From: Bacteroidota bacterium
GTDB taxonomy: Bacteria > Bacteroidota > Bacteroidia > NS11-12g > UBA955
Reading direction: 5' to 3'
DNA length: 64,000 nucleotides
NCBI GenBank assembly: GCA_030830065.1
Contig: JAURNR010000015.1
Span: forward strand, 10,135 to 74,134
Shown in pieces: positions 1 to 64,000 of this stretch. The notes under the pieces are model-generated. The model was given only the letters and a program-made list of their open reading frames with translations. It had not been told where the DNA came from and ran no database searches. Numbering within the stretch: position 1 is the stretch's first letter; every line of letters starts with the position of its first letter. A program made the position numbers and the translations under genes.

Positions 1-1115
1 TTCCAGGCAGATTCTTGATCCTTGTACCTTTCTCGAATACAATTTCCATTTCTAGAAAAATAGGTAACACAAAAGAGAAAAGTAGACTAAGAGATATTGC
101 GCAGAGTATAAAACCTAAAAATTTTGGAGTGATAATTCGAACCGTTGCAGAGGGTATTGAATTAGAAGAATTAGACAAAGACCTCCGCGATTTACTCAAA
201 AAATGGGATGATATTATTATTGGCTTAAAACGCGCGAAGGTTGGTGATAGAATTACTGAAAATGAAAATCGCTTAGAAACCTTAATTAGGGATATTTTAA
301 ATCCAAGTTTCTCATTAATTGCAACCGATGATTCCCAGCTTCATGCTACATTAAAATCAACTATTGAGAGATACAAGCTAAACCCATCAATGCTCAGACA
401 TTATCAGGGTAAAACTCCAATTTTTGACCAATATGGGGTTAATCAACAAATAAAAAGTTCATTTGGAAAGAATGTTCCTTTTTCTGGCGGAGCTTATTTG
501 ATTATAGAGCATACTGAAGCATTACACGTTATTGATGTAAATAGTGGAAATACTTCCTTCGACCCTCAGAATCGGGAAGAAAACGTATTTAAAATAAATT
601 CTGAAGCGGTAAATGAAATTGCCCGACAGGTAAGATTAAGAGACATGGGAGGTATAATAGTAGTTGACTTCATAGACATGAAGGATCCGAAGAAAAAATC
701 TGCCCTACATCAGCTTTTAAAAGAAGCAATGTCTACCGATCGCGCAAGGCACACAATTTTACCAATAACCAAATTTGGTTTAGTTCAGATTACTCGTGAG
801 CGAGTTAGGCCTCAATTAGAAATTGCGAATACGGAATTATGTAGTACTTGCATGGGTACAGGGAAATCTGTAGGTACAGTTCAACTAATTGATAAAATCA
901 TTAACGAGATTTTTTATCTCTGGGATAATATGAACCAGAAAAATCTTACACTAAAAGCTAACCCTCTAATAATTAATTACTTTAAAACAGGATTCCCGAG
1001 TTTAAGACTAAAATGGTGGTTAAAACATCAAAGGTGGCTCGCATTGGATATAGACCAAAACACTTCACTGACTTCCTACGAATTCATTAACGGAGACAAG
1101 CAAGTAATTTCATAA
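1..1115 (+). CDS. rng: Ribonuclease E/G family protein (5'-truncated by the window edge)
   Basis: Motifs IIRTVAEG, HVIDVNSG, EIARQVRLRDMGGIIVVDFIDM, FGLVQITRER and the CxxCxGxG Zn-link. The frame is open back to position 3 (PGRFLILVPFS). Confidence 0.93.
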   Translation, partial: PGRFLILVPFSNTISISRKIGNTKEKSRLRDIAQSIKPKNFGVIIRTVAEGIELEELDKDLRDLLKKWDDIIIGLKRAKVGDRITENENRLETLIRDILNPSFSLIATDDSQLHATLKSTIERYKLNPSMLRHYQGKTPIFDQYGVNQQIKSSFGKNVPFSGGAYLIIEHTEALHVIDVNSGNTSFDPQNREENVFKINSEAVNEIARQVRLRDMGGIIVVDFIDMKDPKKKSALHQLLKEAMSTDRARHTILPITKFGLVQITRERVRPQLEIANTELCSTCMGTGKSVGTVQLIDKIINEIFYLWDNMNQKNLTLKANPLIINYFKTGFPSLRLKWWLKHQRWLALDIDQNTSLTSYEFINGDKQVIS

Positions 1116-1147
1116 AAAAAGCCCTCCGAAGAACGGAGAGCCTTTTT
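1114..1147. terminator. Bidirectional intrinsic terminator between convergent RNase E/G and rhodopsin genes
   Basis: AAAAAAA-GCCCTCCG-aagaa-CGGAGAGCC-TTTTT: imperfect GC stem flanked by A and T tracts. Confidence 0.7.
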
Positions 1148-1165
1148 AGTTATGGAAATTTAGTT

Positions 1166-1909
1166 TTATTTCTCTTTTTGAGTTAGTGCATAAATCACCA
1201 ATCCAAATCCAATTTTGTTCACAGCATCACCGATGTTGTAAATTACATCCATTAACTGATGTCTAGACGCTACAACATCCTGTGTTAAGCCTTCTGTTCC
1301 TGTACCTGCGATATTAAATAAGCCACCAGGGGTTCCTAAGATATATCCCAACGGATAAATCGCCCAGCCCACCAATACAAACCAAGCCAATATTTTAACT
1401 GCTTTTTGTACGTTTTCTCCCGCATCTTTAGCTAACTGAGCCACTTCTCCGGACCATACTAAATATACAATGTAGAAATATGCTAATCCCGAAAGAATAC
1501 CCCAAAGGACAGAAGATTCAGGTTGTATTATTTCACCAAAGTAACCTGTAACAAGCATAATTACCGAGGCCAGGATTAATTTCCATAGAAGACCTAGTTT
1601 TGCACCTGCTTTTTTCGTGATTAAATAAAACTCTACACACATCAATGGAACAGTAAGCATCCAATCAACATAACGGAAAAATGTTGGGCTCGAATGATAA
1701 TCATTGTAATAATCTCGCATGTAGTAATAATGCACAGCAGCAATAAAAGTGATTAATCCTGAAACAAGTAACGACGTTCTCCATTTTTCAGGAACATTTC
1801 TCATTTCAAAAAAGAAGAAGACCGATGCGGCCATCATGGCCATTGTACCAACAAAAAATGTAAACGACGTCACATCAATCGTCGGAGCTGAAGCTAATAA
1901 ATTTATCAT
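1166..1909 (-). CDS. Proteorhodopsin (DTE proton pump, Met at the spectral tuning site, fenestrated type)
   Basis: Seven hydrophobic segments. Helix C RYVDWMLTVPLMCVEF gives R79, D82, T86, M90, E93. H60 lies in AVHYYYM, helix G DAVNKIGFG gives D228 and retinal-binding K232, and GWAIYPLGY is present. Confidence 0.96.
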   Translation of the reverse strand: MINLLASAPTIDVTSFTFFVGTMAMMAASVFFFFEMRNVPEKWRTSLLVSGLITFIAAVHYYYMRDYYNDYHSSPTFFRYVDWMLTVPLMCVEFYLITKKAGAKLGLLWKLILASVIMLVTGYFGEIIQPESSVLWGILSGLAYFYIVYLVWSGEVAQLAKDAGENVQKAVKILAWFVLVGWAIYPLGYILGTPGGLFNIAGTGTEGLTQDVVASRHQLMDVIYNIGDAVNKIGFGLVIYALTQKEK

Positions 1910-1927
1910 AATAATTTTGTTTAGTTG

Positions 1928-2023
1928 TTGACAATGAATAACAAAGGAGTTTACAAAAGGTTTTTGTATTCTTAATTATTTACATTGATTTACACGTACT
2001 TACAACATGTAAAGTCTTGTATT
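1928..2023. promoter_or_regulatory. Candidate operator array in the rhodopsin / TonB-receptor divergent region
   Basis: Inverted repeat TACAAAA-ggt-TTTTGTA (1952-1968). TACA at 1981, 1991 and 2001 and TGTA at 2008 and 2018 (10-bp period). Confidence 0.4.
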
Positions 2024-2165
2024 TACTAATATTTTTTAATTTGTTGAATTATTTAATTAAACATTTTTTTCTGATTTACTGAGTATTACCAATTTTCAAA
2101 TTCTTAAAATATTCAATTCTCTACACGAAAAATTGTATTCCTTATTCAAACCTATATTCGCACAT

Positions 2166-4640
2166 ATGACACGGATAATCCAACTGATTGTGTTTTATTC
2201 AATACTTCTAACAGTAAATTTACTTAGTGCACAAAAGCAATTTATACGTATTGAAATTATTGATAAAGAATCGCAGATGCCAATAACGGGTTCCGAAGTG
2301 ATACTTAAAAATAACTTCGGCCCAATCTTGAAGCAAAACAAGATTGATAAAGGACAATATTCAATCGAAGCCCCTTTGGGACGCTATAACCTAAGTATTA
2401 TTTCTGAAGGTTATCAAACAATTCAACAAAATGGCATTCTCATAAATTCCGGAAAGGAAGTAATCCTTAGAATAGAAATGGAGCAGGATATTACTAAAAT
2501 CAACCAAATCACCATTCATAGTAATTCCTCATCAGATAATCCAAACAATGACGGAGCATTAGTTTCTGCAAGACTGTTTACCGTAGATGAAACGGATAGA
2601 TTTGCGGGTAGCCGCGGTGACCCAGCAAGAATGGCATCAAATTTTGCCGGTGTTCAAGGCGCAGATGATTCCAGAAATGATATTGTTGTAAGGGGAAACT
2701 CTCCCGCCGGGATATTGTGGAGAATAGAAGGGATTGATATTCCAAATCCAAACCATTTTGCTATTCCAGGTACTACTGGTGGTTCTGTCTCAATAATAAA
2801 CAACAAGATATTAGCTAATAGTGACTTTTTTACGGGTGCATTCCCAGCAGAATATGGCAACGGAATTGCAGGAGCTTTTGATCTAAAACTCAGGAAGGGA
2901 AATTCCAATAAAAATGAAGTTTCTTCACAGCTTGGAATACTTGGTTGGGACATCCTAACTGAGGGTCCCTTGAACAAAAACGGAGCTTCCTATCTATTGA
3001 CCTACCGATATTCTACTCTATCGATGTTTAATGCTCTTAATATTCCTATTGGCACCGATGCTATCCCCCAATATCAAGATGCGTCCTTTAATTTAAATTT
3101 CCCTCTAAAGAAAAATGCACAGCTTAAATTCTTTGGGCTAGGTGGTAAAAGTAATATTGATATAATGATATCGGATAAAACTGAATCAACCCGAAACTTA
3201 TATGGAGATAATGACCGAGATCAATTTTTTGGTTCTAAAATGTACGTTTGGGGTTGTAGTTATACAAAACCTATCAATAAAAATTCTTACATCAAGGGTA
3301 TAGTAAGTTTCAATTCCCAAGAAGTACAAGCTGATCATCAATTGGTACACCGCAAGGTGATTGACACGTTTGAAAAGGACGGTGAAATATATAATAGGTT
3401 TGAGATAGATAGTATCATACCGAATTTACATTACCGCTTTCTTAACCAAAGTATTGGGGTACATTTATTTATTAACACACGATTATCTCCAGTAAACACT
3501 TTAAAATACGGATTACAGTATCGTCATTATTTTTATAATTTTTTTGATAGCAACCTTAATATAAATCCAACATTACCAAACCTTGGTGGTTGGGATATTA
3601 GATGGAATGCAATTGGCAGTGGCGACATGATTATTCCCTATGCTCAATTAAAGACTCGTTGGAATAAGAGACTTACCACAGTAACCGGAGTTCAATCACA
3701 ATATTTTGGTATCAAGTATAACCCACAACTCCAACTAAGTGGTACACAAACTGAATCCCATTCAGATATAGTATGGTTCTTACCAAGATTTTCGGCCGAA
3801 TATCGGTTAGATACCAAAAACACATTGAATTTTGGAATGGGACTACATGCACAAAATCAATCTGAATATATTTATTTCTACAATATTCCCGGACAACCCC
3901 AACCTCATAATTTAGGTATGGGCCTTACTAGAAGTGCCCATTATATTCTAGGATGGAACTACAACTTCATGCCTGGCAGTAGAATTAAAATGGAAACTTA
4001 TTATCAAAACCTTTGGAATATTCCGATTGAGGTCCAATCATCCTCATTCAGCCTCGCAAATACTGGTTCTGGTTTTAGCAGATTTTTCCCTAACAAATTG
4101 ATTAATAACGGAATTGGACGTAATTATGGGTTAGAACTAACTCTTGAACGTTTTTTCAGTAAAGGATTTTATTATCTTTTTTCGGGAAGTTTATTCAAAG
4201 CCGAATACCAGGGCAGTGATGGAATTTGGAGAAATTCAGACTTTAACACAGATTATGCTGTTAATGCCCTTTTTGCCAAAGAGTTTAAAATCAGGAGTAA
4301 AAATGTCTTAAATATTGGCGGTAAAGCAACTTTTGCTGGGGCTAGACGCTTTTCACCTATCGATTCAGTTAAATCAGTGAATGCCAGAGAATATATTGAA
4401 CTTGATGCCGCAAAAAATACAGAGCGATTTGATCAACCATATATGCGTTTTGACATTAGAATTGCCTACCGAATTAACGCTAAAAAAAGCTCGCATGAAA
4501 TCGCTTTTGATTTGGTAAACTTCACAAATAATAAAAATATCTTAAATTATACTTTTATAAACGAACCTCCATACAAGCGTATCGCATACCAATTAGGATT
4601 TCTACCACTATTCTATTATCGGATTGATTTCTCATTATAA
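2166..4640 (+). CDS. TonB-dependent receptor with N-terminal carboxypeptidase-regulatory-like domain
   Basis: Signal peptide, plug-region motifs DPARMASNFAGV, RNDIVVRGNSP, IPNPNHF and FFTGAFPAEYG, and a beta-barrel end (FYYRIDF). ATG 2166 is preferred over the ORF-track start 2133. Confidence 0.88.
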   Translation: MTRIIQLIVFYSILLTVNLLSAQKQFIRIEIIDKESQMPITGSEVILKNNFGPILKQNKIDKGQYSIEAPLGRYNLSIISEGYQTIQQNGILINSGKEVILRIEMEQDITKINQITIHSNSSSDNPNNDGALVSARLFTVDETDRFAGSRGDPARMASNFAGVQGADDSRNDIVVRGNSPAGILWRIEGIDIPNPNHFAIPGTTGGSVSIINNKILANSDFFTGAFPAEYGNGIAGAFDLKLRKGNSNKNEVSSQLGILGWDILTEGPLNKNGASYLLTYRYSTLSMFNALNIPIGTDAIPQYQDASFNLNFPLKKNAQLKFFGLGGKSNIDIMISDKTESTRNLYGDNDRDQFFGSKMYVWGCSYTKPINKNSYIKGIVSFNSQEVQADHQLVHRKVIDTFEKDGEIYNRFEIDSIIPNLHYRFLNQSIGVHLFINTRLSPVNTLKYGLQYRHYFYNFFDSNLNINPTLPNLGGWDIRWNAIGSGDMIIPYAQLKTRWNKRLTTVTGVQSQYFGIKYNPQLQLSGTQTESHSDIVWFLPRFSAEYRLDTKNTLNFGMGLHAQNQSEYIYFYNIPGQPQPHNLGMGLTRSAHYILGWNYNFMPGSRIKMETYYQNLWNIPIEVQSSSFSLANTGSGFSRFFPNKLINNGIGRNYGLELTLERFFSKGFYYLFSGSLFKAEYQGSDGIWRNSDFNTDYAVNALFAKEFKIRSKNVLNIGGKATFAGARRFSPIDSVKSVNAREYIELDAAKNTERFDQPYMRFDIRIAYRINAKKSSHEIAFDLVNFTNNKNILNYTFINEPPYKRIAYQLGFLPLFYYRIDFSL

Positions 4641-4719
4641 ATAGGTAATTGTCCTAACCAATATACATGTGTACAACCACTTTTTGCTCCAAATAAGTGG
4701 AATATTAAATTCGTATGAT

Positions 4720-5688
4720 ATGAATAAACTGTGGTTGTTGTTACTATCCGGGATAACGATGTTTTCTTGTGTAAGTAAAAAGGAATATCAAGCACTCAAG
4801 AAAGAGCGTGATTCAATTTCTCACGTTTGTATGCTTGAGCGTCGTGCAGAAATAAAATATCGAGATTCAATACTAAGAGAAGTGAAAAAGGTTGAGATTG
4901 AAATGGATAAACAGAGACTAATTGCGAGCGCACTTAGAGACAGTTTACAAATTTGTCATAACAATCTTGAAGAAAATAAATTATATCTTGAAAATCTAGG
5001 AGAGAATTTAACTGAAAAACAAAAGCAAATAGCCCAGGAAATAGCTGCAAAAAATAAAGCGATTGCCGCAAAAGAGTTAGAGCTAAACGATGCCCTCGCG
5101 GAAGCAGAAAAAGAACGAATACGTCTTGTTAAACTTAGAGAGGAGCTCGAATTAATAAGTCAACGTGTTAAAGATTTAGAAGCTGAGTTACGCAGAAAAG
5201 ATAGCGCAGTTATTCTGTTAAAAGAGGCAATCATGAATGCGCTAGCAGGTTTTGAAGATTTAGATATTAAAGTTGAATATAAAAATGGAAAAGTATACGT
5301 AATCTTACCAGAAAAATTATTATTCAAAAGTGGAAGTACCTCTGTTGATCCTAAAGGAGTTGAGGCATTGCTGAAGATTTCAAAAGCACTGAAAGAAAAA
5401 AACGATGTACAAATTGGTGTTGAAGGACACACGGACAATATCCCGCTGAAGGAAAGTGATAGAATGAAGGACAACTGGGATTTAAGTGTTCTAAGGGCAA
5501 CCAGTATATCTAGAATTCTAATTGAAAAAGGTGGCATATCCGACGAACGAATTACCGCTATGGGAAGAGGTGCAACCATGCCAGTGGCCGACAACGGAAC
5601 TCCCGAGGGAAGAGCAAAAAACCGTCGTACAGAAATAATCTTAACGCCTCAGTTAGATAAAATTCTTGAGATTTTGAATTCTAATTAG
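4720..5688 (+). CDS. OmpA/MotB-like peptidoglycan-binding lipoprotein with long coiled coil
   Basis: Lipobox FSC, a heptad-rich middle region, and the C-terminal OmpA-like motifs LLFKSGS, VEGHTDN, NWDLSVLRA and GRAKNRRTEI. Confidence 0.88.
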   Translation: MNKLWLLLLSGITMFSCVSKKEYQALKKERDSISHVCMLERRAEIKYRDSILREVKKVEIEMDKQRLIASALRDSLQICHNNLEENKLYLENLGENLTEKQKQIAQEIAAKNKAIAAKELELNDALAEAEKERIRLVKLREELELISQRVKDLEAELRRKDSAVILLKEAIMNALAGFEDLDIKVEYKNGKVYVILPEKLLFKSGSTSVDPKGVEALLKISKALKEKNDVQIGVEGHTDNIPLKESDRMKDNWDLSVLRATSISRILIEKGGISDERITAMGRGATMPVADNGTPEGRAKNRRTEIILTPQLDKILEILNSN

Positions 5689-5689
5689 G

Positions 5690-6151
5690 TTGGGGATCCG
5701 AATAGCATACATCGAAAATCAAAAAAATGCTGCAATTGATGCATTGTGCGCAGATTATATAAAAAAAACAAAAGGAATTTTCTCTTTTCAATTGATTAAA
5801 CTCCCTGCTGCAAAACAGTCTGACCCAGATAAACAAAGGGAAATTGAAACTGCAAGTTTTATTAAAACTGCCAGAGAGCAGGATCAGATTATATTGCTCG
5901 ATGAAAAAGGAAAACAAACTTCATCGGTTGAGTTTTCACAATACCTAGAAAAAATTCTTGCTAATTCACGAGGAGATTTTATATTCTGTATTGGCGGAGC
6001 TTATGGTTTTAATGATGAAGCAAAATTTAAGTATCCAAGTTTTAGAATGAGTAACTGGGTATTCCCACATCAAATAGCACGTTTAATTTTGTGCGAACAG
6101 ATTTATCGAGCATTCCAAATATCTCAAGGGGGGAAATATCATCATTTTTAA
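5690..6151 (+). CDS. rlmH: 23S rRNA (pseudouridine1915-N3)-methyltransferase
   Basis: LLDEKGKQTSSVEFS, FCIGGAYGF and HQIARLILCEQIYRA...GGKYHH; 153 aa, SPOUT-family size. Confidence 0.92.
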   Translation: MGIRIAYIENQKNAAIDALCADYIKKTKGIFSFQLIKLPAAKQSDPDKQREIETASFIKTAREQDQIILLDEKGKQTSSVEFSQYLEKILANSRGDFIFCIGGAYGFNDEAKFKYPSFRMSNWVFPHQIARLILCEQIYRAFQISQGGKYHHF

Positions 6152-6197
6152 TACTTTACCTACATAATTTTTTATTGAATCATATCTTTGTAGTAGA

Positions 6198-8069
6198 ATG
6201 AATATTGAGACATTATTAGTGGAAGAAATTTCACAAACCCTTCACCATTTATATGGAGAAATTATTGGCTTGAAGGTTTCTTTGGAAAAAACTAAACCCA
6301 CCTTTAACGGGGATTTCACTTTAGTTGTATTTCCTTTTGTCAGATATTCTAAATCATCGCCAGAGGAAACCGCAAAACAAATTGGTGAAGTTCTTTGTAA
6401 AAAGGAAGAAATCTTCTCATCATATAACGTTATTAAAGGGTTTCTAAATCTAAATATTTCAACCACTTTATGGCTCAATTATTTCAATCAATTCGAGGCT
6501 ACATCTACAGACACCTTGAAGGGTCAAAAAATAATGATTGAATATTCATCTCCCAACACAAACAAACCTTTACACCTTGGTCATATTCGCAATAACCTTT
6601 TGGGATATTCATTGTCGCAGATTATGAAGGCCAATGGTGCTGATGTAATTATGGCCAACCTAATAAATGACCGTGGAATCCATATATGTAAAAGCATGTT
6701 AGCATGGCAAAGGTTTGGAAATGGGGAAACACCAGAAAGTGCGGCTATTAAAGGCGACCATTTAGTTGGTAAATACTACGTGGTTTTTGAAAATAAACTT
6801 GTAGAAGCCACCTCTGAGGCCATTGAAAATGCCTACCATGGAAACTGGACTTCTGATGACAACACTATTAATGAGCGTTATCGGGATTTATTGACGCGAT
6901 TATCGGAGGCAGAAGAGGACAAGCAAATTTCAAAAATCAAGGGCTTGATTAAGGATCTTGTTCGAAACCAATCAGAATTAATGCAATCTTGCCAGGAGAT
7001 GCTAAGAAAGTGGGAAGCTGGAGATGAAGAAATACTTCAATTGTGGTCTACCATGAATTCTTGGGTTTATGATGGATTTGATTCTACATACAAAAATCTA
7101 GGGGTTTCATTCGATAAGTTTTACTATGAATCCAATACCTATACATTAGGAAAAGATATAGTTCAAGAAGGGTTGGCAAGCGATGTTTTCTTTATAAAGG
7201 AAGATAATTCTGTTTGGATTGATTTAAGTGATAAGGGACTAGATGAAAAATTAGTTCAGCGTGGTGATGGGACTTCAGTTTACATTACCCAAGACATGGG
7301 AACGGCGGAATTAAAATACAAAGATTTTCATATTGACCGAAGCATTTACGTAGTTGGAAATGAACAGGATTATCATTTTAAAGTATTATTCCTGATAATG
7401 AAAAAGCTAGGTAGACCTTATGCAGAAGGAATGTACCATGCAAGTTATGGGATGGTTGATTTACCTTCCGGAAAAATGAAAAGTCGCGAAGGCACTGTAG
7501 TGGATGCAGATGATTTATTACAGGAAATGTACAATACCTCAAAAGCTAAAACCGAGGAATTAGGAAAAACCCAAGGGATGGACGATTCTGAACTCGATAT
7601 TTTGTACAAACGACTTTCACTTGCGGCATTGAAATTCTTTATTCTCAAGGTAGACGCGAAGAAACGCATGTTGTTTAACCCAGAGGATAGCATTGATTTC
7701 CAAGGTGATACTGGCCCCTTTGCAATGTATACCTACGCTCGAATTAAAAGTATCCTAAGGCAACAGCAGGCTGAAAACTCTAGTTACAGCGATTTAGAGT
7801 TACATTCTACGGAAGTTGATGTAATCAAAACTCTTTCTGAATATTCTACGGTATTGAAGAACGCAGCAAATGAATACAATCCATCTGGTTTGTGTCAATA
7901 CATTTTAGATTTAGCCAAATCATTCAACCGTCTATACAACGAATTATCTATTTTAAAGGAGCCGGATTTACAAAAGAAAAATTTCCGCCTACAACTTGCT
8001 AAAAAAACTTCCGATACATTGTCCCACTCAATGGGATTATTAGGAATTGAAATGGTTGAGAGAATGTAG
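6198..8069 (+). CDS. argS: Arginine--tRNA ligase
   Basis: EYSSPNTNKPLHLGHIRN (HIGH-like), GKMKSREG (KMSKS-like), GDTGPFAMYTYARIKS and C-terminal LLGIEMVERM. Confidence 0.97.
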   Translation: MNIETLLVEEISQTLHHLYGEIIGLKVSLEKTKPTFNGDFTLVVFPFVRYSKSSPEETAKQIGEVLCKKEEIFSSYNVIKGFLNLNISTTLWLNYFNQFEATSTDTLKGQKIMIEYSSPNTNKPLHLGHIRNNLLGYSLSQIMKANGADVIMANLINDRGIHICKSMLAWQRFGNGETPESAAIKGDHLVGKYYVVFENKLVEATSEAIENAYHGNWTSDDNTINERYRDLLTRLSEAEEDKQISKIKGLIKDLVRNQSELMQSCQEMLRKWEAGDEEILQLWSTMNSWVYDGFDSTYKNLGVSFDKFYYESNTYTLGKDIVQEGLASDVFFIKEDNSVWIDLSDKGLDEKLVQRGDGTSVYITQDMGTAELKYKDFHIDRSIYVVGNEQDYHFKVLFLIMKKLGRPYAEGMYHASYGMVDLPSGKMKSREGTVVDADDLLQEMYNTSKAKTEELGKTQGMDDSELDILYKRLSLAALKFFILKVDAKKRMLFNPEDSIDFQGDTGPFAMYTYARIKSILRQQQAENSSYSDLELHSTEVDVIKTLSEYSTVLKNAANEYNPSGLCQYILDLAKSFNRLYNELSILKEPDLQKKNFRLQLAKKTSDTLSHSMGLLGIEMVERM

Positions 8070-8657
8070 TTATCCTCCTTTTAATCTGTCTGGATTTTCC
8101 TTTAAGAATTGTTCCCAGCCTGATTTTTTCTTTGCCGTGTTAGACCTACCTTGAGTGGTCCCAAAAGTACGGGGTTGGAATTGGTAAAGGTGACATAATG
8201 CAGCTGCTAATCCATCGGAAGCATCTAATGTCTCAGGCTTTGTTTCAAAATCAAACTGTGCTGTTAGCATAGATAATACTTGCTCTTTTGATGCATTTCC
8301 ATTACCACAAATTGACTGTTTTATTTTACGTGGAACATATTCATATACGGGAACTTTTTGAGAAATTGCCGCAGCAATCGCTACCCCTTGAGCTCTACCA
8401 AGCTTAAGCATACTTTGAACATTTTTCCCAAAAAATGGAGCTTCAATTGCTACTTCATGAACTTCAAACCCCTTAATTAGCCCAACTATTCGTTCATAAA
8501 TATGGTGTAGTTTCTCACCTGCGTCAGTTATTTTAGATAATCGAACCACTCCAAGAGTGAGCAAGCTAGGTTTCCCGTTTTGTATAGAAATAACCCCATA
8601 TCCAAGGAGGTTTGTTCCCGGGTCAATACCTAATATCACTCTATCTGTAGAAGACAT
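8070..8657 (-). CDS. ruvC: Crossover junction endodeoxyribonuclease RuvC
   Basis: ILGIDPGT, EAPFFGKNVQSMLKLGRAQG, KIKQSICGNGNASKEQV and DASDGLAAA. True start is likely ATG 8657 (ORF track extends to 8798). Confidence 0.96.
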   Translation of the reverse strand: MSSTDRVILGIDPGTNLLGYGVISIQNGKPSLLTLGVVRLSKITDAGEKLHHIYERIVGLIKGFEVHEVAIEAPFFGKNVQSMLKLGRAQGVAIAAAISQKVPVYEYVPRKIKQSICGNGNASKEQVLSMLTAQFDFETKPETLDASDGLAAALCHLYQFQPRTFGTTQGRSNTAKKKSGWEQFLKENPDRLKGG

Positions 8658-8781
8658 GTTGCGAAGATACACATTCTTAATGCATCTAAATATTGCAGTA
8701 TCAAAACAAATACAATGGATTTCGTATTGCCTATCGTTTAAAAAATAACGACCTTTGCAGCGATTTAATTCAATAAAAATT

Positions 8782-11046
8782 ATGGCTTTTGACATCAATG
8801 TAATCAGATCGGTTTATGAAAGAATGCCTGAGCGCATTAATGCTGCTCGTGAAATGGTAGGCAGACCTTTAACCCTAGCAGAGAAAATATTATATAACCA
8901 CTTGTGGGATAACCCTGCCAGCAGAGTTTTCCAACGCGCTGCTGATTATGTTGACTTTGCCCCTGACCGTGTGGCAATGCAGGATGCTACTGCACAGATG
9001 GCCTTATTGCAGTTTATGCAGGCAGGAAAACCCAAAGTTGCCGTTCCATCAACTGTTCATTGCGACCACTTAATTGTGGCTCAAAAAGGAGCAAAAACTG
9101 ACCTTGACGTTGCCAATTCGGATAGTAAAGAAGTATATGATTTCCTGGCTTCAGTTTCTAATAAATATGGTATTGGATTTTGGAAACCAGGAGCAGGTAT
9201 TATTCACCAAGTAGTACTTGAAAACTACGCATTCCCAGGTGGAATGATGATTGGTACCGACTCCCACACGGTAAATGCAGGTGGATTAGGAATGGTGGCC
9301 ATTGGTGTGGGTGGTGCTGATGCATGTGATGTAATGGCAGGTTTACCTTGGGAGTTAAAATGGCCTAAACTTATTGGTGTTAAATTAACAGGTAAATTAA
9401 ATGGTTGGACCGCACCGAAAGATGTTATTCTTAAAGTTGCGGGCTTATTAACTGTTAAAGGTGGTACTGGTGCTATTGTTGAATATTTTGGAGAAGGTGC
9501 TACAAATATGAGTTGTACTGGTAAAGGTACGATTTGCAATATGGGTGCAGAGATTGGCGCAACAACTTCTACTTTTGGTTATGATGAAGGTATGGAAAGA
9601 TATTTACGATCTACCGGACGTGCTGATGTTGCTGATTTGGCAAATGGAGTCAAAGAACATTTAACCGCTGATGACGAAGTATATGCCAACCCCGAAAATT
9701 ATTTTGATGAGGTTATTGAAATTGATTTAAATACTCTCGAACCTCACTTAAATGGCCCCTTCACTCCGGATCTAGCAACACCGATTTCAAAAATGAAAGA
9801 AGCTGCTGCTGCTAATGGATGGCCAACTAAAATAGAAGTGGGATTAATTGGTAGTTGTACTAACTCTTCTTATGAGGATATTTCAAGGGCTGAAAGCCTA
9901 GCAAAACAGGTTTCTGAAAAAAATCTAAAAACTAAAGCAGAATTCACAATTACGCCAGGATCTGAACAAGTTAGATACACTATTGAAAGAGATGGCTTCT
10001 TGGATACTTTTGATAAAATTGGGGCTAAGGTTTTTGCTAATGCTTGTGGACCCTGTATAGGGATGTGGAATCGCATGGGTGCAGATAAGCAGGAGAAGAA
10101 TACAATTGTTCATTCATTTAATAGAAACTTTGCTAAACGTGCAGACGGAAACCCAAATACATTTGCCTTTGTGGCTTCACCAGAATTAGTAACTGCATTA
10201 GCTATTGCTGGTGACTTAACTTTTAATCCATTAACCGATAAATTAACGAATGAAAATGGCGATGAAGTAATGCTTGATGCTCCTACTGGTTTTGAATTAC
10301 CAACCAATGGTTTTGCCGTTGAAGATGCCGGATTTATTGCTCCTGCAGAAGATGGCAGCATGGTTCAGGTAGTTGTAGATCCTAACAGTAAAAGATTACA
10401 AATTTTATCTCCATTTACAGCTTGGGAAGGAACAGATCTTAAGGGATTAAGACTCCTTATTAAAGCTAAAGGTAAATGTACAACGGACCATATTTCTATG
10501 GCTGGTCCGTGGTTAAAATTCAGAGGTCACCTCGATAATATCTCTGACAACATGCTTATTGGTGCTGTAAACTATTTCAATGAAAAAACAAACGAAGTAA
10601 AGAATCAACTTACTGGTCAATACGGCCCTGTACCACATACACAACGTGCTTACAAAGCAGCTGGTATTGGAAGTTTAGTGGTTGGTGATGAAAACTATGG
10701 AGAAGGAAGTTCTCGTGAACATGCAGCAATGGAGCCAAGGCATTTAGGTGTTCGTGCAGTTTTGGTTAAATCATTTGCTAGAATTCATGAAACTAACCTT
10801 AAGAAGCAAGGAATGTTGGCATTAACCTTTGCCGATAAAAACGATTACGATAAAATAATGGAAGACGATTCAATCGACGTCATAGGATTAACTGAATTTG
10901 TACCAGGTAAGTCTTTGAACATTGTTATAAAACATGCTGATGGATCTTCGGATACTATTGAAGTAACCCATAGCTACAATGAACAACAAATTGAGTGGTT
11001 CAAAGAAGGGGGTGCCTTAAACATTATCCGTAAATCTGCTCGATAA
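8782..11046 (+). CDS. acnA: Aconitate hydratase (mitochondrial-type, as is typical of Bacteroidota)
   Basis: [53 protein letters not shown] and [10 protein letters not shown]. Confidence 0.96.
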
Positions 11047-11066
11047 AACTAAGACTATACCAAGTT

Positions 11067-11093
11067 AAAAGGGGCTCTAGAAGCCCTTTTTTT
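11067..11093 (+). terminator. Intrinsic terminator after aconitase
   Basis: AAAAGGGGCT-ctaga-AGCCCTTTTTTT hairpin with T tract. Confidence 0.8.
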
Positions 11094-11430
11094 GTTAAAT
11101 AATAGTTATTTAGTGCATTATCTATGGGAATTGTTGTCCTTAAATATCCAAGAGATTATCGGCAATTATTTATTTTTCTTTTGCAAAATTGAATATTAAA
11201 TATGGCATTTTCGTAGTGTATTTACAATTGAAAACCACCTTATTTTGTTAATTGTAATTATTTTGTTGAAAAAAAACAGTTAAGATTATTCTCGGTAGAT
11301 TGCCAGCCGATAAATTTACTTATTGTATTTATTACAATTTCTAAAATCAATAAAACTAGGAATCTAACAAATACTATTTGTTAAAATTATTCTTATTACT
11401 CGCAAATATTTTCAAATAGACAGCTTATGT

Positions 11431-11496
11431 AGTGTTTAACTTTTGAAATGAAACACTGAAAACACTTAGAATAATCGGTTTGTAATCATATTTTTG
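11431..11496 (+). promoter_or_regulatory. Promoter and candidate operator sites of the beta-glucan cluster
   Basis: -7 box TATTTTTG at 11489-11496. LacI-like TAATCGGTTT at 11472-11481. AGTGTTT at 11431 with complementary AAACACT at 11451 and 11460. Confidence 0.45.
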
Positions 11497-11509
11497 GGAG
11501 TTTAACAAA

Positions 11510-14500
11510 ATGAATTCCGAATCAAATATTTATTTAGGTAATAAGAAAATAAATTCTGTTGATGCTGAGGTAAAAGGGCATGAGGTAGAAATTAACAATG
11601 AAGTTTTTTATAAAATTTCAAACTTAGATGGAATGAGGCCTTTCTTCATGAGTATTGTCAGTAGCTCGGATCATTGGTTCTTTATCTCCAGTACAGGAGG
11701 TATTAGCGCAGGAAGAAAAAATCCAAGCTTTGCACTATTCCCTTATTACACCGACGATAAGATTTCTGAGTCAAGTGAATACACGGGATCAAAAACCATA
11801 CTTTTAGTAAAGAAGGAAGATAAAACCTATTTATGGGAACCCTTTTCCATACGCAACCATGGTATATACAAAATCACCAGAAATTTATATAAAAATTACT
11901 GTGGCAATAAAGTCATCTTTGAAGAAATCAACCATGATTTGAATTTGACATTTGTATATGAATGGAATACAAGTGATGAATATGGGTTTATCAGAAAGTC
12001 TCGTCTCGAAAATTTAACACAGGATAATATAACGGTTAGAGTGTTGGATGGGATTCAAAATATATTGCCTTATGGAGTAGATGAGGGACTTCAAAACAGC
12101 ACTAGTAATTTGGTAGATGCTTATAAAAAATGTGAATTAGAAACAGATTCTGGTTTAGGTATATACTCACTCAGCGCAATTATTGTTGACAAAGCAGAAC
12201 CAAGTGAAGCATTAAAGGCAAATTTGGTCTGGTCTATTGGGCTTAATAACTCGAAAAAACTACTCTCATCTCTTCAGTTAGATAATTTCCGATTTGGGAA
12301 AAACATAATTCAGGAAGTCGACATTAAGGCAGAAAGAGGTGCTTATTTCGTAGAAAAAGAAGTTCCATTAAAACCCTTGGGCACAGAAAATTGGATGATA
12401 GTGGCAAACGTCAATCAAAATATGAACAACGTGGTAAAGATAAAAAGTGAACTTACCGATCCTGATACTCTATTGACCAAGATTTATAATTCTGTCTCGG
12501 CTGGCACAGAAGAACTGATAAAGATTGTAGCATCTTCGGACGGATTGCAAGCAACTTCAGACAGCTTGCGTGTTGCTCGACATTTTGCCAATACGCTCTT
12601 TAATGTGATGCGCGGGGGAGTTTTCGATGATAATTATATAATTGAAAAGGGAGATTTCAATAAATATTTGAAAAAGGCAAACCTTAAAGTATATGCAAAA
12701 AGATCAGAAGTAATTGGTGGCCTGCCTGAAACATTTACATCAGACTATTTGAAAGAAATTATTCGAGAGGAATCAAATAAAGATTTTAAACGGTTAGCTC
12801 TTGAATATTTACCATTAAAGTTTAGCAGAAGACATGGTGATCCTAGCAGACCATGGAATAAGTTCTCAATTAACACAAAAGGTGAAGAAGACGGTTTAAA
12901 AATTTTGGATTACCAAGGGAATTGGAGAGATATTTTTCAAAACTGGGAGGCATTAGTTCACGCATATCCAGAATTCATTGAAGGTATGATTAGTAAGTTC
13001 TTAAATGCTACTACATTTGATGGATATAATCCTTACCGCGTCACAAAAGATGGATTTGACTGGGAAACTATTGAACCTGATAATCCGTGGTCATACATAG
13101 GGTACTGGGGAGATCATCAAATCATTTACTTATTAAAATTTCTAGAATTCATTGAAAATGTATATCCAAAAAGATTGGAAAACTATTTTACTGAAGAATT
13201 ATTTGTTTATGCGAATGTTCCCTACCGAATTAAGGATTATCCAAGTATTTTAAAGGATCCTAAAAACACAATTGACTTTGACCATGAATCTGAAAACAAA
13301 ATACAGAAAAAACGATTAGAAGTTGGTTCAGATGGAGCCTTACTTTGGGGAAACGCCCAAGATATCTATCACGTAAATTTTATTGAAAAAATATTGGCAA
13401 CCCTACTGGCTAAGGTTTCCAACTTCATTCCTGAAGGCGGTATTTGGATGAATACCCAAAGACCCGAATGGAACGATGCAAATAATGCATTGGTAGGGAA
13501 TGGAGTGTCGATGGTTACATTGTATTATTTGAGAAGATTTTTAGATTTCTTCCGACAGATATTAGAAAATACAGCAATCAACGAAGTACAGGTATCAGTT
13601 GAATTATTGGATCAATTTGATATAATATACGAGACTTTCATCACTCATGAAACTTTATTAACTGGCATCATCAATGATAGTGATAGAAAAAAGGTGGTTG
13701 ATCAGTTAGGTTCTGCAGCCAGCGAATACAGAAGAAAGATTTACACCGAAGGATTCACCCAAGAAAAAGGAGAATTAAAAACAAACCGGTTAAAAGCATT
13801 TGTTTCAATAACTCAACGCTTTCTAGAACATTCAATTCGAGCAAATAAACGTCCCGACAATTTATACCATGCCTACAATCTAATGACGGTAAAGAACACT
13901 GAAGAAATTTCTATTTCTTATTTACCAGAAATGTTAGAGGGACAAGTTTCTGTTTTAAGTTCAGGATACTTAGAAACCGAAGCAGTTATAGAACTTTTAG
14001 ACGCGCTTAAAGCAAGCAAATTATTTAGAGCAGATCAATACAGCTACATTCTTTATCCAAATAAATCCTTACCACGTTTCGTAAATAAAAATACTATTTC
14101 GGAGGATCAGGTAAATTCATCCGAACTGCTTAAAAAGTTAGTTCATGATGGAAATAGGCATATCGTTCGTAAAGACCTAAAGGGAGAATACCATTTCAAC
14201 GGTAACTTAAAAAATGCAGATTTCTTGAAAAAAGCATTGAAAGAACTTCCCTTAGTATATCAAGAACTTGTTGCAAAGGATTCTCAAATTATTCTAGATA
14301 CTTATGAGGAAAATTTTGATCATAAATCCTTCACTGGAAGGTCTGGGACTTTCTTTGGTTATGAGGGATTAGGTTCTATCTATTGGCATATGGTGTCAAA
14401 ACTAAGATTAGCTGCCTTGGAAGTGACTGAAAAATCAGTGACTGCGAAAGTAAATGCTAAATCCATAGGGAAGTTGTTTGATCATTATTTTGAAATAAAG

Positions 14501-14983
14501 GCTGGTATAGGAGCACACAAATCTCCAAAGCTATACGGAGCTTTCCCCACCGACCCTTATTCGCATACTCCAGAAGGAAGAGGTGCTCAGCAACCTGGTA
14601 TGACTGGCCAAGTTAAGGAAGATATTTTGTGTAGATTTGGTGAACTCGGAGTAAAGATTCAAGCCGGTCGTTATTATTTTAATCCTGTTCTTTTTGATAT
14701 TTCAGAGTATCTCTCTCAAAATACTCAGTTTGTTTATTACAATGTTCACCAACAAAAACAAACCGTACTAATTGAGAGAGGTGGCCTAGCATTTACAGTT
14801 TGTCAGGTTTTAGTTGAATATAGAAGATCAGAAAATGCAAACATCGAAATTCATTTTGAAAATGGTCAAACTCAAATTATCGAAGGAAATAAACTTGATG
14901 AAACCAACTCTCAAGAAATCTACAAACGGACGGGTAAAATACGCGCTCTTAAGGTAAATGTACCCCAAAATGATAAATTTTAA
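11510..14983 (+). CDS. Putative beta-1,3-glucan phosphorylase (GH149-like)
   Basis: 1157 aa with no signal peptide. Motifs PFFMSIVSSSDHW, FSRRHGDPSRPWNKF, YQGNWRDIFQNWEAL, WMNTQRPEWNDANNAL, YEGLGSIYWHMVSKL and FPTDPYSHTP...QQPGMTGQVKE. Neighbours GH17 genes. Confidence 0.82.
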   Translation: MNSESNIYLGNKKINSVDAEVKGHEVEINNEVFYKISNLDGMRPFFMSIVSSSDHWFFISSTGGISAGRKNPSFALFPYYTDDKISESSEYTGSKTILLVKKEDKTYLWEPFSIRNHGIYKITRNLYKNYCGNKVIFEEINHDLNLTFVYEWNTSDEYGFIRKSRLENLTQDNITVRVLDGIQNILPYGVDEGLQNSTSNLVDAYKKCELETDSGLGIYSLSAIIVDKAEPSEALKANLVWSIGLNNSKKLLSSLQLDNFRFGKNIIQEVDIKAERGAYFVEKEVPLKPLGTENWMIVANVNQNMNNVVKIKSELTDPDTLLTKIYNSVSAGTEELIKIVASSDGLQATSDSLRVARHFANTLFNVMRGGVFDDNYIIEKGDFNKYLKKANLKVYAKRSEVIGGLPETFTSDYLKEIIREESNKDFKRLALEYLPLKFSRRHGDPSRPWNKFSINTKGEEDGLKILDYQGNWRDIFQNWEALVHAYPEFIEGMISKFLNATTFDGYNPYRVTKDGFDWETIEPDNPWSYIGYWGDHQIIYLLKFLEFIENVYPKRLENYFTEELFVYANVPYRIKDYPSILKDPKNTIDFDHESENKIQKKRLEVGSDGALLWGNAQDIYHVNFIEKILATLLAKVSNFIPEGGIWMNTQRPEWNDANNALVGNGVSMVTLYYLRRFLDFFRQILENTAINEVQVSVELLDQFDIIYETFITHETLLTGIINDSDRKKVVDQLGSAASEYRRKIYTEGFTQEKGELKTNRLKAFVSITQRFLEHSIRANKRPDNLYHAYNLMTVKNTEEISISYLPEMLEGQVSVLSSGYLETEAVIELLDALKASKLFRADQYSYILYPNKSLPRFVNKNTISEDQVNSSELLKKLVHDGNRHIVRKDLKGEYHFNGNLKNADFLKKALKELPLVYQELVAKDSQIILDTYEENFDHKSFTGRSGTFFGYEGLGSIYWHMVSKLRLAALEVTEKSVTAKVNAKSIGKLFDHYFEIKAGIGAHKSPKLYGAFPTDPYSHTPEGRGAQQPGMTGQVKEDILCRFGELGVKIQAGRYYFNPVLFDISEYLSQNTQFVYYNVHQQKQTVLIERGGLAFTVCQVLVEYRRSENANIEIHFENGQTQIIEGNKLDETNSQEIYKRTGKIRALKVNVPQNDKF

Positions 14984-16256
14984 TTTATTCTGTAACATAA
15001 CTCAACGCATAATAACAACCGTATTGATAGGGTTATTGATCCTATCGTGCCAAAACGAAAAGAAAGAATTGGAGAAACAATCAATTACAGCCGAACAAAT
15101 TTTAGGTAATCCAGAATATCTTGCAATGTCTTATGGCGGATATCGTCACGGGACAAGAGATGAACAACCATCCATTTCTGACATTCAAGAGGACCTGTTA
15201 TTAATGAGTGCCTCAGGTATTAAAATCATCCGAACATATAATTTACAATTTCCACAGGCAGAAAATATTTTGAAAGCTGTCAGAAAAATTAAAGAAACAC
15301 AACCCAAATTTGAAATGTATGTAATGCTTGGTGCATGGATTGATTGCAAAAATGCATGGTCAGACCAACCTGTAGATCACGGAGCAGAAAATTTGGTAAA
15401 TAATTCCTCGGAGATACTTAAAGCTATCAAATTAGCGAATCAATATCCGGATATCATAAAAATCATTTCAGTTGGTAATGAAGCGATGGTGCATTGGGCC
15501 ACCTCCTATTTCGTAGAACCCGAAATTATTTTAAAGTGGGTGAAGTATCTTCAAAAAGCAAAAGACAACAATGAACTCCCTAAAGATATCTGGATAACTA
15601 GTTCCGATAACTTTGCTTCTTGGGGTGGAGGTGGATCTGAATATCACAATGTACATCTTGACTCACTGATTAAAGCTGTTGATTATCTTTCTGTTCATAC
15701 CTACCCTTTTCATGATACACACTATAATCCAGAATTTTGGGAAAGTCCGATAGAGGAGAAAGAGATATCGGATTCTCAGAAAGTAGGAAACGCAATGGAT
15801 CGTGCTGTTCAATATGCGATAGATCAATTTAATGAGGTACAATACTATCTCAAGAAATTAGGAGTAGAAAAACCTTTGCATATCGGCGAAACTGGTTGGG
15901 CATCAGTATCCCAAGGATTATACGGTGACTCCGGTTCTAGGGCAGCCGATGAATACAAGCAAGCACTGTACTACAAAAAAATGCGCAAATGGACTAATAA
16001 GAATAAGATATCTTGTTTCTACTTCGAGGCATTTGATGAAAAGTGGAAAGATCCCAACCATAAAAATGGCTCCGAGAACCACTTCGGGTTATTTACCATA
16101 GATGGAAAAGCTAAAATGGCCCTTTGGGGAGAAGTAGAAAATGGAATATTTAATGGACTAGGCCGCAACGGTTCTGAAGTTACCAAAACCTTTGATGGAC
16201 ACGAAAAATTAGTACGGAAAACAGTATTTCCTCCAAAAAATAAAGATCAAAAATGA
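14970..16256 (+). CDS. GH17 beta-1,3-glucanase, lipoprotein
   Basis: Lipobox ILSC, IIRTY, acid/base motif SVGNEA, nucleophile motif IGETGW, and FYFEAFDEKWK...SENHFGL. Confidence 0.88.
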   Translation: MINFNLFCNITQRIITTVLIGLLILSCQNEKKELEKQSITAEQILGNPEYLAMSYGGYRHGTRDEQPSISDIQEDLLLMSASGIKIIRTYNLQFPQAENILKAVRKIKETQPKFEMYVMLGAWIDCKNAWSDQPVDHGAENLVNNSSEILKAIKLANQYPDIIKIISVGNEAMVHWATSYFVEPEIILKWVKYLQKAKDNNELPKDIWITSSDNFASWGGGGSEYHNVHLDSLIKAVDYLSVHTYPFHDTHYNPEFWESPIEEKEISDSQKVGNAMDRAVQYAIDQFNEVQYYLKKLGVEKPLHIGETGWASVSQGLYGDSGSRAADEYKQALYYKKMRKWTNKNKISCFYFEAFDEKWKDPNHKNGSENHFGLFTIDGKAKMALWGEVENGIFNGLGRNGSEVTKTFDGHEKLVRKTVFPPKNKDQK

Positions 16257-17290
16257 AAATAATCGCTATTGTAATTAGTTTACTCTTGATAATAGGTAAT
16301 ACCAAATGTTTGAACGATACCACGGTGGTAGAAATTTCGGGTAAGCATTTAACAATAAACGGACAGGATTATTTTATAAAAGGAGTTTGCTATCACCCTG
16401 TAAAAAAAGGCCAAACCAAACGCAGTTTTTACATGCTGGACCAAGATTTATCCTTAATGCAAGAAGCGGGTATCAATACCGTGCGTGTTTATTCTCCAAT
16501 AGATAATATTACGGTATTAGATAAATTCTTTGAAGCAGGAATTAAAGTCATCATAGGGATTGGATACAATCAAGAAGGGGAATACGATATACTTTCGGGA
16601 TCATTTATTAATTATGTAAAAAAATACTCTACTCACCCTTCCATTTTAATGTGGGAATTAGGAAATGAGTATAACTATCATCCCGAGTGGTTTGAAGGTG
16701 ACATCAAAAATTGGTATAATGCATTGAGCGAAGCCGCCAGATTAATTCAGCGTATCGACTCAAATCATCCGGTTTCAACTGCACATGGGGAAATACCCGA
16801 CTCCACAGCACTTGTACAAATTAAGCATATTGATATTTGGGGGTTAAATATTTACCGCTGGGATCAACCCGAAACAGCCATCAAAGATTGGAAGATAAAA
16901 TCCAGTATGCCTTTTTACTATTCAGAAGTTGGAGCAGATAGTTACATGAAAATAACCCAAGGGGAATTTTTAGAAGGAGAAAATCAAAAAGCACAAGCCA
17001 ATGCCAACGGAAAAATTGTAGAGGTCATTATGGAAAATCAACAGGAGGTTGCTGGCGTAACCATCTTCTCATTCGTTGATGGTTGGTGGAAGGCAGGTAA
17101 TCCCAACCAACAAGATATTGGTGGATGGGCACCCAATAGCAGCGGTGTGCCATATGATGGAACTCCGAACGAGGAATACTGGGGTATAGTTGATATCAAT
17201 CGTAATAAAAAAAGAACATTTGATATTATTAAGCAAAAGTTCAATTCGAAAAATACATCCCAAAGGGATTCATTTCACAAACAAAATTAA
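16253..17290 (+). CDS. Secreted clan GH-A TIM-barrel glycoside hydrolase (GH2-TIM-like / possible GH158 beta-1,3-glucanase)
   Basis: Hydrophobic N-terminus; INGQDYFIKGVCY, DLSLMQEAGINTVRVY, WELGNEYN (acid/base), YSEVG (nucleophile) and NEEYWGIVD. Confidence 0.72.
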   Translation: MKIIAIVISLLLIIGNTKCLNDTTVVEISGKHLTINGQDYFIKGVCYHPVKKGQTKRSFYMLDQDLSLMQEAGINTVRVYSPIDNITVLDKFFEAGIKVIIGIGYNQEGEYDILSGSFINYVKKYSTHPSILMWELGNEYNYHPEWFEGDIKNWYNALSEAARLIQRIDSNHPVSTAHGEIPDSTALVQIKHIDIWGLNIYRWDQPETAIKDWKIKSSMPFYYSEVGADSYMKITQGEFLEGENQKAQANANGKIVEVIMENQQEVAGVTIFSFVDGWWKAGNPNQQDIGGWAPNSSGVPYDGTPNEEYWGIVDINRNKKRTFDIIKQKFNSKNTSQRDSFHKQN

Positions 17291-17301
17291 ACTGACATTC
17301 A

Positions 17302-18729
17302 ATGGAAAATTTAGAATCTATTATCACCCAAAAAGTTAGCCTTGGAAAGAAGGTCGCCTTTGGCTTTGGTATGCTTGCCCAACAAATGTTTCCCGCTGTA
17401 TTAGGCGTGTTTATTATCGTGCTAGTCCAAGACCTGGGATTTGCTGCTATATTATGGGGGATTATACAATTTTTACCCCGCATTTTTGATGCTATCACCG
17501 ATCCCATCATGGGATTTATTTCCGATAATACCAAATCAAAATGGGGACGCCGCAGGCAATACATATTTGTAGGCGCCCTAATATCAGGAATAGCTTATGT
17601 TGCGATGTGGCAGCTTTTCAAAGAGAACGGAATTACCTACAATTTCATTTACTTCCTCTCTTGCTCCTTGGTATTTTATTTAGGGTTTACCATTTTCAGC
17701 GTGCCTTATGTAGCATTGGCATATGAAATAAGTGAGGATTTCCATGAACGAACACAAATCATGGCAGTATCCCAATTTATTGGTCAATGGGCATGGGTAA
17801 TAGCACCTTGGTTCTGGGTAATTCTTTATGATCCTAAATGGTTCCCAGAAGGTGCTGCTCAGGGGGTTCGGGATCTTTCCATTTGGGTAGCTATTCCATG
17901 TACGCTATTTGCAATGATACCGGCAATTTTCATCAAAACTAAATCAACACTAGATAGGAAGGATTTCTTACCTATTACAGGTAGTTACATAACAAAAAGC
18001 CTAAAAGGTATTTTCACTTCCGCATTTGAAGCTTTTAAAATTAAGCAATTTCGACAAATCGCGATTTCTACATTCTTAATTTTTAACTCATTCAATGTGG
18101 TAGCTTCTTTTACTTTTTTGATAATTGTACATTACTTGTTCGGAGGACAGCCAGCTTCCGCGGGAAATTGGCCAGCATTACATGGTTCTGTTGGCGCTTT
18201 GGTGACTTCATTTTTAGTAATTCCTGTTGTTACTTTCATGTCAAAGAAGTTAGGTAAGAAAAAAGCATTTATAATATCACAGTGCATCTCGGTAATTGGT
18301 TATATCTTATTCTGGTTTTTATTTGTTCCAGGGAAGCCATATCTATTTTTGTTTGCTCTCCCCTTTCATTCTTTTGGTATCGGAGGATTATTTACCATAA
18401 TGATGAGTATGACTGCGGATGTTTGTGATCTTGATGAATTAAAGACTGGTCAACGTAGAGAAGGGGTATTAGGCGCAGTTTATTGGTGGATGGTGAAATT
18501 AGGTTTCGGCGTTGCCGCATTAGCGGGCGGTCTGATTCTTACAGGCGTTGGATTTGATGCTGAAAATGTTACGGCCACCTCAATTCAAGGTATGCGACTA
18601 TTTTATACATTCCTTCCTATTGCGGGCGTAATCGGAGCTATACTCATCATGAAAAATTATGATATCACAGAAGAGAAAGCCAAAGAAATAAAGTTAGAAC
18701 TATCAAAGAAAAAATCAAGTAATCAATAA
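17302..18729 (+). CDS. MFS / GPH-family sugar (oligosaccharide) transporter
   Basis: About 12 hydrophobic segments; RIFDAITDPIMGFISDNTKSKWGRRRQY, FSVPY...ERT and MTADVCDLDELKTGQRREG. Confidence 0.92.
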   Translation: MENLESIITQKVSLGKKVAFGFGMLAQQMFPAVLGVFIIVLVQDLGFAAILWGIIQFLPRIFDAITDPIMGFISDNTKSKWGRRRQYIFVGALISGIAYVAMWQLFKENGITYNFIYFLSCSLVFYLGFTIFSVPYVALAYEISEDFHERTQIMAVSQFIGQWAWVIAPWFWVILYDPKWFPEGAAQGVRDLSIWVAIPCTLFAMIPAIFIKTKSTLDRKDFLPITGSYITKSLKGIFTSAFEAFKIKQFRQIAISTFLIFNSFNVVASFTFLIIVHYLFGGQPASAGNWPALHGSVGALVTSFLVIPVVTFMSKKLGKKKAFIISQCISVIGYILFWFLFVPGKPYLFLFALPFHSFGIGGLFTIMMSMTADVCDLDELKTGQRREGVLGAVYWWMVKLGFGVAALAGGLILTGVGFDAENVTATSIQGMRLFYTFLPIAGVIGAILIMKNYDITEEKAKEIKLELSKKKSSNQ

Positions 18730-18740
18730 AAGGTCTTTTT

Positions 18741-19625
18741 ATGTCATATAGAAAAGAAAAAGTTAAATCACTACTAGGCATTGATACCAATCAATTGGAT
18801 GAGAGTTCACTTCAAAAACTGAGCCGCAGTGCACTCGAAGAAGGAATTCACGGGTTATGTTTTAGTCCTTATGATAAGGGGCAAAAACCGGGCGATCTAA
18901 TAAGTGAGTCTCAAATCCGGAAAAAGCTAGAAATCATTCGTCCCTACACCCAATGGATTCGAACCTTCTCATGTACAGAAGGAAACGAACAAATACCTGT
19001 ATTGGCAAAAGAATATGGTTTTAAAACTTTAGTTGGGGCTTGGTTGAGCGACGATAATGAAGTAAACCAAAATGAAATCCAAGGATTAATTGAGTTAGCT
19101 CAAAAAGGATTTATTGATATTGCTGCAGTGGGTAATGAAGTTATGTATAGAGGTGAAATGGAAGAAGAAGAACTCATTGATTATATAAAGAAGGTACAAC
19201 AAGCGATTCCTGATATTCCTGTAGGGTATGTTGATGCATATTATGAGTTCACTGATCGTCCAAAGATAACGGAGGAATGTGATATTATTTTAGCTAACTG
19301 TTATCCCTTTTGGGAAGGTTGCAGTTTAGAGTATTCCTTGGTGTACATGAAACAAATGTACGAACAAGCAAAAACAGCTGGGAAAGGCAAAAAAGTAATC
19401 ATTACAGAAACAGGTTGGCCAAGTCAAGGGGCTAATTTTGAAGCATCTATACCTAGCTATTCCAATTCCTTAAGGTACTTTATCAATGCGCAAAATTGGT
19501 CAAATGAAGATAATATCCCGATGTTCTATTTCTCATCTTTTGACGAATCATGGAAGGTTGATTCTGAGGGTGATGTAGGAGCATATTGGGGTTTGTGGGA
19601 CCAGGACGAAAAACTTAAATTCTAA
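18741..19625 (+). CDS. GH17 glycoside hydrolase, no signal peptide
   Basis: GLCFSPY, WIRTFS, AVGNEV, NCYPFWEG, ITETGWPS and FYFSSFDESWK...WGLW. Confidence 0.9.
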   Translation: MSYRKEKVKSLLGIDTNQLDESSLQKLSRSALEEGIHGLCFSPYDKGQKPGDLISESQIRKKLEIIRPYTQWIRTFSCTEGNEQIPVLAKEYGFKTLVGAWLSDDNEVNQNEIQGLIELAQKGFIDIAAVGNEVMYRGEMEEEELIDYIKKVQQAIPDIPVGYVDAYYEFTDRPKITEECDIILANCYPFWEGCSLEYSLVYMKQMYEQAKTAGKGKKVIITETGWPSQGANFEASIPSYSNSLRYFINAQNWSNEDNIPMFYFSSFDESWKVDSEGDVGAYWGLWDQDEKLKF

Positions 19626-19630
19626 AACTA

Positions 19631-20566
19631 ATGATTGATTACTCCAAGGCGTTATCTATTACCAAAGGCCCGGCAGTTTGCTATTCAGGCTTTCGAGAGG
19701 GTCAATGTCCTGGACAAAAATATCCCTCCTATCAAGAGGTTAAAGAAGATTTAGAAATCGTTTCAAAACATTGGAATTATATACGCTTATACAGCTGTGA
19801 TGAGCACTCAAAAACTGTATTACAAGTGCTTCGCAAAGAAGACATTAAGTTAAAAGTTATGCTGGGGGCATATATTATTGCTGAAATGAGCAATCCAAAC
19901 TGTCCCTGGGGAGCAGATTATACAGAAAATCAACTCCTTCTAAATAAAGAGCACAACTTAAATGAGATAAAATCCTTAGTGGCGTTAGCCAATGAATATT
20001 CCGATATTATTTTCTCTGTATCCGTGGGTAATGAGGCCTGTGTGGATTGGACCGATCATTTGGTTCCGGTAGAATCTGTAATTAAATACGTAAAGATGGT
20101 AAAAAAGGAGACGAACCAACCGGTTACATTTTGTGAAAATTACGTACCATGGTTGAATAAATTAGAGCCTTTGGTTGCTGAAATTGATTTCATCTCCATT
20201 CATACTTACCCGGTTTGGGAATACAAAAACATTGAGGAGTCATTTGATTATACCAAGCAGAATTATCAATCAGTACAAAAAAAGTATCCAAATAAATTAG
20301 TGGTAATTACCGAAGCAGGTTGGGCAACGGCATCCAACGGCCTGGGTATACCTAAAGAAAATGTAAATAAAGAATTACAAAGTATTTACTACCGGTTTTT
20401 AAAAAATTGGAGTGAAAGTGAAGGGATTTTAACCTTTGTATTTGAAGCTTTCGATGAGCCATGGAAGGGATCTGATGATCCGTATGAGCCAGAAAAGCAT
20501 TGGGGTTTATATGCAGTTGATCGCACCCCCAAACCCGCAATGAAAGAAATCGGATACAAGCATTAA
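19631..20566 (+). CDS. GH17 glycoside hydrolase, no signal peptide
   Basis: AVCYSGFREGQ, YIRLY, SVGNEA, IHTYPVWE, ITEAGWAT and FEAFDEPWK...EKHWGL. Confidence 0.9.
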   Translation: MIDYSKALSITKGPAVCYSGFREGQCPGQKYPSYQEVKEDLEIVSKHWNYIRLYSCDEHSKTVLQVLRKEDIKLKVMLGAYIIAEMSNPNCPWGADYTENQLLLNKEHNLNEIKSLVALANEYSDIIFSVSVGNEACVDWTDHLVPVESVIKYVKMVKKETNQPVTFCENYVPWLNKLEPLVAEIDFISIHTYPVWEYKNIEESFDYTKQNYQSVQKKYPNKLVVITEAGWATASNGLGIPKENVNKELQSIYYRFLKNWSESEGILTFVFEAFDEPWKGSDDPYEPEKHWGLYAVDRTPKPAMKEIGYKH

Positions 20567-20640
20567 GTAAAACCTGAACGGCTCGAATTGAGTTAAAAAA
20601 AATATTCTACGAACTATTGAAATCCGATAAAATCAAATCT

Positions 20641-21798
20641 CTATCTCCCAAATAATCTTATCCCTTCACTCACGTAAGTACGTAGGCAAGTAAATACATA
20701 TTCTTTATCTTTACGTTTAACCCCGTTTCCAGTTCTTACAATTACCATATTTTCAGAAGGAATAATTACGATGAACTGCCCTTTTAAGCCTTGATAATAA
20801 TAAAATGGAACTTCGGTAGAAGGCGACACCCAAAATGAATGCCCATAATTAATAGATTTCCACGACTGCGATGCTAAAGACAAAAATGCACTATCTATAA
20901 TAGATTCTCCATTCCATTTTCCATGATTCAAAACTAGTAAACCCAACTTTCCAAAATCTCTGCTGCTAGCATTCAAACAGCAAAAGGTTAATTCTCGTCC
21001 ATCCTTATGATCCAATGACCATTGCGCATCATTTTCCATACCTAATGGACCCCATAACTTCGCTGATGCGAAGTCTGATATTTGAGAATAAGGTTTTAAA
21101 CCGTTAGGAGGAGATTGTAAGGCTTTCATCAATACCATCCCCAAAAATTGAGTAGCTCCACTTTGATATTCCCATTTTTTTCCAGGTTCTGTCTCTACAA
21201 TCACAGAACGCATAACACCCTCTACATCATCAGAATAATATGCTCTTGCTGTGATCCCCAAAGGTGCAAAATAATTCTCTCTCCATTTCAAACCCGCTGT
21301 CATAGTTGATAGATGACGTAGTGTTAATTCATTTGCAAATTCACCTTGCACCCATGGCAACCAATTTAAAACGTTCTCATCCCAAGACTTTATATATCCC
21401 TCTTGAATGGCCTTTTGAACCAACAACGCTGTTATGGTTTTAGCCATAGAAAATGAATTAGTGATTGAAGATTGCTCGTGCTTATTGAAATAATTCTCGC
21501 TCACCAACTCGTTGTTTTTGTATACCAAAAAAGAACCACTTTCCGTTTCATTTAACATTTGTAGTAGTTCCTCAGATAATTTATTTTTTGAAGGATTTTC
21601 TTTTGTAGCTACCCCATTTCCCGAATTAATTCTCCGAGTTTCAAAACCCTTCCAATCTGTGTAATGCGCAGAGGCCTCACCTTGTAAGTATGTATTTTTT
21701 ATTCCTTTAAAAAGATATCCATATGGAGAAATTCTGATAATAACACCTAGGAATACTACCAGACCAAACCAAAGTGTAACCTTAAAGAACTTTTTCAT
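20641..21798 (-). CDS. Serine hydrolase, beta-lactamase class C-like family
   Basis: N-terminal membrane anchor; SxxK motif SFSMAK, LTLRHLSTMTAGL, EPGKKWEYQS and GLKGQFIVIIP. Confidence 0.85.
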   Translation of the reverse strand: MKKFFKVTLWFGLVVFLGVIIRISPYGYLFKGIKNTYLQGEASAHYTDWKGFETRRINSGNGVATKENPSKNKLSEELLQMLNETESGSFLVYKNNELVSENYFNKHEQSSITNSFSMAKTITALLVQKAIQEGYIKSWDENVLNWLPWVQGEFANELTLRHLSTMTAGLKWRENYFAPLGITARAYYSDDVEGVMRSVIVETEPGKKWEYQSGATQFLGMVLMKALQSPPNGLKPYSQISDFASAKLWGPLGMENDAQWSLDHKDGRELTFCCLNASSRDFGKLGLLVLNHGKWNGESIIDSAFLSLASQSWKSINYGHSFWVSPSTEVPFYYYQGLKGQFIVIIPSENMVIVRTGNGVKRKDKEYVFTCLRTYVSEGIRLFGR

Positions 21799-21903
21799 GA
21801 TATACGAAATAAGCCAATAAGTTAAAATTTAACACTATACTCAGTTGAATTTTGTGTAAGACTTTTGACAATTGCCTTGTCTAACTTTAACTATCTTTGT
21901 AAC

Positions 21904-24375
21904 ATGCGAATTAAACAATTATTTAAGCGCTATATTGGTGTTTTAAGTTTTTTTACTTTAGGATATTTCTTTTTGTGGTCTGGTGAAATTCTTACCATTA
22001 AAAAATCTTCAAAGGAGAAAGGCGAAAACCCTGGTTATTTCGAACAATGGTTTAATGAGAAAAAAGATGCAAACGGAAACATTCCGCAGTGGATGAGAAC
22101 AAAGTGGCAGGCTGAAGATAAAAAATTAAATATTAATAAGAGAGCAAACTCTCCAATTTTCGATACCATAATTGAATTAGGCCCTGCTGCAATTGGCGGA
22201 AGAACACGTGCCCTTTGGATAGATCCAGCCGATAATTCTCACATGTTAGCCGCAGCTATTTCTGGAGGAATTTGGAAGACTACTACAGGGGGTAATATGT
22301 GGGAACCATTGAATGATCATGAAACTTCACTTATGTCCAGTTGTATTACTTCTAACCCTTTCAATCATGATATTATTTATTATGGTACTGGCGAAAGCAG
22401 AGCAAATTCTGCCGGTGTAAATGGAGATGGAATTTTCAAATCCACAAATCGTGGACAATCTTTTGAGCAGCTAAGTTCTACAGTAGGGTTATCTGGGATG
22501 GCGGCAATTTGGGATATTGCACATAGCTTAGATGACAGTTTAACGGTATTTGCTGGAACACATACTGCTGGACTTTACCGTACCCAAGACGGAGGTGAAA
22601 CTTGGGATAATGTTTATAACGGTGGTACCCGTCAAATCAATGATATTCTTGTTCTCCCAAATGGACGAATTTTAATTTCAATGCAGGCTAACGGTGTTTT
22701 AGCCTCTGACTCAAATGGAAATTCTGGCACATGGAATAGCCTCAATTTCCCTAATAGACCCTCTCAGTTCCGTAGAATTCAAATGGCCAATTGCGAAAAA
22801 TATCCTAACGTAGTTTATGCCTTATTCGAAGGTTATGGATTCTCAGATCCACCAGCTGCATTTTATAAAAGTAGTGATGGAGGAAGAACTTGGGTAAAGC
22901 AAACTACTCCCGAGGAAATTGGTGCAGGATATCAAGCATATTGTGTAATGCTGGGAGTTAGTCATAACGACTCAAATAAAGTAACTGCTGGTGGTGTTCG
23001 TTGTGCGGCTTCAAGCGATGGTGGACAAAATTGGACTCGTATTTCTGGAAGTCATGCAGACCATCATTCCTATGCAAATCTTAATCAAAGTACCGATGGA
23101 TATGTAATTGGAACTGACGGTGGAATGTATGAATGTAGATATGGTAGAAGCAGTGTAGTCAAAGCTATTAATACCGGATATAGAGTCACTCAATTTTATG
23201 CTGGAGGAGTTGGTTTTGAGGGATTAGATGCAATTGCAGGTGCCCAGGATAATGGTACTCATTACGCAACAGGGAGAATGCTTACCCAATATATTTTTGG
23301 TGGAGACGGAGCATACTGCCATATCGGTCAGCAAACAGGAACAGTAGCCTACCTTTCAACACAAAATCAAGGAATTAGAAGAGTAGATAATTTTGGAACT
23401 GGGCAAGCGGTAACACGATCTATTGCGGCAAATGAGTTCAGTACTGATGGTGTTAGCTTTATTAATTCTTACACGATGAATGAATCTGACGAATATATGC
23501 TATTCTACAGAACGAATAGGGGGGTATACAGAACTGCAGATGGAGGAAATAATTGGGAAAAAATTAACACCGTAGTGCGATCAAGCTTAAAAGCTTTAGG
23601 AGTTAGCCATGATATCAATCCTATTCTCTACTATGGAGGTAACTCTGCTCAGCTTTATAAATTTGAAAATGCAGGTTCTGCTGATGTTGGAACTGAAGTA
23701 AGTTTCAATGCATCTGTTCCGTTACAAATTACAAACGACTATTTAAATTTTATTGAAGTTAACCCAAAAAATAAATACCAAATTTTTGTTGCATTTTCTA
23801 ATTTCAGTAACTACGGAAGGGTATGGAAAGTATCAAATTTAGATAGCTCAAGCCCTAAATGGGATGACATCTCCGGTAATCTACCCAAAAGTCTGCCTGT
23901 TAATTCCGTTGCTGTAGATCCATGGAGCCCTGAACACTATATTTTTGCTGGTACTGATTTTGGTTTATACTACACTATGGATGGAGGTGCTACTTGGCAA
24001 AAAGAAATGAGCATTCCAAATGTGGCTGTACATGAAGTTAAAATTAGAAATAGCGACCGCTCGTTATATGCATTTACTCATGGTCGCGGAATGTGGTATT
24101 TAAAACTAAAAGATGTTAAAACAACAACTGAGAAGATAGTTGTTAATGCTAATATTTATCCAAATCCGGCACATAGCAAAGTAAGCATTACTAGCAATTC
24201 TAAGGTTAGTTTTATCGAAATTTTAGATTTAAACGGCAAACTTATAAAATCCCAAAAATTCGATAACCCATCAAAAAAGTTTAATTTTGATGTAAGAGAT
24301 TTGCCAGCGGCTTGGTATTTAATAAATGTCCAAACCGAAAATGGTAATACTGCCTTGAAACTACAGGTGAAATAA
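21904..24375 (+). CDS. T9SS type A-sorted BNR/Asp-box (VPS10-like) beta-propeller protein
   Basis: GPAAIGGRTRAL, several SxDGGxTW boxes (TQDGGETW, SSDGGRTW, SSDGGQNW, TADGGNNW, TMDGGATW), HADHH, FTHGRGMW and a C-terminal IYPNPA...KLQVK sorting domain. Confidence 0.85.
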   Translation: MRIKQLFKRYIGVLSFFTLGYFFLWSGEILTIKKSSKEKGENPGYFEQWFNEKKDANGNIPQWMRTKWQAEDKKLNINKRANSPIFDTIIELGPAAIGGRTRALWIDPADNSHMLAAAISGGIWKTTTGGNMWEPLNDHETSLMSSCITSNPFNHDIIYYGTGESRANSAGVNGDGIFKSTNRGQSFEQLSSTVGLSGMAAIWDIAHSLDDSLTVFAGTHTAGLYRTQDGGETWDNVYNGGTRQINDILVLPNGRILISMQANGVLASDSNGNSGTWNSLNFPNRPSQFRRIQMANCEKYPNVVYALFEGYGFSDPPAAFYKSSDGGRTWVKQTTPEEIGAGYQAYCVMLGVSHNDSNKVTAGGVRCAASSDGGQNWTRISGSHADHHSYANLNQSTDGYVIGTDGGMYECRYGRSSVVKAINTGYRVTQFYAGGVGFEGLDAIAGAQDNGTHYATGRMLTQYIFGGDGAYCHIGQQTGTVAYLSTQNQGIRRVDNFGTGQAVTRSIAANEFSTDGVSFINSYTMNESDEYMLFYRTNRGVYRTADGGNNWEKINTVVRSSLKALGVSHDINPILYYGGNSAQLYKFENAGSADVGTEVSFNASVPLQITNDYLNFIEVNPKNKYQIFVAFSNFSNYGRVWKVSNLDSSSPKWDDISGNLPKSLPVNSVAVDPWSPEHYIFAGTDFGLYYTMDGGATWQKEMSIPNVAVHEVKIRNSDRSLYAFTHGRGMWYLKLKDVKTTTEKIVVNANIYPNPAHSKVSITSNSKVSFIEILDLNGKLIKSQKFDNPSKKFNFDVRDLPAAWYLINVQTENGNTALKLQVK

Positions 24376-24737
24376 TGATTACTAACGAGATAAAAAGCCC
24401 ATTAGAAAATCTAAAAAAACAGCTTAAAAAGCTTGATAATGAGCTTAAGGAAGTTCACGAGGCTATCCGATCTGAAAATTATAGTGAATATCCTGTTTTT
24501 GTAGCTCATCAAGAGAATGCACAAATCGGGGAGTCTCTATTTGACCGCAAGGAATATGGATTAGATTATAGTATTAATGCAACTACAATTGAACGTTTCA
24601 AGGAATTAAAAATCATTACAGATGAGAGAATTCCAGCTTTTAAAGAGGCTTATGGAAACCCCTCAGAAAAGTTCTGTGTTTTTTGGATTAATGGAGCCGA
24701 AACACATTTCATATTTTTACCATTTGACAAAAAATAA
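24375..24737 (+). CDS. Hypothetical protein
   Basis: 120 aa ORF translationally coupled (TAATG) to the upstream gene and abutting the GT2 gene. Confidence 0.7.
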   Translation: MITNEIKSPLENLKKQLKKLDNELKEVHEAIRSENYSEYPVFVAHQENAQIGESLFDRKEYGLDYSINATTIERFKELKIITDERIPAFKEAYGNPSEKFCVFWINGAETHFIFLPFDKK

Positions 24738-25763
24738 TTGTCCAACCCCACCATTGATATCGTAATTTTAAATTACAACACTATAGATGTTGTAAAAGAG
24801 TGTCTTCCGCAGGTAATTGAAAACACCCAATATCCGGGTGCTCAAGTAGTTTTTGTGGATAATAACTCGACAGATGGTTCAGCTGATTGGGTTGAAACTA
24901 CATACGGAGAACAAATTGAGCTTATTAAACTAAAAAAAAATAATGGTTTTGCCGGAGGCTATAACGAGGCTTTAGAAAATAGAACTGCTGATTATTTTGT
25001 TTTATTAAATTCGGATGCTACACCGAAACAAAAGAGATGGTTAAAACCATTAGTTGATCTTTTAGAGGGCAATCCAAATATTGCTGCTGCTCAACCCAAG
25101 ATTCTCAGCTACAGATATCATGACAAATTTGAATATGCGGGTGCAGCCGGTGGTTTTATTGATTACTTAGGATTTCCTTTTTGTAAGGGAAGAATTTTTG
25201 GAGATGTTGAATTGGACAAAGATCAATACAACGATAGTACTCCCATTTTTTGGGCTAGTGGTGCGGCCATGTTCATAAGGAGAACAAGCTGGCAGCAAGC
25301 AAAGGGTTTAGATGAAAGCTTCTTTGCTCATATGGAAGAGATAGATCTGTGTTGGAGACTAAAGAATTTGGGTCATGAAATTTATTCATGTCCTGAAAGC
25401 GTTGTATATCATATAGGAGGCGCCACGTTATCTAATCAAAATCCACAAAAAACATTTCTCAACTTTAGAAATGGATTATTAATGATGTATAAAAACCTCC
25501 CTGATTCCACTAAAGAGAAGCGTATACTTCTAAGAAAAATTCTCGATGGTTTAGCAGGAATTAAGTTTTTCATAGAAGGTCAACCCAAGCATACTGCTCA
25601 AATAATACGCGCTCACAGAGAGTTTAATAAACTAAAGAAAAAAATTAAACTTCAAGCAAAAACACCACTTTTAACAGAACACAGCGGAGTACTAAAGCAT
25701 AGTCTTGTTTGGGGTTATTTTCTTAGGAATAAAAAAACTTGGTCGAGTTGGTATAGGAAGTAA
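24738..25763 (+). CDS. Glycosyltransferase family 2
   Basis: IVILNYN, FVDNNSTDGS, NNGFAGGYN, LLNSD, FWASGAA and FFAHMEEIDLCWR. Confidence 0.92.
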   Translation: MSNPTIDIVILNYNTIDVVKECLPQVIENTQYPGAQVVFVDNNSTDGSADWVETTYGEQIELIKLKKNNGFAGGYNEALENRTADYFVLLNSDATPKQKRWLKPLVDLLEGNPNIAAAQPKILSYRYHDKFEYAGAAGGFIDYLGFPFCKGRIFGDVELDKDQYNDSTPIFWASGAAMFIRRTSWQQAKGLDESFFAHMEEIDLCWRLKNLGHEIYSCPESVVYHIGGATLSNQNPQKTFLNFRNGLLMMYKNLPDSTKEKRILLRKILDGLAGIKFFIEGQPKHTAQIIRAHREFNKLKKKIKLQAKTPLLTEHSGVLKHSLVWGYFLRNKKTWSSWYRK

Positions 25764-25766
25764 CTT

Positions 25767-26123
25767 ATGGGAACAAATCAAGACGAGAAAATTGAAAAAA
25801 TGACCTTCGCTTCTGTGTTTCCTCATTACCAAAACAAGGTAGAACGCAAAGGGCAATCATTAGAAGACTTGAATCTGATTATTCAATGGCTGACTGGCCT
25901 AAATCAAAATCAACTCAACGACTGTATTGGACAAAAACTTACTTTCAAAGAATTGTTTGAAATGGCTTCGATTCCAAGTAGTGCTTTCAATATCAAAGGA
26001 AGTATTTGTGGAATTAAAGTGCAGGAAATAAGTAACCCATTAACACAAAAAGTTCGATTTCTTGATAAGATTGTAGATGATTTGGCCAAGGGCAAATCCG
26101 TAGAGAAAATTATTTCTATTTAA
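25767..26123 (+). CDS. DUF2200 family protein
   Basis: MTFASVFPHY..KVERKG, IIQWLTG, IKGSICG and VRFLDKIVDDLAKGK. Confidence 0.85.
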   Translation: MGTNQDEKIEKMTFASVFPHYQNKVERKGQSLEDLNLIIQWLTGLNQNQLNDCIGQKLTFKELFEMASIPSSAFNIKGSICGIKVQEISNPLTQKVRFLDKIVDDLAKGKSVEKIISI

Positions 26124-27031
26124 TTATTCTTTTTTGACCTGGGATGATATTGATTTAATGTATCGGCAAGAAATCCTCGATCAAGATGAGTATAGATTTC
26201 GGTGGTAGTAATAGATTCATGCCCAAGCATTTCTTGCACAGCTCTTAAATCTGCACCGTATTCTACTAAGTGAGTTGCAAAAGAATGTCGTAGTGTATGA
26301 GGTGAGATGTTTTTATTAACCCCGGCTTGTGATGCCGCCTTTTTTATCATTAAAAATACCGATTGTCGTGTTAACCCTTTCCCCCGTGCAGAAACAAAAA
26401 CTATATCTCTGTAGTTTTTATCAATATCTATATGAACCCTAAAATGATCTACAAAAATTTTTATATGCTTTAAAGCACGTTCAGATATAGGAATTAAGCG
26501 TTCTTTATTACCCTTTCCGATAACTTGAATATATTGTTCTTCAAAGTGAATGTGAGTTAAACGAAGTCCTATTATCTCTGATACACGCAATCCACAAGAG
26601 TACATAGCTTCTAATATTGCAACATTTCTCTCCCCTTCTGCTTTTGATCTATCTAGGGTAGAGATCATTGCATCAATTTCATCGGGACTTAACACTACTG
26701 GAAGTTTCCTTCCTGTTTTGGGAGGTTCTAAAAAATCTGCTGGACTTTCATCAATGTAATCTTCTAAAGATAGATATTTATAAAACGCTCTGACGCCGCT
26801 AATTATCCTTGCTTGAGAAGTAGATTGCAAACCAAGCTCCATAATGTAGACTGCAAATTGTTCTAACTCATCTTTTGTTACTTTCAACGGATTCTTCCAG
26901 GATTTCGAGAGCGAAAAAATCTGTAGTTTTTCTATATCCCGTAGGTATGCTTCTATGCTATTGGAAGACAACGATTTTTCTAACTGTAAGTGGATAGAAA
27001 AACCCCGAACTGCATCTTCCCAAGAAATCAT
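26120..27031 (-). CDS. xerD: Site-specific tyrosine recombinase XerD
   Basis: LSSNSIEAYLRD, YSCGLRVSE, GKGNKERLIP, SPHTLRHSFATHL and VQEMLGHESITTTEIYTH. Confidence 0.9.
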   Translation of the reverse strand: MISWEDAVRGFSIHLQLEKSLSSNSIEAYLRDIEKLQIFSLSKSWKNPLKVTKDELEQFAVYIMELGLQSTSQARIISGVRAFYKYLSLEDYIDESPADFLEPPKTGRKLPVVLSPDEIDAMISTLDRSKAEGERNVAILEAMYSCGLRVSEIIGLRLTHIHFEEQYIQVIGKGNKERLIPISERALKHIKIFVDHFRVHIDIDKNYRDIVFVSARGKGLTRQSVFLMIKKAASQAGVNKNISPHTLRHSFATHLVEYGADLRAVQEMLGHESITTTEIYTHLDRGFLADTLNQYHPRSKKNN

Positions 27032-27032
27032 A

Positions 27033-27887
27033 CTACGGTTTCATTTTGACGGTGCGGGTCTGCAATATTTCCTTAGTTTCGGCATCTATAACCCAAACCA
27101 TTACCGAGAGATTATCTGCATTCCAATTTGGTTTTCTGTCAACGAAATAATGCCTTTCTACTGTGTATCCGGGCACATCCATTTTCTGAGCAATGGTATC
27201 ACCAATAGCACTCCCAACAACCGAACGTAACACATGATTATGTTCGTATTCTTTATCTAGCCCTCCTGAAATTCTTGAATCTGACTGTGCACCAATAATC
27301 TTATCTTCCAGTATTCCAATTACCCACAAAATAGGTTTATTAACTGCAGTATTTGCGACGGCTTTAACTTCAATTCTTCCTTTATCTTCATCCTCAATCC
27401 AAGTGGTAGTTATTCCAAGGTTTATGGGGGTAGTTTTTAGCAATTGTTGATTGATTACTGAACCCCAGGCTAATTCATCAACAAGTACGCTTCCGTTGTA
27501 TACTATTCGGTCAATCATTCCTTTAGGAAGTGAACTGGGGGTTTCTCCAATTATTTGATCTGCATCCGATGAATTAAGGGTATCATAACCATCCCATGCC
27601 CATGTTAAAACTCCTGCATTAGGATAAAGTGCAATAATCTCAATTCTTCCAAGGTTATCTTCATAAAACTTTTTGGCAAGTTCAGCCGCTCGCGGACAGT
27701 TATTACATCTCACACCCGTAACATCTGCCAACCATACCTTTTTCAACTGTTGTGCTGGTGCAGCACCGTAATAGGTAGTATCCAATAATGGCTTTTGCTT
27801 AAATTTAATTACTGGGGGTTCTTCCTCACAACCTAGAAAAAATATACCAACAATTAAAAACAACCAAAATTGAAGCTTCATTCTCAT
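27033..27887 (-). CDS. Omp28-related lipoprotein with thioredoxin-like CxxC
   Basis: Lipobox FLGC, DVTGVRCNNCP, P.GMIDR and EYEHNHVLR. Confidence 0.75.
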   Translation of the reverse strand: MRMKLQFWLFLIVGIFFLGCEEEPPVIKFKQKPLLDTTYYGAAPAQQLKKVWLADVTGVRCNNCPRAAELAKKFYEDNLGRIEIIALYPNAGVLTWAWDGYDTLNSSDADQIIGETPSSLPKGMIDRIVYNGSVLVDELAWGSVINQQLLKTTPINLGITTTWIEDEDKGRIEVKAVANTAVNKPILWVIGILEDKIIGAQSDSRISGGLDKEYEHNHVLRSVVGSAIGDTIAQKMDVPGYTVERHYFVDRKPNWNADNLSVMVWVIDAETKEILQTRTVKMKP

Positions 27888-27972
27888 ACCACGAATTTAA
27901 CATGAACATTTGACAAACGAAATACTACAAATTTTAAAACTCAATTCTGATTATATTGTTATTCAGAATATA

Positions 27973-28560
27973 ATGCGCAAACTGACTAAAAGATTACTTG
28001 CTTCAGGAATCATTGCATCCATGACAGGATGTTTTTTTGGAGTATCTAAAACAATTGACAAACAAACTATGAAAGACAGCAAACCAAAAAGTTCCATTTA
28101 TGATGTGGCTATTAATAAACTAGATGGCACGCCATTAAACCTTTCAGATTATAAAGGTAAAAAACTATTGATAGTAAATACGGCTAGTGAATGTGGTTTT
28201 ACACCACAATATGAAGATTTACAAAAATTAAATGATGCCTATCAAGATAAGTTAATAATCATTGGTACTCCATGTAATCAATTTGGAGGTCAAGAACCAG
28301 GAGATGCGAGCACTATTCAATCCTTTTGTACAAAAAATTTCGGAGTAACATTCACACTTACTGAAAAATTAGACGTTAAAGGAGGTAATCAGCATGAATT
28401 ATATGAATGGCTTACTAAAAAATCTATCAACGGCGTTTTAGACAGTGAAGTAAAATGGAATTTCAATAAATACTTAATCAGCGAAGAAGGAATGCTGATT
28501 GCATATTTTGCCTCAACTACTAGCCCAATGTCTAATGATATTACTAAGTTCTTAGATTAA
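27973..28560 (+). CDS. Glutathione peroxidase-like (Cys type), probable lipoprotein
   Basis: LLIVNTASECGFTPQY, PCNQFGGQEPG and VKWNFNKYLI. N-terminal MRKLTKRLLASGIIASMTGC is lipobox-like. Confidence 0.9.
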   Translation: MRKLTKRLLASGIIASMTGCFFGVSKTIDKQTMKDSKPKSSIYDVAINKLDGTPLNLSDYKGKKLLIVNTASECGFTPQYEDLQKLNDAYQDKLIIIGTPCNQFGGQEPGDASTIQSFCTKNFGVTFTLTEKLDVKGGNQHELYEWLTKKSINGVLDSEVKWNFNKYLISEEGMLIAYFASTTSPMSNDITKFLD

Positions 28561-28633
28561 AATTGTTCGTGTGTTTTGTGATTCTTATGGGAATTCAGCT
28601 ACTTAGGGTTATTTTCGCGCAGAGTTTCAGGAC

Positions 28634-29506
28634 ATGAGTATTTTAGTTAACAAAGATTCAAAGATTGTGGTTCAAGGATTTACCGGAAATGAAGGTACAT
28701 TCCATGCTACTCAAATGATTGAGTATGGAACCAACGTTATTGGTGGTGTAACTCCTGGTAAAGGAGGAAGTACTCACTTAGATAGACCAGTTTTCAACAC
28801 TGTTGAAGAAGCAGTAACCAATGCAGGCGCTAACGTAAGTATTATATTCGTTCCTCCAGCATTTGCGGCAGATGCAATAATGGAAGCAGCAGATGCAGGC
28901 ATTGAGGTAATTGTAGCTATTACAGAGGGTATTCCTACCAAAGATATGGTTATAGTTAAGGACTACATTTCTGATAAGAAGTGTACCTTAATTGGCCCTA
29001 ACTGTCCTGGAATTATTACTCCAGAGGAAGCAAAAATTGGAATTATGCCAGGGTTTATCTTCAAAAAAGGTAAAATTGGTGTTGTTTCCAAGTCTGGTAC
29101 TTTAACATATGAGGCGGTCGACCAATTAACTAAACTCGGTTTAGGGCAGTCAACGGCTATTGGAATTGGTGGTGATCCAATTATTGGAACAACAACCAAA
29201 GAGGCGGTTGAATTATTTATGAATGACCCTGAAACAGAAGGTATTGTAATGATAGGTGAAATAGGCGGCGGAATGGAAGCAGAAGCGGCTCATTGGATTA
29301 AAAAACATGGAACCAAGCCGGTGGTTGGGTTTATTGCTGGCCAAACAGCACCTCCCGGTAGAAGAATGGGACACGCAGGGGCAATTGTTGGTGGTAAGGA
29401 CGATACAGCTGAAGCAAAAATGGCAATCATGAGAGAATGTGGTATCCACGTGGTTGAAAGTCCTGCAGATATCGGACAAAAAATGTACGATGTACTTAAC
29501 TCATGA
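28634..29506 (+). CDS. sucD: Succinate--CoA ligase alpha subunit
   Basis: [39 protein letters not shown] and RMGHAGA. Confidence 0.98.
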
Positions 29507-29515
29507 TAAAGAAGC

Positions 29516-29570
29516 ATATTTTAAATAAAAAAGGCGACCATTATTAGGTCGCCTTTTTTATTTAAAATAT
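29516..29570. terminator. Bidirectional terminator between sucD and lolA (24-bp perfect inverted repeat)
   Basis: ATATTTTAAATAAAAAAGGCGACC-attatta-GGTCGCCTTTTTTATTTAAAATAT. Confidence 0.88.
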
Positions 29571-29580
29571 TAGGATATAA

Positions 29581-30219
29581 TTATCTCAGATCTACTAGTG
29601 CAACTCCAGGATGTGCCGAACTGTCCCAAGTAAATAAATTACTAGAGACTCTTGCATTTCTCTTGAAATCAGTAATTTCTATTACTATTTCCATCCCATT
29701 TTTCACATGCTGAGTAACTTTATGGATATAGTTATTTGACGGATTAATTTCTAAATGGATGTAAGAATATTTTGCACGTTTCTTTTTGGGCACCAACTTT
29801 ATCAATTCGTATGACTTTCCTCCGTATGTTTTTTTACCTTCGTACAAAGACTTAAACCCTTTTTCATAAAAGCTAAACATTTCTTCAGGAGACATTTGAT
29901 TTGTACGCTTTGAGTAGGACTCAAGGGTAACTTCATCTGTGGTTGAACTGTAAGTCCAAATAGATTTACCATCACACATTATTTCTTGGTCACCCAGTTC
30001 TAATTTAAATGATTTTCCTTTTAGCCAAAGCTTTCCTTTATTTATTATAGGTTTACGTTTTGCGGAACTTGTAGTAAATGAAAAACTTGCTTCGATAGAT
30101 TTCATCGATTTATAAACCTTAGAGGTTTTCTTTAAAATAGATTTTGATCTTGCATCGGATTGAGCATAGGTTCCAAATGCAACTGAAAACATCAAAATTA
30201 ATAGCGCCAATTTTTTCAT
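29581..30219 (-). CDS. lolA: Outer-membrane lipoprotein carrier LolA family
   Basis: Signal peptide, KGKLWLKGKSFKLEL, CDGKSIWTY...EVT and a DLR C-terminus. Lies in the conserved position downstream of ftsK. Confidence 0.8.
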   Translation of the reverse strand: MKKLALLILMFSVAFGTYAQSDARSKSILKKTSKVYKSMKSIEASFSFTTSSAKRKPIINKGKLWLKGKSFKLELGDQEIMCDGKSIWTYSSTTDEVTLESYSKRTNQMSPEEMFSFYEKGFKSLYEGKKTYGGKSYELIKLVPKKKRAKYSYIHLEINPSNNYIHKVTQHVKNGMEIVIEITDFKRNARVSSNLFTWDSSAHPGVALVDLR

Positions 30220-30300
30220 ATCCGTAAATTCAAAACTACCAAAATTTTAGTACAAATAGATTTTATATGCTGTAAAGACAGTAACCTTCGATAAAATCAT

Positions 30301-32784
30301 CTATTCCCCTCCATTCAGATTTTGCAAGTGTTGTTCCAAAGCAAACTCATCTGGAATATTAACATCTCTAGGTTTTGATCCCATATTTGGTCCTACAATA
30401 CCTGCATCTTCAAGCTGATCCATCAATCTACCGGCACGATTATACCCAATCTTCATTTTCCTTTGAATCATACTTGTTGAACCCACTTGATTTTGAACCA
30501 CTATTCTCGCAGCATCTTCAAACAAAGCATCCCTATCATCTGCATCATATTCACCGCCACCTGAAACTGACTCGTCTTTTACTTCGGGCAATAAATAAGC
30601 TGTTGGATATGCTCGTTGCTCACCAATAAAGTCAACAATCTTTTCAACTTCAGGCGTATCTACAAAAGGACATTGGAGACGTATCAAGTCATTGCCTCCA
30701 CTGTATAACATATCACCTTTTCCAATTAACTGATCTGCTCCATTGTGATCCAAAATTGTACGTGAATCAATTTTAGAAGTTACCCTAAATGCAATTCTTG
30801 CTGGGAAATTAGCCTTAATCATTCCGGTAATTACATTTACTGAAGGCCTCTGAGTGGCAAGAATTAGATGAATACCTATAGCACGAGCAAGTTGTGCTAT
30901 TCGTGCAATAGGGGTTTCGATTTCCTTTCCAGCAGTCATCATAAGATCTGCAACTTCATCTATAACAACGATGATGTAGGGTAAAAAGCGATGACCATTC
31001 TCGGGGTTCAACTTTCTATCGAGGAATTTATTATTGTACTCAACTATATTCCGCACTAATGCATCCTGCAACAGTTTGTATCGTTGATCCATTTCCTCAC
31101 ATAATGAATTGAGTGTATGAATTACTTTTTGATTTTCGGTAATAATTGCTTCACCGTCTCCAGGAAGCTTTGCTAAGAAATGTCGTTCAATTTTATTGTA
31201 GAGCGTAAGTTCTACTTTCTTAGGATCCACCAATACAAATTTTATATACGCTGGATGTTTTTTGTATAACAGAGAAACTAATATAGCATTTAACCCTACT
31301 GATTTACCTTGGCCCGTAGCACCAGCCATTAGGAGGTGAGGCATTTTGGCTAAATCAGCGAGAAAAATTTCATTAGAAATAGTTTTTCCTAAAACAACGG
31401 GTAATTGATAATCACATTCCTGGAACTTCTTACTTGCAAGAACCGTTTTCATCGGAACCATTTCCGGACTCTTGTTTGGAACTTCAATTCCAATAGTTCC
31501 ACGTCCTGGAATAGGCGCAATTATACGAATACCAAGAGCAGCCAAACTTAGAGCAATATCATCTTCTAAGTTTTTAATTTTTGAAATCTTCACGCCAGGT
31601 GCTGGAACAATTTCATATAATGTTACAGTAGGACCTACAGAAGCACTAATACTAGAAATACCAATTTTATAATTGATTAAAGTATCTTCAATAAGCTTTT
31701 TACTTCTTTCAATTTCGGCAACATCAATATCACGTTTCATGTTACCATAATCTTTCATTAAATCTAAGGTAGGAAAGTGATAACCACTCAAATTTGCCCG
31801 TGGGTCGTATTCAGTTCCTATTTTACCATACTCTTCCTCATTTTGTTTTTCAGCTAAATTCTCACTTACTAATTCTTCTTCTAAGTGAGTCTTATCTTCA
31901 ATTGTAAATCCGCTATCAGTTTCAATTGTTGGTTCAGTAGTTTCTTCCGGAGACGCTAATGTTGAATTATCTGGTTCAGGATCATGCGACACCTCCTCTT
32001 CAGACCTAAATTCTTCATTTTCTGAATTAAATACATTGTCCTGTGGCTCATCCTCGATAATCTGTGGTTCTCGGCTGGATTGAACTATTTCAGGTTCCTC
32101 ATCTTCAAATTCCTCAATCTCAGAATCAGAATTAAGTGAAAGAATTTTCGAAAATGGATTCGCATTATGAAATATAATGTAGTAGATAAATGCAAAACCC
32201 AGTAAAAACAAAATTGTGCCAACCATTCCAATCCCATTTTGCATTTGTTGAATACCAAAATACCCAAAGGATCCCCCTGCTAATGGAAGCCACAATTGAA
32301 AAATAAACCCTAAAAACAAAGAAAACCAAACCATAAATAAAATGGTATGGATTAGGATTCTATGAATTGAAAAAGGCTTATAGTTGAGTAGCCAATTTAG
32401 ACCCAAAAAAATAAAATAGGGTAATATTAAATAGGCTGCAAAACCAAATCCTTGGTGTACAAAAAAGTAAGATAATCGGGCACCCATGTAACCCATTGCA
32501 TTGGCAGCTTGACCGTGGTGCTGTTTAAATAACTTCCAATCACCATCAGCTAAGAAGCTTTGATCAGTTTTCCAAGAAAAGAAGAAAGAGGTAAAACTCA
32601 CGAAAAGAACAATACTTGCCGTAAGTAATAAAAACCCTAATACGCGTCTTGTTGCATCGTTTTTTAATGATGCTGCCTTAAAAACTTCCTTTGCCGAAAC
32701 CTTTTGGGTTTTATCTTTGGGGGCGTCTTTTAGGAAATCTGTAATTGTGTTTGATTTATTCTTTGTCTTAGCAGTTTTCCCCAT
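30301..32784 (-). CDS. ftsK: DNA translocase FtsK
   Basis: N-terminal TM domain, acidic linker, MPHLLMAGATGQGKS (Walker A), IIVVIDE (Walker B), ATQRPS and gamma domain IGYNRAGRLMDQLE. Confidence 0.97.
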   Translation of the reverse strand: MGKTAKTKNKSNTITDFLKDAPKDKTQKVSAKEVFKAASLKNDATRRVLGFLLLTASIVLFVSFTSFFFSWKTDQSFLADGDWKLFKQHHGQAANAMGYMGARLSYFFVHQGFGFAAYLILPYFIFLGLNWLLNYKPFSIHRILIHTILFMVWFSLFLGFIFQLWLPLAGGSFGYFGIQQMQNGIGMVGTILFLLGFAFIYYIIFHNANPFSKILSLNSDSEIEEFEDEEPEIVQSSREPQIIEDEPQDNVFNSENEEFRSEEEVSHDPEPDNSTLASPEETTEPTIETDSGFTIEDKTHLEEELVSENLAEKQNEEEYGKIGTEYDPRANLSGYHFPTLDLMKDYGNMKRDIDVAEIERSKKLIEDTLINYKIGISSISASVGPTVTLYEIVPAPGVKISKIKNLEDDIALSLAALGIRIIAPIPGRGTIGIEVPNKSPEMVPMKTVLASKKFQECDYQLPVVLGKTISNEIFLADLAKMPHLLMAGATGQGKSVGLNAILVSLLYKKHPAYIKFVLVDPKKVELTLYNKIERHFLAKLPGDGEAIITENQKVIHTLNSLCEEMDQRYKLLQDALVRNIVEYNNKFLDRKLNPENGHRFLPYIIVVIDEVADLMMTAGKEIETPIARIAQLARAIGIHLILATQRPSVNVITGMIKANFPARIAFRVTSKIDSRTILDHNGADQLIGKGDMLYSGGNDLIRLQCPFVDTPEVEKIVDFIGEQRAYPTAYLLPEVKDESVSGGGEYDADDRDALFEDAARIVVQNQVGSTSMIQRKMKIGYNRAGRLMDQLEDAGIVGPNMGSKPRDVNIPDEFALEQHLQNLNGGE

Positions 32785-32867
32785 ACTACGAAACTAAAAC
32801 GAATATTATCTAGTAAATCGTTCAGTTATTCACAGAAAAATTAGTGTTTACTTTAAGTGGCAATAAC

Positions 32868-33812
32868 TTATTTAGTAATTTTTAATTCATCTTTTGCAAC
32901 CGAATATGTTTCTCCTTGGAGAGACAATTCAGAATCGAAAAATTCACATTTCGCTTCTTCAAGAAGAGGGGTTAAGTCTGAATAACGAGCACTGTAATGG
33001 CCTAATAATAATTGGCCGACGTTTGCTTTTTTAGCAATTATTGCCGCCTGCTTAGCAGTACTATGAAATGTATCCGTTGCACGGTCCTGCCTGTCACTCA
33101 TAAAAGTAGCTTCATGATAAAGCAAATCAGCACCAGAAATTAATGGAATTATATCTTCATCATATTTAGTATCAGAAATGTAGGCATAAAATCGTTTTTC
33201 AGGTAAAGGCCATGTTACTTCTGAATTTGGTATTCGAAGTTCATTATTTGGAAAATAATCATAACCAAACTTCAGACTTTCATAAAATGATATGGGTATG
33301 TTACGCTCCTGACAAGCATCTACATTCACCCTTCTAATTGGACCTAATTCCTTAATAATAAAACCTGTACAAGGAATTCTATGATTTAGAGGAACCGTTT
33401 GAATCTGAAAATCTTGATGTTTAAAAATCACCTCAGATTGGTTTGTTTGAGTAGTTAAAAAATCGATATTGAATGAGAGTTCTGAATCTCCTGCCGCAAT
33501 TAATGACATTAGAATATCTCGTAACCCTTCAGGACCAATAATTAACAACGGATCAATTCTTCTATACAAGGACATTGTAGTAATTAAACCAGGCAATCCA
33601 AAAAAGTGATCTCCGTGTAAATGTGAAATACAAATAACAGATATTTTTTGCAGTTTAAGCCCGAACTCATGAATCCTACTTTGTGTTCCTTCACCACAAT
33701 CAAGCAAAATACTATGTGGGCCTAATCTCACATATTGGCTACTTGGATCCCTATCTTTAGTAGGAGTTGCTGAAGAATTACCCAATATGGTGACATCAAA
33801 TCTAGAATACAC
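32868..33812 (-). CDS. rnz: Ribonuclease Z
   Basis: ILGNSSATP, LDCGEGTQ, SHLHGDH, YISDT, LYHEATF, HSTAKQAA and GHYSARY. Confidence 0.95.
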   Translation of the reverse strand: MYSRFDVTILGNSSATPTKDRDPSSQYVRLGPHSILLDCGEGTQSRIHEFGLKLQKISVICISHLHGDHFFGLPGLITTMSLYRRIDPLLIIGPEGLRDILMSLIAAGDSELSFNIDFLTTQTNQSEVIFKHQDFQIQTVPLNHRIPCTGFIIKELGPIRRVNVDACQERNIPISFYESLKFGYDYFPNNELRIPNSEVTWPLPEKRFYAYISDTKYDEDIIPLISGADLLYHEATFMSDRQDRATDTFHSTAKQAAIIAKKANVGQLLLGHYSARYSDLTPLLEEAKCEFFDSELSLQGETYSVAKDELKITK

Positions 33813-33888
33813 TGTTTAAAAAAAGACAAGTTTCAAACCAAAGTTATGAAATTGTATATTCAATTTGGAATGAACTTTATAAAACTAC

Positions 33889-34920
33889 TTATTTTACGAT
33901 TGAATAATCCCTAAGTAAGAAATCAATATTTTTCTGAACTTCACTAATTTTAATCCTATCCATACACCAATCATGTGGTTGTTTACAATTAACTTGATCA
34001 CATGGATTACATGGTAAAATATGATGTATTACACTAGACTGGCTATTTCTTGGATAGAATACTCTTTCAACACCGGGTCCAAAAAGACCTAAAGTTGGGA
34101 TTTTTGCAAGATCTGCAAACTGTAATGGACCACTTTCATTTCCCAAAAACAAGGTGGATTTTTTAAAAACACCGTACAATACTTTTAATGATTCTTTAGT
34201 TTCCCAAATTATAGATTTATCCTTTGTTAAATTATTTATTTCATGAAGAATTTCACTTTCATCTGATGTTCCAAGTATAACAGTTTTCAATCTATATTTG
34301 TCCCAAATATAATCTACTACTTCAGCGAAGTATAGCGTACGCCAACGCCTTAACAAACTTCTCCCCCCAGGGTGACATACTACAAATTTTTCAACTCCAA
34401 AATTTCTAACTAATTCTTCAACTCTTCGATTATCCTCAGTAGTTAAATAAATTTCACCATGAAAATTAATTATTGGAGTAACTAAGGGTTTAATAATATT
34501 ATAATTTGTTTCTACTTCATGTGGTTGATTACCTCGTTGTTTAAAACGAATTGAGCCTCTATCAACTCTGTATTTGGGAAATGAAAGGATTGACTTGAAA
34601 AAAGTCTTAAAGGTACCTCGCAATTCAATCCATAAATCTACATTCCTAGTGGGAATCTTATTTAAATCCGTTATTATTTGATAAATATTTGGATTATTCG
34701 TTAGTAATGAGCTAACAAATGGCTTGCAAACCACCGTGATTTTAGCTTTTGGGAACTTTTGTTGAAGCATCTTAAAAACATGAAGGGTTGCTACCATATC
34801 ACCGATTTCATCCCACTTTATTATAAGTATGTCTCGAATTACATTTGAATTACATTTATTTGGATTTTTCCAGACCCAGGACAAAATAGCATTCAATAGA
34901 AACAATACCTTTTCCTTCAT
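33889..34920 (-). CDS. Glycosyltransferase family 9 (heptosyltransferase-like)
   Basis: ILIIKWDEIGDMV, HPGGRSLLRRW, FLGNESGPLQFA, GLFGP and C-terminal CxPC...C...C. Confidence 0.88.
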   Translation of the reverse strand: MKEKVLFLLNAILSWVWKNPNKCNSNVIRDILIIKWDEIGDMVATLHVFKMLQQKFPKAKITVVCKPFVSSLLTNNPNIYQIITDLNKIPTRNVDLWIELRGTFKTFFKSILSFPKYRVDRGSIRFKQRGNQPHEVETNYNIIKPLVTPIINFHGEIYLTTEDNRRVEELVRNFGVEKFVVCHPGGRSLLRRWRTLYFAEVVDYIWDKYRLKTVILGTSDESEILHEINNLTKDKSIIWETKESLKVLYGVFKKSTLFLGNESGPLQFADLAKIPTLGLFGPGVERVFYPRNSQSSVIHHILPCNPCDQVNCKQPHDWCMDRIKISEVQKNIDFLLRDYSIVK

Positions 34921-35672
34921 TAATCCTTTTTTATTAGTGGATATAATATGGGGTTTGAGGGAACTGCATCTGAAAATATTCTTGGCAGACCCAATTGCAT
35001 GAAATAGATTCCATCTTGAAGTGAATTCGGAACGTAAATTAGTTCGGTAATCGTAGCATTATATCTTGGTTCAGACGGGTAATTCCACCAAACTCTGTGT
35101 GATAACAATTCTCCCCCATCTTCTTCTGGGTCTATGGAAGGAAAATCAGTTAAAATATGATGATAGCCTTTACTCTTGATAAACTCAATAGCTTCTGGAG
35201 TAAAATAGGGAGGATTAGTACCGCTCCAAATATTTGATTTTTTTGCTATCTCATTTGGGGTACTACGAATAATAATTGCCGAAGTTGGCTCCCAATTTAT
35301 TGTTTTTAAACAATCCTTGTCAATAAAAGTATAAATCCCGTCCTTTTTTAAAGGAACCGTTATTAATTGTGCTGAAAGGTTCGTTTCCAGGAGCATTTCA
35401 ATAACATTAATTCTCTCTTTTGATAGATGACCTACACATTCTGTATGCGTTCCATTGCCATGAGCACAATAGGTAACCATCTCGCAATTCGCACTGCCTC
35501 CTTCCTTTACTGCTCCAACAAAATCTCCAACTTTAATTGGCTCAAAAAGTGCTTTTGGAATATAAAATGCATTTGGGTTTTCTGCATTTGGTCCAAACCC
35601 CAATGCTAATGAAACTCCTTTTTCTAAGGACGCAGAATAATTAACCCCAGCAATATTAAACTCAACATGCAT
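34920..35672 (-). CDS. Cyclase family metal-dependent hydrolase (kynurenine formamidase-like)
   Basis: HGNGTHTECVGH, DFPSIDPEEDGG, ITELIYVP and DAVPSNP. Confidence 0.85.
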   Translation of the reverse strand: MHVEFNIAGVNYSASLEKGVSLALGFGPNAENPNAFYIPKALFEPIKVGDFVGAVKEGGSANCEMVTYCAHGNGTHTECVGHLSKERINVIEMLLETNLSAQLITVPLKKDGIYTFIDKDCLKTINWEPTSAIIIRSTPNEIAKKSNIWSGTNPPYFTPEAIEFIKSKGYHHILTDFPSIDPEEDGGELLSHRVWWNYPSEPRYNATITELIYVPNSLQDGIYFMQLGLPRIFSDAVPSNPILYPLIKKD

Positions 35673-35708
35673 GTTTCCAAAGATCTGTAATTTAAACTAA
35701 TTAAAAAA

Positions 35709-36281
35709 TTAAGCTTTTAGCGCTGATTCTAACTTTTCTAGGTAGATTTCATGTGGGATTTCGTAAGCACCAAATTGGGCTATGTGAGGATTTAAATATT
35801 GGGTATCCAGCAATAAGAAGTCATTTTCTCGGAGAAACTCAACCAAATATACCAAACAAACTTTACTAGCATCAGTAACTGTGTGAAACATACTTTCGCC
35901 AAAAAATGCTTTACGGATACTTACCCCGTAAAGCCCTCCAACAAGTTCACCCTCTTTATATGCTTCAAATGAATGTGCAAATCCTTCTTCATGCAATTCT
36001 AAATAAGCTTCAATAATTTCATCGGAAATCCAGGTATCCTCGCTTCGTAATGATGCACAAGTTCGAATTACCTGTTCAAAATTTCTATTAATTTGAATAT
36101 CGAATACATTCTGTTTATATAGGCGTCGTAAATTTTTAGATACCTTAAAACGCTCGTCGAGAGGAATAATCCCTCTCATTTTTGGTGTATGCCAATAGAT
36201 TTGATTATCCTCTTCGGGGTCTGCCATTGGAAAAGAACCTGAGATATATGCCTGGAGTAATAAATTTGGCGACAGAAACAC
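35709..36281 (-). CDS. aat: Leucyl/phenylalanyl-tRNA--protein transferase
   Basis: LLQAYISGSFPMA, TWI...IEAYLELH..GFAHSFE, LVGGLYGV, FFGESMF...DASKV and LLDTQ. GTG 36281 is the likely start. Confidence 0.95.
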   Translation of the reverse strand: MFLSPNLLLQAYISGSFPMADPEEDNQIYWHTPKMRGIIPLDERFKVSKNLRRLYKQNVFDIQINRNFEQVIRTCASLRSEDTWISDEIIEAYLELHEEGFAHSFEAYKEGELVGGLYGVSIRKAFFGESMFHTVTDASKVCLVYLVEFLRENDFLLLDTQYLNPHIAQFGAYEIPHEIYLEKLESALKA

Positions 36282-36330
36282 CTTGCAAAGGTAGGACAAC
36301 TCCTAAAAAACTCGTTTTTTTGCTGTGCAA

Positions 36331-37080
36331 ATGGGGAAAGGAAAAAACAAGCTGGAAAAGTTCAATGAATTTGATTCATTTCCAAACACCTTTGATTACA
36401 ATAGCGAAACCAAAGGTAAGTGGGCTGAGATTTTTGGTAATTCAAACCCCATAGTGGTAGAATTTGCCTGTGGAAAGGGAGAATATACAATAGGTCTGGG
36501 AAGAAAGCGTAAGGATGTAAATTATATCGGGATTGATATAAAGGGAAATAGATTATGGAGAGGTGCTAAAACGGCAATTGAAGAAAATTTATTAAATGTA
36601 AAATTCTTACGTATAGAAATTGATAAAGCCGCTGAATATTTTGAAAAAGGAGAAGTAGCTGAAGCATGGGTAACCTTCCCCGATCCTCAACCGCAAAAAA
36701 GGCACAAACGTCTATCCGGAGGAAGATTTTTAAATGTTTACCGCAGCGTTCTGGCCGACGGAGGAAAGTTAAATATTAAAACAGATTCGGATTTATTTTA
36801 TCAAACTGCACTTGAGCAGATAGCCGTGGAAAACCTAAGTGTGGAAGTGAATCTAAACGATATCTATTCTTCGGAATACGTACCTGAAGTATTACAAATA
36901 AAGACTTTTTACGAACAGATTTGGCTTAACGAAGGCAAGAAAATTAAATACCTTCGATTTGAGTTAGGAAATGTACTTTCTGATGAATCTAAGAAAATTG
37001 AGATTCCAGAAGATATGCCTCTTTCAAGCCCTTCTCAAATGCCTCCGCCTGACTTCTTCGAATCGCAACTTTATATGTAA
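36331..37080 (+). CDS. trmB: tRNA (guanine-N7)-methyltransferase with C-terminal extension
   Basis: VEFACGKGEY, YIGIDIKGNRLW, WVTFPDPQ, KTDS and IKTFYE. Confidence 0.93.
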   Translation: MGKGKNKLEKFNEFDSFPNTFDYNSETKGKWAEIFGNSNPIVVEFACGKGEYTIGLGRKRKDVNYIGIDIKGNRLWRGAKTAIEENLLNVKFLRIEIDKAAEYFEKGEVAEAWVTFPDPQPQKRHKRLSGGRFLNVYRSVLADGGKLNIKTDSDLFYQTALEQIAVENLSVEVNLNDIYSSEYVPEVLQIKTFYEQIWLNEGKKIKYLRFELGNVLSDESKKIEIPEDMPLSSPSQMPPPDFFESQLYM

Positions 37081-37600
37081 CCTTATTGGTGTAAGCTCTG
37101 TCTCTTATGTCAAACTCAAACGGTTTTAAGAGTTTATGTATTTCTTGTTCGTTTTCAAATTTTGATGAAACTTCATATTCTATCTGTTGCACTTTTTCAA
37201 TCTTCCCAGATCGGTTTAAAACCGATTTAGCCCCATCTCCGTATGCGCTAATGAGACCTGGAATTCCGAGAAGCGTTCCTCCAAAATAACGAACTACAAC
37301 TACCAAGACATTTGTTAATTCTTGTGAAAGAATTGCTCTTAATATTGGCCTACCTGCACTACCAGATGGCTCACCGTCGTCGTTCGCCCTTTGTGCTTCT
37401 TGGCCTTGTCCTAATATGAAGGCGTAACAATAGTGTGATGCATCGGGATATTGTTGTTTTAAGGATTGAATATTGTGCTTAATCTCCTCATCCGAATGAA
37501 CCTTAAAACTGTAGGATATAAACTTACTACCTCGTTCTCGTAATTGTGTTTCGGAATTATTTTCAATTTCGTTGTATGTGTCTGAGAACAATGAACTCAT
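36989..37600 (-). CDS. yigZ: YigZ / IMPACT family protein
   Basis: ERGSKFI, ASHYCYA, NDDGEPSGSAGRPIL and VVVVRYFGGTLLG..GLISAY. Confidence 0.92.
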   Translation of the reverse strand: MSSLFSDTYNEIENNSETQLRERGSKFISYSFKVHSDEEIKHNIQSLKQQYPDASHYCYAFILGQGQEAQRANDDGEPSGSAGRPILRAILSQELTNVLVVVVRYFGGTLLGIPGLISAYGDGAKSVLNRSGKIEKVQQIEYEVSSKFENEQEIHKLLKPFEFDIRDRAYTNKVTYKVAIRRSQAEAFEKGLKEAYLLESQFS

Positions 37601-38511
37601 TGAACCAAATATATAGAGAACAATGCCAAAATCAAACCCAATATTTTTGCAATGGACCACTTTTCACGGTAAAAAATCCCTACCAAAGAAGCACCTACAA
37701 CAACTAGAATGTTATTAATTGTAAAAAACGTAGATGAATGATTAGGGAAGGAATCTAAAGCATTGTACAATGCAACAATTGAGAATAGATTTATTGTACC
37801 TAAAATAATGCCCCAAAACCAATTAACTTTTAACTTAAACACAGTAAAATCCCGTTTGAGCAATATATAAAATATACCAGTAATTAAAGCTCCAGTAAAT
37901 GTGTGAGTGGTGAGTTGCATGTTACTCAGTTCCCCTTGATTAATCTTATTTAAAAAATTAATGGACAAATCTACCAGACCACTTCCGAGAAAAACCCATA
38001 CAAGAATAAGATCCCATTTTAAGCTATCCATCTTATTGGGCTTTATCATTAAATAAACTGAAAGTAAAGCCATAAAAATACCTACATACCCCCAAATATT
38101 AACATTTTCATCCCAAATAATAATTGCCGATAAAATGGGAATTACCATTGACATTTTTGATGCCACTGAACTGGCAGCAGCGCCCACTTTTTGTGTAGAA
38201 TATGCCATAAACAAAAAGGTAAACAAGAATAAAACACCTGTGCTGACGGCAAAAAACTCAACCAAAGAGAAGCTATTAATTTGAAGCAATCGTGGAATCG
38301 AAACTTCCTTAAGTTCTGTGGAAATTCCTGTTGAAATCCAAATATTCCCTAGGATAAAACAGACAAAATAATTGATAATTATAACGGGCAAGGGAGCAAT
38401 ATTTCGCCTACCTAGCTCTTTGAACACAAGGAAAATAAATACCGATAATATTACGGCGTAAAAAACGGCTAAATTCTGCGATGTAATAATGTTTAAGGGC
38501 GTGAAAGTCAT
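37597..38511 (-). CDS. DMT/EamA-like membrane transporter
   Basis: About 10 hydrophobic segments in two repeats; IIINYFVC, SVASKMSMVIP and FYREKWS...GLILA. Confidence 0.75.
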   Translation of the reverse strand: MTFTPLNIITSQNLAVFYAVILSVFIFLVFKELGRRNIAPLPVIIINYFVCFILGNIWISTGISTELKEVSIPRLLQINSFSLVEFFAVSTGVLFLFTFLFMAYSTQKVGAAASSVASKMSMVIPILSAIIIWDENVNIWGYVGIFMALLSVYLMIKPNKMDSLKWDLILVWVFLGSGLVDLSINFLNKINQGELSNMQLTTHTFTGALITGIFYILLKRDFTVFKLKVNWFWGIILGTINLFSIVALYNALDSFPNHSSTFFTINNILVVVGASLVGIFYREKWSIAKILGLILALFSIYLVQ

Positions 38512-39542
38512 TTAGCGGTATATTTATCCCATTGGCGATGTATGATTCTTTTAAATTCTCGCTCTTTTGGGGTTAATTCTAGGTTCGGAAATTTTGGAGC
38601 TTTAATTCCTTCTTCAAGATGAATATCTACATTAATAAATTGGTGAAGTTCATCAAATGCCTGAGCTTTCAAGAATGCCTCTATTGTATGTTTACCACCT
38701 TCCACTATTAATGAATTTATTTTTTGTTTATATAAGTAATTCAGGATCTGTTTTACACTAATGGATGGCTTATTCCCTATTTTTATATACTTCAATTTTC
38801 CGCAATCCTGATTTTTTAAAGAATTCACAACCCATGTTTTACCTTCAGCATCTTCATATGAACCTTTTATAGCAGGATCCACAATAATTTTTATCGGTTG
38901 GGGACCGTTCCAAAAACGATCTGTAAGCTTGGGTTTGTCATTTATCCAGGTATTTACACCCACTAAAATTGCAGAATGAGATTTCCTAAATTTGTGATTA
39001 TATTTTTGAATTTCCTCATCTGTAATTTTTATGGATTCTCCCTCCATTTTACCTATAAATCCATCTCTTGTTTCTGCCCACTTGATAGTGACATATGGTT
39101 GCTTGTACTTATGGAAATTTAGAAAAAACCTATTTAACATGGTTGCCTCAAATTCTCCAACACCAACTTCGACCTTTATACCTGCCTCTTGAAGTCTTTT
39201 AACTCCACTACCTGCTACTAAAGGATTAGGATCAAGAATCGAAATAACGACTTTCGGAATTCCCGCTTGAATTATTAAGTCTGTACAAGGAGGTGTTTTT
39301 CCTTGATGATTGCATGGCTCTAGATTAACATATAAGGTTGCATTTTTAAGACGAGGATCTCCAATAATTGGTAATATTGCATTTCTCTCTGCATGATTTC
39401 CACCAAATTTTTCATGATAGCCTTCAGAAATTATTTCGTCATTATGAACTAATACACAACCCACTAAAGGATTTGGGTTTACCAAACCTTCACCATTTTG
39501 TGCTATTTCTATGCAACGATTGATGTAATCGATATGCTTCAT
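38508..39542 (-). CDS. ribD: Bifunctional riboflavin biosynthesis deaminase/reductase
   Basis: PNPLVGCV, HAE, NLEPCNHQGKTPPC, KWAETRDG, AILVG and LIVEGG. Confidence 0.95.
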   Translation of the reverse strand: MKHIDYINRCIEIAQNGEGLVNPNPLVGCVLVHNDEIISEGYHEKFGGNHAERNAILPIIGDPRLKNATLYVNLEPCNHQGKTPPCTDLIIQAGIPKVVISILDPNPLVAGSGVKRLQEAGIKVEVGVGEFEATMLNRFFLNFHKYKQPYVTIKWAETRDGFIGKMEGESIKITDEEIQKYNHKFRKSHSAILVGVNTWINDKPKLTDRFWNGPQPIKIIVDPAIKGSYEDAEGKTWVVNSLKNQDCGKLKYIKIGNKPSISVKQILNYLYKQKINSLIVEGGKHTIEAFLKAQAFDELHQFINVDIHLEEGIKAPKFPNLELTPKEREFKRIIHRQWDKYTAK

Positions 39543-39578
39543 TTGTATCAGCGAAAATAAACTTTAATTTTGAAGCGC

Positions 39579-40772
39579 ATGAAACAAAACGGCGCGCGAA
39601 AAGGTGGACGCAGATTGAGACTTTCAAAAGTTTTTAAAGAATTCTTCCAAAATCAACAATCTTCTGGGATTTTACTAGTTGCATTTACAGCAGTTTCTTT
39701 ATTTATCTCAAATAGTATTTGGGGCGAAGATTATTTAAAACTTTGGGACTTTGAATTTGGTACAGAGGTATTTCATTTACATCTTAAACACTCGGTAACT
39801 GATTGGATTAATGATGCCTTAATGGCAATTTTCTTCCTTCTTGTTGGAATTGAAATTAAAAGGGAACTGATTGAGGGCGAGTTGAGTGACAGAAAGAAAG
39901 CGATGCTTCCTGTTATTGGAGCAATTGGCGGAATGTTAATTCCTGCACTATTTTATTTTTTCATAAATATGAATAGTCCTAAAACTCTTTCTGGAATCGG
40001 AATTCCTACTGCAACAGATATTGCATTTGCAATTGCAATTTTAGGTATGTTAGGAGATAAGGTTCCGCCCGCATTAAAAGTATTTTTAACAGCGCTAGCC
40101 ATCATTGATGATTTAGGAGCAATATTAGTTATAGCCATATTTTACGGTCAACCCATTTCTGTTCCTTGGTTAGGTGTTGCCGCTGGATTCATAGTGCTTC
40201 TTGAAATCGCCGATAGAAAGAATTGGGATTACATTTGGTTATATGCAGTTCTAGGTATTGGATTATGGTTTGCTATGTTGCATTCGGGTATTCATGCTAC
40301 TATTTCTGGAGTAATTCTAGCATTTATGTTGCCAAGGCAAACGAATATCGAAAAGAAAATTGCAAATCAGATAGAGCATAGCCTAAGTTGGTGGGTTTCA
40401 TTTATAATATTACCGTTATTTGCTGCTGCTAATACAGCTATACAACTAGATTTAAATCTTTTAGATCAATTAGTTACCCCACTATCATTAGGAGTGTTCT
40501 TTGGCCTTGTTTTAGGCAAACCATTAGGAATTTTTACCTTTTCTTGGCTAGCACACAAATTGAAATTCGCTGAAATATCTGCTAATATCCCTCTCAATAA
40601 ATTACTCTATGCGGGTATTTTAGGAGGAATTGGGTTTACTATGTCAATATTTGTTGCTAATCTTGCCTTTAACGATGTTACTCTTATCAATATCGGTAAG
40701 GTAAGTATTATTATTGCTAGTGTTACTGCTGCAACTGTTGGATATTTAGGATTTAAATTCTCGAAGAATTAA
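39579..40772 (+). CDS. nhaA: Na+/H+ antiporter NhaA
   Basis: WINDALMAIFF...EIKRE, IPTATDIAFA, FLTALAIIDDLGA, SGIHATISG, GKPLGI and GIGFTMSIF. Confidence 0.96.
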   Translation: MKQNGARKGGRRLRLSKVFKEFFQNQQSSGILLVAFTAVSLFISNSIWGEDYLKLWDFEFGTEVFHLHLKHSVTDWINDALMAIFFLLVGIEIKRELIEGELSDRKKAMLPVIGAIGGMLIPALFYFFINMNSPKTLSGIGIPTATDIAFAIAILGMLGDKVPPALKVFLTALAIIDDLGAILVIAIFYGQPISVPWLGVAAGFIVLLEIADRKNWDYIWLYAVLGIGLWFAMLHSGIHATISGVILAFMLPRQTNIEKKIANQIEHSLSWWVSFIILPLFAAANTAIQLDLNLLDQLVTPLSLGVFFGLVLGKPLGIFTFSWLAHKLKFAEISANIPLNKLLYAGILGGIGFTMSIFVANLAFNDVTLINIGKVSIIIASVTAATVGYLGFKFSKN

Positions 40773-40838
40773 ATCAAAAAGAAATTTTAGAATGCGAACA
40801 AACTGATATAACTTCATATATTTGATTTAATTACTGCT

Positions 40839-41207
40839 ATGAAACAACATGTTCGAAATAAAGCTTACCTAGCAGGTGGAATAATCCTGAGCATACTAGG
40901 AATACTTTGGCTAATTCATGCACTGGGAATTGATGTACCCGAGATTATTGTGTCATTCCCGAGTTTGATAATGCTGATAGGTTTAATTACACTAATTCAA
41001 ACAAAATTTAAAAGTGAAGTTGCTTGGGTGATTTTTGGGTTTGGTGTGGTTTTAATGTTAAATAAACTGTTTCCAAATCAAAATATTTGGCAAATTGGCT
41101 TAGCTGGATTGTTATTAATTCTAGGCTTATATTACCTCTTCAAATACTTTACAGAGACAAAAGAGGTACCCGATTTTAGCACTGAAAAAGAAAACAAGAA
41201 AATCTAA
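40839..41207 (+). CDS. Small 4-TM membrane protein (LiaF/DUF5668-like)
   Basis: Four hydrophobic segments (GGIILSILGILWL, FPSLIMLIGL and others), with its own -7 box TATATTTG at 40817. Confidence 0.6.
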   Translation: MKQHVRNKAYLAGGIILSILGILWLIHALGIDVPEIIVSFPSLIMLIGLITLIQTKFKSEVAWVIFGFGVVLMLNKLFPNQNIWQIGLAGLLLILGLYYLFKYFTETKEVPDFSTEKENKKI

Positions 41208-41245
41208 ATTAAAAGTTTTGGCATTACATTTGTAGTACATAGCAT

Positions 41246-41731
41246 ATGATGAAACGATTATTACTTTTTACTTTGGGATTTGTAGGACTATTTAATTTTG
41301 CCAAAGCTCAATTAATAGTTTCGGCAACTGAATTTGCGCGTAACCCAGCGCTTTACAATGGCAGAACCATTATTCTAACAGGTGTAGAAGTAAATATCAA
41401 CAATCCCGCTAATACAGCAAATGCTTCAATTGGTTCGGTGGCAACACCAGTAGCAACTTTAACAGGTCCAGTATCCGTATCGCCCGTTGCTCCCACTAGA
41501 CCCCAAATTGGAGGCACAACTACTCCAACAGGAACAACAACTATTCAACGCTGCAACCCTCCTAAAGGATGGTTAATTACAGATGTTGAACTACCTAATA
41601 ACTTGCAACAGTGTTTTGTAATTTATGATAAAATGGCAACCACCCTTCCAACTCAAAAATTCAATGCGGATTTAACATTGAGAGTTGATACTCGTTTGAT
41701 GCATAGAATAACTAGGGTTAAGGTTAATTAG
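41246..41731 (+). CDS. Secreted hypothetical protein with Pro/Thr-rich insert
   Basis: Signal peptide ending AKA-Q, -7 box TACATTTG at 41225, followed by a terminator. Confidence 0.75.
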   Translation: MMKRLLLFTLGFVGLFNFAKAQLIVSATEFARNPALYNGRTIILTGVEVNINNPANTANASIGSVATPVATLTGPVSVSPVAPTRPQIGGTTTPTGTTTIQRCNPPKGWLITDVELPNNLQQCFVIYDKMATTLPTQKFNADLTLRVDTRLMHRITRVKVN

Positions 41732-41750
41732 AAAATTGGAAAATAATATA

Positions 41751-41781
41751 AAAAAAGGCGTTGAATTTCAACGCCTTTTTT
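41751..41781. terminator. Bidirectional intrinsic terminator
   Basis: AAAAAAGGCGTTGAA-t-TTCAACGCCTTTTTT perfect inverted repeat between convergent genes. Confidence 0.85.
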
Positions 41782-42304
41782 ATATAGGGAACCAGCTCTC
41801 CGATCCTCTAGAATAGCCTCTACCAAATCCTCCAGTTCCAGTATCAAATCGAACACCTAATTCCATTAGTAAAGAAACTGGTGGAGTCCAATGATCTGCA
41901 GGATTCAATATATATGACCCTTTTATTCTAAGAAAAGTAAAATCTGATTCACTAAATATTTGAAGTTGAGTAAATAGACCTTGTGCTTTTAATTGATCTT
42001 GAAAAAAATCGTACCGTTCATAGCCAAAAGTAAGGATTGCCCTTTCGCTGTTTACGAGATGGTAACCCAAATTAAACATAGCATCTGTAAATCTAACTGC
42101 ACTAGCACCTATATATAAATTTCCAGCAATTGTAGCGTTCACTGAAATTGAAGGTTGTACTTGTTTATCCTCAAAAACTGGAATATAAATAGCACCCAAA
42201 GACATATCAATTGAAGCTATATCTTCAGTAAATAATTGCGCGGAAGCATCCTTACCGATTAAAGAGATTAAAATAATAAGAACGGTATTTTTTACCCCAA
42301 ACAT
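41780..42304 (-). CDS. Hypothetical small outer-membrane beta-barrel-like protein, probably co-transcribed with the giant gene
   Basis: Signal peptide (ASA-Q), alternating amphipathic strands (NLYIGASA, FNLGYH, LTFGYERY, MELGVRF); starts 11 bp after the giant gene's stop codon. Confidence 0.6.
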   Translation of the reverse strand: MFGVKNTVLIILISLIGKDASAQLFTEDIASIDMSLGAIYIPVFEDKQVQPSISVNATIAGNLYIGASAVRFTDAMFNLGYHLVNSERAILTFGYERYDFFQDQLKAQGLFTQLQIFSESDFTFLRIKGSYILNPADHWTPPVSLLMELGVRFDTGTGGFGRGYSRGSESWFPI

Positions 42305-42315
42305 TTATTGAAATA

Positions 42316-45300
42316 TTATCGGAGTAAAATAACTGTTTTCTTCAGTGCCCCCCCTTCTTCATTTCCAAATCTAGGTGGGTTTGACAATATTGATTCATCT
42401 TCACTACAGAAAGACGAGTAGTCTACTTCAACTACATAAACTTGAGTCATATAATTATCGCCACTTTTATCTCTTCCATCCCAACCTTGGTTATATCCTT
42501 CCCAAATTTTCTGACCCCAACGGTTATAAACCTTCATCCTATAGTTGGTAATTGCATCGGTTTTAACTGGCTCAAGAACATTGTTTATAAGATCATTATT
42601 CGGAGTGAATGCATTAGGTAATTCAATATAATCTGGCTCCTTGACTTCTACATCGATGATTTTTTCATCAATACATCCTTTATCGTTAATTACACGCAAC
42701 TTAATGGAGTGAATTCCCAAATCTTCAGTTTGATATTTTGTTATCTCATCAGTTGAGATGAGTTCATTATCGAAGTAGTACTCGGTCCTCCAAGCCCCTG
42801 TACTCGAACTGTTTAGATTAAAATCTTCGTTTTGAATAGGATATTTACATCTCAATGTTAAGTCAAAGTCAGCGGTTGGATTTGAATAAACTGAAACAAA
42901 CTGACTTGTTGAATCAATACAACCAAATTGTGAGTACCCTATCAACTTATATGTACCCTGCTTAGTTCTATCCATAGGACTTAAAGACAAAATCAAATCA
43001 GTTGTTTTGCGAATATTTAAATTATTTGGTCCCAACCAGTCAATGGAATCAGCATCAGTATTTGCTACTAATTTTAAACTTTCTCCATCACAGTAAATTC
43101 CATTTTTAATATCATCAATAGCTACGATTGGTTTTGGACGGACTCTTACTTTTGTTTCATATATTCCAGTACATGACCATTTATCAGATATAGTAACTCT
43201 GTAGGTACCATTGTCGTTTAATGTTACTGGGTTCAATACATAATTTGGAGAATTTACGATATTTCCCGTTGGACCTTCCCAAGTATAATTTACTCCACCC
43301 TTAGCTTTTAATACTAATAATGAGCCCTCACAAACTTCTCTATCTGGTTCTACTGATATACTGTCTAGACCAACTTGTAACCTGTACATTGCCGTATCGT
43401 AACAGCCAGCATCTGAAATACCTTTTACTAGGTAAATACCTGTATCGGACTTTTGAATGTTTGTTAAACGATGGGTAAATCCATAACCAATGGTATCAAA
43501 TCCGAATGGATTGAATCTAGGTCTAAACCACGCATAATTATCTGTACCACTAGCGATTAGATCAACATTTGAACCAATACAACCAATTTTTGGATCCGAT
43601 GTGATTGAAACAATTGGATTTAGATTAACTTTTACGTGAACTAATGCCTCATCTTCACACCCATAACGGTCTTGGGCTGTTATCTTATAATATCCATTTT
43701 TAGTTCTATCAACATTGGCCAGACGTAACGTTGAATCCGAACTCCAACCAAAATTTGTAGATCCATAGGACCAATTATAACTAACTCCTTCATTCATGTA
43801 TGAGGTAAGAATGAGACTGTCAAATTCACATATCTGAACTGAGTCGGATGGTAAAATAACAGGATTATGTGGTCTTTCATCCACCTCATAGAAGGTATCT
43901 ACGAAACAACCTTTTTCATCCTCAACACGAACAAAATAAAGTCCCTTGCTTAAACCACTCAAAGTACTATCTATAACATTGTTTGGTTTCTGCGTCCAGG
44001 TGTATGTATAATTTCCATTTCCACCAGAGGCTGTTACTTCTAATTCACCGTTTGATCCACCCTGACAATCTACAGGTTTGTTGATAGTATTGAAAATAAC
44101 CAATGGATCGGGTTGTTCCACCGACACTTGGATATCCATTGTATCAGGACACTGATTTTTATCGGTAACAAACAATTGATAATATCCTTCTCCAGCTGCA
44201 ATCAATGGCATTCCTGAGGCAAAGAAAACATCATCTTTAAACCACTGATACTTGTAATCAGCAGTACCACCAGAAACTGTAACATAAGCTTTTCCATTTG
44301 CTTCCCCATAGCAACGTACATCCACTGTTGAATCAAGAGCAAATTGCATTGGTTCAGGTTGTGTAAGCTGAATGTTTAATCTGGAAGAAACACAGAAATT
44401 CTCATCTCGCACCTCAACTGTATGCACACCGGCTTTAAGATTATTTTTTACATTCCCTCCATCCATCATATCTCCATCCCAGTAATAGGTATACTTATTT
44501 CCTGGATATGGTGTTCCTCCCCATGCGGTAATGGAAACCTTACCCGTAGAATCAAAGCATTTGATTTCCTTAAGCACTTTATAACTTGCCTGAACTTGTA
44601 ATGGTTGATTAATAGTAACAGAGGTAGAATCTATACATCCGTTATTATCAGTAGCCACTAAATAATACGTACCCGCAGGTATTTTTGTGAGGTTCGATCC
44701 AAAATATTGATTGGTTCCTTTAGTCCAAACATATCTATACGGCGAAGTACCACCTGAAATATTCTTAACAGAAGCCCCACCTGTTGAAGAATTATAACAA
44801 ATAGCATTCGAATCCAAACTAGCAGTAACTAACAATGGATCAGGCTCGTCAAAGAAATAACTTCCTGCGCTCTCACAACCATTATTATCTCTAATTGTAA
44901 CTTGGTAAGTTCCTGCCGGAGCAGAACTAATGTAATTTGTTGGGGTAAAGCTTGCGCCATTCCAAGAATAAGTGTATGGTCCTGACCCACCAGAGGCAAC
45001 TATTTCTAATCTACCTGTCATACCATGACAAGGTATTGCGTCTAATATTCTAACTATCGGTGTATCCGGATTTTGCAGAACATTCACATACTGCAATGTA
45101 TCATCCACACAACCAAAAGTTGAGATTGCTCTTAACAATACTGGGAATGCACCTGTACCTGTATAAGAACGACTAGGACTCATACCTGAATCGATATCTG
45201 ATGGTGAGAATTCCCAAGCATATTTAAGTGAACCGTTACCCGTAGGTATGGTACTATTATTTACAAAATCAAACTTATTACTCGATAAACACTGGTTCCA

Positions 45301-48300
45301 ATTATTCACATCAAAATTTGCCGTTGGCATTTCATAAACTCGAATCCAAGTATCTTTAACATCAAAACAACCATAACTACTTACAACTTTATAAGTCACC
45401 AAATAGGTACCTGGTTTGGTATATGTTAACGATGTATCGGTTATTGCAGTGGCTCCGTTTCCAAACGACCATTCATGATTTAGACTACCTCCACCCATAG
45501 GTATCTTACTCATGCTTGTATATGAGAATCGATTATTTAGTAAACATTGATCATAATCATTTACTACAAAATCGGCAACTGGTTCAGGATAGATTTCAAC
45601 CGTACTGGAATCTATTGTAGTACATCCTTTATTAGAAATACTATGTAAATAAATCCAGTATTTACCCGAATTCGGGAATGAAGTAGAGAAACTATCCTGT
45701 TTAGATAATATTTGAGTATCTCCTTTACTCGTCATCCATGTGGAGCGCAAGAATGAATTATCACTAATACTTGAGCTATCATGGAATGTGAACGAACTAT
45801 TTCCTTGACAAACTGATAATCCTGCATTATTGTTCACCAATCTAGGTGTTGGCGTTGGGAATACAGTAACCGCCTTTGTAAAGCTATCAACACAGTTATT
45901 GTTCAGTACCATTGTTAATTTGACATCGTACTTCCCTGGATTTGCATAATAATGTCTGAAGGTATCTTTGTACACAATACTACCATCACCCATATCCCAT
46001 TTTGTTGTAAGCCACTTATTTGCAGTATTATTGGTGGTATTGGTAAATTTAATTGTACCACCAAAACAAGAATCTTTTACATCAAAACTAATCTCTGGTT
46101 GTTCTCTAATTCTAATTTGAGTAGCCGCATTTCCTATTGAGTCTTTACATCCCCTATCTGAAATAGCAACTAATTTTACTTGATAGTCACCTGGCTGTCC
46201 ATAAGTATGACTAGGATCTTTAAGTGTGGAACCTACGCCATCACCAAAGCTCCATTCAAAAGTAAGTGAACCACTATCTATCGTAGACTTATTGGTGAAG
46301 TCGATAGCTTTATTCTGACCACATTGATTGTTGCTCGAAGGTGTGAACATTGCATTAGGAACAGAATAAACCTCTACTTTCTGACATATTGTATCTTGAC
46401 AAGTACCAATTCCGTTATCAGCGATAAGACAAACATTTCGAATTCCCGAAGAATTAAATAAATGTTTAGGATCTCTCTTATTTGAAGTTATTCCCGATTC
46501 TAATAACCATTCATACTTCACAAAATTGGTAGTATCGATAGTTGTATTACTAAAATGAATTGGATATCCTTCACAGGTATCTTTGAAGTCAAAGCCAGCA
46601 TCTGGTTTACTAATTACTTCAACTTTCAGTGAGTCTTCATCAGCACAACCATAAATATTTGTAGCACGGAGGACCACACTATACTTACCATAATTCGTAT
46701 ACGTATGCCTTACGTTTTGTTGATTATTAAATATACCATCGCCAAAATTCCAATTGAATTTTGTTTGGGTTCCATATTGTATGGTAGAGTCAGTAAATAC
46801 AAATAGATTTCCGGATCCACATTGGCGATCTCTATCTACTTTAAATCTAACAATAGGTTTTGGATATGCTTTAACGGTTTGAACCGTACTATCAAAACAT
46901 CCATTAGAAGTAGTAACTCTCAGAATAACTTGATATACACCACCTGTATCATATTGGCTCTTCGGATCTTTTAAGTTACTGGTTTTACCATTACCAAAAT
47001 CCCAATTATAATACATTACGTCATTGTTAACATAGCTAGTGTTGGTAAACTGCATATTGAGCCCAAGAGTACATGTATCTTTTTGCACAAAACCAGCCGT
47101 TGGACGGTTATAAATATTTATGGTTTCATAGGATGTATCTCTGCATCCTCCGTTCCCCTCAATAATCAATGCAACCTTAAACTGACCAAAAGTATTATAC
47201 GATTTTGTTGGATTTTGTTTGTTTGATGTGGTTGAATCACCAAAATCCCAGAAATATTTCAATTGGTTTCCAGTTGAATATTGTGAAATACTCTTGAACT
47301 GGAATGCAGTATCATTTCCGCATTGAGAAGTTTTTACATCTATACCTGCTTGAATTCTATCATATACGGTAATGGTATCTATAAAACTATCTATACATCC
47401 AAAATCACTTGTTGCTCTTAAAGTAACCCGGTAATCACCAGATTGATTATAGGTAAAATAAGGGCTTTGTTGAGTACTTGTGAATCCACCTGATCCAAAA
47501 TTCCAGAAATATTTCAAGGTACCTGAAGCTATGCTAGATCCATTAGCAAAGCCAACGGTAGAGCCATTCGAACAATTTGATGCTACTGCATATTTTGGCT
47601 TTGGCATCGGCATTACACGGATAGGTTTGGTAATACTATCGGTACAACCTTGATTGGTTGCGGCAATCAATTTAACATTGTATACTCCCTCTGATCCATA
47701 AATATGGAACGTATCCTTAGCATTAACTTGTGAAGATGAATCACCAAAATCCCAAGTATAGGTCATATTACCAAATGCAAGTTTTGATTTATTTGTGAAT
47801 ACGTATCTGTTTTGTGCCAAACATTGGCTATCTCCATTAGTTATGAAATCTGGTCTTGGCCTTGGTTGAACTTCAATTTGAGAGGTAAACGTATCTTTAC
47901 AGCCATTTAAATCTGTAACTGTAAGAGTCACAGTTTTATATCCATGCGAACTATACTTAACATCCTGCGGTTGTGCCGTAGTATCAATTCTTGGAGTTGC
48001 ATCTAAACCGAAATCCCATCTCCAAGCCACAAGCTTTGATCCATTTAATGGAGTTGAACCATTAGATGTAAAGGTAAAGGTATGATTATTTAAACATTGT
48101 GCAACCTGATTTACTGACCAGAAAGCATCTGGTTTTTCTCGCACACGAATAACAGAAGTAAATGTATCGGTACAGGTATTCGAATCCGTCACTGTTAATG
48201 TAATTGTCTTATATCCGTGATATGAGTATGTTACATTTGATGGATTTATTGCACTTGAAGTACTTGGACTGGAGAAACTACCGAGTTTCCAATTATACGC

Positions 48301-51300
48301 TACTAATTTTGAATTTTTTGTAGGATTTGAATAGTTAAGAGCATCGAAATTAAATTGATTATCATCAAAACACTGATCATCATTATTCACTATCCAACCC
48401 GCCACTGGATTTGGAAGTATTCTAACAGTCGATATAATTGAATCATAACACCCATTAGTATCTTTTACAATTAATCTTACACTCTTTAATCCAGTATCAG
48501 AGTATGTTACACTAGTTGGATTAGCTCCGAATGCTTTATTCGGATTTGCTGTGTTATCTAAACTGAAATCCCATTCATATTGTACCAGTTGAGAACCACT
48601 TACAGCTGTAGAACTTGAAGCAGAATAACTGAATTTATTCTCCTGATAGCATTGAACACCACTATTTACTGTCCAACTTGCTTTTGGATGATTTTTAATA
48701 AACACACTTGATTTAAATGTATCTGAGCACCCATTAATATCTGTAACTGTTAATACAACATCCTTATATCCTAAAGCTGTATAACTAACCCCACTGTAAG
48801 ATTGTGTACTTGCATTTTTAGGGAAAGATTTATCGCCAAAATCCCACTCATAAGTACTAATTTGACTACCAGAAGCCGGAGTGCTATTAGTTCCACTATA
48901 ATTAAATTCATTTCCGCGGTAACAATCATCGGGTTTATTTGAAGTCCATCTTGCAATTGGTTCTTCTTCCACTCTAACCTTAGATGTTATAGAGTCTATA
49001 CACCCGGCGGCATTCTTAACAATTAAGGTAACGTCCTTTTCACCGTAATTTGAAAACTTAACATTATTGATTCGTTTTGAACTTCCAGTACTCGGAGTAC
49101 CATCGGGTTCAAATCTCCAAGTATATTGAATTGATGAATTTTGACTTAATGCATCGTTACTTTCAAAATTGAAATTCTGTATTTTAAAACATTGCGTATC
49201 GTTATTTACAGTCCATTGTGCCACTGGACTCTCATAGATAACCACATTCAATTTAGATGTATCAGCACATTCATTTTTATCTTTAATGATCAGCTGAATT
49301 GTTTTTGTACCTGCGGTCGAATATGTTAAGTTCTTGACCGTGTCATTTATTGAGCTTTGAGGTGAAGATCCCGAACCTAAAGACCAATAGAACGAGTCTA
49401 ACTGAGAATTTGTTACGGCATTAGAATTTGAAGCTGTAATATCAAAAGAGTTTAGGTACTTACATTGAGAAGAGCTACTTAAATTGGTAATTCTTGCAGT
49501 AGGATGTTCCTTCACATTTACATTTCGATCCATCGTATCAGAACATCCATTAGAATCCAAAATGATTAACCTAATGGTCTTTTTTCCTGTTGTATTGTAT
49601 ACAATTCTATTTACATCTGCTGAATAAGAAATGCTTGGTGATGCAGTATTCGGGCTATTAAGATCAAAGTCCCATATACTTCTTTTAATCTTTGTTCGAG
49701 TACCTAAAACATCATTGCTGTAAGATGAACTGTTTACCCGGAATTCATTTGATCTAAAACATTGACTTGTATCTGCAATACGGAAATCAGCCGATGGATG
49801 AGGCTTTACAATTAATGGTAAAGAATGGTAGTGAGTACATCCGTTAGAATCAGTAACGGTTAGTGATACCTGATAATTTCCAGCCACACTATATGTAACA
49901 TTATTGACGGTTGAGCTTGTCGAAGAAGAAATACTTGCATTACTTCCAAAATTCCAGTAATAAGACTTCAGTGCTGTACCTGTAGCGTTTACAGTTTTTG
50001 AAGATGGCTTTACATTAAATACATGTCCTCTGTAACAAAGTTCAGTAGTCATGTTTTCTATTTCAGCCACTGGGTTTTGTAAGACTTGAATATTTGATGT
50101 AAAGGTATCTTGACATCCATTTAAATCCGTAATTGTTAACGTTACCGATTTATTTCCAGATGAATTATATCTAACACTATCCTTATCTGCATTGGTCGAG
50201 CCCTGCGGTGAAGCATTTGTGCCAAAATCCCAATCATAACTTACGATACTAGAATTGGTTGAAGAGTTAGAGTTTGTTGATTTAAAATCAAAATAATTTT
50301 CATTTTTACATTGAACGTTTTTATTAACAGTCCACTCAGCGTAAGGGTTAGGTAATACTTTGACATAATCGATAGCTGTATCCCTACAACCATCAACATT
50401 TTCAACTATCAAACGAACAGTGTAATCTCCTGCAGCGCCATAAGTAACTCCAATAACTGAGTCTAGAGTTGAGCTAATACTGTTACTACTATTACTAAAT
50501 ATCCAATATTTATTTTTAACTGTAGATTGTTTACCTGCATAAACATTTGAAGATCCAAAGTTGAAACTATTTGCCTGGAAACATTGAGTATCAGAGTTAA
50601 TTGAAATACGCGCTGTAGGATTATCAAGTATCTCAATTTGATTAGTGAAAGTATCTGTACAACCATTTGCATCACCTACAATCAAAGAAACATTATTTAA
50701 TCCTAAAGTATCATAGATTACATCATTTGGAATTTGCTTATTCGAAGTTTTAGGTTGAGTACCATTTCCAAAGTTCCAATTATAGGTTGATAAAGTAGAA
50801 CTATTTACAGCTTGTGAATTGGATCTAAATACAAAAATATTTTGATTTTTACATTGATCTGAATCGTTAACAGTCCAAGACGCTGTTGGATGCTCAAGAA
50901 TTATTGAATTTCTTGATACTGTATCGAAACATCCATTTAAATCTTCTACTACAAGGATAATATTTTTGGTCCCTGTTTGATTGTATGAAGTACTCACACT
51001 GTTATTACTTGTTCTAACAACTGGAGCACTAGTAGTGGATTGATTGCCTAAGGAATCCCAGATATATTTCTTTGCACCATTGACCCAAGTTGGGTTTGGT
51101 TTAAACACAAGTGAATTTCCTCTCAAACATTGTACAGAATCATTAAAATAAAAACTAGCTACAGGATGTTCTTTAACGGTTACATTAAGGGAGAAGGTGT
51201 CCGAACAACCATTGGAATCATTAACAGTGAACACGACTTTCTTTGTACCCGTTGAGCTATATGTTACCTTATTGGTATTAGCAGTTGTTGAACTTGATGG

Positions 51301-54300
51301 AGATGCTGAATTACCGAAATCCCATGTCATAGATTTTATTCCTGAACCACTAACTGGTGCAGAACCGGTAGAATAAAAATCAAATGAATTTCCCTCTAAA
51401 CATTGAGATGCATTTGACCCTAATGCTAAAACATTTGCTTTTGGATTTTCTAAAACATTTAATTTAGATTGGAATGTATCCGTACAACCCGTCAATGAAT
51501 CAGTAATTGTTAGGGTAACAAATTTTAAACCAGGGTTAGTATATCTTACCTTTTTCGGAGCTGCTGATGTAGAATCATTTGTTACTGAACCAGCGCCAAA
51601 CGACCATAAATATTTTGAAATTGATGACCCTGATGATGGGGTTGAATTAGCAGACGAAAAATCAAATTCATTTGATTGTAGACATTGACTAATTGATGGC
51701 GTTGTCCACTTAGCAATTGGATTACTTAACACGACGAGGTTTTTACTAGTCGTATCGTAACAGCCATAATTATTCTTAATTATTAATTGTACCGAGTATA
51801 ACCCACTAGAATCATATGATACCAAATTATTCGCAGTACTTGAAGTAGAAGGGTTAGAATTACTTCCTGATAAATCAAAATCCCATGTTTGGCTGGTAAT
51901 ACTTGAATTTGAACCAGCCGTTGAAGAGGAAGAAGTTAAATTGAAGCTATTGTTTTGTAAACAAACTGTATCTTTTGATGAGTTATATAAGCTAATTACT
52001 GCAGTAGGAATATCTCTAACATCAATGGTATTATTAAACGTATCCAAACAACCATTGGAATCAGTAACAATTAATCTAATCGACTTATTCCCTATTGAGT
52101 TATACTTAACAGAATTTATTGAAGTTAATGAACTACCCGAGGTATTTCCTTGAGTACTACTTGCATCAAACTTCCAGTCGTATTTAACAATATTTGAACC
52201 AGCAGCAGCATTTGAAGTATCGTTAAAGTCAAATGATTGATTATTTAAGCATTGTTCGTCATTATTTACTACCCATTTAGCAACTGGATGCTCTTTAACA
52301 GTCACAGACTCATTTGTGGTATCATAACATCCATTTGCATCTTTGATAATAAGTTGCAGGTTTTTTGATCCCGTATTTGAATATTTAAAAGTACTTACTG
52401 AAACTCCAGAGGTATTTACTGTACTTGACAATCCATTACCTAGTAGCCATGAGTACATGGTTATACTACTTCCAGTTTTGGAAGGAAGAGAGTTTGAGGC
52501 AGTGACTCCAAAATTATTACCTCTCAAACACTGCTCTGACTGTTTAGTTAATTGAATGTCAGCAGTTGGATGGGCCTTTATATAAGTATAATAATAAGCA
52601 GTATCTGAACATGTATTATTATCATTTATAATCAGCTGTATAATCTTTTTCCCAACACTACTATAACTAACTGTTTGGCTTGTAGATTGAGATGTTGTTG
52701 GGTTTGACTGACTTCCAAAATTCCAACTTATTGAACTTATATTTGAGCTACTAGCAGAACTTGAATTAGAGGCAGTAAATGTAAATGCATTTCCTCTCAA
52801 ACATGAACTATCCGGTGATGATGAATTAATTACCGCGATAGGATTTTCCTTTATGAGTATGCTGATTGTTGTATCATCAAAACAACCATTAGTATCTTTT
52901 ACTGTAAGTTTTATACTTTTAGATCCAGCATTAGCGCCAGTATATTTTACAGAAGTTTGCTTTGGACTATTTGAACCAGATGGATTTGACCCTGTTCCAA
53001 AATCCCAAATATATCTCGAAATGTTTGACCCAGTGGCTGGTGTTGATGAAGTACCACTGAAGTTGAAAGAGTTATTATTGAGACATTGAGTATCTGCATT
53101 TAAAACTGATATTAAAGCTATTGGATTTGCATCAACCTTTATTTGTGATGTAATTGAATCTTGACAACCGTAGTTGTTGGTAATTACTAGTTTAACTTTA
53201 AATATACCTACACTGTCGTAACTAACATCATTGATTGAACTAGTGTTATTGGCAGTATAATTTGCGTAGTATTCATTATTATTTACGTCAAATGACCATT
53301 TGTATTTTACCAAACTAGAATTTGTACCTGCCGTAGATGTTGAACTAAAATCAAAACTATTCGCATCAAAACAATCTATGCTGTCGGGAATAGAAATCCC
53401 TGCTGTAGGCATATTTCTTATAACAACATCTATGAAATTAGTATCACTACATCCGTTCGAATCAATTACAATTAATCGATTGCTTTTTGTTCCTGTTGAC
53501 TGATAGGAAATACCATTAACTTGTTTGCTAGTTGAAGATGTTTGTGAAGCTGAATTATCAAACGACCAGATGTAATTTGATAACCCAGAGTTCACTACAG
53601 AAGTTGAAGAATCTGCGTAAAAATTGAAGGAATTATTATTGAAACACTGATCATTAGTATTAACTCCTGCGATGGCATCTGGATGATCTAATACATTTAC
53701 ATTTGTCGATATTGTATCGTTACAACCATTTTTATCATGTACAATCATAGTAATAACTCTCGATCCAATGCTTGCGTAAGTTATATTTGACTGACTATTG
53801 CTTGTGTTTGCTGTTTGTTGCACTCCAGTGCCTAATTTCCATGTATATTTATCAATAGTGCTATTAGCAACTGCTTTTGAGGTAGATCCAGAGAAATTAA
53901 AACTATGACCTCTAAAACATTGGTTAGCATTATTTATGGTTAACAAGGCTTGAGGGTGTTCATTGATTGTAATTAACGTATTCGCAGTATCAAGACAACC
54001 ATTAACATCGGAAACTATAAGTTGGATATTCTTATTACCAGCTGTAGTATATTTTATTGATTTAGGATTACTCGAACTTGCCAAACTACTTGAAATCGTT
54101 GTACCCACTGACCACTGATAGTTAGAAATTCCTAATCCACTATTTGACACGGAATTCCTACCATCAAAATCCCAATCATTCCCAAGTAAACAACTCGTAT
54201 CGTTAGTAATACTAGAAATAAGAGCAGTAGGATTTGCAAGCACCCAAATTTTAGAAGTAAAGGTGTCGAAACATCCATTGTTGTCTTCTACAATTAGGCT

Positions 54301-57300
54301 AACTGTTTTTTGACCTGCCGTAGCGTATTTAATATTAACTGGATTAGCACTATTCGTTTGACTATTAGTCAAAGCGCCACCAAAATTCCAAGTAAATGAT
54401 TTAAATGATGTTACTGCCGTTGCAGTGGATGAGTTAAAATTAAAATTATTTCCTGTTAAACATTGAGTATCATTGTTTACAACCCATTTCGCTGACGGAT
54501 TTTCTAAAATTTCTACTTGGGCCGTGGTAGTATCAGAGCAGCCAAATGTATCATTTATCACTAAGGAAATAGTTTTATTTCCGTAACTCGAGAATGTTAC
54601 ATTTAATACTGTATCTGAAGTTGAACTACTGGTATTTGAAGTAGATCCAAAATCCCATTGGTAACCATTAACTATTTGTCCGCTTCCTGCAGTTGAATTT
54701 CCTGCGTAAAAATCAAACGAATGACCTTTATAACAATCAACCGTATTAGATTTGGTAATTATCGCTGATGGGTTTTCAATAACTTGAACTGTTTTAACCA
54801 ACGTATCTTCACAACCATTATTATCTTCAACTATCAGCCTTACAGATTTACTTCCATAAGTTGAATAAGAAATAATTCCCGAACTACTATTTGTTGTTAC
54901 TTTAGATGTAGGATTTGATCCATTCCCAAATTTCCAATCATAGTTTGAAATTCCTGATCCACTAACAGAAGAGCTACTACTTGCATTAAAGTTAAACGAA
55001 TTACCACTCAAACATTGAATTGAAGAAGGTATACTCCAGTTTGCCGTTGGGTGTGGTTTTATAAATACAGATGTTTCTGAAGTATCCGAACAACCGTTAT
55101 TATCTGTAATGATTAATCTTGCAGTTTTAAGTCCAATATTAGTATAATTTACATTAATTGAATTTGAAGTTGAACTTGAAGTTGAAGGGCTCGCAGTATT
55201 AGGGTTGTTGTTTAAATCAAATGACCAATTATAACTAGAAATACTTGAACCTGAAACAGCATTAGTACCATTTGAAAGATAAGCAACTGAGTTACCTCTT
55301 AAACACTGAGTATCTTGTAACGCACTTGTGGTTAAATTTGCGTTAGGATGAGGCCTTACGTTAATCGCAGATGTAAATGTATCACTACATCCGTTATCAT
55401 CCGATACAGTTAAGGTTATTGTTTTTTGCCCTACAGTAGAATATGAAACAGATTGAACCGATGAACCTGTTGCGCTAGATGGTGTTGCATTTTGACCAAA
55501 ATTCCAACCATACAACACAATGCTATTACCTGATACCCCTGTTGAACTTGCCTTACTAAATTCAAATTTATTACCTCTGAAACAATTCCATGAAGTATCA
55601 ACTGTCCATATGGCCTTTGGTAGACCTAATACCTTCACTTGTTTTGCGACAGTATCGTAACACCCATTTGAATCAGTAACAATTAATCTTATATCTTTTA
55701 TTCCCGTATCAGAGAAAATTATATTAGTTGGATTTTTTGCAGAAGAAATAGATTGACTTACAGTAGAATCAAATGTCCAAGAATAAATAGATATACCAGA
55801 AGAACTTGGAGTTGAAATTTGAGAAGTAAAATTATATGAATTTGAATCTAAACATTGATTAACTCTGTTGATACTGTAATTGGCAATTGGGTCAGACCAT
55901 ACTTCCACAGAACGAGAAACAGTATCCAAACATCCGTTAATATCTTGAATGATTAATGTTACATTCTTTGAACCAGCGCTGGAATAAGATTGGCTGGAAA
56001 CATTTGTATTGCTCGATGATGTAACTGATGCTGTATTATCAAAACTCCAAGAATAACTGATTAATGTAGAGCTGTCACCACCATAGGAATTTGTGCTGCT
56101 GAAATTGAAATTATTACCGTTAAAACACTGTGTAGAATCATTTACAGAGATAATAGCCGTAGGCATATTATAGACCTCAATTAATGACTTAAATGTATCT
56201 AAACATCCGTTTGAATCTAACACTGTTACATTAATATATTTCGTTCCGGCACTGGCAAAAGTTAGATTCACAACATTACCTGAATCTGTGTCATAACTAA
56301 TGCCACTTGCATCAATGTAGCTCCAAGAAACAGACTGTATTGCAGATGATCCAACTGGCTGCGATGCAGAAGAGTTTAAAGTGAACTGATTCCCAGTTAA
56401 GCATTGATTGGTATCGTTTGTAGTCCAAACGGCAAATGGTTTTGGACGAACTATTAGACTTTCAGTAGCAGTATCTCTACACCCATTAGCATCCGTAACA
56501 ACCAATTCTACAGATTTTAATCCTTGACTTGAATACTTTATACCTGTTGGATTTGCTGATGTTGAACTACTTGGACTACTAGTATTTCCAAACTGCCAAT
56601 TATAATCTGTGATTGTTGAATTAGTTGTAGATTGAGTTCCAGATGACGTAAAAGTATATGAATTACCCTGCAAACATTGGGAATCATTGGCAACCATGAA
56701 ATTCGCCGTTGGGTGACTCAATACCTCTACAAACGACGTAAAGGTGTCCTCACAGCCATTTTGATCAGTCACTGTGAGCGTCACATATTTCTTACCTGTA
56801 GAATTAAATCTCACACCACTCACCGAATCTGAAGTGGAAGATGTAATATTCGAGCCCAATCCAAAACTCCATGAATATGTGCTTACTGCTGCTCCATTTA
56901 CACCTTTAGATCCACGAGAACTAAAGTTAAAATCATGATTACGCAAACACAACGATTGACTATCTACCTGCCAGAATGCTTCTGGCTTTGGACTCAAATA
57001 AACCTTTTGTGTAGTAGTATCTGCACATCCATTTACATCAGAAACAATTAAACTTATAGTTTTCCAACCTGAATCTGAATATGTTACCGAACTTGGAGCC
57101 GAGGTTGTTGCGGATGCAGGTGAAGAATTTTGGCCAAAACTCCAGTTATAACCTTGCAAAGTAGAATTACCAGCTGATTTAGAAGAAGTACCAGAGAAAT
57201 TGAAACTATTACCTTGTAAACATTGACTTGTATTAGGCGCTACCGTGATTACGGCTCTCGGATTGTCTAGTATATAAATAGATTTGTTGAACGTGTCTAT

Positions 57301-60300
57301 ACAGCCTAAACTATCCTGAACTACCAAGATCACGTTCTGGTATCCTGTGTCCGTAAACTGTATATTGAAGATATCTTTTGTGGTATCTTGAGTTTTATTT
57401 GCGTTAGAAGGTAAAGACCAACTATAGCTCGTAATTTTTGATAATGAACTAGATGTAGAAGTAGAAACAAAATCAAAACTATTTTGGGTTATACATTGAA
57501 TGGTATCTGTAGTAGACCACTGAGCAACTGGATTCGCGAGGATATTAATTGTATCAGTGTATGTTCCAAAACATCCATTAATATCATACACATACGCTGT
57601 TATAAATTTATAACCGGCACTACTGTAGGTTATACCTTGGGGGTTAGTACCAGAAGAAGAATCTGGAGTGGCATTTGAACCAAAATTCCATGTTATTTTA
57701 CTAATAGTTGATCCGCTTACAGATTGAGAATTGATTGCATCAAAGTCAAAAGAGTTCCCTTGTAAACACTGCGTATAACTCGTAGATGTCCAAACGGCTG
57801 TTGGGCTTGGTTTCAACCTAATAGATTGATTTGAAGTATCCTTACAACCATTCCCATCAATAACAATAAGTCCAACAGTATCATACCCAAGACTGTCAAA
57901 CTTAATATTTGATACAGAACTCTGCGATGAGCCCGTAATGGACGAACCATTACGCTTCGCATTCTGACCAAAATCCCATGCATAACCAGTGATAGAATTA
58001 CTGGTTGCACCAACTGAATTCAAGCCGTTGAAGGTGTATAGTTGATTTTGGAAACATTGCTGTGCAGCATTTGTTGTGATTACAGAAGTTGGATGAGCAA
58101 AAACTTCCACTGTAGTTTCAAACGTATCTATACATCCATTGATATCTTCTACAGTAAGGGTAACTAATTTATTTCCTGTAGTGTTGTAGGTTACCCCATA
58201 CATAGTATCCAATGTTTGCCCGGTAGTATCAGAAATATCTGAACCATTACCAAAACTCCAACTGTAAGAATTAATGGAAGAATTTGTTACAGCTTTGGAT
58301 CCCTTTGCTTGAAAATTAAATACATTTGATCTTAAACACTGGGAAATACTGTCAATGTTAAGTTGAGCAAATGGTTTCGGATTTATCCAAACAGTGTCTT
58401 TTAAGGTATCCTTACAGCCATGTAAATCAGTAATAATTAAAGTTGCTATTTTACGGCCATTTGATTGGTAAACAACTGAGTCTGGATTACTTGAATTAAA
58501 GGTAACTGGAGTAACATCGGTTGAATTAACATTTCCGTCGAGCATCCAGTAATAAGAGGTTACCGCACTTGAACCAGTTTTTGGAGTACTATTACCTGCA
58601 TCAAAGTTGAAAATATTTCCTTGTAAACATTGGGAGTCATTGGTGTTTAAATCAATGATTGCAGTAGGATGTCCCCATACATTTAATGAAATAGAATTTG
58701 TGTCTTTACACCCGTTTAAATCTTGATAAACTAAGGTTAGCGTTTTAGATCCAACCTGACCGTAACTAACAGAAGGTTTTAATACAGTTGAGGTATTTTT
58801 ATCCGCACTTGTATTTATACTATCAAAATACCACGTATAATTAGAACTACTGCCAATAACCCAAGTAAAATTAGGATTTAAATTAAAGGAGTTGCCATTT
58901 AAACATAACTCATTAGTATCTAATGTAACATTAGCAGTAGGCATGGATTTAATCCTAACTACCCCAGAAATTGTATCTGTACATCCATTATCGGCATCAA
59001 TTGCTACTAACTCAAATGCCTTTTGTCCAGCACTTGAATATTTAACTGCTGGATTACTTGATGTGGAAGTATTAATATTTGAACCAGTTGAAGACTGATA
59101 AAAACTCCACTTTATGTTAGGATTATTAGTAGATCCAGTTGCTTTTGTTGAATTATCTGAAAATATGATTTGGTTATAAGCAAGACAGTTTGAACTACTA
59201 TCTATTGAATAAGAAGCAGTTGGTAACGGCAATACTTGGATAACCTTTTGAGCAGTATCCTTACATCCGTTTGAATCTGTGACTATTAATTGTATGGTTT
59301 TTCCTCCGGTAGTTGTGTAAGTAATTCCGGATAGCGAATCATTGGATGAGGTTTGGTTGTGTCCAACGCTCGAATTATAATCCTTATCCCATGAATAATT
59401 TCTTTGGTTAGTACTTGTTGAGACCCAATTAATGTTTGCGGTATAAGTAAATAAATTAGAGTTTAAACATGAGGAGTTTGCGTTAGACGCTATTGAGTTA
59501 ATTACAGGGTGATCTAAAACCTCAATACTTGTCCAAGATGTATCTTTACATCCATTTTGATCAGTAACAGCAAGTCCAATAGTTTTTGTTCCTGCAGTGG
59601 TGTAACTTATGGTTTTATTAGAAGCGGTATTAGCTCCTGTTCCCGTATAGGTTAGTCCATTTAATGAATCAATAAACCAGGTATATCCTGTGGAATTCAA
59701 GCTATTTGTACCTACACCTGAACTAGCATCACTCAATGTAAAGCTATTTCCTTTTAAGCACGATTTTAATGGGCTGGATGAAATATCTGCCGTTGGAATA
59801 TTTTTAACTGTTAATGTAAAAGTAGAATCGTCTACACATCCGTTTAAATCTTTAACCCATATTTTCCCTGTGTATGTACCTGCACTTGAATAATTAACCG
59901 TTGCTTTTGTATTTGAATTGGTTAGTTGAACATTATTGGCTGAAGAAAAAGTCCAATTATGACTACTCACTGATGTGGACGTTAAATCAACTACAAAGTT
60001 TTGATTATTTAAACATTGGGAGTTGTTATTTACACTTATTGATGCAGTGGGTAACCCATGCACACGAACTTGTATGTTGGAACTACCAAAGCAACCGTTA
60101 GCATCAGTATATTTATAGTAGATGGTTTTCAAGCCCGGGGTTGAATAACTTACCGATGGATTTGAACTACTCGAAGTTACAGGAGTCGCCGAACTACTTC
60201 CGGATGTTACGCTGTCCAACACCCAATAATGAGATCCTCCACCACTTACCCAATTGACACTTGAAGAGAAAATAAAGTTATTCTGCTTCAACCCTAAAGA

Positions 60301-63300
60301 ATCAATACATTGGCTACTTAAATTAGACGAAACTGAGTTTAATGTAGGTTGACCCAAAATTCTAACAAATCCAATCGCTGTATCAGTACAACCATTAGCA
60401 TCCGTAGTAGTAATTTTTACTCTCTTGCTTCCAGTAGTTGAATAGCTGACCGTATCTCTTGTTTTTGAAGATGATGATTTGTTTGCACCGGTTGTAGAAC
60501 TATAGAAATTCCATTGATGAGTCAAGCTTCCCGATACTCCAGTTCCGTTACTAGAGGTTGCTAAAACGTCAATTTCATTGTTTGTAACACAATTTAAACT
60601 AGAATCAATAGTAAAAGAGGCATTCGGTGAATTTGTGACTGTAACGTTTAATAAGGCTGTGTCTTTACAACCATTATTAGATGTGGCAATCACACCAATA
60701 GATTTTACACCAGAACTGCTAAATGAAATATTTGATGGATTTGCAATTGTACTTGTATTGGTTCCATTATTCCAACTAAAATCCCAATAATATGAATTTG
60801 TATTGGTGGCATTAGATGAAAAACTAAAGTTGTTACCATTCAAACATTGTGAAGCACTGCTCGTGACACTCGCGGTAATTGACGGATTAGATAATATTAC
60901 AATCTTTTTCCAAACTGTATCCTTACATCCATTACTGCTTGTGGAAACCAATCCAACAATATAATCTCCGGCGTTTGAATATGAATAATTATATGGTCCA
61001 GCACCAGTTCCAGTTAAAGTATCATTATTTAAGGAATCAATAATCCATTTGTATCCCGATGAATTTAATCCGGCATTAGATACACTAGTGGCAGTAAATG
61101 TGAAAGTATTACCAGATAAACATTGAGTATCGTTTTGACTCAAAGCAAAATCTGAATTAGGACTCTCTTTTAAAGTAATACTAATTGTTGAATCATCCTT
61201 ACAACCCTTACTATCGGTTATTGTTAGTTTTAAACTGTAAGTTCCAGCATTTGGATAATTGACTGAAACGGTATTAGAAGTAGAATTTGGTGATATAGTT
61301 GCACTACTTGAGGTGGTCCAATTATAACTGCTTATTGGTCCAGAACCAGAAGCAGTGGTACTATTCGATGCATTAAAACTAAATGATTGCTGATTAAAGC
61401 ATTGATTAACACCATTTGATGAATTAATAACTGCCGTTGGATTGTCAAAAACTTTTACCTGAATATTTTGCGTATCACTACATCCATTTAGATCAGTAAA
61501 TATGTAATAAATCTGTTTTGTTCCAGATGCAGTGTAAACAATATTTGTTGGATTTGCACTTGTGCTGTATGGTGTACTAGTAGTTTTTGTCGAATTAGAA
61601 CTATCTAAATACCAAAAATGATTATTACTTCCATCGACCCAAACTATATATGGCTGAAATGAAAATTTATTTAGATCCAAACATTGTTCATTACTCGAAG
61701 TAATTTTCACACTATCAAAAACAGGTATATCTCGAATTACCACTGAAACATCTGCAGTGTCAGAACATCCTGATTCTGTTACAACAAGTCTTGCTGTCTT
61801 TCTACCAGAACTTGAATATGTATTAGTTACTGAAGAATTGTTACTTGAACTTACAGAAGCACCTTGAGAAGATCCAAAGTCCCAATTCGTTGTTAACCCT
61901 GTACTACCTCCTGATGAGTTAGTGGAATTACTAGTAAATATAATTGAGTTATTATTTACACATTGATTGGACGAATCTATAGTATAAGATATTGATGGTA
62001 TAGGCTTAATAATTACATTAGTTTGGCTTGTATCTTTACAACCGTTAGAATCGGTAACAATCAATTGCACTGTTTTTGTACCCGCCGTACTAAATTTTAT
62101 ATTATTTGGATTACTAGAGGTTGAACTTGACGGCGTAGCTCCGTTGAATTGCCAAGAATAACTACCAGCACTTGTTGATGCCCATGTAATTGAACTTGCT
62201 GAGAAACTTAAAGAATTTTGATTAACACAATAACTAGATGTTGATTGTGAAATTTGAGTAATATCCGGGTGAGATAAAACTGTTACTGAAGTCCAAGTTG
62301 TATCTACACAGCCATTGGCATCAGAAGTAATAAGCCCAATAATCTTATTCCCAGTGGCACCGTAGGTAACATTGTGTGGACCCGCCGATGTACTCGATAA
62401 TTTTGTACCATTTATTGAATCAATAATCCATGTATAACCTGATGTATTCAATGAATTCGAAGAAACACCCGTACTGTTCGCTTCTAAACTGAAGCTATTC
62501 CCTTTCAAACACTGCTCATCGCTTTGAATATTCTGAATGATGGAAACTGGATTTCCTAAAATTTGTATTGTTGTTAACGTATCGTGGAAACACCCGCGTG
62601 CATCAGTCACTCGAAGCTTAACAGTGTGTGACTGTATTTTATTAAAACTAACTTTTGTGTTATTGTTTATAAGTGAGGGCGTAACAAAATTTGTATCACT
62701 ACCAAAATCCCATAAATAGTTTGTAATTGAATTACCCGAACCCGAAGTAGTACTGTTAGAGCTAAAATTGAATAACTGATTATTGAAACACTGGGTGTCA
62801 TTTTCTACTAATCCAATAATTGCTACAGGGTTATTGTAGATGTTTACCGTTGTGACTACTGAATCTGTACATCCATTTTGGTCTTGGGCAATAAGTAAAA
62901 CTGTTTTAGATCCGGAACTATTATATTTAATCCCAGTAGGATTAGCTAAACTAGAATAACGCGGATTTGAAGTAATTGGGTTATTTAATGAATCAAAAGA
63001 CCACCTATATGTGCTTGCGGAGTTTGCCCATGAAATTGTTGGTGTAAAATTAAATGAAGTGGTATTTGTTCCTGTTCCCAGACATTGAGAAGTATCATTT
63101 ATAGTTATCCCAGAAATAACTGGGTTGTTCTTTATTCGTAATTGTCCACGAAGTGTATCGGTACAGGAATTTGAATCTTGAATTATTAAACGATATGATT
63201 TGATTCCAAAGCTTGAATAAGAAACTGAAACAGAATCTGCGTTACTAATTGATGGATTAGCACCATATTGGTTGTTAGAGGTGGTATCAAAGTTCCACTG

Positions 63301-64000
63301 ATATGATTTGATTCCATCAATTGATGTCGAACTGCTTTCAAAAATAATTTCATTACCGCTAAAACAATTGTTACTGCTGTCAACGGAAACCAAAGCGTCA
63401 GGATTGCCTAAAACAAGTACATTTATTGCATCCGTATCATGACATTTATTAACGGAGTCAGTAAAAATTAAAGTTACCTTTTTTGTTCCAATACTTGAAT
63501 ATGTTACTTCTTTAGGGTTGGCAGAATCGCTAGAATTCCCAACATTACCACCCGAAAAGCTCCAATTATACGTACCTGAAGTTGATAACCCATTATTGGT
63601 GATGCTTGACGTAAAGTCAAAACTATTTGTATTTAAACACTGAGTAGATGGGGTTGTGGTAGCGACGTTGATACTGGCATTTGGATTGCCCTTTACTGTT
63701 AGGAATACTGATGAGGTATCGTTACATCCGTTTGAATCGTTAATTAATAATGTAGCTTTATAAACCCCAATATTATTAAATCGAACTGTGATTTTTGAAC
63801 TACTTAAGGCTGGTGTTGTTCGTGAACTAACTACACTGTAAGATGAGGTAGAAAGAGTCCAATTATAACTCAAGATTGAATCAATTCCTGTAGTTGTATC
63901 TGCTTCTAATGAAAATTGATTTGCTGATAAGCACTGACTCAATTGAACTGTTGATGTAAATATTTTTGCCTCTGGATCAGGCTTAACTGTATTATTAATT
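42316..64000 (-). CDS. Giant PKD/Ig/SprB-repeat surface protein with T9SS type B (gliding-motility-associated) C-terminal domain; 5'-truncated
   Basis: More than 7,200 codons without a stop, and the frame stays open to the edge (INNTVKPDPEAKIF...). About 79 two-Cys modules counted by eye. PKD WDFGD units, SprB-like GGxxPYxYxW units and a CTD LPNAFTPNND...VYNRWGQ...GWDG...ILLR. Confidence 0.93.
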   Translation of the reverse strand, partial: INNTVKPDPEAKIFTSTVQLSQCLSANQFSLEADTTTGIDSILSYNWTLSTSSYSVVSSRTTPALSSSKITVRFNNIGVYKATLLINDSNGCNDTSSVFLTVKGNPNASINVATTTPSTQCLNTNSFDFTSSITNNGLSTSGTYNWSFSGGNVGNSSDSANPKEVTYSSIGTKKVTLIFTDSVNKCHDTDAINVLVLGNPDALVSVDSSNNCFSGNEIIFESSSTSIDGIKSYQWNFDTTSNNQYGANPSISNADSVSVSYSSFGIKSYRLIIQDSNSCTDTLRGQLRIKNNPVISGITINDTSQCLGTGTNTTSFNFTPTISWANSASTYRWSFDSLNNPITSNPRYSSLANPTGIKYNSSGSKTVLLIAQDQNGCTDSVVTTVNIYNNPVAIIGLVENDTQCFNNQLFNFSSNSTTSGSGNSITNYLWDFGSDTNFVTPSLINNNTKVSFNKIQSHTVKLRVTDARGCFHDTLTTIQILGNPVSIIQNIQSDEQCLKGNSFSLEANSTGVSSNSLNTSGYTWIIDSINGTKLSSTSAGPHNVTYGATGNKIIGLITSDANGCVDTTWTSVTVLSHPDITQISQSTSSYCVNQNSLSFSASSITWASTSAGSYSWQFNGATPSSSTSSNPNNIKFSTAGTKTVQLIVTDSNGCKDTSQTNVIIKPIPSISYTIDSSNQCVNNNSIIFTSNSTNSSGGSTGLTTNWDFGSSQGASVSSSNNSSVTNTYSSSGRKTARLVVTESGCSDTADVSVVIRDIPVFDSVKITSSNEQCLDLNKFSFQPYIVWVDGSNNHFWYLDSSNSTKTTSTPYSTSANPTNIVYTASGTKQIYYIFTDLNGCSDTQNIQVKVFDNPTAVINSSNGVNQCFNQQSFSFNASNSTTASGSGPISSYNWTTSSSATISPNSTSNTVSVNYPNAGTYSLKLTITDSKGCKDDSTISITLKESPNSDFALSQNDTQCLSGNTFTFTATSVSNAGLNSSGYKWIIDSLNNDTLTGTGAGPYNYSYSNAGDYIVGLVSTSSNGCKDTVWKKIVILSNPSITASVTSSASQCLNGNNFSFSSNATNTNSYYWDFSWNNGTNTSTIANPSNISFSSSGVKSIGVIATSNNGCKDTALLNVTVTNSPNASFTIDSSLNCVTNNEIDVLATSSNGTGVSGSLTHQWNFYSSTTGANKSSSSKTRDTVSYSTTGSKRVKITTTDANGCTDTAIGFVRILGQPTLNSVSSNLSSQCIDSLGLKQNNFIFSSSVNWVSGGGSHYWVLDSVTSGSSSATPVTSSSSNPSVSYSTPGLKTIYYKYTDANGCFGSSNIQVRVHGLPTASISVNNNSQCLNNQNFVVDLTSTSVSSHNWTFSSANNVQLTNSNTKATVNYSSAGTYTGKIWVKDLNGCVDDSTFTLTVKNIPTADISSSPLKSCLKGNSFTLSDASSGVGTNSLNSTGYTWFIDSLNGLTYTGTGANTASNKTISYTTAGTKTIGLAVTDQNGCKDTSWTSIEVLDHPVINSIASNANSSCLNSNLFTYTANINWVSTSTNQRNYSWDKDYNSSVGHNQTSSNDSLSGITYTTTGGKTIQLIVTDSNGCKDTAQKVIQVLPLPTASYSIDSSSNCLAYNQIIFSDNSTKATGSTNNPNIKWSFYQSSTGSNINTSTSSNPAVKYSSAGQKAFELVAIDADNGCTDTISGVVRIKSMPTANVTLDTNELCLNGNSFNLNPNFTWVIGSSSNYTWYFDSINTSADKNTSTVLKPSVSYGQVGSKTLTLVYQDLNGCKDTNSISLNVWGHPTAIIDLNTNDSQCLQGNIFNFDAGNSTPKTGSSAVTSYYWMLDGNVNSTDVTPVTFNSSNPDSVVYQSNGRKIATLIITDLHGCKDTLKDTVWINPKPFAQLNIDSISQCLRSNVFNFQAKGSKAVTNSSINSYSWSFGNGSDISDTTGQTLDTMYGVTYNTTGNKLVTLTVEDINGCIDTFETTVEVFAHPTSVITTNAAQQCFQNQLYTFNGLNSVGATSNSITGYAWDFGQNAKRNGSSITGSSQSSVSNIKFDSLGYDTVGLIVIDGNGCKDTSNQSIRLKPSPTAVWTSTSYTQCLQGNSFDFDAINSQSVSGSTISKITWNFGSNATPDSSSGTNPQGITYSSAGYKFITAYVYDINGCFGTYTDTINILANPVAQWSTTDTIQCITQNSFDFVSTSTSSSLSKITSYSWSLPSNANKTQDTTKDIFNIQFTDTGYQNVILVVQDSLGCIDTFNKSIYILDNPRAVITVAPNTSQCLQGNSFNFSGTSSKSAGNSTLQGYNWSFGQNSSPASATTSAPSSVTYSDSGWKTISLIVSDVNGCADTTTQKVYLSPKPEAFWQVDSQSLCLRNHDFNFSSRGSKGVNGAAVSTYSWSFGLGSNITSSTSDSVSGVRFNSTGKKYVTLTVTDQNGCEDTFTSFVEVLSHPTANFMVANDSQCLQGNSYTFTSSGTQSTTNSTITDYNWQFGNTSSPSSSTSANPTGIKYSSQGLKSVELVVTDANGCRDTATESLIVRPKPFAVWTTNDTNQCLTGNQFTLNSSASQPVGSSAIQSVSWSYIDASGISYDTDSGNVVNLTFASAGTKYINVTVLDSNGCLDTFKSLIEVYNMPTAIISVNDSTQCFNGNNFNFSSTNSYGGDSSTLISYSWSFDNTASVTSSSNTNVSSQSYSSAGSKNVTLIIQDINGCLDTVSRSVEVWSDPIANYSINRVNQCLDSNSYNFTSQISTPSSSGISIYSWTFDSTVSQSISSAKNPTNIIFSDTGIKDIRLIVTDSNGCYDTVAKQVKVLGLPKAIWTVDTSWNCFRGNKFEFSKASSTGVSGNSIVLYGWNFGQNATPSSATGSSVQSVSYSTVGQKTITLTVSDDNGCSDTFTSAINVRPHPNANLTTSALQDTQCLRGNSVAYLSNGTNAVSGSSISSYNWSFDLNNNPNTASPSTSSSTSNSINVNYTNIGLKTARLIITDNNGCSDTSETSVFIKPHPTANWSIPSSIQCLSGNSFNFNASSSSSVSGSGISNYDWKFGNGSNPTSKVTTNSSSGIISYSTYGSKSVRLIVEDNNGCEDTLVKTVQVIENPSAIITKSNTVDCYKGHSFDFYAGNSTAGSGQIVNGYQWDFGSTSNTSSSTSDTVLNVTFSSYGNKTISLVINDTFGCSDTTTAQVEILENPSAKWVVNNDTQCLTGNNFNFNSSTATAVTSFKSFTWNFGGALTNSQTNSANPVNIKYATAGQKTVSLIVEDNNGCFDTFTSKIWVLANPTALISSITNDTSCLLGNDWDFDGRNSVSNSGLGISNYQWSVGTTISSSLASSSNPKSIKYTTAGNKNIQLIVSDVNGCLDTANTLITINEHPQALLTINNANQCFRGHSFNFSGSTSKAVANSTIDKYTWKLGTGVQQTANTSNSQSNITYASIGSRVITMIVHDKNGCNDTISTNVNVLDHPDAIAGVNTNDQCFNNNSFNFYADSSTSVVNSGLSNYIWSFDNSASQTSSTSKQVNGISYQSTGTKSNRLIVIDSNGCSDTNFIDVVIRNMPTAGISIPDSIDCFDANSFDFSSTSTAGTNSSLVKYKWSFDVNNNEYYANYTANNTSSINDVSYDSVGIFKVKLVITNNYGCQDSITSQIKVDANPIALISVLNADTQCLNNNSFNFSGTSSTPATGSNISRYIWDFGTGSNPSGSNSPKQTSVKYTGANAGSKSIKLTVKDTNGCFDDTTISILIKENPIAVINSSSPDSSCLRGNAFTFTASNSSSASSSNISSISWNFGSQSNPTTSQSTSQTVSYSSVGKKIIQLIINDNNTCSDTAYYYTYIKAHPTADIQLTKQSEQCLRGNNFGVTASNSLPSKTGSSITMYSWLLGNGLSSTVNTSGVSVSTFKYSNTGSKNLQLIIKDANGCYDTTNESVTVKEHPVAKWVVNNDEQCLNNQSFDFNDTSNAAAGSNIVKYDWKFDASSTQGNTSGSSLTSINSVKYNSIGNKSIRLIVTDSNGCLDTFNNTIDVRDIPTAVISLYNSSKDTVCLQNNSFNLTSSSSTAGSNSSITSQTWDFDLSGSNSNPSTSSTANNLVSYDSSGLYSVQLIIKNNYGCYDTTSKNLVVLSNPIAKWTTPSISQCLQSNEFDFSSANSTPSSGSSISKYLWSFGAGSVTNDSTSAAPKKVRYTNPGLKFVTLTITDSLTGCTDTFQSKLNVLENPKANVLALGSNASQCLEGNSFDFYSTGSAPVSGSGIKSMTWDFGNSASPSSSTTANTNKVTYSSTGTKKVVFTVNDSNGCSDTFSLNVTVKEHPVASFYFNDSVQCLRGNSLVFKPNPTWVNGAKKYIWDSLGNQSTTSAPVVRTSNNSVSTSYNQTGTKNIILVVEDLNGCFDTVSRNSIILEHPTASWTVNDSDQCKNQNIFVFRSNSQAVNSSTLSTYNWNFGNGTQPKTSNKQIPNDVIYDTLGLNNVSLIVGDANGCTDTFTNQIEILDNPTARISINSDTQCFQANSFNFGSSNVYAGKQSTVKNKYWIFSNSSNSISSTLDSVIGVTYGAAGDYTVRLIVENVDGCRDTAIDYVKVLPNPYAEWTVNKNVQCKNENYFDFKSTNSNSSTNSSIVSYDWDFGTNASPQGSTNADKDSVRYNSSGNKSVTLTITDLNGCQDTFTSNIQVLQNPVAEIENMTTELCYRGHVFNVKPSSKTVNATGTALKSYYWNFGSNASISSSTSSTVNNVTYSVAGNYQVSLTVTDSNGCTHYHSLPLIVKPHPSADFRIADTSQCFRSNEFRVNSSSYSNDVLGTRTKIKRSIWDFDLNSPNTASPSISYSADVNRIVYNTTGKKTIRLIILDSNGCSDTMDRNVNVKEHPTARITNLSSSSQCKYLNSFDITASNSNAVTNSQLDSFYWSLGSGSSPQSSINDTVKNLTYSTAGTKTIQLIIKDKNECADTSKLNVVIYESPVAQWTVNNDTQCFKIQNFNFESNDALSQNSSIQYTWRFEPDGTPSTGSSKRINNVKFSNYGEKDVTLIVKNAAGCIDSITSKVRVEEEPIARWTSNKPDDCYRGNEFNYSGTNSTPASGSQISTYEWDFGDKSFPKNASTQSYSGVSYTALGYKDVVLTVTDINGCSDTFKSSVFIKNHPKASWTVNSGVQCYQENKFSYSASSSTAVSGSQLVQYEWDFSLDNTANPNKAFGANPTSVTYSDTGLKSVRLIVKDTNGCYDSIISTVRILPNPVAGWIVNNDDQCFDDNQFNFDALNYSNPTKNSKLVAYNWKLGSFSSPSTSSAINPSNVTYSYHGYKTITLTVTDSNTCTDTFTSVIRVREKPDAFWSVNQVAQCLNNHTFTFTSNGSTPLNGSKLVAWRWDFGLDATPRIDTTAQPQDVKYSSHGYKTVTLTVTDLNGCKDTFTSQIEVQPRPRPDFITNGDSQCLAQNRYVFTNKSKLAFGNMTYTWDFGDSSSQVNAKDTFHIYGSEGVYNVKLIAATNQGCTDSITKPIRVMPMPKPKYAVASNCSNGSTVGFANGSSIASGTLKYFWNFGSGGFTSTQQSPYFTYNQSGDYRVTLRATSDFGCIDSFIDTITVYDRIQAGIDVKTSQCGNDTAFQFKSISQYSTGNQLKYFWDFGDSTTSNKQNPTKSYNTFGQFKVALIIEGNGGCRDTSYETINIYNRPTAGFVQKDTCTLGLNMQFTNTSYVNNDVMYYNWDFGNGKTSNLKDPKSQYDTGGVYQVILRVTTSNGCFDSTVQTVKAYPKPIVRFKVDRDRQCGSGNLFVFTDSTIQYGTQTKFNWNFGDGIFNNQQNVRHTYTNYGKYSVVLRATNIYGCADEDSLKVEVISKPDAGFDFKDTCEGYPIHFSNTTIDTTNFVKYEWLLESGITSNKRDPKHLFNSSGIRNVCLIADNGIGTCQDTICQKVEVYSVPNAMFTPSSNNQCGQNKAIDFTNKSTIDSGSLTFEWSFGDGVGSTLKDPSHTYGQPGDYQVKLVAISDRGCKDSIGNAATQIRIREQPEISFDVKDSCFGGTIKFTNTTNNTANKWLTTKWDMGDGSIVYKDTFRHYYANPGKYDVKLTMVLNNNCVDSFTKAVTVFPTPTPRLVNNNAGLSVCQGNSSFTFHDSSSISDNSFLRSTWMTSKGDTQILSKQDSFSTSFPNSGKYWIYLHSISNKGCTTIDSSTVEIYPEPVADFVVNDYDQCLLNNRFSYTSMSKIPMGGGSLNHEWSFGNGATAITDTSLTYTKPGTYLVTYKVVSSYGCFDVKDTWIRVYEMPTANFDVNNWNQCLSSNKFDFVNNSTIPTGNGSLKYAWEFSPSDIDSGMSPSRSYTGTGAFPVLLRAISTFGCVDDTLQYVNVLQNPDTPIVRILDAIPCHGMTGRLEIVASGGSGPYTYSWNGASFTPTNYISSAPAGTYQVTIRDNNGCESAGSYFFDEPDPLLVTASLDSNAICYNSSTGGASVKNISGGTSPYRYVWTKGTNQYFGSNLTKIPAGTYYLVATDNNGCIDSTSVTINQPLQVQASYKVLKEIKCFDSTGKVSITAWGGTPYPGNKYTYYWDGDMMDGGNVKNNLKAGVHTVEVRDENFCVSSRLNIQLTQPEPMQFALDSTVDVRCYGEANGKAYVTVSGGTADYKYQWFKDDVFFASGMPLIAAGEGYYQLFVTDKNQCPDTMDIQVSVEQPDPLVIFNTINKPVDCQGGSNGELEVTASGGNGNYTYTWTQKPNNVIDSTLSGLSKGLYFVRVEDEKGCFVDTFYEVDERPHNPVILPSDSVQICEFDSLILTSYMNEGVSYNWSYGSTNFGWSSDSTLRLANVDRTKNGYYKITAQDRYGCEDEALVHVKVNLNPIVSITSDPKIGCIGSNVDLIASGTDNYAWFRPRFNPFGFDTIGYGFTHRLTNIQKSDTGIYLVKGISDAGCYDTAMYRLQVGLDSISVEPDREVCEGSLLVLKAKGGVNYTWEGPTGNIVNSPNYVLNPVTLNDNGTYRVTISDKWSCTGIYETKVRVRPKPIVAIDDIKNGIYCDGESLKLVANTDADSIDWLGPNNLNIRKTTDLILSLSPMDRTKQGTYKLIGYSQFGCIDSTSQFVSVYSNPTADFDLTLRCKYPIQNEDFNLNSSSTGAWRTEYYFDNELISTDEITKYQTEDLGIHSIKLRVINDKGCIDEKIIDVEVKEPDYIELPNAFTPNNDLINNVLEPVKTDAITNYRMKVYNRWGQKIWEGYNQGWDGRDKSGDNYMTQVYVVEVDYSSFCSEDESILSNPPRFGNEEGGALKKTVILLR
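43870..45075 (-). repeat. Five SprB-like repeats
   Basis: C-x-G/N...G...GG-x-x-PY/DY/NY-x-Y-x-W...AG-x-Y-x-V...D-x-N-x-C units. Confidence 0.8.
47875..64000 (-). repeat. Tandem array of about 58 divergent ~93-aa PKD-like modules
   Basis: Recurrent unit P-x-A...QC...F-x-F...Y-x-W-x-F...Y...G-x-K-x-V-x-L...D-x-N-G-C-x-D-T. Similarity is at the protein level, with no obvious long identical DNA repeats. Confidence 0.85.

Follow-up and report, generated by a model that had tools for sequence, protein, structure and literature searches.

Promoter-like boxes placed at start codons suggest leaderless or near-leaderless mRNAs in an uncultured family of Bacteroidia

Boxes and start codons in the window

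The window analysed here, a stretch of 64,000 nucleotides, holds genes for an 824-aa outer-membrane receptor-like protein, an OmpA-family protein, ArgS, RuvC, FtsK, Aat, YigZ and NhaA, among others, whose start codons are closely preceded by candidate -7 promoter boxes (Table 1). The original prediction held that ten 8-mers of the form TAnnTT(T/C)G end 4–7 nt before a start codon, and each of them was indeed found at this distance, ahead of an ATG or, for aat, a GTG, with all coordinates correct. The longer spacers that it gave for other genes (9, 11, 13 and 16 nt) also proved accurate, as did a near-match with a spacer of 5 nt.

Table 1 Candidate promoter boxes and adjacent start codons, with positions in the window
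Feature	Box	Position	Strand	Spacer (nt)	Start codon	Gene or product	Remark
-7 box	TATATTCG	2153..2168	+	5	ATG 2166	824-aa outer-membrane receptor-like protein	
-7 box	TAAATTCG	4706..4722	+	6	ATG 4720	OmpA-family protein	
-7 box	TATCTTTG	6183..6200	+	7	ATG 6198	argS	
-7 box	TATCTTCG	8655..8669	-	4	ATG 8657	ruvC	
-7 box	TATTTTTG	11489..11512	+	13	ATG 11510		short leader predicted
-7 box	TATCTTTG	21892..21906	+	4	ATG 21904	823-aa glycosylhydrolase-like protein	
-7 box	TAAATTCG	27885..27899	-	4	ATG 27887	284-aa protein	
-7 box	TATTTTCG	28610..28636	+	16	ATG 28634		short leader predicted
-7 box	TAGTTTTG	30217..30238	-	11	ATG 30219		short leader predicted
-7 box	TAGTTTCG	32782..32796	-	4	ATG 32784	ftsK	
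near-match box	GATCTTTG	35670..35685	-	5	ATG 35672		GAnnTTTG form
-7 box	TACCTTTG	36279..36293	-	4	GTG 36281	aat	
box	TATATTTG	37598..37613	-	5	ATG 37600	yigZ	
-7 box	TATTTTCG	39540..39559	-	9	ATG 39542	ribD	gene name from the original prediction
-7 box	TAATTTTG	39565..39581	+	6	ATG 39579	nhaA	

The receptor-like protein has a divergent upstream neighbour and gave no match at E<=1e-25 in an NCBIfam scan, while the match of the OmpA-family protein was confined to its C-terminal OmpA-like domain. Residue 34 of ArgS aligned to profile position 34 of NF002446, residue 8 of RuvC to position 1 of TIGR00228, residue 9 of Aat to position 6 of TIGR00667, residue 13 of YigZ to position 9 of TIGR00257, and residue 14 of NhaA to position 6 of NF007111. 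The ATG of yigZ overlaps the stop codon of its upstream gene (37597-38511), a rare context for the box (4/337 genes, see below), and its box would be either coincidental or an internal promoter. The boxes of ribD and nhaA stand back to back within a 36-nt intergenic gap; genome-wide, this arrangement reflects no special pairing, with a box on both sides of 17 divergent pairs against 17.8 expected under independence.

Box position across the genome and its relatives

The source of the window is an uncultured freshwater Bacteroidia bacterium, with a genomic GC content of 35%. Its genome is a metagenome-assembled genome (MAG) that is 70.5% complete, in which genes were called with a simple, purpose-made ORF finder. 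Over both strands of the whole genome we found 2754 matches to TAnnTTYG, and the histogram of their distances to start codons shows a clear peak at 4–7 nt, as the original prediction had anticipated. At these spacers, 202 boxes precede an ATG that opens a frame of at least 100 codons, against 36.6 expected from a background of ~9 ATGs per spacer at 30–60 nt, with counts of 81, 60, 33 and 28 at 4, 5, 6 and 7 nt. Among called genes, 243 of 1154 (~21%) have a box 3–8 nt ahead of a candidate start, compared with 68 of 15753 internal in-frame candidate starts (0.43%). Within the window the motif is no more frequent than expected (125 matches, compared with 120.4 +/- 11.1 after shuffling, with 32 of 100 shuffles reaching 125); the signal lies in where the motif stands rather than in its abundance.

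A window count so near to expectation (125 against 120) could point to chance or to a compositional artefact of an AT-rich genome. The peak, however, rises five- to eight-fold over other spacers and over internal ATGs, and it recurs in a relative with 49% GC from another genus of the family (G011), which has 44 boxes at spacers 4–7 against 4.2 expected. It is also weak in other AT-rich Bacteroidia, including one with 33% GC (G121; 5 against 3.6 expected), making an artefact vanishingly improbable.

A genome of the same genus (G006) gave 34 boxes at spacers 4–7 against 7.4 expected in 400 kb, while 71 other Bacteroidia, pooled over 1.2 Mb, gave 28 against 16.2 expected, plus a broad hump at 12–39 nt; the layout is about five times rarer in these 71 genomes. 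All of the uncultured family shares the layout, which weakens in the sister family, along a gradient running from the bacterium's own genus through the family and the sister family to other orders. Within the family, the layout shows a weak inverse relation to genome size. These comparisons rely on ORF-filtered histograms where possible, since the reversed-pattern control gives only a rough background. A genome from another family of the class (G198) had appeared enriched by pattern count (194 against 51), and was rejected since 200 kb of its ORF-filtered DNA gave only 5 against 2.7. In a member of another class (G348, family f39), 6 boxes against 1.3 expected in 148 kb are suggestive only.

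The layout is also retained at the level of individual genes. At about 50–57% protein identity, orthologues of box-linked genes keep it in 20/35 and 22/38 cases in two relatives, whereas it is found in 16/117 and 18/156 orthologues of other genes in the same two genomes.

Operon heads, transcripts and protein N-termini

The box marks operon heads and almost never operon-internal genes. Of the 378 genes with a divergent upstream neighbour, 116 carry it (31%), as do 97 of the 300 co-directional genes that follow at 11–100 nt; where the gap is 10 nt or shorter, the number falls to 4 of 337 (1%). Taken together, 235 of the 789 genes that either have a divergent neighbour or lie more than 10 nt from the upstream gene carry the box (~30%). 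Among head-of-unit-like genes that do not have the layout, 279/462 have no consensus box within 150 nt, which makes the leaderless share of all transcription units uncertain.

The boxes might be real and still a minor source of mRNA, with upstream promoters or read-through dominating and translation mainly dependent on leaders. Such read-through is conceivable for the 97 box-linked genes that trail a co-directional gene by 11–100 nt, and contigs from RNA libraries span the DNA upstream of the argS ATG (6167-6438 in X1 and 5985-6209 in X2). The argS gene may therefore also be transcribed by read-through or from an upstream start, the alternative being carry-over of DNA into the RNA library. Twelve metatranscriptome runs match parts of window positions 1900-9000; four runs were mapped on positions 1-20000, where the assembled contigs are in short pieces and uninformative on 5′ ends. 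Read-through is impossible, however, for the 116 box-linked genes with a divergent neighbour. Moreover, consensus boxes show only a small excess at the leadered distances of 12–39 nt (230 against 201 expected, or ~29), compared with 169 against 29 expected (an excess of ~140) at spacers 4–7, and the gene-by-gene retention described above suggests that the layout matters. On this evidence, we consider it unlikely that the boxes are a minor source of mRNA.

The start codons themselves could be checked against protein families. An NCBIfam scan of 106 box-linked proteins matched 53, of which 49 were informative (counts tallied by hand). Protein and profile starts were offset by -7 to +15 residues in 45 of these 49, and agreed within +/-3 residues in 28, examples being SucB, Kbl, TrmD, PanD, EF-P and Ffh. 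Two of the remaining four have N-terminal extensions of 24–34 residues, and the other two are truncated by 37–48 profile positions. Judged from these alignments, the box-adjacent start codon is the genuine, conserved N-terminus in 45 of the 49 checkable proteins. Had start codons been mis-assigned, transcription would begin at the box-adjacent ATG and translation at a downstream AUG, behind ordinary leaders, and offsets of +11 to +34 residues (MiaB, PurL, AhcY, the T9SS plug protein and a GldE-like protein) do permit downstream starts in individual cases. Mis-assignment is nevertheless very unlikely given that 28 of the 49 informative proteins align to position 1 of full-length NCBIfam models to within +/-3 residues, and that in 159/243 genes the open frame offers no candidate start ahead of the box-linked codon.

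Box identity and the case for leaderless initiation

At spacers 4 and 5, the consensus box was found 117 times against 14.5 expected. Among 18 single substitutions tested at the same spacers, strong enrichment was seen only for TTCG (24 against 4.2 expected); GAnnTTTG was mildly enriched (17 against 6.4 expected), and the TTAG and TCTG variants were, like it, about two-fold enriched. The original prediction put TTCG and TTTG at roughly equal frequency. This is true of its ten sites, five of each, but not of the genome, where spacers 4–7 have 33 TTCG against 169 TTTG. TTCG is a real minority variant of the box, at ~17%. Substitutions in region 2 of RpoD had been suggested as a possible cause of this variant. 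Ten sequences of the clade differ at twelve RpoD positions from 85% or more of 70 other Bacteroidia. Region 1.2 contains three of these positions, regions 2 and 3 two each and region 4 three, while two fall outside the matched domains. We rejected these substitutions as the cause, since the ten sequences are close kin in which differences are expected by descent alone, and none of the positions, including the two in region 2, could be tied to box position -6.

Alignment of the 243 boxes revealed G at the two ‘n’ positions in 4% and 2% of cases, a scarcity not imposed by the search pattern, which allowed any base there. A is depleted at -13, and, whatever the spacer, an A-rich position (47–63% A) follows the box at 2 nt, tracking the box and not the ATG. 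For the -33 element TTTG, sought ~19–21 nt upstream, no column from -52 to -14 exceeded 0.13 bits in this alignment. The sigma-ABfr/sigma-A promoters described for B. fragilis, F. johnsoniae, F. psychrophilum, B. thetaiotaomicron and Segatella copri (-7 TAnnTTTG, -33 TTTG) share the box consensus, the G-free variable positions and the location at operon heads. For F. johnsoniae, the published sigma-A consensus is TAHHTTTG, with A depleted at -13 and no clear -33 element (PMC6847099), and the B. thetaiotaomicron paper likewise says that the -33 motif is not evident in F. johnsoniae. The -33 element is similarly weak or absent here, so its lack is not decisive for sigma-A membership.

Ribosome-binding sites, too, stand at a constant short distance from the start codon, and Bacteroidota, which do not use Shine-Dalgarno sequences, rely on AT-rich upstream signals (PMC6847099, PMC6028130). 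The motif could then be an RNA-level signal for ribosome binding or stability within ordinary leaders, with no promoter involved. A signal of this kind is extremely unlikely, however, since the motif agrees with the sigma-A box down to its G-free ‘n’ positions, and since only 4/337 operon-internal genes carry it, operon position being the criterion by which GeneMarkS-2 separates promoters from ribosome-binding sites (PMC6028130). The choice of start codon also argues against it: GTG is enriched at spacer 4 only (18 against 3.1 expected) and TTG nowhere, with 25 against 27.5 expected at spacers 4–7 genome-wide. Five control codons likewise showed no enrichment at these spacers across the genome.

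We propose that the boxes are probably sigma-A -7 elements set at start codons, giving leaderless or near-leaderless mRNAs in about a fifth of genes. In Bacteroidota with mapped starts, the box lies at -12 to -5 and transcription begins 4–5 nt after it. The modal spacer here is 4 nt, followed by 5 nt, coinciding with this published distance and supporting initiation at or within ~3 nt of the start codon. The 8-mers would be -7 elements of housekeeping promoters of the sigma-ABfr type, with TAHHTTTG as the consensus and TAHHTTCG as a tolerated minority form. RNA polymerase starting 4–5 nt past the box G would begin on the A of the start codon, or on its G at spacer 4, while at spacers 6–7 the start codon would lie 1–3 nt beyond the transcription start. 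Such mRNAs would be leaderless or carry at most ~3 nt ahead of the start codon, and would have to be translated through recognition of the 5′-terminal AUG or GUG, not via leader features. Spacers of 6–8 nt, found in 85/243 boxes, imply leaders of 1–4 nt and not a strictly 5′-terminal AUG. In scope, this arrangement would cover about a fifth of genes, ~30% of possible unit heads and most recognisable consensus promoters. The data show where the boxes lie, how often, in what context and next to which start codons, and that they are conserved; from this we infer that the boxes fire, where transcription starts and how the mRNAs are translated. The promoter signature, spacing, operon-head context, ATG/GTG pattern and N-termini all agree with the earlier suggestion that these promoters fire at or within ~3 nt of the start codon.

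This layout differs from that of mapped Bacteroidota. Their box usually lies 20–35 nt ahead of the start codon, with median leader lengths of 24–32 nt, and the leader is absent or no longer than 10 nt in 2–13% of mRNAs. The original prediction was right that leaderless mRNAs are not dominant in model Bacteroidota: 5′ UTRs shorter than 10 nt make up 3.7% in B. thetaiotaomicron, leaderless cases amount to 5.5% in F. psychrophilum, and 87% of F. johnsoniae leaders exceed 10 nt. The genome studied here, by comparison, has a modal box-to-start distance of 4 nt, with the bulk of its consensus-box excess over background at spacers 4–7, and TTCG in ~17% of boxes.

Prevalent leaderless transcription is experimentally known in M. 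tuberculosis and Deinococcus deserti. The GeneMarkS-2 group C, whose description names Actinobacteria, Deinococcus-Thermus and some Mollicutes and quotes a leaderless-type share of 25–50% (PMC6028130), resembles the present case in having a promoter element that keeps a constant, short spacing to operon-leading genes alone, and the ~30% of head-of-unit genes here falls inside that range. Unlike in group C, the element here is the Bacteroidota -7 box and not the Pribnow TANNNT, the phylum does not use Shine-Dalgarno sequences, and the genome is AT-rich (35% GC), whereas code-11 group C genomes are described as almost all high-GC in the MetaGeneMark-2 preprint. Supplemental Table S4 of GeneMarkS-2 places 7/436 Bacteroidetes genomes in group C, with an average of 59.9% of first-genes-in-operon (PMC6028130). 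Like our genome, these seven represent a computational prediction of mainly leaderless first genes in the phylum; the table gives no taxa below phylum for them.

It is quite possible, if on balance somewhat doubtful, that a whole uncultured order of Bacteroidia (two families, with >140 species genomes sampled) has moved its housekeeping promoters onto start codons, most of all in the smallest genomes, and that leaderless initiation is its main start mode. If so, this order would stand apart from a phylum in which initiation is considered to depend on leader-encoded, Kozak-like signals. It would follow that the ribosomes of Bacteroidota, indifferent as they are to Shine-Dalgarno sequences, are intrinsically good at initiating on a 5′-terminal AUG, and that genome streamlining can select for loss of the 5′ UTR. 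Current models of translation initiation in Bacteroidota are built on leader features, and the species with mapped transcriptomes (B. thetaiotaomicron, F. johnsoniae, F. psychrophilum and Segatella copri) all have mostly leadered mRNAs. How ribosomes that do not depend on Shine-Dalgarno sequences locate start codons could naturally be tested in a lineage with at least a third of its transcription units starting at the AUG. For annotation, the promoter box would be the best available gene-start signal in such genomes, whereas gene finders geared to ribosome-binding sites may put starts in the wrong place. The graded lineage distribution, together with the weak inverse relation to genome size, provides a handle on the evolution of the trait. 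The layout is rare in laboratory-studied Bacteroidota, and many mRNAs of this lineage should, from the placement of their boxes, have their 5′ ends on the start codon or immediately beside it.

Position of the box in the window and across the genome

The ten sites proposed from the sequence of the window (TonB receptor, ompA, argS, ruvC, BNR protein, Omp28, ftsK, aat, yigZ and nhaA) are all present, each with an 8-mer matching TAnnTT(T/C)G, the Bacteroidota sigma-A -7 element (the box; consensus TAnnTTTG), ending 4-7 nt before ATG, or GTG for aat. On re-checking, the longer spacers between box and start codon (9, 11, 13 and 16 nt) and a near-match (see the table of window features) were likewise borne out. 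The motif itself is not over-represented in the window (125 matches against 120.4 +/- 11.1 in shuffles), so any signal must be positional.

We therefore turned to box position in the whole assembly holding the window (1.55 Mb, 64 contigs, 35% GC, 70.5% completeness), using a gene-call-free test of the distance from each of 2754 boxes, on both strands, to an ATG opening a frame of at least 100 codons. Such frames number 81, 60, 33 and 28 at spacers of 4, 5, 6 and 7 nt, compared with roughly nine for each spacer from 30 to 60 nt. This histogram had been set beforehand as the test of the original prediction, and its peak at 4-7 nt stands well above background (202 observed, 36.6 expected). A simple custom ORF finder gave 1195 genes of at least 80 codons, 1154 of them clear of contig edges; a box lies 3-8 nt before a candidate start, the layout referred to below, in 243 of the 1154 (21%), with spacers of 3 (9 genes), 4 (97), 5 (52), 6 (34), 7 (35) and 8 nt (16). 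As background, 68 of the 15,753 candidate starts that lie in frame inside genes (0.43%) are preceded by one. The placement of the box at the start codon is thus confirmed, and it extends to the whole genome.

In 159 of the 243 genes, no candidate start precedes the box-linked codon in the open frame. When 106 box-linked proteins (10 from the window, the other 96 from the twenty 20-kb stretches with the most box-linked genes) were scanned against NCBIfam, 53 matched at E<=1e-25, four of them over a C-terminal or internal domain only, leaving 49 informative. By hand tally, 45 of the 49 start -7 to +15 residues from the first profile position, and 28 lie within +/-3 residues, including SucB, Kbl, TrmD, PanD, EF-P, DHFR, Ffh, MetG, RecG and two ABC-F proteins; two carry N-terminal extensions of 24-34 residues. 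Peptide deformylase and TrpG/PabA were rejected as false-positive starts, with 37 and 48 profile positions missing N-terminally.

Promoter or ribosome-binding signal

Operon context, the criterion by which GeneMarkS-2 separates promoters from ribosome-binding sites (PMC6028130), distinguishes between genes here. The box precedes 116 of 378 genes with a divergent upstream neighbour. Sorted by gap, the counts for co-directional genes are 44 of 136 (11-40 nt), 53 of 164 (41-100 nt) and 22 of 111 (>100 nt), but just four of 337 at gaps of 10 nt or less. In an alignment of the 243 boxes, the two free positions hold G in 4% and 2% of cases, A is depleted at -13 and a clear -33 element is lacking; the search pattern imposes none of these features. 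This signature agrees with the promoters described for Flavobacterium johnsoniae (TAHHTTTG, -33 barely evident; PMC6847099).

Among start codons, ATG is enriched at spacers 4-7 and GTG at spacer 4 alone (18 against 3.1 expected), while TTG shows no enrichment after the box (25 against 27.5 expected), nor do five control codons, a pattern that fits transcripts starting on a purine that doubles as the first base of AUG or GUG. Whatever the spacer, an A-rich position (47-63% A) lies 2 nt downstream of the box and is not fixed at ATG -3; since it tracks the box and not the ATG, it is part of the promoter rather than a Kozak-like signal. Together, context, box signature, start codon and spacer composition point to the box being a promoter.

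In the divergent ribD-like/nhaA pair of the window, the boxes lie back to back in an intergenic gap of 36 nt, so that the upstream part of each promoter falls within the first codons of the other gene. Across the genome, the layout occurs on both sides of 17 divergent pairs (median gap 70 nt, smallest 40 nt). At yigZ, the ATG and the stop codon of the preceding gene overlap in a classic coupled arrangement; the perfect TATATTTG box 5 nt before this ATG, within the preceding gene, could be an internal promoter or could have arisen by chance.

Features of the window with their coordinates (nt)
Feature	Position	Strand	Observation
Near-match to the box	ATG 35672		GATCTTTG, 5 nt before ATG
ribD-like/nhaA boxes	39540-39581	both	5 nt between boxes; ATG 39542 (ribD-like, minus) and ATG 39579 (nhaA)
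yigZ start	37597-37600		ATGA overlap
Gene without consensus box	8748-8784		ATG 8782; 24 nt before it lies GACCTTTG, of the GAnnTTTG variant type, as a candidate promoter for a leadered mRNA
RNA-library contig starts	8779 and 8793		Two runs; assembled contig ends, which are no proof of 5' ends
RNA-library pieces	6167-6438 and 5985-6209		Extend upstream of the argS ATG
Highest RNA contig depth	668-2001		Summed depth 29-138, by far the highest; <20 elsewhere
RNA contig joints and loose ends	1200-1810		Many loose ends and many joints skipping 119-381 nt
Open frame	1166-1909	minus	247 codons; contains these joints and loose ends
Open frame	42316-63999	minus	One frame of at least 7208 codons, running past the window end; a giant protein gene

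Spread of the layout and the TTCG form

The RpoD of the window's genome is 86-98% identical solely to MAGs titled 'Bacteroidetes/Bacteroidia bacterium', some plainly mislabelled, and the next matches, at ~69%, are scattered across Hymenobacter, Raineya, Alistipes and others. Judged by these identities, the source lineage is a deep, uncultured one within Bacteroidia. To gauge the spread of the layout, we compared how often TANNTTTG-N4-5-ATG and its reversed pattern occur in species genomes.

Ratio of the box-ATG pattern to its reversed control (the sister family is the sole other family of the order within the sample)
Group	Genomes	Median ratio	Ratio >= 2	Median excess per Mb
Own genus	19	2.22	15/19	55
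Other genera of family	81	2.03	43/81	34
Sister family	43	1.55	6/43	22
Other orders of class	99	1.31	8/99	9

Within the family, excess per Mb decreases with genome size (Spearman rho -0.36), a trend that is no more than a hint because kin are not independent. ORF-filtered histograms peak at 4 nt both in G006, of the same genus (34 against 7.4 expected), and in G011, of another genus of the family with 49% GC (44 against 4.2), confirming the trait in both tested relatives. Pooled, 71 other Bacteroidia (1.2 Mb around rpoD) give 28 against 16.2 at spacers 4-7 and a broad rise across 12-39 nt (188 against 113); G121, a typical large genome, gives 5 against 3.6 after ORF filtering.

The layout is kept in 20 of 35 G006 orthologues of box-linked genes (median 57% protein identity) against 16 of 117 orthologues of other genes, and in 22 of 38 (49% identity) against 18 of 156 in G011. 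Spacers drift within 4-8 nt between orthologues, with the same length retained by 8 of 20 pairs in G006 and 2 of 22 in G011; the selected feature seems to be a box adjoining the start codon, rather than one exact spacing. In GC-rich genomes of f39, a family of another class (G304, G320, G348, G352, G372, G428 and G488), the pattern occurs at 3-6 times the reversed control, with an ORF-filtered count of 6 against 1.3 in G348 (148 kb), and the layout may have arisen in further Bacteroidota classes too.

Of the single substitutions, TAnnTTCG alone shows strong enrichment (at spacers 4+5, 24 against 4.2, and 117 against 14.5 for the consensus). The original prediction took it to be about as common as TTTG, as it is at five of the ten window sites, but genome-wide it accounts for 33 of 202 boxes at spacers 4-7 (16%), and the window's proportion is a sampling effect. 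The shares in G006 (7/41) and G011 (10/54) are similar, so TTCG is a stable minority form in the family. Substitutions in RpoD had been suggested as a possible cause. Comparison of the 287-aa product (L001:1255-2118, the rpoD locus on contig C28 of the window's genome, G000) with 79 relatives did reveal 12 positions at which all 10 clade sequences agree and at least 85% of the 70 remaining Bacteroidia differ from them, including G26S, L30M and T32D (region 1.2), E120D (end of region 2) and K137R (region 3); the tie to TTCG is unsupported, because the ten sequences are close kin and such differences are no evidence of a link.

Predicted transcription starts and probable leaderless mRNAs

Promoter maps place the box at -12 to -5 in F. 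johnsoniae, 4-5 nt from the transcription start (PMC6847099), and likewise at -12 to -5 in F. psychrophilum (PMC9723704). At these distances, spacer 4 would put the start on the A of ATG, spacer 5 on that A or one base upstream, and spacers 6-7 would leave a leader of 1-3 nt. From box position and the published box-to-start distance, we infer that transcription would begin at or near the start codon.

Twelve metatranscriptome runs with freshwater, aquatic or seawater labels match parts of window 1900-9000, all at small shares; they consist of assembled contigs, not reads, and the four aligned to the window gave short pieces only. The pieces that reach upstream of the argS ATG could stem from read-through out of the gene that ends at 6151, from a further start upstream or from DNA in the library. 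Separately, the 247-codon frame appears to be a highly expressed gene, either repetitive or variable between strains.

Among potential unit heads (divergent neighbour or gap >10 nt), 235 of 789 (30%) have the layout. In the divergent and gap-over-40-nt classes it is found in 191 genes; in 183 more, a consensus box lies at some other distance up to 150 nt, usually 10-40 nt, and 279 lack one over that span. The excess of TAnnTTTG with ATG over background is ~140 boxes at 4-7 nt and ~29 at 12-39 nt, and single-mismatch boxes contribute only ~46 extra at spacers 4+5, 20 of them TTCG. The best-supported explanation of the layout is that sigma-A promoters are fused to start codons; roughly a fifth of genes and a third of transcription units would then probably yield mRNAs with no leader or almost none, with 5' ends that we infer.

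Accounts of leader length elsewhere in the phylum give 5' UTRs below 10 nt as 3.7% in Bacteroides thetaiotaomicron (mode 23 nt; PMC7366714), leaders above 10 nt as 87% in F. johnsoniae (mean 33 nt; PMC6847099), 5.5% leaderless mRNAs in F. psychrophilum (median leader 24 nt; PMC9723704) and 35-36 leaderless transcripts among >2000 TSSs in Segatella copri (bioRxiv 10.1101/2024.04.05.588293). Of 37 Bacteroidetes/Chlorobi genomes in an early survey, which considered Pribnow-type boxes only, one had leaderless genes (PMC3160421). Our full-text search, in a library that is not exhaustive, found no paper describing or mapping a leaderless-rich Bacteroidota lineage. GeneMarkS-2 assigned 90% of Bacteroidetes/Chlorobi to its 'non-SD RBS' group B; its Supplemental Table S4 places 7 of 436 Bacteroidetes genomes in leaderless group C, where on average 59.9% of operon-leading genes are predicted to be leaderless, and gives taxa to phylum level only (PMC6028130). 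That supplementary table was an earlier hint of leaderless-type Bacteroidota. Prevalent leaderless transcription is a known organisation; here it would occur in a phylum where experiments so far show it to be rare.
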